In this document: positions 1 through 51,535 of the stretch, piece after piece
Numbering within the stretch: position 1 is the first letter of the stretch
How the letters are laid out: every line of letters begins with the position of its first letter
NCBI GenBank assembly: GCA_018985235.1
Contig: JADGIG010000013.1
Span: forward strand, 1 to 51,535
Length of the DNA stretch: 51,535 bases
Source: Sanchytrium tribonematis
Lineage: Eukaryota
Direction: 5' to 3'
The notes under the pieces: generated by a model
What the model saw: the letters and a program-made list of their open reading frames with translations, nothing else
Database searches by the model: none
Told to the model about the DNA's origin: nothing
Made by a program: the position numbers and the translations under genes

Positions 1-1180
1 TTATTTTGCTTTCCATGATAGTTTCTACAGGCGTGTTGACATCTAATCGAAAAAAGTATTCCGTTTTAGTAGATTCCACCTCGTATCCAAAAATAAAATT
101 GCAAATCTTTGGACCAATTTTGTCAATTATTTTTTCGAGGCACTCTGATGCATCTTCTTGTTGCGCTTCTCCAAACAAAATCTTGATAAGATTCTGGTCA
201 GGAAATACAAATGTTTTTAGTCTCATTTCATTGAACAAATTTTTGAGTAGCATGCTAATTTCATTAGGCTCTTGTTCCACTAAATTTCTTAAGGGTTTGA
301 TATGAGCCAAACATTGTAAACATGCATTTAAGTGGCAACTTACCCCACTATTTCCTAAACCGGTTAACTCTTCACTAGAATGGCACATACCCAATATCAA
401 ATCCGATTTTAAATACTCTCCAATAACCTGTAAAAATTTCTTTGCATTGATTGCACAGGTCGGGTCATCTTGTATTTTTATTCTGTACAGGCCAACGTAA
501 AATGTATCAACTTCGGTCGCATCGCTTGTACCGAAAAAATTAAACGCATCTACCATTTTCTTATACCTGTAATAAGTTATAAATAAACTTTGACTCTGCC
601 TTCCCTCAGCAATGGTGTGCAATAAAGTCGTATACTTGATCAAGTCTTTTGTATAATTTAGCGCCTTTGCAAAGGCATACAACACTAAATCGTCCGAAAA
701 ATCAATACATCCTAATTCTTTGTAAGCTGGTGCTACACTATCATGCACGTAATCCGTAATAGGAATATTTCTTGCTTTATCGTATACCATGCTTAATCTG
801 TCAATAAAGTATGACAATCCGATCACATTTGACTCTGTAGATTGATCCATAATTCGCAAATAAGATAATATCTTTTTGCAATTGTCATCAAAAATTGTAT
901 CAAGTGAATATTCCTCATTCTCAGCCGAATATAAATAACCTATCATTAGCAGAATCTCATTCAAAATGGGAGTGTTCACTTTTTTGACAATCTTGTCTTT
1001 ACCAAGAGGTCTCGATTCTCCCATGAGCACATTATTCACACATCTTTCTAGAGTTTTTCGAGAAGATGAATTCATATTGTGGAAATAAACCGGGCTTAAA
1101 ATTGGTGCCGAAATTGATATGAATGAATTTTCATGGCATTCCAAGCATGAAATAGTGATGATATCATTTGCTAGTGACAT
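1..1180 (-). CDS. UBP2: Ubiquitin-specific protease, Ubp2-like (runs off window start; not in ORF track)
   Basis: Hand translation from ATG 1180 (MSLANDIITISCLECHE...) stays open; Cys box GLGNSGVSCHLNACLQCL, QQEDASE motif, Ubp2-type repeats (AYKELG..FSDDLVLYAF..IAEGRQS; DAFNFFG..IQDDP..LQVIG). Confidence 0.75.
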   Translation of the reverse strand, partial: MSLANDIITISCLECHENSFISISAPILSPVYFHNMNSSSRKTLERCVNNVLMGESRPLGKDKIVKKVNTPILNEILLMIGYLYSAENEEYSLDTIFDDNCKKILSYLRIMDQSTESNVIGLSYFIDRLSMVYDKARNIPITDYVHDSVAPAYKELGCIDFSDDLVLYAFAKALNYTKDLIKYTTLLHTIAEGRQSQSLFITYYRYKKMVDAFNFFGTSDATEVDTFYVGLYRIKIQDDPTCAINAKKFLQVIGEYLKSDLILGMCHSSEELTGLGNSGVSCHLNACLQCLAHIKPLRNLVEQEPNEISMLLKNLFNEMRLKTFVFPDQNLIKILFGEAQQEDASECLEKIIDKIGPKICNFIFGYEVESTKTEYFFRLDVNTPVETIMESKI

Positions 1181-1377
1181 TTCAAAGACGTGAAGAGTAT
1201 TGTTACATCTTGGAATTTGCTTGATTTGAAATACTTTAAAGCAATTTTTGCAATAAATTTCTTCGTTGTAGTTTGTATAAGAGTGGGTTTTCAAGCAAGG
1301 AATAAGAATATTAATTGCATGAAAGAAATTCGAGGGACCGCAAACGATCATTTCAAAAAATATTTAAAAAGAATCAT

Positions 1378-2825
1378 TTATTGAGTTGGAGCAGGTGGAA
1401 GTCTTTCATTCATTTGATCACGTATTTTAGCATCTTCAAAAGAATTTATGGCAGTCTTGAGTCCTTCAGTTCCACTGGAAAGTAAACCAGCTGGAAGTTG
1501 ATTTTTTCCAGTAAGCACTTTCAATTCATGAATTGCTTCAGATTCTTGACGTAATAAATTAAACATCTTTGACATTTTTCCAACTGCCAAAATCTTGTTT
1601 TTAATGATTTGTTTTCTTTCAGGATCCATACCAGTAGCTAAATTAGTAAAAAACTACGAGACTCGACCTCAAGCTCTTCTTTAGAGCATGTGTTTAAAAC
1701 CGCAACAAGCATATCCATCAGCTTCTCGCCTACAAAAGGCAATGACCAAGTAAAAACGTCCATGAAATTCGGTAACCAATATGGATGTGGAGAGCAGTTG
1801 AATTGCCTTATATTCATGAGATTATTCTCGTACTTCAATATAGCAGCTTTGTTGTTGTATACATCTAAGTAGTTTGGAGCACTAAATATAGTTATTAAAC
1901 TAGGAAAGCCAGTGCTTTTACTTCTCTTATACATGCGATATCCTGCGTCTTGAGCCTCGTGTGCCCTAATTAAACTCAATAGCTTATTTTTTTCTAAAAA
2001 GTGTTGGACTGCATTAAAAGTGTAAAAAAATGAGCAGCCTCTGACATGATTATGCAAAAATAACTCCTGAGAAGTTTCGCTTCCATAATCCTCGCAAGGA
2101 TCACTCCAAAGAACATCACACATTAAACCATGGGTTGGTGGTTCTCGAAATCTATTAATGTTCTTTAAATCTTCCAAAGTATGTAGTTCTGGGGAAATTC
2201 CTCCGTGGATACAGAGAAATTGCTTGTTGACCAACGCTGCTAACGGTAAAGCCTGGAAAGACTCCACACAAGCATCATAAACTTTTTCACTATATTTGTG
2301 CACACACTCTAATTTGAATGTAAAATATTCAGTAAGATGCCTACATTCGTGATTCCCACGTAACAAAAACATGGAATTTGGGTATGATAATTTCAAAGCA
2401 AACAAATAAAGCAAACACTCTATACTAAAATATCCTCTGTCGACATAATCACCTAAAAATAAATACTGAGTCGACGCAGGACTTCCACCAACCTCAAACA
2501 ATTTTATCAAATCGTAATACTGTCCATGGATATCACCACAAACTGTAACAGGCGATGCCACATTAACTATGTTTCCTTCTTTTGCTAAAGCGGCAGTGGC
2601 ATGTTTTACAATATAAATAGCTTGTTCTTTAGATAGCCGACCCTCATGAAAAAAGAAATCTTTCAAGAAATCCAAGGATATGTTCCATGTTTTTTCAATG
2701 ATGACATTGCCATCAGCATCAGTTATTTTGTCTGGAAACCCCAATTGTTCATTTGTGGGTGTGAAAAGATAAGGCGCTTCTACGGTTTCTACGATCCTTT
2801 TTTGGTAATTTGTGACTTCGCTCAT
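1378..2825 (-). CDS. CNA1: Calcineurin catalytic subunit A (PP2B), 2 exons, 475 aa
   Basis: GDIHG, GDYVDRG, RGNHE, SAPNYLD motifs; CaM-binding and autoinhibitory segments in exon 2; joined in frame by 20-nt intron 1638-1657. Confidence 0.97.
1638..1657 (-). other. 20-nt spliceosomal intron GTAGTTTTTTACTAATTTAG
   Basis: Removal gives ..[14 protein letters not shown], fusing the two calcineurin ORFs. Confidence 0.9.
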
Positions 2826-2890
2826 CCCAAAAATGTTTCAAAAATGAATTTTCAGTATAGCTAAAAGCAAAAAGCAACAAATTTATTTGG

Positions 2891-3184
2891 CTAAAATAAT
2901 CCCAATGACAACAATATTAGCGCAATACCAGCCAAAGTTTTTGTATTAAGTAAATTTCGATTAAAATAAGAGGAGAGTAAAACGTTGAACACTAATGACA
3001 GGCCTTGAATAAAAGGAATTGCATAAGATAATTGCATATCTTTGAGGGAGTAATAATAATATAATGAACCAGATAAATTAAAAGCCATCCAGAGTGCGAA
3101 TGTCAATCCACTACTAAATTTCATAAAGGGTTGAGTGGCTCCCCAACAAAATGCAACAATTATGCAATTGAAAACTTGACTCAT
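2891..3184 (-). CDS. TMEM234-like small membrane protein (EamA/DMT superfamily)
   Basis: VAFCWGATQPFMK, NLSGS.YY, LSYAIP motifs; hydrophobic. Confidence 0.75.
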   Translation of the reverse strand: MSQVFNCIIVAFCWGATQPFMKFSSGLTFALWMAFNLSGSLYYYYSLKDMQLSYAIPFIQGLSLVFNVLLSSYFNRNLLNTKTLAGIALILLSLGLF

Positions 3185-3204
3185 TTTTATTCACTAAATT
3201 TGTT

Positions 3205-5563
3205 TTACAAAGGAGAAGTTGCGATTGAATGGCGTGAGAAAAACTCTGTAATTTTAGAGAATGGGTCATCTGCGTTGTCAATTTCTTTGAAAAAGAATGT
3301 CTCATTTTCTTCTTCAATTGGCGATTCATACTCTTCTATACACCGCGGACAAGATTCAGAATTGCCTAAACAACTTTGATGATATGAATGATGGCAGTAA
3401 AAATGAACAATTGGTAAATTTAGCTGTTGTTGGCATGCAGAGCAAATGGTTTCTTGAAACAAAATTGGCTCATTTTTAATTTTTTTAATCTCATTTGTCA
3501 TTTGATCGATATCCTGCTGAAATTTTTGAGACATATCAATAAATTCCTGGATTTTGTCTGCTTCATTCTGAAATTGTCGTATTAAGTAGCCTTTGATCAG
3601 CTCCATTGTATTTTCCTCGTCGGTTGCCAAAATTTTTACAACTTCGACACAATTTAGTATATTGCTTCCTTCGATTATATTTAATGCTTGGTCTAAATGG
3701 CGCTTGTCTTTTCTGGCTGTTTTGGCGAAATATTTTAAAACTTCAACCCAGATGTCCTTGTCGTATTGACAATGTTCAATTGCGCTTGAAAGTACCTTGT
3801 CGTGCTTCTCTAAATCCATATATACATAAATAATTTCCTTCTGCATATTCATCCTTTCTAATAATACTAGCTTTCCATCGTTGTAGTTATGTGTATGACA
3901 AAGTAGTAAAACCTCTGTCTCATCGACTAATGCATTGGGATCTTGAAGAATTTCTAAAAGCTGATGTCTTAAGCTCTTGTCCTGCAAAGAAACTTCAAAT
4001 AAACTTGTCCAGATTTTTTTGCTCGAAGTTTTCAACTCTTTCGCAGCAAACATTAAAAATTTTAAAAAATATTTCTTTTCCTTTCGATAGTAAGGAACAA
4101 ATTGATCTGGTGGTATATTAAATTCAGTGCATAATTTCATAAACAAATCCGTAGTGTGATTTGGTACGGCATCAACCAAAGCCCTTCCGTGAAAAGAAAT
4201 TAATTTAAGACATTCTGTAAATTCGAGATTTGAAATGTATTCTAAAGCGGTTGTATGATCACTAAGATCTTCAATCAAAATTTTGACGTACTGAGAATGG
4301 TTCCTAAATTTTGAACAAATATTTAAAGCCTGCTTATAGTGCCCTGCTTCTCTTGTCACCTTTATTGCAACATCTGGATCAAAATTTGTTATTTCAGAAT
4401 TCTACATCAATAAATAATACCTTGAGGAATGTCTCCAATCTAGAAATGCCGTTGATTTTGGAGTAGCAATTAAGTAGCAATGTAGTATGATCTGGGGTTG
4501 CTACTTTCCTAGTGTGAAGCATTTCAAGATAATCCATTAGTTGTTCCATCCGCTGAGCATTTACATATTTCAATATAACTACACTGGGTTCCAAGTAACC
4601 AATAGTCTCAATAAAATATTGCATCGCTTTGTCTTTATCGTCATGCAAATATGTGTTGTTGGCGAATAATTTATAAACTTCAGCACAAAGTTCCTTTTTG
4701 TCAAATAGCCTCAAGTTTGCCAAATCTTCTTTTTGGTGAATATCATATACGGACTGAGATACTTCAAATGTAGCAAAGCTGCTATCTGGCTCTTCTTCTA
4801 TGAGTAGGATGCCTAATTCAAACATTTCTTTCTTTATTGCTTGCTGGACCTTGGAGTAAATGTCTTTCTCTACAAGTTCAATACAATTATCACTCACTAA
4901 ATATTGAGTATTTAAAATGTAGTTGCAAATCCACTTCCCACTTAAGGGGCCACTGTATGCATTATATCGATTCTTAAGGTCGTAGACATATCCTATTTTC
5001 CCACTAGTATACAAAAAATTACCACTACAAATCATGGAAGACTTTTCTCCCACTAAAGGAATTAGGTGCGATTTACCTAATACTGTGAACAGAGAAACAC
5101 CTTGCGCCGACCCGACGCAAATGAAATTTTTATACACACAACTTACCCCTGTTATTGGTGCCAAAATATGCATTTGATCATTTATATTGCCCGTCAAATT
5201 AATAAGAGTGGCTGGACCTTTCAAAATATTTAGTTTTGTCACAACAATCAAATGCTCTTCCAAAATATGAACATCTGCAATTGATTCTTGTACAGCGACA
5301 TACTTAATTGTCCCTGATTTTAAATCAATTATTCCAATAACTTTGTCATCTACAACTGGCAGAAATATTAATTTATCTTTGTATGGAAAATAAGTGTTGG
5401 CAAATACGAAGTCGTTGTTGATTGTAATTCTGTATTCCTCTGATGTAAATGAAACCCAAACAACTACACTCAGGGATTTAAAAAGCTGTTTGTTGATATA
5501 TTCATTTTTGTAAAGCTCTCTAAGAATTAAATCTTCCACAATTCTTTTTGTAAAACATTGCAT
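3205..5563 (-). CDS. VPS11: Vps11/Pep5 (HOPS/CORVET subunit), 2 exons, ~779 aa
   Basis: AMQYFIETIGYLEPSVVI, HTTLLLNCYSK, C-terminal RING (CSAC..HFYCHHSYHQSC..CPRC); 19-nt intron 4402-4420. Confidence 0.92.
4402..4420 (-). other. 19-nt intron GTATTATTTATTGATGTAG
   Basis: Removal gives ETFLK-NSEITNFDPDVAIKVTREAG. Confidence 0.9.
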
Positions 5564-5649
5564 CAAAAAATTAACTATTCACAAAAAGATTGCCTCAAAA
5601 GTTAAGCAACATTGTTGTAAAACAGACCCCGCAAATTAATTTACAAAAA

Positions 5650-6871
5650 TCAGTGTTTATTTTCATAATGTTCGGGGTATTCTTTTAAAATTCTATGCAA
5701 TTCTGTTTCTTGTTCTTCAATTATGTGAGTTTTTGTATCAAAAACGTCTGTAAACATGTCTTTGATATCAGGCTTAGGAATTTTCTCAGCCGCCTGGAAA
5801 GCTTTAAGAATCGATTTTCGAACCGCGGATTTTGTTTCTTTTTCCAAATCCGCATTCCACAATTTGGAATTTTCTAAGTAGAGTCTTAATCTTGTTAACG
5901 GATTGTCATTTTTAACCCAGGATTCTAATTCGCTTGATTTTCTGTATGCAGATGAATCGTCAGATGTAGAATGATGACCAACTCTATAAGTCATTGCTAT
6001 ATAAGTAAACAAAACCTTCGATTAATACTGGCCTGTTTTGTTCTAAACAAATTTTTCTTGCTTCTGCAGTTACCGCAAACACTCCAAAAAAATCATTTCC
6101 GTCTACTCGAAAAGTGGGGATATCGTAGCCGAACCCTCTACTTGCAATTCCGTCGCCGCGATACTGGTCGGATACTGGAGTGGAAATCGCATATCCATTA
6201 TTTCTGCAAAAAAAGATGACAGGACAGTCTCTGGTAGACGCCATATTTAATGCAGCATGAAAATCTCCCTCACTGGCCGCACCATCACCAAAATAGGCAA
6301 TCGATATTGCCCCTTTGTTCTCACGCTTTAATGCATAAGCTGCACCTGCAGCTTGCGGTATTTGGGTTCCTAAAGGAGAAGAAATGGTGTGGAAATTTAA
6401 TTTTGCACTTCCATAATGAACTGGCATTTGGCGGCCTTTACCGTAATCTTTTGCGTTTGAAAAACACTGATTCATAAATTCGTCTAACGTGAAACCTCTT
6501 GCCATTAAAACACCTTGTTCTCTGTATTGCGCATACACAACATCTTGGTCTTTAAGCGCAAAAGCACTTCCAGTATTGCAAGCTTCTTCCCCATAACTTG
6601 TCATGTAAAACGATATACGACCTTGTCTTTGGGCATCGTATAAAATGGAATCCATTGTGTTAATTGTCAGCATCTGTTTGTAGGCCTTTAAAACCACACT
6701 TGGATCTTTAATCAATGGCTGGATCAAATCATCGTATTTTTTTGTGGTTAATTTACCATGGGAATTTAATAACTGGAATGTTGGTATAACTGATGATTGT
6801 TGCACAATTTTTAATTCGCTTGTAAGTTTGCTATTTACGGCACCTGGAAACCTGATGAAACGCTTGAACAT
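5650..6871 (-). CDS. BCKDHA: Branched-chain 2-oxoacid dehydrogenase E1 alpha, 2 exons, 400 aa
   Basis: QRQGRISFYMT, GDGAASEGDFHA, YRVGHHSTSDDS; 19-nt intron 5997-6015. Confidence 0.95.
5997..6015 (-). other. 19-nt intron GTTTTGTTTACTTATATAG
   Basis: Removal restores conserved PVLIE-A-MTYRVGHH. Confidence 0.93.
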
Positions 6872-6893
6872 TTGTAACAAAAAATATACACAA

Positions 6894-8003
6894 TCAAACT
6901 AAAAACTTTACTAGTTTGGCATCTGGATTTGGACAATACAGCTTGTCCAATACTATAAGCTCTGCTTCGTTGCTTGTTGGAACTTCAAGTTTTGAGTGGT
7001 AAGTATTAAATGCTATTTTTGGAAGCTTTCTCTTGCCTTGAGTTATAGATCTGTACATATCTAAATGTTCACTATACTTTCTTGGAAATTGAAAATGTAC
7101 TATCCGAACCTTTGCACCACACTTATTTGCCAATTCGATATACTCTCTTCTTAATTCAATTAGTGGATTAGTATTGTCGATTACCACAGAATATCCTTCT
7201 TCTAATTTTGAGACACATTGCTCTAAACATTTTGCTCTTGTACCTAGTATATCTTGATTAACATGGTAGTAAAGAGAAAAAATTGACTTTGAGTAATAAC
7301 TTTTACCCGAGGCGGGAGATCCGACGAAAATAACGACTTCTTGTTCTTCTATTACCTCTATGTTTTTTTCAGATACAAACATTTCTTTCGGTCTATAGGA
7401 GAGGGTCATTTCGGGAGCCTCTTTTAATTCTTCAAAAAACTGTTCTGGTACCAAAAATTTCAAATTGTTGTTCAAGGCCCATTTCAAGTCAGTATCACTG
7501 AAGTCATCAGATCTTCCTGCAGCATCTCCAACAAAATAAGATTTTGAAAAGTCCTTTGTTGGTCCAACCAAATCAAGCAATAACATGAACATTCCAGGAC
7601 AGGGTTTCCGAAAATAATCGTATTGTGTAGACATTAAAACATATAACGGCATATCAATCCGTTTTACAACATTACCAATTTTTTCTTTCAATTGGCTACT
7701 TGGATTATTTTTAGTATCTAATTGATTTGTAATAATAGCTATTAGCCCTCCGTCTCTCTCTACTTCTTTCAACTTAGTTTCTACGTTAGGCTTTAATTTC
7801 CAGTCATCAATTTTTGATGACCACGATTTGCCACTTTTAGTGTGAATTAGTGTATTGTCCAGATCAAATAATGCTAAATAGGATCCACAGGGTTCTTTGA
7901 ATTTTAAAAAAAGACAAGTTTCATTTTTTTGCCAATTCATTGACGTCTTGTATCGTTCTTTAGAGAAAAAAGGATGGAATTTAGGAACTACTTTTTCCTT
8001 CAT
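6894..8003 (-). CDS. PNK1: Bifunctional polynucleotide 5'-kinase/3'-phosphatase
   Basis: HAD FDLDNTLI, RKP, VGDAAGR; P-loop GSPASGKS; VVIDNTNP. Confidence 0.93.
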   Translation of the reverse strand: MKEKVVPKFHPFFSKERYKTSMNWQKNETCLFLKFKEPCGSYLALFDLDNTLIHTKSGKSWSSKIDDWKLKPNVETKLKEVERDGGLIAIITNQLDTKNNPSSQLKEKIGNVVKRIDMPLYVLMSTQYDYFRKPCPGMFMLLLDLVGPTKDFSKSYFVGDAAGRSDDFSDTDLKWALNNNLKFLVPEQFFEELKEAPEMTLSYRPKEMFVSEKNIEVIEEQEVVIFVGSPASGKSYYSKSIFSLYYHVNQDILGTRAKCLEQCVSKLEEGYSVVIDNTNPLIELRREYIELANKCGAKVRIVHFQFPRKYSEHLDMYRSITQGKRKLPKIAFNTYHSKLEVPTSNEAELIVLDKLYCPNPDAKLVKFLV

Positions 8004-8128
8004 TGGGGTTTCAAAATGTTTCAATTTTTATCTGATACTATATCAGGTATATTTACTCATTTTAAAAGATTTTTCACAACGATGTTCGAGGACCCACCAA
8101 GAAGAATTGCTCAAGTGAGTCAAGATTC

Positions 8129-11100
8129 CTACGCTTTCCCCACTGGATGCTCTTCTTGTGGATAAGTACAAATTATCGAATAAACGCATGAACTTATAAC
8201 TTTGCGCGTGGCTACATCTTCAATCTGGCATTTTAATCTGTAACTTCCTGGACAAAGAAGAGAAAATTGAATTAACGTGCTCCATGTTAATTCCTCTGAG
8301 AACATCAATCTGTGTAGCTTTCCTTGTACTAATACTTGATCATTGTCACATATATAAAGTGCGCTGTTTTCGCAGTCTTGGTATATCAAAAATTTAAATT
8401 TAAGATATTTGATAGCAGAAAAAGAATTTACCAAAAATTTCAAAGTTTGCCACTTTTGTGCATTTACCTCAAATGCTGAAAGTACCTCTTCTTCATTATA
8501 AAATAATGAAATTTTCATCATACTTTTCAAAATGCCCTGGATTAAAGTTTGATTGAGCTCCAAGTCGTGCAAAAAATACCTGCCTCTTCTTTTGCTAGAT
8601 GGAATTTCGTAATTGATTTCAATAAGATCAAGTAATTTCATTTTATAAAAGTAAGACTCACGGGCATTTACATTCGAAAAATCATAGTCATCTTTTTCGC
8701 TGACCTGCAGATACGTAAATTTTGGCAAATTAGGTAATGGCGAAAATAAATCCAATCTAGGTAATATAAGTTCAATACGTTCACATCCACCCGGAGTTAT
8801 TACCACTTTTTCCTGCTCTGGTTTGATAAAATATAAATGCACAGATTCGTGCCAATGGTTTTCCAAATCAATCGCGAGCAAAAAGTGGTCTTTCGACTGG
8901 TCTTCTCGGACATCCAGTGTCCTTATTTTAAGTATTGAGATTAAGGTCAATTCAAGTGGTATCTGTAATTTCCGAAATCTAAGTTGCTGCTCCTCATTGA
9001 GATATCCATATTCAATTGTCAAAATAATTGAAGAACTAAGTTAAATTTAATTACCAAAACGGTTTGCCTAAAATTTGAATAACCATGTTTTCTGTTGCCT
9101 GTGGAGAGATTTCCTTCACGGAATCCACACAATCAATTAATGAAGGATTATTACGGTGAAAAAAATCGAAGTAACATAGTTTTTCCAAATCGAGTGTTCT
9201 TACACTCTCATTAAATGCTTCGGTATTTATAATTCCAATATGATTGACTTTCACCGTCGAAGAATTTAAGACTGGAATTACGTACTTGTATTTTTCACCA
9301 TTAAAAAGCATAATTCGTTGACTCAATGCACCAAAGGGTAATTTTAAAAATGGCACTGATGGCACAACATTTATAACGATATCCTTAGGAGCTATAGGAT
9401 ACACAACATCTTTAAATATCCTTTCTGCTTCCAAAAGTCCAAACCTTTTGATTTTTGGCGGAGAATGGGAAAGTACAATTGGCCTAATAATTAATCTATC
9501 TGTCAAGCCCAATTCTGGACAATTGACTCGACAGCCATTAATTGTGATCATTCCTGGATCTTTTGGAATTAATCTCAGATGCAAAAGATTTATAGTCTTT
9601 GCGTTGATATCAATATTTTTAGGCTGACATTCTGCTTTTCCATCGACATCCAGTTTTAAATTAGCTAAGCTTAAAGGGTGCATAAACGGATTGCATAGTG
9701 CAATTTCGGCAGTCACCACATCATCAACGCTAGATTCCAATTTGTCTGTGAGACTGGTTTTACGTTGATCAAATGGATTATAAATAAACGGATCAGTTTT
9801 ACTGACTCTTCGGGATTCAGAAATATCCTCGATTTCTTTGGTGTGTATATCAAATTCATTTTGAGGTTTGATAATCTTCATTGATATAATTAAAGGATTG
9901 ACCGTATCGTCAAGCTCCTTCCCAGCACGAAAATGTTGCATTAAAATTTTTTGATCGTCTTTGTTCATATAATGATATAGTCTAGATAAAGCAATATATG
10001 CTAAATAAGCCCTAGTTTCATGCAAATCGTGTCTTTCACTTAAAAGTAACGATTGAGTTATAAAGTCTATCATCAAGTAAAGCCATCCGCAACAATATAC
10101 TACTTTTGGTCTAAAACCCAAAGTTTCGAGACTTGAGACAATCATTGGAGTTATGCTTTTTAAATTAAAGACAGGTTTAAGTGCTTTCATTGCTTTAATG
10201 GAATAGTAGGTAAATTGTGACTTTCTTCGAGGGTATTTTAAAATATCATAAAATGAAGAGAGTCTTATGTAATAGCGGGCCTTGGTTAACTCATCTAAAT
10301 TGTACAAATAGTAGTTTGTTTTTATAATTAAATTGTCGCATTCTAGTCTGTTCAAAAAAGTTCCAGTGTAATATTCCATATTTAAGGACACTATTTGGAA
10401 ACTTACTTCAGCGCACAATAAATTACATTGCTGCTGTTCAAAAATTGGTAAGACCTGTGTGTTTAATTTCAAAATGTAGTCTTTAACGTGATTTAAAATT
10501 TCAAAACTTTCATCTTTATCAAGCTTGGATCTGCTTTCTCGAAAAGTTGTTGGTTCTATCATATTAACAGTCTTGATGAGTAGTTCCGAAATACATAATG
10601 ACCATAGGGCGCCACCATACCAGATTGGATCTACCCCTCTAAGTAAGTCTGTGGCACTCTTTAATTTGCTAATAGAGTCCTGATATTCTCCTTTAAGCAT
10701 TAAGTAATCCCCGATCAGCTTAAATGTTCTGCCTGAAGATTTGAGTTGCATCAGTCTAGCTTCGTCGGTCTGGTTTGAAAACAAATCTTTAAGCGTAGGC
10801 GAGCTAACCGGAGACAAATTTGTTTCCTCGAATGCTTTTAAAACTGAAGGTGTTGGGGGATAAGCACTAGATTCTATTAGTCGAATTTTTTCGTCTATTT
10901 TTTTTAATATTTTTGCCAAAGTATCGCAAAGCAACTGATACACATAGAAATTTACATTTCCCACTTTTGGTACTGAAACCACACTTGCAATTTCATCTGA
11001 TTCAGAGTTAAATAGCAAGCATTTCGGAAGTGCATTTGGATGCTTTTCTTTTGAAAGGTCGAAAAACAATTGCACATGTTTATCTATATGATGATTGTGG

Positions 11101-11351
11101 TCTTTATCTGCTAGCCCAATAATTGCAAAATTTCCAGTTTGAGGGACGTACTCGGATATTTTTAGGTCTCGATCCTGAAATAAAGGTATAAAATTTACAA
11201 ATATCTTCTTATTAATGTCTATTGTGTTTGAGATATCCTGGATGGGTATACAAGAATAAGATTTGAATAAGTCAAAATAGCGATCAAAGGACTCATCATC
11301 AATTCCCAAGGAAACTATCACAATATTAATTGACTGAATATGGCAAAACAT
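8129..11351 (-). CDS. TRS120: TRAPPII subunit Trs120/TRAPPC9, 2 exons, ~1067 aa
   Basis: GRTFKLIGDYLMLKG, DPIWYGGAL, DPFIYNPF, LCNPF; 19-nt intron 9036-9054. Confidence 0.85.
9036..9054 (-). other. 19-nt intron GTAATTAAATTTAACTTAG
   Basis: Removal gives GKPF-C-SSIILTIEYG. Confidence 0.88.
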
Positions 11352-11414
11352 TTGCGAATTGTAAGTTTCAAAAAAATTATTTTGTTCCGCGCTTGGTATG
11401 AAGTTTATTTCAAA

Positions 11415-11948
11415 TTAGCTTTCTATACAGCCACACTGCCACCTTTCAAAAATAGTAGAACAGTCAAACATGGGCTTTTTTAGTCTAACGTTCACTTTAT
11501 TATGCTGGCGGCAGAACCAATATACAAAATCTTCTCGAGATTTGACAATGGGAGGGTCTTCCTTCAAAAGCAGTTGAAAGTGACCCGCACAATTCCCACA
11601 CGGATATAACTGTGAAAATAGATGAATAAATTGCAAAACAGCCTTTTGCTGGTCCTTAGTAGGATCAACTGGAAATCGACCAGCAAGAGTGTGTAAGAAA
11701 TGCCAAGTGCTATGACCCAGCTCGGCCCTTTGAGTTTGGTTTCCAAGATATGGCATCATTACATCCGAATTATCTGATTCAATTGGTGGATTAATATATC
11801 TTTCCATATCATAGATTGAGTCTAACTGAACGCTAGTATTTTGTTCGCTTGAACTAAACGCAGTCCCTTTCACAGCATTGTTATCGCCTTTCAATACCCA
11901 CAATAATATTATGATTCCTAACAATCCCAATCCGGCAAATTTCTTCAT
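11415..11948 (-). CDS. ERV2: Erv2-type FAD-linked sulfhydryl oxidase
   Basis: N-terminal TM, RAELGHSTWHFLHT, YPCGNCA, HNKVN, C-terminal CGC. Confidence 0.93.
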   Translation of the reverse strand: MKKFAGLGLLGIIILLWVLKGDNNAVKGTAFSSSEQNTSVQLDSIYDMERYINPPIESDNSDVMMPYLGNQTQRAELGHSTWHFLHTLAGRFPVDPTKDQQKAVLQFIHLFSQLYPCGNCAGHFQLLLKEDPPIVKSREDFVYWFCRQHNKVNVRLKKPMFDCSTIFERWQCGCIES

Positions 11949-11985
11949 TCTGCTAAAATATACCCAAAACAAGGAGAATCTATAA

Positions 11986-13765
11986 ATGACGAACAAAGAC
12001 GATCGCGAGACCCTCCAATTTATACAAGATCTCAAAATTCAAGTGCAAGATCTTTCTAAAAACAACTCCTGGCTAAGAAATCGCCTCAATTATTATAGAA
12101 AACAAAACGAAAACTTAACTAAGAATTCTGGTTATCAACATATACAGCCTAAAGTAGATTCAAATTTGAAAAGGAAAAAAGAATACGTATCTCTAATACA
12201 ATCAATGCATCCCAATGCCGTAGATATTCCAGTAGACAACAATGCTATTTCGCAAACTGACCTTCCTCTTGAAAATCCCATCAAAGAAAGCGCAGAGGTT
12301 TCAGCGGCTATGGTTTTGAAAGAAACTTTAAGCAATCAATTACATATTATCGAGGATTATGGTCATCAACTTGCTATTCTGCAATCTGAAAATGCCGTTT
12401 TAAAAGAAAGGCAGAAACAGGACGAGGAACTTATTGGGAAGTTGAAAGAAAAGGTAAAAGAGAGAAAGAATAACAAAAAAAGTAGTCAAAATATTGAAGC
12501 TTTCCAAAACAAAGATTTTAACGAGTTGGCAGAAAAAGATAAATGCATCGCAGACTTACGATCACAAATTCTGGAATTGGAAAAACAAAACAAAATTACT
12601 AAATCACAATCGAAAGAGATAGTTTCAAGTCTTAACGAGAAGTCTGGTGAAGTGGAGCTGCATAAAAATGAAGCCGAAGAATACTTAAAATTATTATCTG
12701 TACAAAAGCCATTTATGTCGCTTGTGCGAAAACACCAAGTTGAAAATGTTGAACAATTGAGCGACATTCTGAATCTTTTCTCATATTTAAGATCTAAGAA
12801 TCTTGATAAATTGGTATTTGAAAATCCCAAAAAATATATTGTTGAGCAAAATAAGGAAGAAATGGACACTATTCGCGAGTCTCTTATAGAAGAAAAATCT
12901 TATTCCGAAAAACTTCAGCTCGAATTAGAGGGATTAAACGCTCGCTATGAGGTCTTATCTAGAAAGTTAGTTTCCTCTGAACGAGAAATAGATCTTGGTC
13001 CTCATGGAAATAAAGTTTCAAATAATTTGATTATCAAGCTGGATAAGTTAATTGGGCTAGATTTAAGCGAAGTGGTACTTGCAATTTGTATACCCCAAGT
13101 TGAGCCGATATTAATAGATAAGCAAAGCACCTATGAAATCCCGATTTCTAATTTAAGGCAATTTTTTATCCAAGCTTTTGTAAAACCAATTGAGCTGCAC
13201 CTTTATAAAAGACGAAGCAACAAGTTAGAAAATACTTTGATTACGTAAATATCGTTAATTTAGCCCAATATTTATTGAAAAATGGATCTCGGAATGTTTA
13301 TCTACGGCTGATTATTTTGAAATAAAAGTCGTAGAGGATTGCTATTCCGTGGAATTAGCATTTAAGCTTGAGAATAATGCAGATTATCTAATAAGAACTC
13401 TATTGGCCGATTTAGCGTCCATCAAACCTCAAAGTGACAAGTTGTATCAAATAGAGGTGATTCCTGTCTATAATTGTGAAGAAATTAAGTTGATATTCGC
13501 AAATTCATTTGAAGTAACACTTGACAGATCGATCGACAGTGCTTCTCACAGCGTTACAATTCCAGGAAGTATTTTTACACTAATCAGTAGAGAAATTTTT
13601 GAAATTCATTGTAAAGCTGATTTACTGACTACAAATGTAACATTGTCAAATATCATTCATGAAGATTTGATTTTGAAGAGCTATAAAATACGATGTAGTC
13701 CTATAACCAAGATCTTGGTAGAGTCAAGGGAAAATATGGATTCTTCACAAAATCTCATTCAGTAA
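11986..13765 (+). CDS. Coiled-coil/C2 protein, probable shortened RPGRIP1L (fantom/MKS5) ciliary transition-zone protein, 2 exons, 586 aa
   Basis: IQDLKIQVQDLSKNNSWLRNRL..GYQHIQPKVDS resembles the RPGRIP1L N-terminal coil; long coiled coil then beta-rich region; 19-nt intron 13245-13263. Confidence 0.55.
13245..13263 (+). other. 19-nt intron GTAAATATCGTTAATTTAG
   Basis: Removal joins ORF 11986 to the frame of ORF 13349 (ENTLI-T-PIFIEKW). Confidence 0.88.
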
Positions 13766-14003
13766 ATTTTTTAGCCTCTATTATTTGATCCTTTTCGATG
13801 GTATAACAATCATTATCATCTTCTTCAAAAATTTTCAACAAATCGTTGCTCGAGTCAACTTTATAAAGAACGAAGTCCTCAAAAATACTTGTTGGCTTCT
13901 TTGGTAAATTGACAATCTTACGCAATTCTTCCTCAACTGGATATTGGCATTTCTTCACAGAAAATAAATATGTGCTGGAGAAGATAACAGATGCAAAAAT
14001 CAT
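13755..14003 (-). CDS. Small putative secreted protein, possible I9-type subtilisin inhibitor/propeptide-like
   Basis: Short hydrophobic N-terminus; YTIEKDQII resembles the I9 C-terminal Y-I-E-x-D motif. Confidence 0.4.
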   Translation of the reverse strand: MIFASVIFSSTYLFSVKKCQYPVEEELRKIVNLPKKPTSIFEDFVLYKVDSSNDLLKIFEEDDNDCYTIEKDQIIEAKKFTE

Positions 14004-14075
14004 TTGAAAAAGTGGGAGCTGTAAAGATTTTTAAATGGCTGTTGCCCAATCAACGAGTTTCTCCTTGAAAATCAA

Positions 14076-14579
14076 ATGGGCAATGATGGTGGGTCTATAC
14101 AAAAAAGGCGAGAAGTGGTCAAGGTAAAAGCTATAGAAAGATCCAAGAAAGACTCTGACAACTTAGAAGATTACTTAATCTGTGCAATATCAAGTCAAAA
14201 TTTACATGCCCCTATAATGAGCTGCAAATTGGGTAAATTATACAACAAAAATGCATTGATCCAATACATGATTGATAGAAAAGAGGGAACAAAAGATATT
14301 CAAGACGTGGCGAAACACATTAAAAGTTTAAAGCAAGTGAAATTGCTTCACTTGGATGACCCTTCTAATTTTGTTTGCCCACTAACGAATAAGAAATTCG
14401 GAAGAGGCGTATTTGTTTATCTTAATTGCGGTTGTGTGTTCTCAAAGCAGGAATTCAAAATTTGTCCCACTTGCAATATACCTGTAACTAAAATTACAAC
14501 GATCAATCCGCTAAATTTAGAAATTCAGCTTGAGTCAGCTAAGATTATTAAGAAAGCAATGAGACGCTCTGGAAAATGA
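14076..14579 (+). CDS. RTF2: Replication termination factor 2 (RING-like)
   Basis: MGNDGGSI start, CAIS..L..PIMSCKLGKLYNK, CGCVFS, CPTC. Confidence 0.9.
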   Translation: MGNDGGSIQKRREVVKVKAIERSKKDSDNLEDYLICAISSQNLHAPIMSCKLGKLYNKNALIQYMIDRKEGTKDIQDVAKHIKSLKQVKLLHLDDPSNFVCPLTNKKFGRGVFVYLNCGCVFSKQEFKICPTCNIPVTKITTINPLNLEIQLESAKIIKKAMRRSGK

Positions 14580-14588
14580 ATGAACAAT

Positions 14589-14945
14589 TTACTCTGGAAT
14601 AGACTCTAGATATACTAGCAATTCTTTCTTTCTATCTCGATGCCAGAGAATTGTCAACCCTCTGATTAGTTTCATAATGTCTATTTTCCTCGATATCTGG
14701 GCAAGTAGCCGAGCCGTTTGTTTAACTGTATATTGTCTGGTGCAGAACCTAATAACTGCTATTTGTCTTGTTGAGTCGTAATCACAAATCATTGAGTCCA
14801 AGTATCTGGCTACACTGGTTAAATGTTTAGGATTTTGCACCCACGAACCAAAACCTGATTTATATTTTTTATCCATTTTATATAGCGTGTACTGTATTTC
14901 TTCCTCGATCAGGTGGAGTTTTGTAAGCAAATCTGCAGCAGACAT
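14589..14945 (-). CDS. Hypothetical protein (118 aa)
   Basis: ORF fills gap between RTF2 and ERV41; no family recognised. Confidence 0.55.
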   Translation of the reverse strand: MSAADLLTKLHLIEEEIQYTLYKMDKKYKSGFGSWVQNPKHLTSVARYLDSMICDYDSTRQIAVIRFCTRQYTVKQTARLLAQISRKIDIMKLIRGLTILWHRDRKKELLVYLESIPE

Positions 14946-15142
14946 TGCCAAATTTTAAATAAAATGTTTGAGCTCGAGACGTTCCAACGACGATCTGATC
15001 ACTCAATTCTTTTTCGCACTTTGACTTAAAAAATTATTGCAAAGAACATTAGGCTACATTTTTGAAAATAAATCTATAATATTCTAACTTTCCATTATTA
15101 CGAATGGCTAGCCTTATTGGAAAATTTAAAATTTTGAAACCA

Positions 15143-16167
15143 ATGTTGAGAAAAAGAAGCAGAGCCGCTCATACTTTTGATGACTCAAAATTCAAAAAGT
15201 TCGACGCTTTCTCAAAGCCTGCTGAAGAGGTCAAAAGAAGCACTCAGACCACAAGGTCAGTGTCCTGGATGGTTAGTAGTTTTCTAATTTTGGTTGTTTT
15301 TGCAGAAATATATCACTACTTGAATCCTATTCAAATACAAGACTTCACAGTCGACACAGATATTAGCACTCGAAATGATCTCAAGATAAATTTGGATATA
15401 TTCCTAGCAATGCCTTGTGACGATCTATCAATTGACATTTTAGATGAAAGTGACACCCTTTACAGAGCCAATGGGGCATTCCACAAGAAGTCAGCAGAAT
15501 CTTTAATCGATTATGATCAGAGGTCTGAAAAACAAGAATATAAGCCAGGACAGGCTATCAAGCAAGCTTATAAGCAGCAAAAAAGAAGTGTCCAAGGTGA
15601 AAAAGTTAGTGGTTGTCAAGTATACGGCACTATCGAACTACCCAAATTGCACGGAAATTTGCACGTAACTCCTTCTGGGCATCTACATTCAGGTAAGCAT
15701 GCGAATCATGACACTATGAATCTTACACATAAAATAACTAATTTAAATTTTGGAGAAAATTATCCAGGACTTGTGAATCCACTTAATGATGTCAAAAAAG
15801 TTGCTACAGGACATTTTTGGAATTACAGATATTATATACACATTGTTCCGACCACATATATAAGTAATTTATTTTTAATTAAGATTCTTGGGGCACTCAG
15901 TTGAGAACGTTCCAATATTCAGTTTCTGAGTATGAACTTGAGATTTCGGATGAAAATCGTCGCGCACCTGGTATATTTTTCAAGTACAACATCGCTGAAT
16001 TTCACAATACAATCCGAGATCATTCAAAAGGGTTTGGTGGATTTATGCTCCGTCTTTGCGCAATCATTGGTGGTGTGTTTTCATCCACAAAAATGGTGAT
16101 GGCTGTGGCAAGTATGATAACAACGGTCAAGTCTTCACATTCAGGCTCTTCTGGAAAACTGGACTAA
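15143..16167 (+). CDS. ERV41: ER-derived vesicle protein Erv41/ERGIC2 family, 2 exons
   Basis: [54 protein letters not shown]; 20-nt intron 15864-15883; alternative start 15104. Confidence 0.85.
15864..15883 (+). other. 20-nt intron GTAATTTATTTTTAATTAAG (AAG acceptor)
   Basis: Removal gives [20 protein letters not shown]. Confidence 0.85.
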
Positions 16168-16208
16168 TAAATTATCTTGTATTTGTAAAGGAGATTTTGA
16201 CACAACCA

Positions 16209-17766
16209 ATGGAAGACGCACCTGATAGTGATTTGAAGAAAAAAATCTTGCAACAATACGAAGATCAAAGCGAAGAGGAAATCGAAGAGGATGAGGTAGA
16301 TGAGCAAGTTAAAAAAGTAAAATTTAATTTGCCGGATAAGGAGCACAATGTTAATAATATTGCTTCTGCAATTCATTCAGCTTCTAAAGGTCTGTCTGAT
16401 CAAACAGAAATATCACAATTAGATAATTCAAAAATATTCACCGATACTCCTGAGGTGATTTCGAGGCAAGCAACCGTCAATATTGGTACTATTGGGCATG
16501 TGGCCCACGGTAAAAGTACTGTAGTGAAAGCAATATCTGGAGTGAAAACTGTTCGATTTAAAAATGAGATGGAGAGAAATATTACCATCAAACTAGGATA
16601 CGCAAATGCCAAGATATATAGATGTCCTAATTGCCCTGAACCAGATTGTTATCAGAGCTATAGCTCTTCTACTGAAGATCAACCTCCATGTAAACATTGT
16701 GATGAACTTTTAAAGCTTGAAAAGCACATAAGTTTTGTTGACTGTCCGGGTCACGATATCTTAATGGCAACAATGTAAAAAATTTTAATTTAGGTTGAAT
16801 GGAGCGGCAGTCATGGACGCAGCATTTCTTTTAATTGCCGCTAATGAAAAATGTCCCCAGCCTCAAACTTCAGAGCATTTGGCGGCTGTCGAAATAATGA
16901 AATTACAAAATATTATTATATTACAAAACAAAGTGGATCTTGTCAAAGAAGAAGATGTCAAATCACAATATAACGACATTAAGGAATTTGTCAAAGGTAC
17001 TTGTGCAAATGGCTCACCAGTTATCCCAATTTCTGCTCAATTGAAATATAATGTAGATGCAGTTAATGAATGCATTCTGAAGTATGTTCCGATGCCTAAA
17101 AGAGATTTGGTGTCGCCTGCTAAAATGATTGTCATCCGAAGTTTCGACGTAAACAAACCTGGAACCGATGTAGAAAATGTTGTTGGTGGAATTGCTGGAG
17201 GAAGCATACTGTGCGGCATACTTAGAATTGGAGACGAGATTGAAGTCTTACCAGGACGTCAATGGAAAGATGAACAAGGAAATACACAATGTACGCCTAT
17301 CAAATCCAAAATTGTCAGTCTTTTTGCTGAAAGCAATTCTTTGCAATTGGCAGTTCCTGGAGGTTTGATTGGAGTGGGTACAAAAATAGACCCTTCGCTG
17401 TGTAGAGCAGATAGGCTTATCGGAAATGTTCTGGGCCACGTTGGTCATCTTCCAAAAGTTTATTTAGAGATTGAAATACAATTCTTTCTGCTAAGGCGTT
17501 TATTAGGAGTACAAAATGTGGACGGAAACCAAACCAAAGTACAGAAACTAGTAAAAAAAGAACTTTTAATGGTAAATATTGGATCTACCAGCACTGGGGG
17601 CAAAGTAACAAGTATTAAAGACGATATGGCAAAAATGGCTTTGACTCAACCTGTTTGCGCAGAAATCGGTGAACGCATAGCTCTCAGCAGAAAAATAGAC
17701 AAACATTGGAGATTAATTGGTTGGGCTACCATACTTAATGGTCAAATACTTGAACCGAAGCAATAA
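16209..17766 (+). CDS. GCD11: Translation initiation factor eIF2 gamma, 2 exons, 512 aa
   Basis: [31 protein letters not shown]; 19-nt intron 16775-16793. Confidence 0.98.
16775..16793 (+). other. 19-nt intron GTAAAAAATTTTAATTTAG
   Basis: Removal restores invariant [15 protein letters not shown] exactly. Confidence 0.96.
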
Positions 17767-17796
17767 ATATTTTGATCAAGGAGTTTTTTTTATAAA

Positions 17797-18153
17797 ATGA
17801 ATTACAAAACATATTCTCATATTTCTATCAAAAAAATTCACTCTTTAAAGTATGATATTATTGGCAAATGCTTTAGCGATAACTTGACGGAATTTAAATC
17901 ATTAAGAATATTTGCTTTTGTAGTGAGTTGCGTCGAAAAGAAAAAATATTTCATGCTTGAATTAGAAGATGGCACAGGCATTCTATCTGGAATGTTGTGG
18001 ATAGATAGGGTTGACACAATCCCACTTCAATTCAATAGCTACATGTTTACAGGAAATCTTGAATATTATGATAAAAGGCAGTTGCAAATTACAGACATCA
18101 TTAAAATAAAAACTGACCAAGTTTGGGAACAAACATATAGACTACTACAGTAG
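17797..18153 (+). CDS. Single OB-fold protein, Stn1/RPA32-like
   Basis: FMLELEDGTGILSGMLW..TGNLEYYDKRQLQIT pattern. Confidence 0.65.
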   Translation: MNYKTYSHISIKKIHSLKYDIIGKCFSDNLTEFKSLRIFAFVVSCVEKKKYFMLELEDGTGILSGMLWIDRVDTIPLQFNSYMFTGNLEYYDKRQLQITDIIKIKTDQVWEQTYRLLQ

Positions 18154-18194
18154 TTTATTATTAAAGATTTCGCTTGTCTTTGACTGGCCAAATG

Positions 18195-21100
18195 TTAATG
18201 AGAATCGTATAGCAACTCCCTGGTTTTTTTGCTTAAAAATGGAAATAAATTTCTTTCACCAACCAAACTTGCCAAAAAATTGCAGCCACCCAACAAAAGC
18301 AATAACAGCTTGAATAGAAACGGAGTGTATTCAAGTTCCATAAATGTTGTAATTGATGGAATTATTCCCATTGCCAAAATAGTTGTGCATATGACTAAAA
18401 TCAAAAATGTTATAATAAAATGCGTATTTCTGCTCAAAGGAGCTCTGTATGGTGGTCCGATTGAATACACATATGCCAAAATAATATACTGGAAAGAGCT
18501 AACTATGAATAAAACAGTGTTTTCATAGCACTTGAATCTTTCGCTTTCGACATCTGTATCAGGAGGAGTGTAGAATTTTTGGTGCTGCACCAGCACGAAG
18601 ACAATAATTAAAAAGCAAAGTTGCACCAAAATCTGTCCGAATAAAGATGAGAGGACTTTGCCACTTAACAAATTTGCAGTCGGTTTTTTTGGATGTAAAT
18701 GTTTATATGGCCCAGAGTGCGCCATCGTTATTGCAAGTGGTAATATGAGGATCAAGTCAACGTATAGAAATTGGTAGTCGCCCAGATTACTGCCAACATG
18801 ATATAGCATTGTAACAGATAAAAATTGAATTAAGGAGTACATGGCCATATATTTAAAGCAACTAAAGCTAGTGACTAAGGCTGCCCGACCTTCTCTCATT
18901 AAGCTGATAACACAGTCTATTTCAAAATTTTTTGAAGTAAAAGGAGCCGCAATACTTGCCTCAGCCTCAGACAAACTTAATCCTACGTCGCTTGCTTTCA
19001 AGGCACCACAATCATTTGCTCCATCTCCAACAAAGCCAACCGTATTATCAAACTTTTGAAGCCTTTCTACTAAATCTTGCTTTTGATCAGGACTCATCCG
19101 TGCAAAAATTTTACATTTTGATAGAAACATTTCATGTAAATGCACTGGCTGATTTTCTAATATATGCTCAAAACAATCACCATCCATGGCAAAACAGTAT
19201 TGAACGTCTTTTAGCAATTGCCTAGTTTTAAGTAAATGAAGTTGTTGAAGCTTCAAATTCCTCATAAACTGAGCAGAAAAATGAAATGTATTAGATCCAA
19301 GAATGTGAGATAAATCTTCGGTGGCTTCAATTTCTATTTCGTAGTCAGAATTGAGCTTTATAATAGGAACATCTAATGAACGCCATTGATACTCTCCATT
19401 TAATAAGAATGGAACAAATAATAAAAAGTTCGACCCAGACCCAAGACCTTCAATCTTTTCTTCCAAAATTCCCAAGGAATTTAATAAATTACTTGGAGAT
19501 GGAGAGGGATTGACTGTTGGATAGCTTGTGTCACTTGATGAAGAAGACATGAAACTCTGTTGTCTTGTTTTCATCGATTGTCTCTTTAAATTTAAGCCAA
19601 AAGAGCCTGATGGGAGTATTTCATCGTTCATATTTACATAGCCCTCTTCTTGTGGAAAAAGGTTATCATACACAAGAACATCTTTGATCGCAACGCTTTC
19701 CCTTCTAATCTTGCTTACCACTTCAGGACTAGGTGGAAGTAAGCCACACTCTCTTCCCACGCTTATCGCTGTTAGTATATTGTCGCCAGTACACATGCCC
19801 ATATGTATTCTTGCTGCATTCAAGGTTTCAATCGCCCTTGTAGTACCTTTTTTGAGTCTATTTTCGAAAATTAAAAATCCTGTGAAAACTAAATTTGTCT
19901 CGAGTTCCTGCCTCGTCAAATTAAAATCGCTACCCAAAACTTTTCGAATACCGCATGCTATTACTCTAAAACCATTATGGCTGCATTCGCTTAACAATTC
20001 GTTGAAGTCTGAAGGAACTATGTGAAAATTTAATACGACTATTGGAAATACTAATTTGCTTAATAACTTCTGGAGCTCCTTTTGTGCAAATATAAAAACT
20101 TTCGCCAATTTTTACAATGACGCTCATTCGTCTCAATGAAGCGTCAAAGTCGAAAACTTGATGTATTACTATTTCCTTACTATCTAACAATACGCAATCA
20201 TTTTCCAATTTAGCGCCTGTAAAGTTATACATTTCGACTTCCAGAGGGTCTCCTAACAAATGAGATTGAACGGATTTCAACGAATGACAGGAGGCCATAC
20301 ACAATAGCAAAGGATTTATACGTTCCTCTTGTAAACTTTTCAAAGTGGAAAGCCAGCCGTCGAGATATATTGTAGTCAACTGGTGGTTTAGAAGCTCGCT
20401 CTTTTCCTCTGCGACAATTGTATCAAATCGCGTTTGAATTACTCCATTTTTCTCTTTTGTAATACTTTCTTGTGCGCCTAGAAGCTTAAGACCTTCAACC
20501 GTCAACGTACCAGTTTTATCAAACAATACAATATTTAGCTGTCCGGCGACATTGATTCGATTAGGCGAAATGCAAAAAATGTTTTTTTTTCTAAGACGCG
20601 CTAGAGCAAATGAGATACCGATGGACATTGTAGCTGGTAAAGCTGGAGGAACTGTGATAGTGACTAAGTCAAGGCCTCGTAAAAATATTACGAACCATGT
20701 TTCTCCTCGACGAATAAAACTAATTGTAGTATAAATGAAGCCCAAAAAAGCCACGCATGCCATAATGCCGATAAATTTAAAAGAATCCTCGTAAAATTTG
20801 AACTTGTGAGGTTTTGGATGCAACATGGATCGTACAAGAATGCCTTTGGTAGTCTGAAAGCCAGTTCTAATGGCCATAGCCAATGGTTCTGAATATTTCT
20901 CTCCCGTTTTCAATCCTTGTCCTTGAATAATCTTTGTGCCGGAGAATAAACAGTGCTTCAAATATTTAGTCTCTATTGTACCTTTGTCGATTTTAATACT
21001 CGTCAAGAAGTTACGAAGTGCGGCGACGTTGTTTGTTTTGCCCAAAATACCAACTTTAGATACAGGTATGCTTTCACCGGTTAGTGCTGACTCGTTGATA

Positions 21101-22194
21101 ACGCAATCCCCATTAAGCAGGACCGAATCACATGGAGGTACCGCATTAGCATCGGGATGAAAAGTACTGTAAGGTAAAGGAATTTTATAAATATCGCCTT
21201 GCACTAGATCTTCGCTCTGTATAACTTTCCAAATGCCTTCTCTTAAAACGTTAACTTTACACGTAAATCGACTCAAATCTTCCAATCTCTTGTAATTTCT
21301 CCTCGTATCCATTAAATTTTGTACGCTACTTAGAAATGAAATTATAAAAATACAGCCAGCGTAAAAATAATAATTATCCAACAACCATACTCCAATTGAA
21401 AACAATTGAAAAATATAAAAAGGATGAAGTATTTCTCTGATTAGCAATTCCACGGTAGAAGGATTAGGAATATCAAGATTATTTTCGCCCAAAATGTAAT
21501 GTCGATCTTTTGCTGTTCCTGAATCCAGTCCATTAAGTATGGACTTTTCCAAAGAAGACTTGTCTAGATGCCTTTTTAACGTTTCGGTGTCGTAAGACAA
21601 ATTTGTCCAATTCCAATCTTTGTAAGTATTAAGTGGGACCAATTTGTAGTCTAAAATATCAAATACATAACGACAGGAGCGATAATTAAATGAAAGCAAA
21701 GAAATTAAATTAAAGCTGTTTTTCTCAATGCTTTTCAGAAAGAATGAATGAGTCGCAGACACAGGTAATGCGTTTCCGACAAATCCGTTGTAAGGAATAT
21801 CAATCAAAGGGATAAGTTGTTTCTCATTCCAATTGCTTTGAACAAATACATATAGTTGATATTTAAATTTCAATTCATGCAATGATGAAATAAATAAATA
21901 ATTTCTCGAATTTTCATATACTGATATGCTGTCCGAACCGCTGGAACTATTGCTACCATTCTTGATAGGTTTATTTAACAAAATGTTGGTGAAAAATGTG
22001 ACATATATTTGAGGAAGCCAGTAGCTTAAGAGATAAAACAATCCAAATGTTGATATTCCTACAACATGATACATAAGTCGCAATCTACCAGAAGTCGCAT
22101 GAATAGTGAATTTTACATTAAGTTCACCGTCCTCTAGAGTTTGAAGCTGAACAAATGGATCCAATCTATTCAAACTGGCATACGAATCAATCAT
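18195..22194 (-). CDS. YPK9: P5B-type ATPase (Ypk9/ATP13A2-like), 2 exons, ~1326 aa
   Basis: PPALP, DKTGTLT, LTGES, KGAPE, TGDN, GDGANDCGALK; 19-nt intron 20018-20036. Confidence 0.93.
20018..20036 (-). other. 19-nt intron GTATTAAATTTTCACATAG
   Basis: Removal gives SNS-L-PSDFNELL..GFRVIA. Confidence 0.9.
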
Positions 22195-22225
22195 TTAGTT
22201 TCCAATGTTTCAAACAACTCCAATT

Positions 22226-23437
22226 TTAGTATTTATTTTTGCAACGTATCTTTAGCATTGTACTGGAATGAGGTTGTAAAGTGACTGAATGGGAAACCGC
22301 TATTTCGAAATCAAACTCTTCCAGAGAGACCAAATCTTTAACAGTGATATCTAAGCAGCGCATCCAGGTCAAGAGCAAAAAGTTTGTCTTAATTTTTTTA
22401 AGAGAGTTTGTTCTATTGACTATTACAACAACGCTTCCGTCAACCAATTGGCCACCCCAGATATCATATTGAATACTTCCGATTAAATTGCGGACTCGGT
22501 GAAGCAAATGTGCAGATTTACCTAGCGGGTCCTGATTCACTTTGATAACTTCCTCGAGCTGTAACAGGTTAAGATCCTCGTCGGAAATTGTCGCTAGATC
22601 AGCCCCGATTATTAAAGGTGATTTTAATGCTGCCCACAAAATAAAATGGGTTTTATATTGATCATATGACATACCGCCATTTCCCACTTCTAGCATATCC
22701 ATGTCGTTAAAAAATCCTGGTTTGCCAAATTTAGTTATAGAAACTTGTTTGTCTAGAATATTTAGAACGGAGCACTTGTACCCAAATACTTTGCAATTAG
22801 TTGTAGTGCAAGGGCATCTAATGTCAAATCCTTTAAATCTGTCTCCAATATCTGCTGTTGATCTAAATGTGTTTGCTATATTTTCTGCCCAGTTCCAGGG
22901 CTGTTGCTCACCCCAATTACACATTGAATATAAAATAGTACGGTTTTGATTTGCTAATGCTTGGCTCATTGCTGTATATCGTCTGACAGATGCTTCTTTG
23001 CTACTTAATCCTTTATTGAAACAATTGTCGTATTTCAAAAGGTCGACTCCAAATGCAGCAAAAAGTTCTGCGTCTTTTTCTTCGTTATCTAGACTTCCTT
23101 CTCGTTTTTGACATGTTGAGGTTCCGGCAGAGGAATAAATTCCAAATTTGAGACCTTTTGAGTGTATGTAGTCTCCCAAACTCTTCATACCATTAGGAAA
23201 TCGTTTAGAATCTGTAATAAGATAACCATGGTCTCGACCTGAAGTCATCCAACAATCATCAATATTGACGTAAACATAACCGAGTTTGTCGAGCCCAAAT
23301 TCTACAATCTTATCGGCTTGTGTTTTAATTATTGTTTCGTTGATATCACACCCAAACTTATTCCAACTGTTCCAACCCATAAATGGCGTTAAACCCACTC
23401 CATTTTCAAGTCCTAGCCCTAATCCTATGAATAGCAT
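22226..23437 (-). CDS. Alpha-galactosidase, GH27
   Basis: TPFMGWNSWN, NIDDCW, LKYDNC, FNDMDMLEVGN, KSPLIIG. Confidence 0.95.
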   Translation of the reverse strand: MLFIGLGLGLENGVGLTPFMGWNSWNKFGCDINETIIKTQADKIVEFGLDKLGYVYVNIDDCWMTSGRDHGYLITDSKRFPNGMKSLGDYIHSKGLKFGIYSSAGTSTCQKREGSLDNEEKDAELFAAFGVDLLKYDNCFNKGLSSKEASVRRYTAMSQALANQNRTILYSMCNWGEQQPWNWAENIANTFRSTADIGDRFKGFDIRCPCTTTNCKVFGYKCSVLNILDKQVSITKFGKPGFFNDMDMLEVGNGGMSYDQYKTHFILWAALKSPLIIGADLATISDEDLNLLQLEEVIKVNQDPLGKSAHLLHRVRNLIGSIQYDIWGGQLVDGSVVVIVNRTNSLKKIKTNFLLLTWMRCLDITVKDLVSLEEFDFEIAVSHSVTLQPHSSTMLKIRCKNKY

Positions 23438-23664
23438 TACAAAATTGAGGTGCCCTTTTTGGTATAAATATGGGGGTGGCTAAAATCTTGGCGATTCAAC
23501 ACCGTAAATTTTTTAAAAATTCCTCAAAACACATGAATTTATATTACTCGAACCATTGGGTATTCTTAAACCTTTGAACGCACATTTTGAACTATTTTTC
23601 CCAGTGTAAGTATGAACGTCATCTTCGTTGAAATCTAGACTAACGAAAAACCATATTTTTAAAT

Positions 23665-23676
23665 TTGATTGGCTAA
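23665..23676 (-). promoter_or_regulatory. CCAAT box (TTAGCCAATCAA) upstream of the SEL1-repeat gene
   Basis: Matches NF-Y/HAP consensus AGCCAATCA; recurs at 27830 and 41918. Confidence 0.5.
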
Positions 23677-23725
23677 ATACTTATTTACATTGATTCTTAA
23701 AATACATTGCTCATTTTTAGGATTG

Positions 23726-24781
23726 ATGGAGATTTCAAAACAATTTGAATTCACTAGACTTGTTTTAGAAGAAGCTATTTATAGTGAAAATATATTATCA
23801 ATTCAGGATGCATTGGGAAAGCTTCGAGAGCTTGCTATACATGACTCAAATGCTCAATTTTTGATGGGGGAACTTCATGAGAAAGGAATTTTAGAAAGTG
23901 ACACAAGAAAAGCCTTGAAATTTTACGAATTATCAGCCAAAAATGGTCACACGGAGGCTGCCTATAGAGCTGGGTTATTATATGAATTTGCGAAAATTGT
24001 GAAAGCTCCCAAACAAGCACTTGTGTTTTACAGAATGGCAGCTGCCGCGGGCCACGGTGGTGCTTGTTGGAAAGTAGGTTATGCAGAAATGAAAGGAATT
24101 CTAGGGGCCACCATCAACATGCGTAGCTCTTGTAAATGGATGCAATTAGCTTCCAGCTGCGCGACAGAGCAACATCCAGAAGGTGCTTATGAGTATGCAA
24201 ACATGCTGGAAGTCGGTGTGGATAATATCATCTACCCCGATTGGGATGAGGCCCTAATTACTTACAAAAAAGCTGCCGATTTAAACCATCCGAAAGCATT
24301 GCTATTTTTAGCGGAACTATATGAGCATGGTAACGAGCAGCATCAAATTAAAAGAGACATTAAATTAGCCATAGAATATTACAAGAAAGCATGTAAGAAA
24401 GGCAACACACTTGCATGCTTTACACTTTCTAATTATTACCTGACCGGTGTTGAATCAGCGCTATCTGCCAATGAGTCTTTGGCATTTAATTACATGAAAA
24501 TGGCTGCAAGACCATTTATTGTGAGCGAAAAATTATTGAACATGGAAGAAGATCCTACTCCAAATTTAAAGTTACTGCATAGTAACAACAAAAAAATACC
24601 AATGTCTGCTTATGCAATTGGCTACTTTTATGAAATGGGAGTTGGTTGTAAAGTTGATCGTGAAAAATTTATTGCCTGGTATAAAGTAAGTTATTTGTAC
24701 GGTGACATGAGAGGTGCATCAAAATTAATACAATTTAATGAACCTCTTCCAAAAAAGAAGGAGCTTTGTAAGTTGATGTAA
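23726..24781 (+). CDS. SEL1-repeat protein, chitin synthase activator Chs4/Skt5-like
   Basis: Multiple SEL1 repeats, AYAIGYFYEMGVG, C-terminal CaaX (KKKELCKLM). Confidence 0.75.
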   Translation: MEISKQFEFTRLVLEEAIYSENILSIQDALGKLRELAIHDSNAQFLMGELHEKGILESDTRKALKFYELSAKNGHTEAAYRAGLLYEFAKIVKAPKQALVFYRMAAAAGHGGACWKVGYAEMKGILGATINMRSSCKWMQLASSCATEQHPEGAYEYANMLEVGVDNIIYPDWDEALITYKKAADLNHPKALLFLAELYEHGNEQHQIKRDIKLAIEYYKKACKKGNTLACFTLSNYYLTGVESALSANESLAFNYMKMAARPFIVSEKLLNMEEDPTPNLKLLHSNNKKIPMSAYAIGYFYEMGVGCKVDREKFIAWYKVSYLYGDMRGASKLIQFNEPLPKKKELCKLM

Positions 24782-24821
24782 TAAAAGCTGAAAATTTTAA
24801 TTCGTACCAATTCTCCTTGTT

Positions 24822-25181
24822 ATGAGTGTCTTGATTTTCGATTCCAAGGATAGGCCAATATTTGAGGCAACCAACGTTTCCTCCACTCTAGATTATTTCT
24901 ACATTTACGGACTTTTAGATGTGTTAGACGACCTTATCATAAATAATCCACAAACGATTTATAAAAACTTCACAAATTATGCAAACACGTCTTTGCAATG
25001 CAGCGCTTTAGTTACATCGCTTTTCAGAGTAATTATTATAAGTAATTCAGATGTAGCAAAATGTTTTACAGATATACACGAAATTCTTATTAGAATGTCG
25101 ATGAATGTTTTTTACACCACACAAATGAGCGAGGTTATTCATGACAGAATGATGTCTATCGTCAAAAAGCACAATATATAA
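24822..25181 (+). CDS. Sedlin family TRAPP subunit (Trs20/TRAPPC2-like)
   Basis: D.PIFE, F.IYG.LDVLDD, FTDIHE..IRMSMNVFY. Confidence 0.7.
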   Translation: MSVLIFDSKDRPIFEATNVSSTLDYFYIYGLLDVLDDLIINNPQTIYKNFTNYANTSLQCSALVTSLFRVIIISNSDVAKCFTDIHEILIRMSMNVFYTTQMSEVIHDRMMSIVKKHNI

Positions 25182-25196
25182 TAAAACCCTGTGAAT

Positions 25197-25850
25197 TTAT
25201 TTTCTTCTGGTGGTTTGTGCTTGGTAACCTTGTTTAATGGCTTGTACAGATCTTGAACTGCCACAAGCATTACATTGAATGAATAGCAATCTATTGTCTT
25301 TCTTCAATTGAGTATCACTCGATCTACAAGTAGGACACAAGACATATTCTTGTATGTATCGTTTAATAACATTCTCCATTTGCTTCCCAGTAAATTTGCC
25401 CTTCATTATCAGTCTCATATTTTGATCTAAAGCGCCATTCGTACCTAATTCAACGAAGACAAATTCCATTAAATGCTCTACGGCTCTGTTGCAGCTTTTT
25501 GCTATTTGCTCTATGTTGATGAAAGCACTTTTCTTAGACCCTTCTCGTTCCACATGAGGTGGCAAAATCTTAATTTTTCTTTTACCGAGTAGCTCGGGAT
25601 TTTTCTCCTTAAGAAGGCTATAGAATCTTTCTAAAAGTTGCTCGTAATTAAGCGACAGCACCTGCTGCTCATCCTCGACTTTGACACGCTTCTTTTTCTT
25701 TTTCTTTTTTTCTTTGTCGTCACCAGACTTCTTCTTTTTGGACTTTTTCGATTTTTTTGTACTCGCAGTATCTATGCTCTTTTTAGAAACAGACTCGGTC
25801 TCGCTCGCTGATAAATTTGAAATACTTTGTTGGTCTTCCTCGTCTGGCAT
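25197..25850 (-). CDS. SUI3: Translation initiation factor eIF2 beta
   Basis: Poly-Lys boxes, YEQLLERF, ELGT.G, C2-C2 zinc finger CPTC..CNACG. Confidence 0.96.
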   Translation of the reverse strand: MPDEEDQQSISNLSASETESVSKKSIDTASTKKSKKSKKKKSGDDKEKKKKKKKRVKVEDEQQVLSLNYEQLLERFYSLLKEKNPELLGKRKIKILPPHVEREGSKKSAFINIEQIAKSCNRAVEHLMEFVFVELGTNGALDQNMRLIMKGKFTGKQMENVIKRYIQEYVLCPTCRSSDTQLKKDNRLLFIQCNACGSSRSVQAIKQGYQAQTTRRK

Positions 25851-25874
25851 TTCTACAAGGAGAAATTTCAGAAA

Positions 25875-26654
25875 ATGACAATTTGGATCGAGCCTCTGAG
25901 CGGTTCAATCGGTGCACTAAGTTCAACTTTAATTCTGCACCCGCTTGATACTCTCAAAGTAATGTTGCAGTCTAATAACCTGAACCTGAGATCGACTTTT
26001 TTAGAAATACAAAAAGGAAAAAATTGGTATTCTGGAGTCGCGGCTAATTTGTCTGGTAATATGATAGCTTGGTCATCTTATTTTTTTATTTACAGTGAGT
26101 TCAAGAAGTTTGTCGATCCTTTCTTTGCAGGAACAGCAGCAGGTGCTTGTACGTTGTTGCTCAGTAATCCGTTTTTTGTCGCCAAAACTCGTATGATCAC
26201 AGAGCCCAAACATTACGTCTCACTGGTGAATTGTATTGTCACTATTTTTAAGCTAGAAGGTTTGGGTGGTTTGTACTCTGGCTTGGGTATTGGGATGATT
26301 GGAACTCTTCATGGCGGAATTCAATTTTACTCTTATGAGAAAATTAAAACTGCATTCAATTTAGATGATTCTAGATTTAATACATTAAATTATTTAATGG
26401 CTAGTGGCAGTAGCAAAATAATTGCATCTTTCGTGACATATCCATATCAAGTCATTCGTACCAAATTACAACAGCGAAATAATGAGAAAAACATAAGACA
26501 GATAGTGAATCACATTTACAAAAATAGCGGATTTGTTGGATTTTATCGTGGTTTAATCCCTGGTATAGCTAGAGTTCTCCCCGCCTCCATGATTACGTTG
26601 ACTGCATATGAAGCATCGAAAAGGGGACTAAATAAGCTAGTTGAATCAGAGTGA
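25875..26654 (+). CDS. FLX1: Mitochondrial carrier, FAD/folate (Flx1/SLC25A32-like)
   Basis: HPLDTLK, NPFFVAKTRM, YPYQVIRTKLQ, HGGIQFYSYE. Confidence 0.8.
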   Translation: MTIWIEPLSGSIGALSSTLILHPLDTLKVMLQSNNLNLRSTFLEIQKGKNWYSGVAANLSGNMIAWSSYFFIYSEFKKFVDPFFAGTAAGACTLLLSNPFFVAKTRMITEPKHYVSLVNCIVTIFKLEGLGGLYSGLGIGMIGTLHGGIQFYSYEKIKTAFNLDDSRFNTLNYLMASGSSKIIASFVTYPYQVIRTKLQQRNNEKNIRQIVNHIYKNSGFVGFYRGLIPGIARVLPASMITLTAYEASKRGLNKLVESE

Positions 26655-27362
26655 TGGCTCATCCCATGGACCTGCCAAGACTCTTTTGTATCTCTGCAAA
26701 TATAAAAACAATATTGGACAAAATCCAGATATAAATGCAACTACCGCAATGACAAACCAAGTTACATTTTCATTTAAATATAGCCAAATTAACAGAGTAA
26801 TACTTAACATGCCCGTGGTAAGCCATTTTTGAGTTGTCGGATTTGTAATTGTCCCTGTTTTGTATGGCAAATAACATAGTAGACAAACCGATATCATTAA
26901 AAGTGTAAACACCTGTTTTCCACTATTTAATCTGGAGGCTAAGAGCACCGATGCGCAATAGCCTGCGTTCATTGAAAAGCCGTCTTTCAATAGTTTTTGG
27001 TCACGAATTGTGTATGACTTTAGCATGAGATTTAAAAAATACAGCATACCAGCCATGTAATAGATAGAATCCGTGCTTACTGTCTTAGTTAGTGTCTTCA
27101 GGATGGGACTAATTCCTGCCAAGAAATTTAGCAAAAGAATGGAGGATAGTGCAGTTGAGGGAGAAATTGCAATGAAGATTAAAACACCAGCAACTATGGC
27201 AAAATCTACATTAAAGGTATTGCTTAAAAGTAATAAATATATCGCAATTGTTAAGAAAATAACACATATTTGCTGTATAACAACATTTGTTCTTCTGATC
27301 AAATCCAAAATCGCATATTTTGAATTTGTGGGATTCAATTGCAAAGAATCAAATGATTCCAT
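26646..27362 (-). CDS. GPI2: GPI-GlcNAc transferase subunit Gpi2/PIG-C
   Basis: SPILKTLTKTVSTDSIY, ASVLLASRL, LQRYK..GPWDE. Confidence 0.92.
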   Translation of the reverse strand: MESFDSLQLNPTNSKYAILDLIRRTNVVIQQICVIFLTIAIYLLLLSNTFNVDFAIVAGVLIFIAISPSTALSSILLLNFLAGISPILKTLTKTVSTDSIYYMAGMLYFLNLMLKSYTIRDQKLLKDGFSMNAGYCASVLLASRLNSGKQVFTLLMISVCLLCYLPYKTGTITNPTTQKWLTTGMLSITLLIWLYLNENVTWFVIAVVAFISGFCPILFLYLQRYKRVLAGPWDEPSL

Positions 27363-27392
27363 CAGTTTTGAAAATTATCTCGAGAAGTTTAT

Positions 27393-27782
27393 TTAGTAGA
27401 AGTAACCCAAGATTTTGCCTCCGACATGCTTACGTCTAGCTTCCTTGTGATCCATAATACCAGCTGATGTAGTTAAGATGATATATCCAAAGTTACGAGA
27501 AGGAAGTAAATTCTGTACCCATTTTTCTAATTCGTCTACAGCGATATTAAATCTAGGATTGATACATCCACATTTGTTTAGTCTTCCGTTCATTTGAATA
27601 ACAATCTTTCCTGAACGATGATCATCAATTTCCTCAAATTCGTCAATGTATCCATGTTTTTGCATAACACTCAAAAATTTTACAATCACTTTTGAACTAG
27701 GTCTGATTATTACTTGTCTTTTGCCTCTTCTTCCGGCGTTGACCATTGTTTTAAGACAATCATTCAACACTGAATCTCTCAT
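27393..27782 (-). CDS. RPS22: 40S ribosomal protein uS8 (S15a/S22)
   Basis: [36 protein letters not shown]. Confidence 0.98.
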
Positions 27783-27829
27783 TCGAACTTCTGCTACTTA
27801 ATCAAGATTTGTTCAGAATTACACGTGTT

Positions 27830-27844
27830 TTCAGCCAATCAAAA
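27830..27844 (+). promoter_or_regulatory. CCAAT box TTCAGCCAATCAAAA with adjacent CACGTG (27822-27827)
   Basis: Identical 15-mer at 41918-41932; both lie 40-60 bp upstream of a minus-strand ATG. Confidence 0.5.
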
Positions 27845-27952
27845 TGTGTTTCAAGGGTGTTCTGCGTAAAAGTTTCCAACTCAAGTTGAAATACTTGTCT
27901 ACCGGAAACACTTGATAACTTATAGTGTTGGAAAGTAAGAACTTTTTTTGGT

Positions 27953-27990
27953 TTCGAAAAAATATTTACTATTCGAAAAATTATTTACTA
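27953..27990. repeat. 19-bp tandem duplication (TTCGAAAAAWTATTTACTA x2)
   Basis: Two adjacent copies with one mismatch just downstream of the HAS1 stop. Confidence 0.8.
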
Positions 27991-27992
27991 AA

Positions 27993-29534
27993 TTATCGAC
28001 TCCATTGTCTTCCATCTTTGGAAACTCGCCCTTGATCAGTTCGGTGTCTACTAATCGCATTTTCGCTTTTGTAATCCTTTCTTGATGCGCTTTTCAGAGA
28101 CTGGTTTTGTAGATTGACAGACGGTGGGCTGTCAAATCCAAACGATTTGGCAACGGCAGCCAAATCTAGCTCATGAACGTCGAAAATGTCTTTGAGTGAA
28201 TGAGATGCGTAAGCCTGGACGAACGATCGAAAGCCTTCTTTAGCAGATTTGTTTAAATAATAATTTTTGCTGATCAATTGTTCTAATTGGTCTTGAATAT
28301 TGGCCAGCTTATTTGGAGGAAATTCGTACTCGTTCAAGCTTACCTTTGACTCTTTCAAGTATTTTAAAAATCCAACCTCAGAAGGAATTAACAGCATTAA
28401 TGCACTACCAGACTTCCCTGCTCTAGCCGTTCGTCCCACTCTATGAATGTAATCTCGAGGGTCTGAAGGGACATCGTACTGTAGAATCCAATCAACTACA
28501 GGAATATCGAGCCCTCTGGCTGCGACATTTGTACAAAGCAACGCTCCAGAAGTTGCATTCATAAATTCAAAAAATGTTTTTGTTCGCTTAGCCTGCTTCT
28601 GGCTACCATGAAGATCAAGTACGGGGACATCAATATAATTTAAAAGTTCTGCATAAAATTTAACAGCCTTGCAGCTTGATAAGAAGACAATAATCTTTTT
28701 TGTCGCATTTTTCTTTAAAAAGGTGAATAAAAATAGAAACCTTCTATCTGCAGGACAGACAACGTAACCTTGTTCTAATGTGCTAACAGTGGCGTTCTGA
28801 GATTCGGTTTCAGCATTTATAAAAAGAGGCAATTTTAAGGAGACTCTTGCAAGATCTTCTACTTTTGTAGTTTGAGTTGCTGAAAACATCAAAGTTTGCC
28901 TTTCGGTTGGTAAAAGTCTAATGATTTGCTTCATTTCTTCTTCGAATCCAACTTCCAAAATTCGGTCAGCTTCATCTATTGCCAAACACTTCAAGTTTTT
29001 AATTATAAAACCTTTTGTGTTCTGAAGATGATCTAGTAATCGGCCGGGTGTCGCCACTATCAAATTAATACCCTTTAAAAGTTTCTCGGCCTCGTGCTTT
29101 CTATTCGATCCGCCCATTAAGATGCCATATGTTTGAGAGCAATTTTTCATTAATTCGGTCGCGACATTGTAAATTTGCAAGGCGAGTTCTCTAGTGGGAG
29201 TAATGATTAAGATTCCTGTTCCATTTCTGGGTTTAAATTTTAGCCTTAAAAGATACTCGATACTTGGAATTAAAAAGGCAAGAGTTTTTCCACTTCCTGT
29301 TTTAGCAGCAGCAAGAACATCTTTTCCAGCCAAAGCGGGATTAATCGCTCGCTGTTGGATGGGCGTCATCTTGGTAAAATTCAATTCTTTAAGCGCGTTT
29401 TTGATGTGCGGATTGATCTGTAAAGAATCAAAAGATATGAAATCAGTTGATTCCAGTTTGATAACCTCTTTTTGATCATCTGTTCTTTCGTCACCATTAA
29501 GTTTTCTTCTTTTAGATTCTGGCAACTCTGGCAT
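27993..29534 (-). CDS. HAS1: DEAD-box RNA helicase Has1/DDX18
   Basis: [32 protein letters not shown]. Confidence 0.96.
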
Positions 29535-29606
29535 CTCCCTGTTGTGTCCCTCGAAAATTTAAAATTCTACTAAAATCATAGTTTTATTTTGTGCCTTTAA
29601 TGGTCT

Positions 29607-31152
29607 TTAATGGTCTAAAATTCGAAGATTGCCACTCACAACTTTATCTTCCAAGATGGATCCACTGGGGATATCGATTCTTTGACCCTGATTTGCAACA
29701 ATGATAACTGTACCACCAAGAACCACATTGGAGCCAAAATATACATCGCCGACAACAGTCAAATGGTCAAGATCTAATATTTTCGGAGGATTTTTAAATC
29801 GGTTGAGATACTCATTGACTTTCTTAAAATGCTCCGACAATTTTATGATTGGAATTGTACCAAAAAGTCGTTTCGGCGACAAAGTTAGTTGACCATGATT
29901 TAGTTGATACAAATCGGAAGTAACAAGAAACAAATCACCAGTTGATTTTACAGGTAAAAATCTAGACCTGGGAACATTAACACCATGAGCTCCCTCAAAG
30001 TGTTTAATCGCAGCACCTACTGCAGTCTCTAATTGAATGACGGCTTCATCGTTATACGACTTTTGGTTGATGATGATTTCCATATCAAACTCGTTGTTTT
30101 GAACTAGACGATTAATAGCCTTTAAGTTCATCCACAAATTATTGGTGTTGAAAATTTTAAACTTTTTAATGCTCTTGAAATCGTCAACGTGTTTCCCTGG
30201 GACTTGTGCAATCTCCAGAAGCCGAACATGCCCGTCATAATCTATTAAAGTCCCTCCCTTGACATCTGCTTTAGTTTTGTCTGTAACTTCCATGCAAAAT
30301 TCAGTCTTAGATTCGACAACATGTTTCAAGATTTCTATATTAAATAAAATTACTTTCGTCAACTGTCGCACCTAGATTGTCAATGTTGCTCACAAAAATA
30401 TATTCCTTTCCATCGTCTAAAAGTTGTTGCAGAATGCCAGAATTTGCAAGAGATTGATACAAATCTCCATGTCCAGGAGGATAAAAGCACCCTTTATCGT
30501 CGTCATTTCTTTCAGGACAGATGCTTACAGAATCCTTGTAAAATCTTGGGTACCTAGACTGGTTAAATGTCAGAATCTTGACATTTTTGTCAGTATATCT
30601 TCTAATGACCTTTTTTGTCTCTTCGTCGGTGTTAAAACTATTCATTAAAATAAGAGGGACATTAATCTTGTATTCATCATTTAAATACTCAATCTGTCTC
30701 ACCGTTAGGTCAAGAAATGTGCTACCATCTCTAACTTCAATGGCAGATTTTGGTCCAACACAACCCATAGAGGTTCCTAAACCACCATTCAATTTGACAA
30801 CTGCCAGCTTATTCAAATAGGCTGTAATAGATTCTTGGGGTTCCGATAATTTACTATACGGTACAATTTGATCCTCTGCAGGCGAATTGATTTTCTCCCA
30901 TTTTATAGTTTCACCTTTGGCTTTCTCCACTAAATATCTATTAAATAGCATGTAAAAATCATTCATCTCCTTTTTAATATGATCTTTCTTTTCTGCTGGT
31001 GCTGTCTCAACTAGCCGGTTCAATTCAAGGCGAATGTTTTTTGATGTTGTACGAGAACTCGTTTCTTCAAAACCTTGCATAGATTTGCTTCTGCTTCTAT
31101 CTAAATGATGCATTCGATGAGTTTCTGTTGGACTTAGAACACTTCCCGACAT
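29607..31152 (-). CDS. UGP1: UTP-glucose-1-phosphate uridylyltransferase, 2 exons, 508 aa
   Basis: [37 protein letters not shown]; 19-nt intron 30335-30353. Confidence 0.97.
30335..30353 (-). other. 19-nt intron GTAATTTTATTTAATATAG
   Basis: Removal gives [13 protein letters not shown]. Confidence 0.93.
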
Positions 31153-31356
31153 TTCTGCGTTTCAAAAATTGCAAATTGCATCAAAAATAGACCATTGACC
31201 TAAAGAAAGTCACATGCCAATATTGTTTGTGCAAACATTTAAATTTTGATCGCTAAAGGAAACTGACAAGTTATTCCAATGTTCAGGAGTTAGATTTACT
31301 TCAAAATGTGCTATTTATTTATTTTAGAAGCTTGAGTGAATTTGTCACTGTAACCA

Positions 31357-31581
31357 TCAATGTCCACTTCTATCTGCATATTTTTGACGCAATTCAGTCA
31401 TTGCATCTTTCAATTCGTCTTTGGTGGTAGGTATGAATCCATCTGTCACTTTTTCGTCTCTTTTTTGTTTTAAAACTTCCACTTCTTTTTCAAATCTCTC
31501 GGAACTGGAAATATACATTATTCCAATTGGTATAAATACATATAATGCGAATTTGAATACTTCAAGATTTCCACTGCCCAT
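31357..31581 (-). CDS. PET100: Cytochrome c oxidase assembly factor Pet100
   Basis: MGSGNLEVFKFALYVFIPIGIMY..PTTKDELK. Confidence 0.85.
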   Translation of the reverse strand: MGSGNLEVFKFALYVFIPIGIMYISSSERFEKEVEVLKQKRDEKVTDGFIPTTKDELKDAMTELRQKYADRSGH

Positions 31582-31616
31582 TCGACTTTGAATTTGAAGG
31601 GGTCACTTCTACAACG

Positions 31617-33665
31617 ATGGAGCATTTAAACAAATTTATTCAATTAAATTTTGTTGGTCCTGTTGACAAGATTGAGTCGATTAATGATAAAGAATTTTCC
31701 TTAAATATTGACACAAACAATGAATCTTTCATTCTGAATTTAAAACGAGCTGATTTGTTGTGTGATGCTTTAAATGAACTAAGAGAGAAAAATATGGATA
31801 GATTATTGTGTTTGTTTGTTTTGCAGCAATGTTTAGTTGAGCCATCTGAAAATGTTTATGAAGAAATCCTTAATACTTACGGATTCACATTAAACCGCCT
31901 CGATTCGGATGAGGAAAAGATAAAGCTATATATTTTGAGATTTTACATTGAACTGTATCATACGAAGACTCTGCAAATAACCAAAAAGCAGACTTTTGGA
32001 TTTCTTGATAAAGCCATAGCCCTTAGCGGATTAAAAATAGACTGGGTTGGTGTCAAAGGAAGGCGAACAAAATTTCAGCAAGATTCTCATTTACAATTAG
32101 TCTTAAAAGTGACAAGATCCCACATGCTGCAAGTGGCTAATGAAGCTACACAAAGTCAGCTACCAGAAAATATACTTTTGAACAATGAAGTATTACTGGA
32201 AAACTTAAGCTTGGACGAAGAGCAAGAGCTTTTAAAACTTTCTCCGCTTGAGCAATCTTTATTGCTCGCAAAAGCCACCGCTATGTTTGAATTACAAGCA
32301 AAGGAGGATATAGTGAATGAAGAAATCATGCCAGTCCTTAGGTATGTTCTGACAGATGCAAAAAATTGGTCAGTTACTAGTTTTGCTCTATTATTGCGAT
32401 CCCGAATAGAAATGTCAAAAGTCAAAACTATGGAAAGATCTTTACTTCAATATGAACAACTTGGCAGTCAATTCGAGTCGGGAAAGGAAGGCGACTCCTC
32501 GGTTGACGAACGGCTCCAATTTTTCAATATTTTGGGCATCCCTAATTTTTCGGCATTTCAAATGGAAATAGCTGACCATTACTTGAATTTTGGAGCTCTT
32601 AAATCTGCTTTAGTAATATTTCAACAATTTAAAGCTTACGAAAAAGTTATATTATGTTTAAAATCCATGGATTTGAATAAAGAAGCTGAACAATATATTG
32701 TTGAGAACATGAAGACAGAAAAACTCAGCAAAATGACATACGCTAAGCTTCTCTGCTATTTGGGGGATTGTCGAAATGACCATACTTTATATTTAAAAGC
32801 ATGGGAACACTCCGAAAAAAAACTTTCACTATCACAGTTCCGTTTGGCAAATTTTTACTTTAAACAAGAAAAATTTCAAGCCTCTCTCGATTGTTATGTC
32901 ACAGGGCTTTCCATCAATCCACTTAAGCCAAAATCGTGGTTTATTGCCGGGTGTTGTGCTTTAAAGCTAGAAAAATACGAAGAAGCTGCTTCCTGTTTTA
33001 AACGTGTCACATCGATGGACGAAAACTATGAAGCGTGGAACAATTTAGCCACTGCTTTGCTTCAACTCAACAAAGATGCTGAAGCACATTTTGCTCTTCA
33101 GCAAGCTGTGAAAGAGTCTACTTCCTGGAAAGTGTGGATGAATTATCTATATGTTTCTTTAATTTGTAATGATTTGCAAGAAGCTATAAGAGCTGGAATC
33201 AAGGTTTTGGACATGTGTGATATAGATTGGGGTACCAGCAAAGAACAGCCTGAGTTCAATTACTTCAATCATTTAATCACTAAAGTAATGGATGAAATAA
33301 AGCGAAAGGATGACGAATTTTTAGAGGAAAGAATCTTTGAATTAGGGAATCAAATGATTGAAAAATCTCCTTGCTATCTTGTTTGGACCAGCGTATCGCG
33401 TCTTTATGTTGGATCAAAAAACTTTGATACTGCTTTTAAGCTCATCGAGTGTGGTTATAGAGATTTGAAAGACAATTCGCAGATGTATTATGACGAGAAA
33501 CGTTTTCTACAATTTTGTGAATTGGGCCTAGAACTCATAAGAATATCAAACTTGGATAAGGGTAATGAAGTATTGACTGCCAGATCTAAAGCAATATGCC
33601 GACAAATAATTTCTTATGCAAAATTAACTAATCCGACTTTGGACCATCTTAAAGAATTGGTTTAG
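31617..33665 (+). CDS. EMW1: TPR protein Emw1/TTC27
   Basis: GVKGRRTKFQQ, LLLRSRIE..KTMERSLLQ, TPR repeats, AWNNLA. Confidence 0.85.
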   Translation: MEHLNKFIQLNFVGPVDKIESINDKEFSLNIDTNNESFILNLKRADLLCDALNELREKNMDRLLCLFVLQQCLVEPSENVYEEILNTYGFTLNRLDSDEEKIKLYILRFYIELYHTKTLQITKKQTFGFLDKAIALSGLKIDWVGVKGRRTKFQQDSHLQLVLKVTRSHMLQVANEATQSQLPENILLNNEVLLENLSLDEEQELLKLSPLEQSLLLAKATAMFELQAKEDIVNEEIMPVLRYVLTDAKNWSVTSFALLLRSRIEMSKVKTMERSLLQYEQLGSQFESGKEGDSSVDERLQFFNILGIPNFSAFQMEIADHYLNFGALKSALVIFQQFKAYEKVILCLKSMDLNKEAEQYIVENMKTEKLSKMTYAKLLCYLGDCRNDHTLYLKAWEHSEKKLSLSQFRLANFYFKQEKFQASLDCYVTGLSINPLKPKSWFIAGCCALKLEKYEEAASCFKRVTSMDENYEAWNNLATALLQLNKDAEAHFALQQAVKESTSWKVWMNYLYVSLICNDLQEAIRAGIKVLDMCDIDWGTSKEQPEFNYFNHLITKVMDEIKRKDDEFLEERIFELGNQMIEKSPCYLVWTSVSRLYVGSKNFDTAFKLIECGYRDLKDNSQMYYDEKRFLQFCELGLELIRISNLDKGNEVLTARSKAICRQIISYAKLTNPTLDHLKELV

Positions 33666-33676
33666 ATATAGTAAAT

Positions 33677-34165
33677 TTACTGATTAAATTTTGAAAACTC
33701 AACTCTTCGGCTTCCATGAACTATCGCCCGTTTTACCAAGTTGACTCGAGCTTGATGATTGTGAGATAAAGTCGGCTTCTTTTTAAGAGTCAGTTTGTTT
33801 TCGAATCCACTAGGCACTCTCATGTTGTATGCTTTTTCTAGATAAGACTGCAAATCTGAAACTTCCAGATTGCTACCTTTCATTTTCGCAATCTGACAAG
33901 TTTGCTGCACGGTATTCTCGATAAATTCATCAGCCAAAGCCAGAAGCATTTGCCTAGCATCTGTGTCAATTTTAAGTTTGTCGTCTAATTGTGACACCAA
34001 TTCATCTATTTTACGTTTTTGTGGAGGGGCCTGAACTCGATCAACTTGAATAGGTTGCGGTGGACGATATGGTTGCGGCCTCATTCCAGGCTGCTGGAAT
34101 TGCATATTTGGAATATAGTTCTGAGGCATACCTCTGTAATTTTGGAAATTGTTCTGATTCCACAT
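33677..34165 (-). CDS. TAF12: TFIID/SAGA subunit Taf12
   Basis: Q/N/P-rich N-terminus; KRKIDELVSQLD..LLALADEFIE..LEKAYNMRVP histone fold. Confidence 0.88.
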   Translation of the reverse strand: MWNQNNFQNYRGMPQNYIPNMQFQQPGMRPQPYRPPQPIQVDRVQAPPQKRKIDELVSQLDDKLKIDTDARQMLLALADEFIENTVQQTCQIAKMKGSNLEVSDLQSYLEKAYNMRVPSGFENKLTLKKKPTLSHNHQARVNLVKRAIVHGSRRVEFSKFNQ

Positions 34166-34259
34166 GTAATTGAAAGTTTGAGGGAGTCTCAAAATATAAA
34201 ATATTGTCAGATTTTGCTCGAGGTGGAAGAATTGAGTTGTTATAATTAATGTTTATTTT

Positions 34260-35388
34260 TCAGTCCAAGTTATAGTAAATTCCTTCTGGGTCAAGATATA
34301 GTAAGTCATCGTTGGTTGATCTAGGAACCGAACTAACTTGATTTTGCCTTGCAAGGCTTTTGATGTAACCATTGATTTCTTCCGGTTTAATAAAACGGTT
34401 TTGGGAAAGCATTACAGCCGCAACTCCGGCCTAAATTATTTAGAAATACCACAAATGGTGAAGCCATACTAGTTCCACTTTTAAAGACGTTCTTGGTGGT
34501 TGTTCCTGGACCAAGAGAGGCAATTTGCTCTCCAGGTGCTAAAATGTCTAAGCACATTCCATAATTGCTAAATCTACTAAATGTTCGTGATTGCGATACA
34601 CTTCCCACAGTGATTATCTTATCGGCACTAGCAGGCGTGTATTGACAGCTATCAGCTGCTGAGTTACCAGCAGCCGCAACAATTGTTAAGCCTTTTGTCA
34701 CTAGATCATTGAGAACAGTATTAATAGCAACATTTTTTGCTCCAGACAGCGACATGTTGACAACAGCAGGATTGCATTTTCCTTTTGAAGTGAGGTAGAC
34801 CCACTGCAAGGCATCCAAAACACAAGACCACCTACTATTTCCCGTACGGGACAATGCCTTGACAGCTATAATATTTGCCTTTTTAGCAACACCGTAGGTC
34901 TTGCTCGCAACTATGCCAGCCACATGAGTGCCATGCCCATTTAAATCGTCATTCGCCTTGTCTGCGGAATCGTATGAAAACATATTCAATCCGAAAGTCG
35001 CCCTTCCCTCCAATTCTGTATTTTGAATACTGACACCAGTATCTATGATATAAACATCAACGCCTGCACCAGCTTGCGGAGGATATTTAAATGTGTCACT
35101 ATTGGAAATCTGCATCAATGGCCACCCTGCACTTGTTTGTTTTGCATAGTTAGCAATTGTTACCTCCTCGTCCTTGAAGTGATCGTATTGATTGAACATG
35201 TGTAAATTTTCATCAGACACAACTCCTATTCGCAAATCGTCGAATGAAACAACTTTTTCTAATCCGAAAGTAGAAATTTCTGATTTAGGAAGGATTACTA
35301 AATTATTGACTGGCCCAGTTAAACTACAGACGTAGGTTGAAGCATCTAATTTTAATTGCTGGCAAAGAAGTATTTGAAGAAGCAACAT
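34260..35388 (-). CDS. Secreted subtilisin (S8A, proteinase K-like), 2 exons, 369 aa
   Basis: IDTG, NGHGTHVAG, AAGN, SGTSMASP; 19-nt intron 34431-34449; true C-terminus ..GIYYNLD* not in ORF track. Confidence 0.92.
34431..34449 (-). other. 19-nt intron GTATTTCTAAATAATTTAG
   Basis: Removal restores GTSMASPFV-AGVAA. Confidence 0.93.
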
Positions 35389-35432
35389 TCTGAAACTATT
35401 TGCGACGTCACTTCGATACCAATAAATTTATT

Positions 35433-36168
35433 CTAGACAATTTTATCTAGCTCGGCTTGATATAATATGGCACGCTTTGCTAATAAATTGCAATCAACAT
35501 CTAATTTTTCTTCTTCTTGATTAAACAGAATCCAACCATTCTCGATTTTCCAACCCATAGATTTTACCAATTCAACAACATGATCCGTACTCTTACAGTA
35601 AAGCATGTGTTCAGCTGATTGTACGCTCAAATGAGGATACGTAACGGACGCCATTTTTAAAATTCTTTTTCTAAATAAATAGGAATTACTGTATGGTATC
35701 CAAAATCAATTTTAATAAAATTTTGTAATGTGGACTTGGTCCATTTGAAAGAGCGTGTAATTGAGAAAAGGAGCCCTGTTCAATCGAGAAGTGAACTTGC
35801 ATACAATAGTCAATATAAATATTATCAATAACGTCTTTTGGTGGGATAGTCTCAATCATTGAGTAGTATTCAGAAGTTTGTTTGTTTGCTAGTAGAAATA
35901 ACAAATACAAACCAATAAAGAAATACTTATTAGGTGTAGAATGATGCGAATAGAACGGGATTAAAATACTTAGAATAGTAGACAAGGTTGTCAAATTTGG
36001 ATTTGGGTGTTCCAACACGCCTTCTACTAATTTTTCGTAAAGAACCGCAACGCTCAGATTTTTTGAGTCCGGAACTAACATTGAAGACTTTGCGCATTCT
36101 GTCATAATCTCACTGACAGTATTGTCATTCCAATTGGCAACTTTTTTAACAAGGATATCAACGGACAT
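35433..36168 (-). CDS. RPN12: 26S proteasome lid subunit Rpn12, 2 exons, 238 aa
   Basis: IGLYLLFLLA, NIYI, EQGSF, LILDTI, YQAELDKIV; 19-nt intron 35671-35689. Confidence 0.85.
35671..35689 (-). other. 19-nt intron GTAATTCCTATTTATTTAG
   Basis: Removal gives LDTI-Q-KRILKMASVTY. Confidence 0.9.
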
Positions 36169-36314
36169 GGAGGAGTTTTAAAAAATATAAGAGAATTTTA
36201 TGAAATGTTGAACTAATTTTAGTAATACAACTTGTTTGCCAGAGATAGAAAAATTGTGAAGTTTATGACATGCTGCGATTATTTATGAAAATTTGGAGCA
36301 TTTGTGAAACAATA

Positions 36315-36818
36315 ATGTTGAGTGCCATTGCTTTATATGATTTTACTGGAACGGGAGATCCAAATGAACTACATTTTCGTAAAGACGAAGTCCTAGAATT
36401 ACAGACTACAGACGGCGATTGGTTACAAGCTAGGTCGAATGGAAAGACAGGAATGGTTCCTAGAAATTATATCCAGATACTTACTGATGTGAAGCCGATT
36501 TCTCAATCAAATGAATTTACCTCACAATCTTCCGGTATCGTCCCAAATGCAGTGAATCAACAAGATTTTGATAAAAACTTATTACAACAATTTAACGCTG
36601 CTCTCGCGAATTTGAATGAAAATCAGCCTATACCTCAAAATGTCATGAGTTCGTACAGTTTGGCAAAGGAACATTCAATTAAACTAAATGAGAGAGTGTC
36701 AAAGTTACAGCAGGAACAAAATAAGTTGTTGGAATTACATTCCAAAGTGGTTCATGCAAATCAGTTGTATGATCAATTGATGGAGTACCAAATGATTTCC
36801 AAAATGAATTTTCAATAA
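36315..36818 (+). CDS. SH3 + coiled-coil protein, possible minimal Hse1/STAM
   Basis: ALYDF..ELHF..DW..GMVPRNY SH3; LLELHSKVVHANQLYDQLM resembles the STAM/Hse1 GAT helix; alternative start 36270. Confidence 0.6.
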   Translation: MLSAIALYDFTGTGDPNELHFRKDEVLELQTTDGDWLQARSNGKTGMVPRNYIQILTDVKPISQSNEFTSQSSGIVPNAVNQQDFDKNLLQQFNAALANLNENQPIPQNVMSSYSLAKEHSIKLNERVSKLQQEQNKLLELHSKVVHANQLYDQLMEYQMISKMNFQ

Positions 36819-36858
36819 ATTATGAAGGAATAAACGGAGAAGTGGAGCACACAAAGTT

Positions 36859-39477
36859 ATGGTTCAATTGAGTCAATTTTCAAGTCTAAAAGACTCTGAT
36901 CCTTATGTCAGACACGGCGCAATTGAGCAATTGCTACAAAACGAACTATCTTCAGAAGAAAAAATCCCAATAATTGAATTTTTAATTGGTAGAGTTGAGG
37001 ACACATTATCGGTTGATTTAATTTTAAATTTTTTGGCTGAAAATGTTGAATTGATCGACCTCAACAATATGAATCGCTTGATGAAAGAATTGTCTGCTGT
37101 AATTAATGTGCAGTCAAATCCTTACAACACTAGAAAAAACATCTATATTATATTTCAACACAAATTTAAAAGCAAAAATCTTACAACTGAATTTATTGAT
37201 TTTTATGTGCAATCTATTGATGGGGAGAAGGATCCAAGGAATTTAGTAATCATATTCCAAATAACTTCCAAACTATTGAAAAATATTGATACATCGAAAA
37301 CACGAGAGCAACTTTATGAAATAACTAGCTGCTATTTTCCAATAACATTCACTAATGAATCAGACTTAGAATTAGAAACCAAGCTTAAATCGCTTTTAGA
37401 AAATATTTTATCCTCGCCTCATTTTGCTAGTTTAACAATTGAACTCGTGATGGAAAAGTTGGAATTGAACCCGAGCCCTTCCCTAAGTTTATTATATAAG
37501 ACATTGGATAAGTCTCATTCAATCCCACATATGGATAAACTCCAAAGTATTTTATTTCAGGATATTTTTGTACGTAGTCGTGCAGACTCGATTCCTGCTA
37601 TTACTAAGTTAGTTGATAATTTTCAACCTTTGCTTGAAATAGTTATAACGAAAGCAATGGAAAACATCATTCCGCCCGATTCGCGGAACGCAAGGCTGGC
37701 TTGCGAGCTTTTATCTAGATGTTGCAATTGTCCAGAAAATTGTACAAATATTATCACTAAAACTTCGGCTGTTTTTTGCTCAATATATGATTCCAACAGT
37801 GATGATACTTTTAAAAGTGCTGTGCTAGACAGAATTGAAGAGATTCTATACGGAATTCGAAAATGCACTAGTTTCCAAGTTACTCAGGTTGTTAATTTTA
37901 AGGATCGCTTTTTAGATGCAGTTTATGAAGCTTTAAATTCTGAATTTGGGCCTTTGAGATTATCGGCTTATTCTTGTCTTAATAGCATGTTGTTGATTAA
38001 AAATTATATAGTGAGCACAAACATTCATGTCTCTCTATTGACTCTTTGTGAGGGCATAAAAGATTCAGAGTCTTATGTTCAAGAGTACATTGTTAAGTGT
38101 CTTTCGAATCTGGCAAATATGTTTCCAGCTGAATTTGAACAATCTGGTGGTTGTTTAGAGTTTTTATTTAATTTTCTTGAGGATCAGGATAATTTTTCAG
38201 AAGATATTATTTTAGAATTATCCGATTCTGTTCTGGCTGACAATGTAATAATGCATATTTTAAATAGAGTAATATCATCAAAGCAGCTAGATGACACTAT
38301 ATTTTGTTGCGAATTATTATGCCATGTCTTTAAATCAAAATATCTTAAAAGTAAGACCCAGAACAACGTTTATTCAAAAATTACCTGCATCCTAATTGAT
38401 TTGTTTTTAAATCAACCACAATTAGACGCATATCACGATTTGGTATTTGAACTTTTTATGTATTTATGCTGTAGTTGTTCCAACTCTTCACAAATGGAGT
38501 TGCTGCAACATTTTTTGCAGTCAACAAATTTTTCAGTCAATGGAGATCTGCCTTCTCCATCCTCTTTACATTTAGCAATATATGCTGGATTGCTTTGTGG
38601 GATGAAAAGCTATGACTCGCTGGAATCCAGTGAGGGTAGATTTATATTGCCTCATTTTAAAAGGTGTGTTTTAACAAGATCCGATTACGATGCAATAATT
38701 TTGTCCAATATTTTAAACAAGTCCAGTGTAGAAAGTGTTTCTGAATTTTTAAACACTCAAGAATTTCAACAATATTTCAAGCGGCTTATAAACGATTCTG
38801 TACAAGTCGAAACAAGCATAAAAACGATCTCTTGGATTTTCAAAGGTTTATGTTTACGGTGTCACCCTCAGTGTTCAAAATTATTGCAACACTTTATTTT
38901 AGGCATAAGCAATGATCAAGGTGAACTGATTGCGAAGCAGTTTGACTTCATTTTTTCGGATTCAGTTGGTGTTAGCACTCTTAATTATTGTAAAATCAGA
39001 TCCTTTGCATCGCAGAAACTATTTAGCAGCATTTCCGACGATCTTTTAGATTACAAATCCAAATCGCATGAATATCAAAAATTTTATTTGATAGCTATTT
39101 ACGGGTTTTTGAACAATATAAGTGAAAACATTGTCATAATGGAAATGGAGAAACTTTATCCTGTCCTAATTGACGGTCTAGAAGTAGCCGACCTTCAAAT
39201 TAAAGCACTCCGAATTTTGGAAAAGTCAGCAGCGAACGCTCTTGACTCTGAGATTCTCGATTTAATTATTGAAAAATTGCTAAGTTTGGTTGTCAGTGTA
39301 GATTTGCAAGTAAAACTTTCGTCGCTGTACACATTAAAAACATTGGGAGATAAGCATAATCCGCTTCGGTTTAAAAAGCAAATAGTCGAAGCCTTAAAGC
39401 CTTTACTAGATGACAGAAAGAGAATTGTGAGGGATCTCGCCATCAAAGTACGATACGCTTATATTTTAATGCACTAA
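36859..39477 (+). CDS. MET18: MMS19/Met18 cytosolic Fe-S assembly factor
   Basis: IDGEKDPRNL, SCYFPITF, LDDRKRIVR. Confidence 0.93.
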   Translation: MVQLSQFSSLKDSDPYVRHGAIEQLLQNELSSEEKIPIIEFLIGRVEDTLSVDLILNFLAENVELIDLNNMNRLMKELSAVINVQSNPYNTRKNIYIIFQHKFKSKNLTTEFIDFYVQSIDGEKDPRNLVIIFQITSKLLKNIDTSKTREQLYEITSCYFPITFTNESDLELETKLKSLLENILSSPHFASLTIELVMEKLELNPSPSLSLLYKTLDKSHSIPHMDKLQSILFQDIFVRSRADSIPAITKLVDNFQPLLEIVITKAMENIIPPDSRNARLACELLSRCCNCPENCTNIITKTSAVFCSIYDSNSDDTFKSAVLDRIEEILYGIRKCTSFQVTQVVNFKDRFLDAVYEALNSEFGPLRLSAYSCLNSMLLIKNYIVSTNIHVSLLTLCEGIKDSESYVQEYIVKCLSNLANMFPAEFEQSGGCLEFLFNFLEDQDNFSEDIILELSDSVLADNVIMHILNRVISSKQLDDTIFCCELLCHVFKSKYLKSKTQNNVYSKITCILIDLFLNQPQLDAYHDLVFELFMYLCCSCSNSSQMELLQHFLQSTNFSVNGDLPSPSSLHLAIYAGLLCGMKSYDSLESSEGRFILPHFKRCVLTRSDYDAIILSNILNKSSVESVSEFLNTQEFQQYFKRLINDSVQVETSIKTISWIFKGLCLRCHPQCSKLLQHFILGISNDQGELIAKQFDFIFSDSVGVSTLNYCKIRSFASQKLFSSISDDLLDYKSKSHEYQKFYLIAIYGFLNNISENIVIMEMEKLYPVLIDGLEVADLQIKALRILEKSAANALDSEILDLIIEKLLSLVVSVDLQVKLSSLYTLKTLGDKHNPLRFKKQIVEALKPLLDDRKRIVRDLAIKVRYAYILMH

Positions 39478-39582
39478 TAAAATTAATCGAAAAAGCTCCA
39501 AATTCGTTAAGCCTCTCTCAACAACTTAGATTTGCCGTGAAAGATATGTGAATTATGCAATATAAAATCCAATTCCCAATGA

Positions 39583-40719
39583 TCATTTTTTCATCATGTT
39601 AGAAAGTTCCAATTGGTGATATTCTAGCTGATTCAAAGCATGCTCGACTTCTTCCAATTCAACCGAAGCGAGCTCTCGCTTAGTATCATACCATTGCTGT
39701 TTTAATTCGGAGGTAGACTGTGAATTGGGGGTGAATTCAAATGGGCTGGCTGTATAAACCGACTTGGGAAGTCTAGAGCTCGGATTTATGGTATCAAATT
39801 TATCTTCCTCTGGTGTTTTTGCGATTTCCTTCAAAATAATTTGATTACTTTTCAGTGTCTTACCTAATTGATCAATTATGCTCTGCTGTTGATCAATTAT
39901 CGAGATAAATTTTGAGGGCTCTTCATCGACCTTTGAATTGTTTGCATCTTTCTCTTGTATTTTCAATCTTAAGCTTCGAACTAGAGATTCTGAATTTTGA
40001 AGTTGTTCAATCAGATTCCTGTTTTTTTGTCTTTCTGCACTAAGTAAATCAACCGAGCTATGAACTTCAAGCCGGTCGACCTTGCTGGAATTTCTACAGG
40101 CTCCTAATTTTTCTTCTAATTCAATTATTCTATCATTTTTAGACTTATATTTTGTCAATAATAATTCATATTCATGGTGAAGTTTGGTGTATTCATCTGC
40201 CACTTTTTCATATTCTTCCCCCATGTCATTAAAGTCGTCGACACATAAATTGTAGGCAACTGTCATTTTATCAAGAGCTTGTTGACATTTTCTAAGCTTT
40301 GAATAGGTAGAGTCTAGTTGAATTTGAGTATCCAAAATTTGTTGGTTTAATTTAAGTGTGGTATCATTTGCGTGAAAATTTATTTGATGTTTAAATTCCT
40401 GCTTTTTAAAATTTTTCAATTCCTCAATTTCTAACTCCTTTAAATCTAATTGCTCTTGATATTGATCTAATTTTGCACATAGGGATTCTACTGTGAAAGG
40501 CAATGAGTCAGTTTGTATAGATTCGTTCAAAATGTTCGGAATTGTTTGAGCAATGGCATTTTTTAATGGCACCTTTGTAGATTTTTTTAATTGTGTTGGG
40601 CTTACTTTTGTTAAAAAAGCTTTTTTCTTATTTGTTAAGGGATGAGAGAGATTTTTCTGATCTAGAGCATCCTTGACCTGATTAAATTCATGAGTGAACT
40701 CTTGAAATAGTTTCTCCAT
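39583..40719 (-). CDS. Coiled-coil protein of unknown function (378 aa)
   Basis: Long heptad-rich ORF; ATG overlaps the upstream stop (TAATG). Confidence 0.75.
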   Translation of the reverse strand: MEKLFQEFTHEFNQVKDALDQKNLSHPLTNKKKAFLTKVSPTQLKKSTKVPLKNAIAQTIPNILNESIQTDSLPFTVESLCAKLDQYQEQLDLKELEIEELKNFKKQEFKHQINFHANDTTLKLNQQILDTQIQLDSTYSKLRKCQQALDKMTVAYNLCVDDFNDMGEEYEKVADEYTKLHHEYELLLTKYKSKNDRIIELEEKLGACRNSSKVDRLEVHSSVDLLSAERQKNRNLIEQLQNSESLVRSLRLKIQEKDANNSKVDEEPSKFISIIDQQQSIIDQLGKTLKSNQIILKEIAKTPEEDKFDTINPSSRLPKSVYTASPFEFTPNSQSTSELKQQWYDTKRELASVELEEVEHALNQLEYHQLELSNMMKK

Positions 40720-41879
40720 TAGCTGAAACTTGGAGACATTTCAAGGTAATTATTTTCAATACAAGATCTGAGAAGTTCAGTTTCTCGAGATAGTGTAGAG
40801 CAATAAGGAATATATTCTCTTATAGATTCCAGTGATCCTGAAAATTCAATTTGTACTGATTCGGACTTCGCTTGCAGAATTTTTTTCTCTAAAAAGGTTT
40901 GTGTGGTCACAATTATAATAGTTTTGAAATCAAATAAAGACACCAAATTGGCATACTTAGGCTTTGTGATTATCCATATAACAAACTTACAGTTGAATGT
41001 TAATAAAATTTCATCATTTAGAACAAAATAAGTCTTATGAGGGTCACAAAGTGGATTATAGATTGAAAAACGTATTAAGATGCAATCTTTAAGCTCAAGC
41101 TCTTCATTCGACACAATAATGCTGCCGTCGTAAGTAGGATATGCATTCAGTACGGAGTTGTAAAGATAACACAACCCTTGCAAATGGCTTTCTGTATGAA
41201 AAATACCAGGCGATAACTTTGTCAATTGAACTTCTTTTTTTCTAATATTGACAACACAGTCAAGTGCGGATGCAGTGATCGCAAATACCAATGCCACAGA
41301 GATTATTCCAACCTCACTGAAATGTTGAGTAAGGCATCCTCCAATGTAAACACCTAGTAATGAAAGGAGAAACAAAATTGAATTGACAATTGGTAACTTA
41401 TTCCGGAAAATGATCTTTGCTAAATAAAAAGTTGCAGCTAAAACAAAACAGACTACTTCTGGTAATTGCGGATGGTCGGATAAAATCAAAAACAAAAAAC
41501 CTGATATACCATACGAATAATCTAAAAATAACATTGTGCTTCTGTATCTATACTCTAAGGGGTTTTTCTTCATTTTTGTCAATATTGCCAGCCAAAAATA
41601 ATAGAGCCCTGAAATTACCATTGATGAAATACAATAATAAGACAATCCAGATCGTAGTCCAAGAAAACCACAGTATAAAAATAAAACTACAAAGTTAAAA
41701 AATACTACAATGCCGTTAATTTTTAGTCTGCGCTTGGATTTTTCTAATTGGAATGTACTCAAAAATCTGGAAAAATCGATGTTTCCAATAAGATTTCCGA
41801 ATTCTTGCAAAAATGACTCTGATTTGCGACATTCTGAAGATGATAGTGAATTAAGGTCTTGAATCGCAGTGTCACTCAT
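40719..41879 (-). CDS. ~6-TM membrane protein with C-terminal soluble domain; possibly a degenerate rhodopsin-guanylyl-cyclase-like protein
   Basis: 386-aa ORF with six hydrophobic segments (CDS well supported); faint colinear similarity to fungal RGC/BeGC1 by eye (product tentative). Confidence 0.4.
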   Translation of the reverse strand: MSDTAIQDLNSLSSSECRKSESFLQEFGNLIGNIDFSRFLSTFQLEKSKRRLKINGIVVFFNFVVLFLYCGFLGLRSGLSYYCISSMVISGLYYFWLAILTKMKKNPLEYRYRSTMLFLDYSYGISGFLFLILSDHPQLPEVVCFVLAATFYLAKIIFRNKLPIVNSILFLLSLLGVYIGGCLTQHFSEVGIISVALVFAITASALDCVVNIRKKEVQLTKLSPGIFHTESHLQGLCYLYNSVLNAYPTYDGSIIVSNEELELKDCILIRFSIYNPLCDPHKTYFVLNDEILLTFNCKFVIWIITKPKYANLVSLFDFKTIIIVTTQTFLEKKILQAKSESVQIEFSGSLESIREYIPYCSTLSRETELLRSCIENNYLEMSPSFS

Positions 41880-41917
41880 TCTCCGAGCGTTTTTCCTACT
41901 TGAAATATATAGCAAAA

Positions 41918-41932
41918 TTCAGCCAATCAAAA
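41918..41932 (+). promoter_or_regulatory. CCAAT box TTCAGCCAATCAAAA
   Basis: Identical to 27830-27844. Confidence 0.5.
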
Positions 41933-41991
41933 GATTGAAGCCGCTTTTAATTTGCTTGTATTTCTCAGTATGACGATGGTTACTACCTAAC

Positions 41992-44900
41992 TTAATTTAT
42001 TTTTAAAATAATTGTTTTAACTTCAAATGGATGCAATTTTAATTGCAAATCGGTGACTTCCAATAGATCTTCCAAAACATTGGAGAGGTACGCCTTTTCA
42101 ATTTTGATATTAGGAACAATCTTGACTGTCCCATGTCCCCCGCAGCTCTCGAATAGTCTCAAAATGATGTGTTTCTGGTTTCTTTCTCCTATTTTGATTG
42201 TATCTAAAATGACATTTTGAGATGGATTTTCAAGGCTAATAATAGGATTGATGTTACTTTTCCAACTTCCCGGTAAAACAGTACAGGGATGATTAAATTC
42301 GTACGCCTTTTTGATCACCTGAGCGTTGGAAGAATCTTGCAAATGAGGATAAAAGGCGTATTTGAAATCGTGAATGCACATGTCACAATTTGCATCTGGC
42401 CCTTTAGGAGATCGTAACAAACTGATTGCTAGGTCTTTAAATAGACAAGAATAGCCGTACTTGCAATCGGAAAACAAGCTCACTCCATAATCAAATTCCG
42501 AGATGTCTACAAATTTGTGCCCTAAGCATTCAAATTTTGCAACATCCCAAGACGTATTTCTGTGTGTCGGACGTTGGACATAGCCATGTTGAATGTCATA
42601 AGTCGCATTGTCAGCGTTTATCTCGACTGGAAAATGAACTTTTAACAATTTGTGGCTCTCATTCCAATCCACTTGAGTCTGGAAATCAATCAATTTTGTA
42701 TCTTCTTGGATAGTAATCAATTGTGTAAGCGCACTCTTATCGCTGAGCTTAACTACCAATTCAAAGGAAGTGTGCGTATCTTTTTGCGATTTCAACGAGA
42801 ATTTATAATTTTCAGATTTAGGCTTCCACCACTTTTCGAGGGCCGTAACTTCTACATCCCAGGCATCTAAATTAAAATATATTACCCCAGAAAATCGGAA
42901 TATCTTCGTATATTCTAAACTCATTTCCAACTTTACCTGACTCGATAACTTCGCGATTTGCTTCCTTATCGAAAAATGAAACAATTTCACCTTGTGAATT
43001 AAATTTTAGAGAATATAAGCTAGTTTCTACGGATGTAATATTGGCACATTGTACTTTAATTTTATCATTGGCTGATTTGTATTGACCCACCACCAAGGCG
43101 CTATTAGCGGAAATACTTTCGACAACTACTCGTTCTTTTTTATCTGGTAGCTCGATAAGTTGATCCACGGTCCAGCAGTGTGGATTGTAAATGCTATGGT
43201 GCTGATCTTTTATCAATAATACATCCTCAAGGTCGCTGATCAAGTTATCTAACTCCAAATCTGTCTCTTCGTATATCTTTCTGCTATCTTTGTAAACCAA
43301 TTCTATACTACTTCCTGGTAATACATCATGAAATTGATTAAGTAAAACATTTTTCCATAATTCCCTTAATTTTTCAGATGGATATACTTTGAAATTATTA
43401 ACGTGAGCAATCGTAGCTAGCTGTTCAACCATTTGAAGCTTAAATTCTAGCTTTCTATTCCATTTCTTGTTTCTTGCCTGAGATGTAAAGGTTCCTCTAT
43501 GAAGTTCAAAATAAAGTTCGCCTTTATAGACGCTCAAGTCATTTTTCACAGAATTTAAATGGTCATAAACCACAATGGGATCTTTGTACGTGACGCTTGG
43601 AATGCTGGGGCATTTTCTGGCTCTAGCAAGATTTTCCAAATGTTGCCTTGTTGGCCCACCACCACCATCACCGTCCCCGAATAATAATACGGATTTGTTC
43701 GTATATCTCAAATCTTTGTTATCTTTGATACTGGCAAGAACGTGATTAATTTGCCCGTCAGAGTTATACGTGGAGGAGGGACAGAAATGTGCAATAACCT
43801 CAGAGCTGTCAATTCCTCTCCATCTAAATGAATGGTGTGGAAAAGAATTGATGTTATTCCAAGAAAGTTTTTGAGTAAAAAAATAAGACATTCCTGCTGA
43901 TTTTAGGATCTGTGGCAATGCCCCACTGTAACCAAAAGTATCCGGTAGCCAAAATATTTTGGAACGAAATCCAAATTCGCTTTCAAAAAAAAGTTGACCG
44001 TACAGCATTTGCCTGCAAAAAGCCTCACCACTTGGCATGTTCCCATCCATTTCGACACATGACCCACCAATTGGAATAAACTGACCTTTCTTCACAAATT
44101 CTAAAATTTCATCCCAAACCTCTGGATATTCCTTTTTGACCCATTCCATTTGAATAGTTTGAGAGCAAACAAATTTAAACTCGGGATCTTCTTTCATAAA
44201 ATTGACTTGAGTTTTCCAAGATCTCATGCACTTCTGAACCGTTTGTTGATAACCCCACAGCCATGCTGTGTCAATATGGCAGTGACCGACAGCCACCACT
44301 TCATGTTGATATTCTAAATTATCTTGTCCCTTTAAGAATTTTTTCATCAAACTCTGAGCAGTTGCCCAAGTGGATTTATCTTCGGCATTGAAAATAGTAA
44401 CAATCTCGTGAGCAGTATTTAGAGCTCGATTTTTAATTTCGCCTTCAGTTAAATCGTTGTAACACATTTTTAAAAAACGCAAATCATTTTGAAGTTCATT
44501 AATAGTATTATTTACCTGTTTAATATCCAAGGCAGAAATGTAATACGTTCTGTTGTCATCTGATGGAGAAATATCCCCAGCAATCCCGTTTCCAAACATT
44601 CTATTGCAGGCAAATTCAATGTAAAACAATAAGTAATTACTTCCTGTTGATTGAATTAAATCATTCAATTTAAAATACTGTCGATTTTCCGAAACACATT
44701 GTAACGGAGCACCATTTTCACTGTAAATCATACCTTCACATCCACCGTCGACATGAAGATATATTGATGTTTCTTTTGTTATCCAATCTTTTGGTACACT
44801 TACTTTGACCTTTCCCCAACTAGTTGCCCAAGACTTTCCCAAAAATCCCCCATTGCCAGTCGGTTTAAAGTCAAGTTTGACGGCCTCTTGAAATTTGATC

Positions 44901-45082
44901 ACCTTGTGTGGCTCAAGTACAGATACGGCAATTTCAACATCAGTAGTATTTTCAATTAACAAAGATGGCAGGGTAAAGCCGGAGTATAAAGAATTATTAG
45001 AGACAAAATTCTCGATTCTAGACTTCAAGATATGCGTCGGATATTTGCTTCTGCCATTTGAAGTCGAGTCAATTGGTGACAT
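41992..45082 (-). CDS. AMS1: Alpha-mannosidase GH38 (Ams1/MAN2C1), 2 exons, 1023 aa
   Basis: GHCHIDTAWLW, WLPDTFGYS, GDGGGGP, ELHRGT, QFHDVLPGS, RPTHRNTSWD; 19-nt intron 42867-42885. Confidence 0.96.
42867..42885 (-). other. 19-nt intron GTAATATATTTTAATTTAG
   Basis: Removal restores conserved EDIPIFW-D-AWDVE. Confidence 0.95.
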
Positions 45083-45227
45083 TGTTTCAAATAAATTTTC
45101 TACTTTAATAAATTTATCGCAAATCAAATAATTCAGAAAAAAATGTATACAATAGCTCGTAAAACATGTTCTTCTTTGACAGTATCAATACAATTACATA
45201 TGTAGTAAGAAGGTCTAAAACTTGGAG

Positions 45228-45461
45228 ATGTCAAACTTGGTTGAGAGAGAAATTTGGAATAGACTAGTAGTAAATGCCAATGCTACATTTAACAGAGAAT
45301 TTCCAATAACAGAAGAGTTAGTAATGGAGATTATTGGTTCAGAATCTAATCCTGAAATAGCAAAAAAATTGGTCTTGGACAATCTTGAGAAGAAAATCAA
45401 CGACAAAATCGAGGAGCTTTATTTCAAATCTTTGGACATTTTAAATTCAAATATACCTTAA
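45228..45461 (+). CDS. Hypothetical small helical protein (77 aa)
   Basis: ORF with GGAG just before ATG and TAATAAA at the stop, like neighbouring genes. Confidence 0.6.
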   Translation: MSNLVEREIWNRLVVNANATFNREFPITEELVMEIIGSESNPEIAKKLVLDNLEKKINDKIEELYFKSLDILNSNIP

Positions 45462-45526
45462 TAAAAGTATGGCTAATAATAAGCACACGATTTTTTGCTA
45501 ACTCGGGGACGTAATTATTTAATCAA

Positions 45527-45889
45527 ATGAGTTCCAATACAAAGACAAATTTACAGTCAGTGATGTATATTATTTTGCGCAATGACTTAAAATGGAAGAC
45601 AGGCCCGCTAATTACCCAGGCTTGCCACGCAGTGTCACTTTTAATCCATAAATATGGACAGAATGATTGCTTCAAGAACTATTTGAACACAGAATATGAC
45701 ATGCGTAAAGTGACATTAGGTGCCAGTATTGAGGAATTCGATAAAATATCTCAGGTTTTGAAGGAAAAAGAGATTGATTTTGTGGAATGGCAAGAAAGAC
45801 CTGAAAATATCAAAACTGCTATTGCTATAGTTCCTTTGGAGGAACCAAGTCGACCACCCATTTTGCGCTCATTGAAACTATATAAATAA
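45527..45889 (+). CDS. PTRHD1: Peptidyl-tRNA hydrolase PTRHD1 (PTH2 family)
   Basis: MYIILRNDL.W..GPLITQACHA, MRKVTL, WQERPENIKTAIA. Confidence 0.88.
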   Translation: MSSNTKTNLQSVMYIILRNDLKWKTGPLITQACHAVSLLIHKYGQNDCFKNYLNTEYDMRKVTLGASIEEFDKISQVLKEKEIDFVEWQERPENIKTAIAIVPLEEPSRPPILRSLKLYK

Positions 45890-45919
45890 TTTAGTAATGT
45901 TTACTTAATTCTTGTTCAG

Positions 45920-46843
45920 ATGAGGGTCAGACAGGAAGGGATGACTTCAATTACAATCCAAAAAGCAAAAACCAGAAAAGGAAAGAAAGCTCTACAGGAT
46001 AGAGAGTCGAAGCTCATTGAGAACACAAAACAGGTTGTATTTATGAAATCTTCTAGAACGTCTCAAATTATTGTTGACTGTATGTCGGAACTTTATAAAA
46101 TGAAACTTCCAAATGCCATTAAATTCGTAAAAAGAAATGATATCTATCCTTTCGAGGATGGAGCATCTGTTGAATTTATATCGCAAAAGAGCGATGCCAG
46201 TTTGGTGGTTTTAGCGTCGCATTCGAAAAAGAGACCAAATCAATTATGCTTTGTGCGACTTTATAATTACCAGATACTAGATATGTATGAACTGGGTGTC
46301 ATAAATTACGTCAAAAGTACTGAAGTGGTTGAAAACACCAATTCTATGCCAGATCTAGGAACGCGTCCGTTTTTGGCATTTAATGGAAATTGGGAAGATA
46401 ATCTTGAAGTCAAAAGCTTGAAAAATTATTTCGTCGATTTCTTCAGAGGCGACTCGTCTGTTGATAAAGTAGCTTTGGATGGAAGCAAGTGGGTCATAAG
46501 TTTTACACTTGATTCAGCCAGTGAAAGAGATTCGAAATCCAAAGACAATTCCATAACTGGAGGAAAAATATTAATGCGGTGTTATGGTGTTGTACTAAAA
46601 AAGACTGACTTAGCGCTTCCTAGAGTCGAACTTCAAGAGATTGGACCAAGAATTGACTATGAATTAAGAAGAATTCAATATCCTCAGAATGAAACTTGGA
46701 AACAGTCTATAAAGGTGCCAAAGGAGGCTAAGAAAATTAAGAACGTATCGAAGAATGAGATGGGAGATCTCGTTGCTCGTGTTTATGTGGATCAGCAAGA
46801 TTTGTCTGAATTACAGCCAAAGAAATTAAAAGGTTTAAAATAA
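45920..46843 (+). CDS. RPF2: Ribosome production factor 2 (Brix domain)
   Basis: PFED, HSKKRPN, ILDMYELG, PRVELQEIGPR; real start may be 45941. Confidence 0.93.
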   Translation: MRVRQEGMTSITIQKAKTRKGKKALQDRESKLIENTKQVVFMKSSRTSQIIVDCMSELYKMKLPNAIKFVKRNDIYPFEDGASVEFISQKSDASLVVLASHSKKRPNQLCFVRLYNYQILDMYELGVINYVKSTEVVENTNSMPDLGTRPFLAFNGNWEDNLEVKSLKNYFVDFFRGDSSVDKVALDGSKWVISFTLDSASERDSKSKDNSITGGKILMRCYGVVLKKTDLALPRVELQEIGPRIDYELRRIQYPQNETWKQSIKVPKEAKKIKNVSKNEMGDLVARVYVDQQDLSELQPKKLKGLK

Positions 46844-46845
46844 AA

Positions 46846-48093
46846 TTAATTATTTAATTTTTTAATAATTGCAGAAGACATTTCAAATCCAATTTTCAAT
46901 TTCTCTCCAAAAAATTGCTTGATTTCCAAGAACTGTTGGTCATAAGCCTCAAAAGACTTTGTTTGTATTAGCTGGACCCAGGACTGAGCACTTGAACAAA
47001 ATTCAAGATCGTCTGACCGTATAGTTTTATCGTACAATGCAGTTCTTATGCAAGATTCTAACAATGATTCATTGCAAAAAATGTATTCAACAATTCCCAG
47101 CCAAAGAACAAAAGGCGGCGTTTGGCAGATTAAATGATCGTACGGGCTTACTTTGAGGTTGTACCAACTATCAACAATAGATAAAAGGGAGAGATGAGAA
47201 TTAGGCTTTAAATCTTTTTGGATCCCTGAATCAGATTGCAGTAATTCTTCGCTCAAAAGTATGTGATTTTTCTCTCTGTTTTTAAACACAAATTCTCTAG
47301 CCTGATAAACTCTAGATCTCAGTTCTACCTCATTTTCTTCAATCATCAGCCGAAATAAACTTTTGACGCTTTCAGAATATTGTGCACACTGCTCGTGCGC
47401 TTTGGAATTTAAAATGGCCAATCCTGAATACACATGGGATGCGCTACTAAATATTCGACACATGAACGCAATTTTTACATTTTCAATCCCACCAACATAC
47501 AAATTTGTCTCCCAAGGATACACTTTCCGGCTCTTCCATGCAAGCCCCATGGACATAAAAGCCACATGTGTGACTGCTTGTGTATCAGCTGTAATATTGT
47601 CGTGTTCTATTCCAGTATTTAACTCCACAATTTTTGACGAGAGCGACTCTAATAGTAAAAGAATTAATTTTCTACTTTTTGCAGAACATCGATAAGGTAT
47701 AAAAACAAGTGGCATCCCTTTTGGATCCACAGATGGGCCATGCATAGAATGAAAAGTAATAATGTCGACATCTGATGGAACATATTTTTCAAAATACTCA
47801 ATTTCCACTTGCTTCACACTTGTTGTACCACCAACAATTGCATTCATTTTAATTGAAGGGCCAACATTTTCGACTAATTTTTCAAGTGATTTTGTATCTA
47901 CGCTGAATAAAAGATAGTCTGCTTCTCTTGCGACAGCTATTGCAGAATCAAAAACCTCCAAATTCGAAAAAGAGCTTTTAATTTCCATCAAATTTTTGGG
48001 AAGATCAGTTGCAATAAATCTCACATTTTTAAAATACTTGTAATACAATTTTGCCATAGCTCCAAACCCTATAAATCCAACTGTGAATACCAT
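46846..48093 (-). CDS. TYR1: Prephenate dehydrogenase (fungal Tyr1 type)
   Basis: GFIGFGAMA, HSMHGP, HDNITADTQAVTH, PNSHLSLL, HLICQTPPF. Confidence 0.93.
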   Translation of the reverse strand: MVFTVGFIGFGAMAKLYYKYFKNVRFIATDLPKNLMEIKSSFSNLEVFDSAIAVAREADYLLFSVDTKSLEKLVENVGPSIKMNAIVGGTTSVKQVEIEYFEKYVPSDVDIITFHSMHGPSVDPKGMPLVFIPYRCSAKSRKLILLLLESLSSKIVELNTGIEHDNITADTQAVTHVAFMSMGLAWKSRKVYPWETNLYVGGIENVKIAFMCRIFSSASHVYSGLAILNSKAHEQCAQYSESVKSLFRLMIEENEVELRSRVYQAREFVFKNREKNHILLSEELLQSDSGIQKDLKPNSHLSLLSIVDSWYNLKVSPYDHLICQTPPFVLWLGIVEYIFCNESLLESCIRTALYDKTIRSDDLEFCSSAQSWVQLIQTKSFEAYDQQFLEIKQFFGEKLKIGFEMSSAIIKKLNN

Positions 48094-48115
48094 TGATTTT
48101 AAGGAGAATTTTACG

Positions 48116-49069
48116 CTAATAAATTTGAAATTTATTCAAAATGCCTGGGAAATTTCGCTCGATTAACTGCAAGAAAACTCTGCGCTTTGATCCATACAGA
48201 CAAATTGACAAATGTCTAAATATAACTTTTCTGTCATGGTATATTTTCTTGCCGCAATTGTCACAATAAAATCTTACTTGGTCCAAATAGAATATACCAT
48301 ACTTCAAACACACACGCACCCATTCCTCATTCGCAGCTTTATAAACTGGTTTGTCTAAAGATATTCTAGCTAAATCACTAATGCATTCGGGATCTCGATT
48401 TACAACTCTATACATGCGAGGGATAGGCTTGGCCCCGATCAAATTATCTTGGAATGTGTAAAGGCTCGTATCAATAATGGATCTTGATTTGTTGGGTGAG
48501 AAATATTTTAAATATTGAGACCCGCTTTGTCCATTGGACTCAAGCAACTCAATTAGTTCCTCAGAGTACCTTGACATAGCAGGACAAGTTAATAAGTGCC
48601 GAATGACCGGACTTTTGGTGCAGCCTCGACTTGTTTTGTTACACATTCCACATTCAAATTCGTTTGACAAATTAAAAATTCCGAATTTCATTACAATAGA
48701 TTTCCAAGAGAATGCTTTGGTGTCCCTGAGATCATTATAAGCGTGGATAACTTCTTGACTACCAAAGTTCTCTAAAATACAATTCACTTGTTCCACCCTT
48801 GCAAGTTTGCCAAGACACCTTTTGAAATGTAATATTATGCTATTTTTAGTATAAATTTCCCTTTTTTTACATAGTGTGCAGTCAAAAAAACAACCTATCT
48901 GAACCACCACATCACAAATCGCATTCTCCCATCCAAGATGATGCCCACAATTTTCACATAATATCTGATTCGTGCCATCAAATGTGGTCATTAACCCACA
49001 ACAACCACAAGCAATTTTACCAGTTACATATATTGCAGAATCAGATCTATCCGATTTTTCAAGTCCCAT
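48116..49069 (-). CDS. Protein with three C2HC (BED-like) zinc-finger repeats and an N-terminal C4 ribbon
   Basis: Three W..G.F..F.CxxC-x11-13-H-x3-C units; N-terminal CGCCG..CENCG. Confidence 0.6.
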   Translation of the reverse strand: MGLEKSDRSDSAIYVTGKIACGCCGLMTTFDGTNQILCENCGHHLGWENAICDVVVQIGCFFDCTLCKKREIYTKNSIILHFKRCLGKLARVEQVNCILENFGSQEVIHAYNDLRDTKAFSWKSIVMKFGIFNLSNEFECGMCNKTSRGCTKSPVIRHLLTCPAMSRYSEELIELLESNGQSGSQYLKYFSPNKSRSIIDTSLYTFQDNLIGAKPIPRMYRVVNRDPECISDLARISLDKPVYKAANEEWVRVCLKYGIFYLDQVRFYCDNCGKKIYHDRKVIFRHLSICLYGSKRRVFLQLIERNFPGILNKFQIY

Positions 49070-49229
49070 CAATTGTATGTTTCAAATATACAATAATATA
49101 ATATTAAATATCAAAAACTTACACTTTGAGTAGCTTTTATCAGATGCCTCAAAAACACGCCTTGATTCACAGCCTTAGAGCATAAAACTAGGTCTTAAAA
49201 GTAATATTTATCATCAATCAAAAATTATT

Positions 49230-49529
49230 TTATTTATTTTGAGATAATTTAGCCAATTCTCTTCCCCTCTGCACTATATCTTGTATCGTCAAACAAGATA
49301 TGCTATCGAGATCAGATTTATCCAAATCAGGAAAAAAATTTAAAAGGCTGGTTTTACGAATATGTTCAAATTTTTTCATGCTCCCCTTATTATATAACTC
49401 CAACATCTCTTTTTTAGCTAATTCTTTTAATTTCATCTCAATATCTCCTAGATTATATACTTTGTGCTCTTCATTAAATTTCTTGATTCTTTTCAAATCC
49501 TCCAAGGAAATAAATTCTTTTAAATCCAT
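49230..49529 (-). CDS. Hypothetical protein (99 aa, MDLKEFISLEDLKR...)
   Basis: Part of ORF 49230-49688 not overlapping HIS2; AATAAA fused to the stop. Confidence 0.55.
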   Translation of the reverse strand: MDLKEFISLEDLKRIKKFNEEHKVYNLGDIEMKLKELAKKEMLELYNKGSMKKFEHIRKTSLLNFFPDLDKSDLDSISCLTIQDIVQRGRELAKLSQNK

Positions 49530-49540
49530 TTTGAAACCAA

Positions 49541-50431
49541 ATGGATAATTTAAAAACGTCTTTATTTTCATTTCATGGATGTCATTCAGGAAGCTTTTGC
49601 ATGCATGCAAAAGACACGCTAGAAGAAATTGTAGCGGAGGCATACAGGAAAGGCGGTACGCATCTCGGCTTAACAGAACATTGTCCAAGATTAAGAGACA
49701 AGGATTTGTATCCCGAGGAAATTGGAAAGTTGTATCTGCTAGACCAAAATTTTGCCAATTATCACAATAGTGCAGTTCGGCTCAGAGAATTGTACAAAGA
49801 TAGAATGGAAATCTTGATAGGATTTGAATGTGAGTATATTAGTGATTGCGATGGATACTTGGATTTTGTATTAAATTTGAAAAAGAAATATAACTTTGAC
49901 TATTTTGTTGGTTCTATCCATCATGTCAAAGGAATCCCTATAGATATTAATATAGAAAATTATCAAAAAGCAATTGAAGAATGCGGCTCGGAAGAACAAG
50001 TTAATCTAGCATATTACGACGAACAATTAGAAATGTTGCAAAAACTCAAGCCTGTGACTGTAGGACATTTTGACGTGATACGTCTATTCAAGTCAGACAA
50101 AAATGAATTTCGACCAGCTGTTTGGGAGAAAATTTTAAGAAATATTGAATTTATTGCACATTATGGTGGAATCGTTGAAATTAACACAAAAGCCTATAAA
50201 AAAGGGTTGGAATACCCATACCCACATCCAAAAATTGTAGCGGAAATGTTAAAGCTAAATATTAAATTTACTCTAGCTGATGATTCTCATTCTGTGTCAG
50301 AAGTTTTCCAATTTTATGACAGAGTATTTAAATTTTGCGTTGAAAATTCTATCCTACACTTGTATTATTTAGACGCCAAACTTGTAGTAAAATCTTGTAC
50401 CGTAAATGATTTGATGAAAATAAAGCTTTGA
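49541..50431 (+). CDS. HIS2: Histidinol-phosphatase, PHP family (His2/HisJ)
   Basis: HSGSFCMHA, LTEHCPR, GFECE, VGSIHH, GHFDVIR, EINT, DDSH. Confidence 0.88.
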   Translation: MDNLKTSLFSFHGCHSGSFCMHAKDTLEEIVAEAYRKGGTHLGLTEHCPRLRDKDLYPEEIGKLYLLDQNFANYHNSAVRLRELYKDRMEILIGFECEYISDCDGYLDFVLNLKKKYNFDYFVGSIHHVKGIPIDINIENYQKAIEECGSEEQVNLAYYDEQLEMLQKLKPVTVGHFDVIRLFKSDKNEFRPAVWEKILRNIEFIAHYGGIVEINTKAYKKGLEYPYPHPKIVAEMLKLNIKFTLADDSHSVSEVFQFYDRVFKFCVENSILHLYYLDAKLVVKSCTVNDLMKIKL

Positions 50432-50472
50432 ACAATATTTCGTTTTAAAGGCTTTTTTTATTTTTTTAAGCA

Positions 50473-51535
50473 ATGGAGAAAAATTTACTACTTCGTCAAT
50501 CGCATCTATTTTGCCTAAGTGAGAATAAAGACACAGCTGTCGATTTATTGTTTAAGAATGCTGAAGGCGAAGATGTTGGTAAGTTCAGAGATAAACTAAA
50601 AATGTGTCTTAATCAATGCTTAAATTGTACAAATTTGTTTTATGATGTCATTGATCAAGTCAGTCAAACTCCAGGCACCGCTACACTACTTGAGGCACTA
50701 TACCAGATCGAAAGAACCAGAAATCTGGCTATCATTAGAAAATGCGAAAAACTCCAGCTTGCAACTTGCTTTTTGTCGATTTTGAGAAATCCATATTGGA
50801 TGTCGGAAAAGTTTATCGAGCTTTTCGTAGATTGCGATCCACTTTCAAAAGAGTACATGTCTATTCCGATCGATGAGAGATGTATCAAAGGTGTTGCTGT
50901 TCTTTCATTAATGGAAAATGAGTATTGCCATAAAGTAGCTTATCATTTTGGTCCCCAGATCCCAAGAATCAATCGAGTCGATTTGCACTCTTATGCTTTT
51001 GCTGAAACCTCATATATTTGTCTGAAACTGGCTAATAGAGATGCTCCTACGCTTCAGACCAAACTAAAGCTCTTATCTACTAAAGAATCCTTAATTTCTT
51101 CGCTAAAATATATATCGAGATTTCTTGACAAAAGCAGTCTCTTGTACCTGATGGAAGAGTACGACGTTAAAAATGTTTTAAATGCGTTGACTCCTTCCAG
51201 AGAAGTGGTAAAGATTTTAGAATATTTTGCTCAAGAAAATTTAATTGAGCTTGATTCAAACTCCATCTTGAACTCAATTTTGAATGCAGCAGTTTCACCA
51301 AAGGACCAACAATCCAATTTCGATGACTTTATATCAGAAATTGACTATAATAGAAACGCGGATTTCCAAGTAGAAAAAATTAATAGATTTTTGAAAAATG
51401 AAAGCATTGAAAAAGGTTTTAAGAAAAAATTGTCAAGCATCGTGTACAAAAAAGTGCTGTATTCTTTGACTACAGACTCAGCTCATTCTGATTTTTATCT
51501 CAAAGTGATAACTGTGCTTGAATTTGCACCATCTT
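50473..51535 (+). CDS. 5' part of a large gene, probably Sen1/senataxin helicase N-terminal domain (runs off window end; not in ORF track)
   Basis: Hand translation MEKNLLLRQSHLFC..CLNQCLNC..LSILRNP..KGVAVL resembles the Sen1 N-terminal pattern; helicase core not in window. Confidence 0.5.
   Translation, partial: MEKNLLLRQSHLFCLSENKDTAVDLLFKNAEGEDVGKFRDKLKMCLNQCLNCTNLFYDVIDQVSQTPGTATLLEALYQIERTRNLAIIRKCEKLQLATCFLSILRNPYWMSEKFIELFVDCDPLSKEYMSIPIDERCIKGVAVLSLMENEYCHKVAYHFGPQIPRINRVDLHSYAFAETSYICLKLANRDAPTLQTKLKLLSTKESLISSLKYISRFLDKSSLLYLMEEYDVKNVLNALTPSREVVKILEYFAQENLIELDSNSILNSILNAAVSPKDQQSNFDDFISEIDYNRNADFQVEKINRFLKNESIEKGFKKKLSSIVYKKVLYSLTTDSAHSDFYLKVITVLEFAPS

Follow-up and report, generated by a model that had tools for sequence, protein, structure and literature searches.

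Twelve genes in the window, the whole 51,535-nucleotide stretch of DNA analysed here, are each split by one tiny segment, and these segments are in all probability true spliceosomal introns of the U2 type, belonging to a sanchytrid and shrunk close to the lower size limit of its spliceosome. All 12 have GT..AG ends, with lengths of 19 nt (n=10) or 20 nt (n=2), and excision of each one joins two open reading frames into a single open frame (12/12). Nine are located on the minus strand and three on the plus strand (13245, 15864 and 16775), and all three intron phases are represented. Their splicing is very likely, judging from sequence, protein homology and the condition of the same genes in relatives. 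The introns, with the genes that they interrupt, are the following:

1638..1657, minus strand: calcineurin A (CDS 2825-1378), 20 nt, phase 1, predicted branch A at 1643
4402..4420, minus strand: Vps11/Pep5, 19 nt, phase 0; PF23356 positions 76 and 82, once extrapolated, meet at 77|78
5997..6015, minus strand: BCKDHA (E1 alpha), 19 nt, phase 1; length fixed by homology
9036..9054, minus strand: TRAPPC9/Trs120, 19 nt, phase 2; PF08626 contiguous
13245..13263, plus strand: 586-aa protein (CDS 11986-13765), 19 nt, phase 2; based on motif and frame join only
15864..15883, plus strand: Erv46/ERGIC family, 20 nt, phase 1; PF07970 contiguous
16775..16793, plus strand: eIF2-gamma, 19 nt, phase 2, predicted branch A at 16788
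20018..20036, minus strand: P5B-type ATPase, 19 nt, phase 1; homology positions
30335..30353, minus strand: UDP-glucose pyrophosphorylase (UGP1), 19 nt, phase 1; homology and relatives
34431..34449, minus strand: subtilisin-family protease, 19 nt, phase 0; 1s2n alignment
35671..35689, minus strand: CSN8/PSMD8/eIF3K-family protein, 19 nt, phase 2; Pfam positions contiguous
42867..42885, minus strand: Ams1 alpha-mannosidase, 19 nt, phase 1; 7vqo alignment and orthologue P0389

The initial annotation had given these same 12 coordinates and lengths, all of which are right, and the motifs that it described as restored (MATMLNG, IEAMTYR, FWDAWD and SPFVAG) do reappear upon excision; its statement that all 12 frame-broken genes are repaired in this way stands for genes with two sizeable halves, to which the claim is limited here.

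For 10 of the 12 introns, the extra length can be deduced exactly from homology without any use of splice signals, the conserved protein being restored without an indel. When frame-restoring deletions were scored in UGP1 (n=1161) and BCKDHA (n=1400), a length of 19 nt came out on top in both genes, and the claimed intron is the top GY..AG candidate in each. The junction corresponds to human residues 145|146 in eIF2-gamma, to 1s2n positions 226|227 in the subtilisin, and to 7vqo positions 766|768 on either side of a split codon in Ams1, while in the P5B-type ATPase position 871 is aligned at query residue 145 of 150 and the next aligned position is 878. Similarly, Pfam positions run contiguously across the junction in Vps11, Trs120, Erv46 (20 nt) and the CSN8/PSMD8/eIF3K-family protein, once the 1-7 unaligned residues at the ends are allowed for by extrapolation. 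The length of the calcineurin intron is not set by distant homology, as it falls within a variable loop where a 17-nt GT..AG segment scores equally. Neither a homologue nor a Pfam hit was found for the 586-aa gene at 13245, and its second half gave no usable hit in the ESM Atlas.

The introns also share internal signals. Their interior is AT-rich (7.7% GC, versus 35.1% across the window), and all 12 harbor a T-N-A-Y motif, a feature absent from the initial annotation, with T at -8, A at -6 and Y at -5, so that the A, a predicted branch point, stands six bases from the 3' end; none of 200,000 interior shuffles reproduced this T/A/Y combination at any common offset. The donor consensus is GTAWTW, positions +4 to +9 are variable among the 12 introns, and G at +5 is found in none of them. 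U12-type introns have an extended RTATCCTT donor and a TCCTTAAC branch, and the minor class was rejected on the basis of the observed donor consensus and its variability. The splice and branch signal alone is weak, as the lowest leave-one-out score is exceeded by 96 of the 7086 GY..AG candidates, a number that includes the 12 introns. Beyond the 12, no further convincing coding intron was found in the window. Two additional candidates were rejected, at 43714-43731 in Ams1, where there is no insertion relative to P0389, and at 25029-25050 in the sedlin gene, where the Pfam match runs on in the unspliced frame, and several others turned out to be antisense matches. An Rfam search of the window returned no hit.

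The best named matches of the window's proteins come from Amoeboradix gromovi (88% for calcineurin, 80% for UGP1), with which the window also groups in a BCKDHA tree (support 100/99) that leaves the placement of sanchytrids within fungi unresolved, this placement being taken here from PMC8371127. GC content (35.1%) is likewise near the 34.6-36.3% published for sanchytrids. By these sequence matches, the source of the DNA is an alga-parasitising sanchytrid fungus (Sanchytriomycota).

Inserts deduced in the public ORFs of relatives by back-decoding from peptides, rather than from DNA, measure 19-21 nt (n=7). The calcineurin site is also interrupted in A. gromovi P0004 and in ENA P0124 and P0125, with insert lengths of 21, 21 and 19 nt according to peptide decoding, by direct peptide comparison. 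UGP1 is broken at the matching site in both A. gromovi P0140 and ENA P0141, while the intron-less ENA P0139 reads DEKIL, exactly as the spliced window does; P0139 itself ends in a tail that has no explanation so far. Another example is the uninterrupted Ams1 orthologue P0389, 64% identical, which reads IPIFWDAWD as in the spliced window. In three relatives, the codons of the read-through tails force T-8 and A-6, provided that the stop of the ORF is the TAG acceptor. In BCKDHA, three intron positions, 13 nt apart, occur among five sanchytrid sequences; for the A. gromovi copy, peptide decoding gives a second 19-nt solution scoring 105 versus 111. Searches for further sanchytrid DNA gave no viral or metagenome contig matching the calcineurin junction pattern, nothing usable from an eIF2-gamma scan of viral contigs, three loci at 33-78% in a calcineurin scan of GTDB, none usable as sanchytrid DNA, and 598 pattern hits but no confirmed one when the sanchytrid UGP1 alignment was compared with JGI metagenomes.

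Could these be real spliceosomal introns sampled merely from the lower end of a wider range of lengths, or poorly spliced relics, without any special geometry? The sample consists of 12 introns from a single 51-kb window, relatives already reach 21 nt, and the short introns of Encephalitozoon are spliced at less than 20% on average. We nevertheless regard this reading as unlikely: none of the 40 gene models needs a longer intron, the median intergenic gap is 41 nt, and ten introns share a single length, while relics are hard to reconcile with the interruption of core genes (eIF2-gamma, UGP1) whose protein would be truncated by retention. It appears very improbable that the segments are removed by a non-spliceosomal route, or that ribosomes bypass them or shift frame across them. 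Fungal HAC1 introns are about 20 nt long, close to the lengths observed here, and an insert of 19 or 20 nt does shift the frame. Ire1/HAC1-type or tRNA-type introns, however, carry conserved stem-loops at both junctions, and no stable or shared hairpin was found in the six junction regions folded out of 12, none of which did better than its shuffles (z from -0.72 to +1.60); GT..AG ends, the branch motif and the occurrence of all three phases also speak against such a pathway. A frameshift is not required for the in-frame 21-nt version found in relatives, and the inserted residues are absent from homologues, not re-framed. Lastly, although sanchytrid genomes derive from amplified sporangia, assembly or whole-genome-amplification artefacts and pseudogenising insertions are the least probable explanation, as splice and branch motifs are shared by 12/12 segments, the same codons are broken in independent EukProt and ENA records, and insert sequences vary from gene to gene, unlike an adapter or a repeat.

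If the segments are spliceosomal introns, how would such a short substrate be processed? In the model proposed here, the short GTAWT donor would be read by U1 and then by U6, U2 together with SF1 would bulge the A at -6, branching would produce a lariat loop of 14-15 nt that leaves a 5-nt tail of the form YNYAG, and exon joining would take place at the first AG past the branch, there being no room for a polypyrimidine tract inside the intron. Across the window introns and the relatives, the tail following the predicted branch A is constant at 5 nt and the 5' arm varies between 13 and 15 nt. A fixed 3' arm combined with a 5' arm at its steric floor would suffice to account for the narrow size range under the deletion pressure of a compact genome (93% coding). 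Because the tail is fixed while the 5' arm varies, an intron with both arms near their minimum accounts for the data better than a ruler measuring the whole intron; of the near-fixed tiny intron proposed initially, the tiny, near-uniform and spliceosomal character is retained, but not the whole-intron ruler, as relatives span 19-21 nt.

An alteration of U1/U2 recognition had also been suggested, and its occurrence through the loss of spliceosomal parts is not borne out so far. The eggNOG table of A. gromovi, in the supplement of PMC8371127, served for this survey; it lists U1-70K, U1A/U2B'', Prp40, U2AF65, U2AF35, SF1 and SF3B1, as well as Prp8, Prp16, Prp22, Prp17, Cwc25, Isy1, Yju2, Dbr1, Y14, Mago and Upf1, and U1-70K and Dbr1 are also present in the S. 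tribonematis sheet. Slu7 and Prp18, together with U1C, SF3B6 and Smu1, are not annotated in this A. gromovi table, which covers about half of the proteins and is built from split ORFs, conditions in which short or divergent proteins easily drop out. The candidate losses are second-step factors (Slu7, Prp18), with U1-70K, U2AF, SF1 and SF3B1 kept in A. gromovi. In yeast, Slu7 and Prp18 enforce a minimum distance between branch and AG, and are dispensable where this distance is short. More speculatively, their loss or decay might have permitted the 5-nt tail, in convergence with the ciliate Stentor. Pairing with U1/U6 may also have changed, given the absence of G at +5 in all 12 introns.

The window introns are of a known kind but new for fungi, and apparently the shortest in opisthokonts. 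No report of sanchytrid introns or of ultra-short fungal introns was found in a literature search conducted largely outside subscription journals, and nuclear introns are unmentioned in the portions consulted of the sanchytrid genome paper (PMC8371127). ORFs were called with TransDecoder in that paper, and in EukProt all 12 genes are present as pieces, in agreement with the initial expectation that gene finders would split such genes. No intron model was applied in calling the sanchytrid proteomes on which fungal phylogenomics and EukProt draw. In the window, 12 of 40 genes are split (30%, or about 0.3 introns per gene), so these proteomes need to be re-checked with intron-aware models, in particular for gene counts, for absence calls made at the protein level, and for the 1217 orthogroups described as 'sanchytrid-specific'. 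An independent origin of tiny introns in this fungal nuclear lineage is most likely; it would add to the known cases the first introns below 22 nt reported for fungi or animals, as far as we found; the sister phylum of the sanchytrids is intron-rich (19,375 introns in 10,031 genes in Blastocladiella). A wider picture, offered tentatively, is that introns of 19-21 nt, shorter than any others in fungi and animals, extend throughout the phylum, processed by an otherwise fairly complete spliceosome lacking Slu7/Prp18 in parallel to Stentor, that intron shrinkage repeatedly ends at a 5-nt tail, and that introns relocate over short distances.

Among known ultra-short introns, the initial annotation cited chlorarachniophytes and heterotrich ciliates but omitted Mikrocytos (16-17 nt), microsporidia (22-76 nt) and myxobolids (medians of 22-27 nt). 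The heterotrich Stentor coeruleus, with introns of 15-16 nt, resembles the sanchytrid (PMC9505925) in its AU-rich GU-AG introns with a branch A at -6 and a 5-nt tail, in having mostly one intron per intron-bearing gene, and in the presence of U2AF, SF1 and Prp40 while Slu7 and Prp18 were not found, as in the A. gromovi annotation. The window introns exceed those of Stentor by 3-5 nt, a difference lying entirely in the 5' arm, display a clearer T-N-A-Y, and occupy mid-to-3' positions rather than the 5' bias of Stentor, which belongs to an unrelated supergroup. This convergence on the branch-to-AG distance, possibly along with factor losses, makes a minimum spliceosome geometry testable. Chlorarachniophyte nucleomorph introns (18-21 nt) fall into the same size band, also in compact genomes, but belong to a relic endosymbiont nucleus with more than 800 introns in about 300 genes, as opposed to an ordinary nucleus (PMC10245619). 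According to the same paper, Mikrocytos mackini and Paramikrocytos, with introns of 16-17 nt, are, as here, parasites with few introns and one dominant length; just 17-19 proteins make up their spliceosome, for which U2, U4 and U6 are identified, whereas sanchytrids keep U1 proteins, and their introns have highly conserved sequences and spare metabolic genes, while sanchytrid introns interrupt metabolic enzymes. [quoted passage not shown] Myxobolids and Dicyema, finally, are opisthokont parasites with a donor reduced to GTa and U2AF kept, but their introns are longer (medians of 22-27 nt) and more variable, and their putative branch As recede from the AG as length increases, while the sanchytrid A stays at -6 (PMC13644364).

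Twelve of the 40 gene models in the window are interrupted once each by a short segment, 19 nt long in ten cases and 20 nt in two, with GT..AG ends when read along the coding strand, which is minus for nine and plus for three; removal of each segment brings two ORFs into one frame. The coordinates, lengths, ends and single-frame repair described for all 12 in the initial annotation proved correct on re-check, and at most breaks the flanking stretches match the two halves of one and the same Pfam family. We consider, with high confidence, that the segments are real and most likely spliceosomal introns. The window (GC 35.1%) is about 93% coding; the gaps between genes have a median of 41 nt, and three pairs of neighboring genes overlap by 1–11 bases (at junctions such as 13755–13765, 26646–26654 and 40719), so that UTRs must overlap adjacent genes widely. 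Intron sites lie at 0.37–0.85 of the coding length (mean 0.65). This 3'-ward placement (p about 0.01 against a uniform distribution leaving 50 codons on either side, in a small sample with possible detection bias) is the reverse of what is seen in yeast, microsporidia and the ciliate Stentor, where introns are biased toward the 5' end.

In 10 of the 12 genes, the excess length is set by homology, independently of splice signals. When deletions were scored against profiles of 60 homologues each, a length of 19 nt came out best both for UGP1 (of 1161 deletions) and for BCKDHA (of 1400), the claimed intron being the top GY..AG in each. On solved chains, the exon ends of eIF2-gamma, subtilisin, Ams1 and P5B-ATPase meet without a gap; those of Vps11, Trs120, Erv46 (20 nt) and a CSN8/PSMD8/eIF3K protein do so on Pfam profiles once 1–7 unaligned residues are extrapolated. 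For calcineurin, whose break falls within a variable loop, an alternative of 17 nt scores equally well, and no homologue was detected in Pfam, or in the ESM Atlas for the second half, for the following gene:

11986–13765, plus strand: intron-split 586-aa protein, no Pfam match

The coiled coil at its N terminus and the later part of the protein may resemble the ciliary transition-zone protein RPGRIP1L.

Intron interiors have a GC content of 7.7%. When the 12 introns are aligned on their 3' ends, position -8 is always T, -6 always A and -5 always a pyrimidine; of 200,000 shuffles of the interiors, none gave the full set a TNAY at one shared offset. Eleven introns have a GTA donor, and T stands at +5 in ten (G in none) and at -3 in 11. 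The motif by itself does not decide intron identity: in a ranking of 7086 candidates by a matrix trained on these introns, the 12 take places 1–10, 13 and 20, but 96 candidates exceed the lowest leave-one-out score. Two further segments were observed:

8038–8056, minus strand: 13th motif-matching 19-nt GT..AG, upstream of the PNKP gene, directly after ATG-A
45894–45919, plus strand: 26-nt GT..AG with a branch-like motif, abutting the ATG of the Brix gene

Splicing the former does not connect to the PNKP frame; it is possibly a 5'-UTR or uORF intron, or chance, and the latter possibly a leader intron or chance.

The relatives' public proteins are unprocessed ORF translations that continue into introns, and intron lengths can be deduced from their peptides. 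At the calcineurin site, Amoeboradix gromovi P0004 and ENA P0124 are longer by exactly seven residues (an in-frame 21 nt), while ENA P0125 shifts frame, compatible with 19 nt. For UGP1, A. gromovi P0140 and ENA P0141 break at the window's codon; ENA P0139 and P0381 are without this intron and read GATVDEKIL, as does the spliced window, P0381 breaking further on with a tail compatible with 19 nt and P0139 ending in an unexplained tail. An uninterrupted Ams1 orthologue (P0389, 64% identity) agrees with the spliced junction. For BCKDHA, decoding of the A. gromovi protein favors an intron of 19 nt located 13 nt upstream of the site in the window (score 111, against 105 for another solution of equal length). 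In three ENA sequences the break lies 13 nt downstream of that site; two of them fit 19 nt, with T-8 and A-6 codon-forced if the stop is TAG, other lengths also being compatible. In total, seven lengths were deduced (five of 19 nt, two of 21 nt), and three breaks have no assigned length. Five sanchytrid sequences have three BCKDHA intron positions 13 nt apart (RP^V, IE^A, TYR^; window 5997–6015, P0378, P0258, P0379, P0380), and UGP1 has two mutually exclusive ones, suggesting that introns slide or turn over rapidly. The 3' end of the window's BCKDHA intron is similar to the next 13 exon bases, a pattern that a duplication would leave.

The introns may be poorly spliced, as in microsporidia. 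Ire1- or tRNA-type removal is disfavored by the GT..AG ends and by the absence of structure in all six regions folded, and an artefact is unlikely because the segments have a common motif and independent records break identically. Ribosomal frameshifting over the insert would leave the absent residues and the in-frame 21-nt versions unaccounted for.

Removal as spliceosomal introns would be U2-type, with the A at -6 as predicted branch point, a lariat loop of 14–15 nt and a tail of 5 nt. Because length varies solely on the 5' side of the branch A, a fixed 3' tail together with a 5' arm at the steric minimum would suffice to produce the narrow size band, in agreement with the deletion-bias and functional-threshold model as presented in the consulted part of PMC10245619. 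A dedicated ruler, as in the initial proposal that the spliceosome measures a near-fixed intron, would then not be needed. According to excerpts of PMC10711555, the natural minimum branch-to-AG distance in budding yeast is 10, the minimum for cryptic sites favored without Prp18 is 7, and the second-step factors Slu7 and Prp18 can be dispensed with when the distance is short; in that convention, the window introns would stand at 5 nt.

Altered U1/U2 recognition, proposed as probable in the initial annotation, is so far not supported as a loss of parts by the A. gromovi eggNOG sheet (PMC8371127 supplement, covered at least through row 3736 out of about 3757; S. tribonematis sheet, start only). 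The sheet lists U1-70K, U1A/U2B'', U2AF35, U2AF65, SF1, SF3B1, Prp40, Prp8, Prp16, Prp22, Prp17, Cwc25, Isy1, Yju2, Dbr1, Upf1, Y14 and Mago, SF1/BBP as two ORFs on one contig (rows 1135–1136), as a tiny intron would give. Among its split ORFs, U1C, Smu1 and SF3B6 were not found, and Slu7 and Prp18 had no match by name, KO or KOG; the Stentor table, in the part of PMC9505925 consulted, is likewise without both. Loss of Slu7 and Prp18 is about an even bet, because absence from a split-ORF annotation is weak evidence.

Sanchytrium is the other described sanchytrid genus beside Amoeboradix. The window's calcineurin and UGP1 are 88% and 80% identical to the A. gromovi proteins, versus about 70% to other fungi and 53–66% to others, respectively. 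In a BCKDHA tree built from 36 rows that were hand-picked among 120 hits and cluster members, the window groups with A. gromovi and three ENA sequences in a single clade (100/99) on a long stem and branches off first within it; the tree does not resolve deeper nodes. Together with GC, which matches the 34.6 and 36.3% reported for sanchytrid genomes (PMC8371127, main text in part), these comparisons place the window as a sanchytrid outside the Amoeboradix group.

Such tiny introns have direct consequences for annotation of the whole phylum. As the initial annotation anticipated, ORF callers split these genes: 16 of 17 window fragments looked up are present in EukProt as separate ORFs, and all 12 genes exist in public sets as broken pieces (EukProt fragments and P0123). 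The sanchytrid proteins of PMC8371127 come from TransDecoder prediction on contigs, and in that paper 'intron' occurs in a reference title only, as does its one mention in PMC10459994. No report of sanchytrid introns was found in the literature searched, although subscription papers and two PMC8371127 supplements may bear on this point.

Known uniform ultra-short introns are those of heterotrich ciliates (15–16 nt), mikrocytids (16–17) and nucleomorphs (18–21), as listed in the part of PMC10245619 consulted. The shortest opisthokont introns found were those of Encephalitozoon (22–76 nt; PMC3629993 and PMC6349667, in part) and myxobolids (medians 22–27 nt; PMC13644364), the latter work (2026) naming ciliates, microsporidia and dicyemids, not sanchytrids, as earlier exceptions; at 19–20 nt, the window introns are shorter, and apparently the shortest in opisthokonts. 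In Stentor introns of 15 and 16 nt, the branch A is at position 10 and 11, respectively (PMC9505925, in part), the same geometry as predicted in the window, with the A six bases from the 3' end and a 5-nt tail. The window introns most likely represent an independent fungal origin of ultra-short introns with Stentor-like branch geometry.
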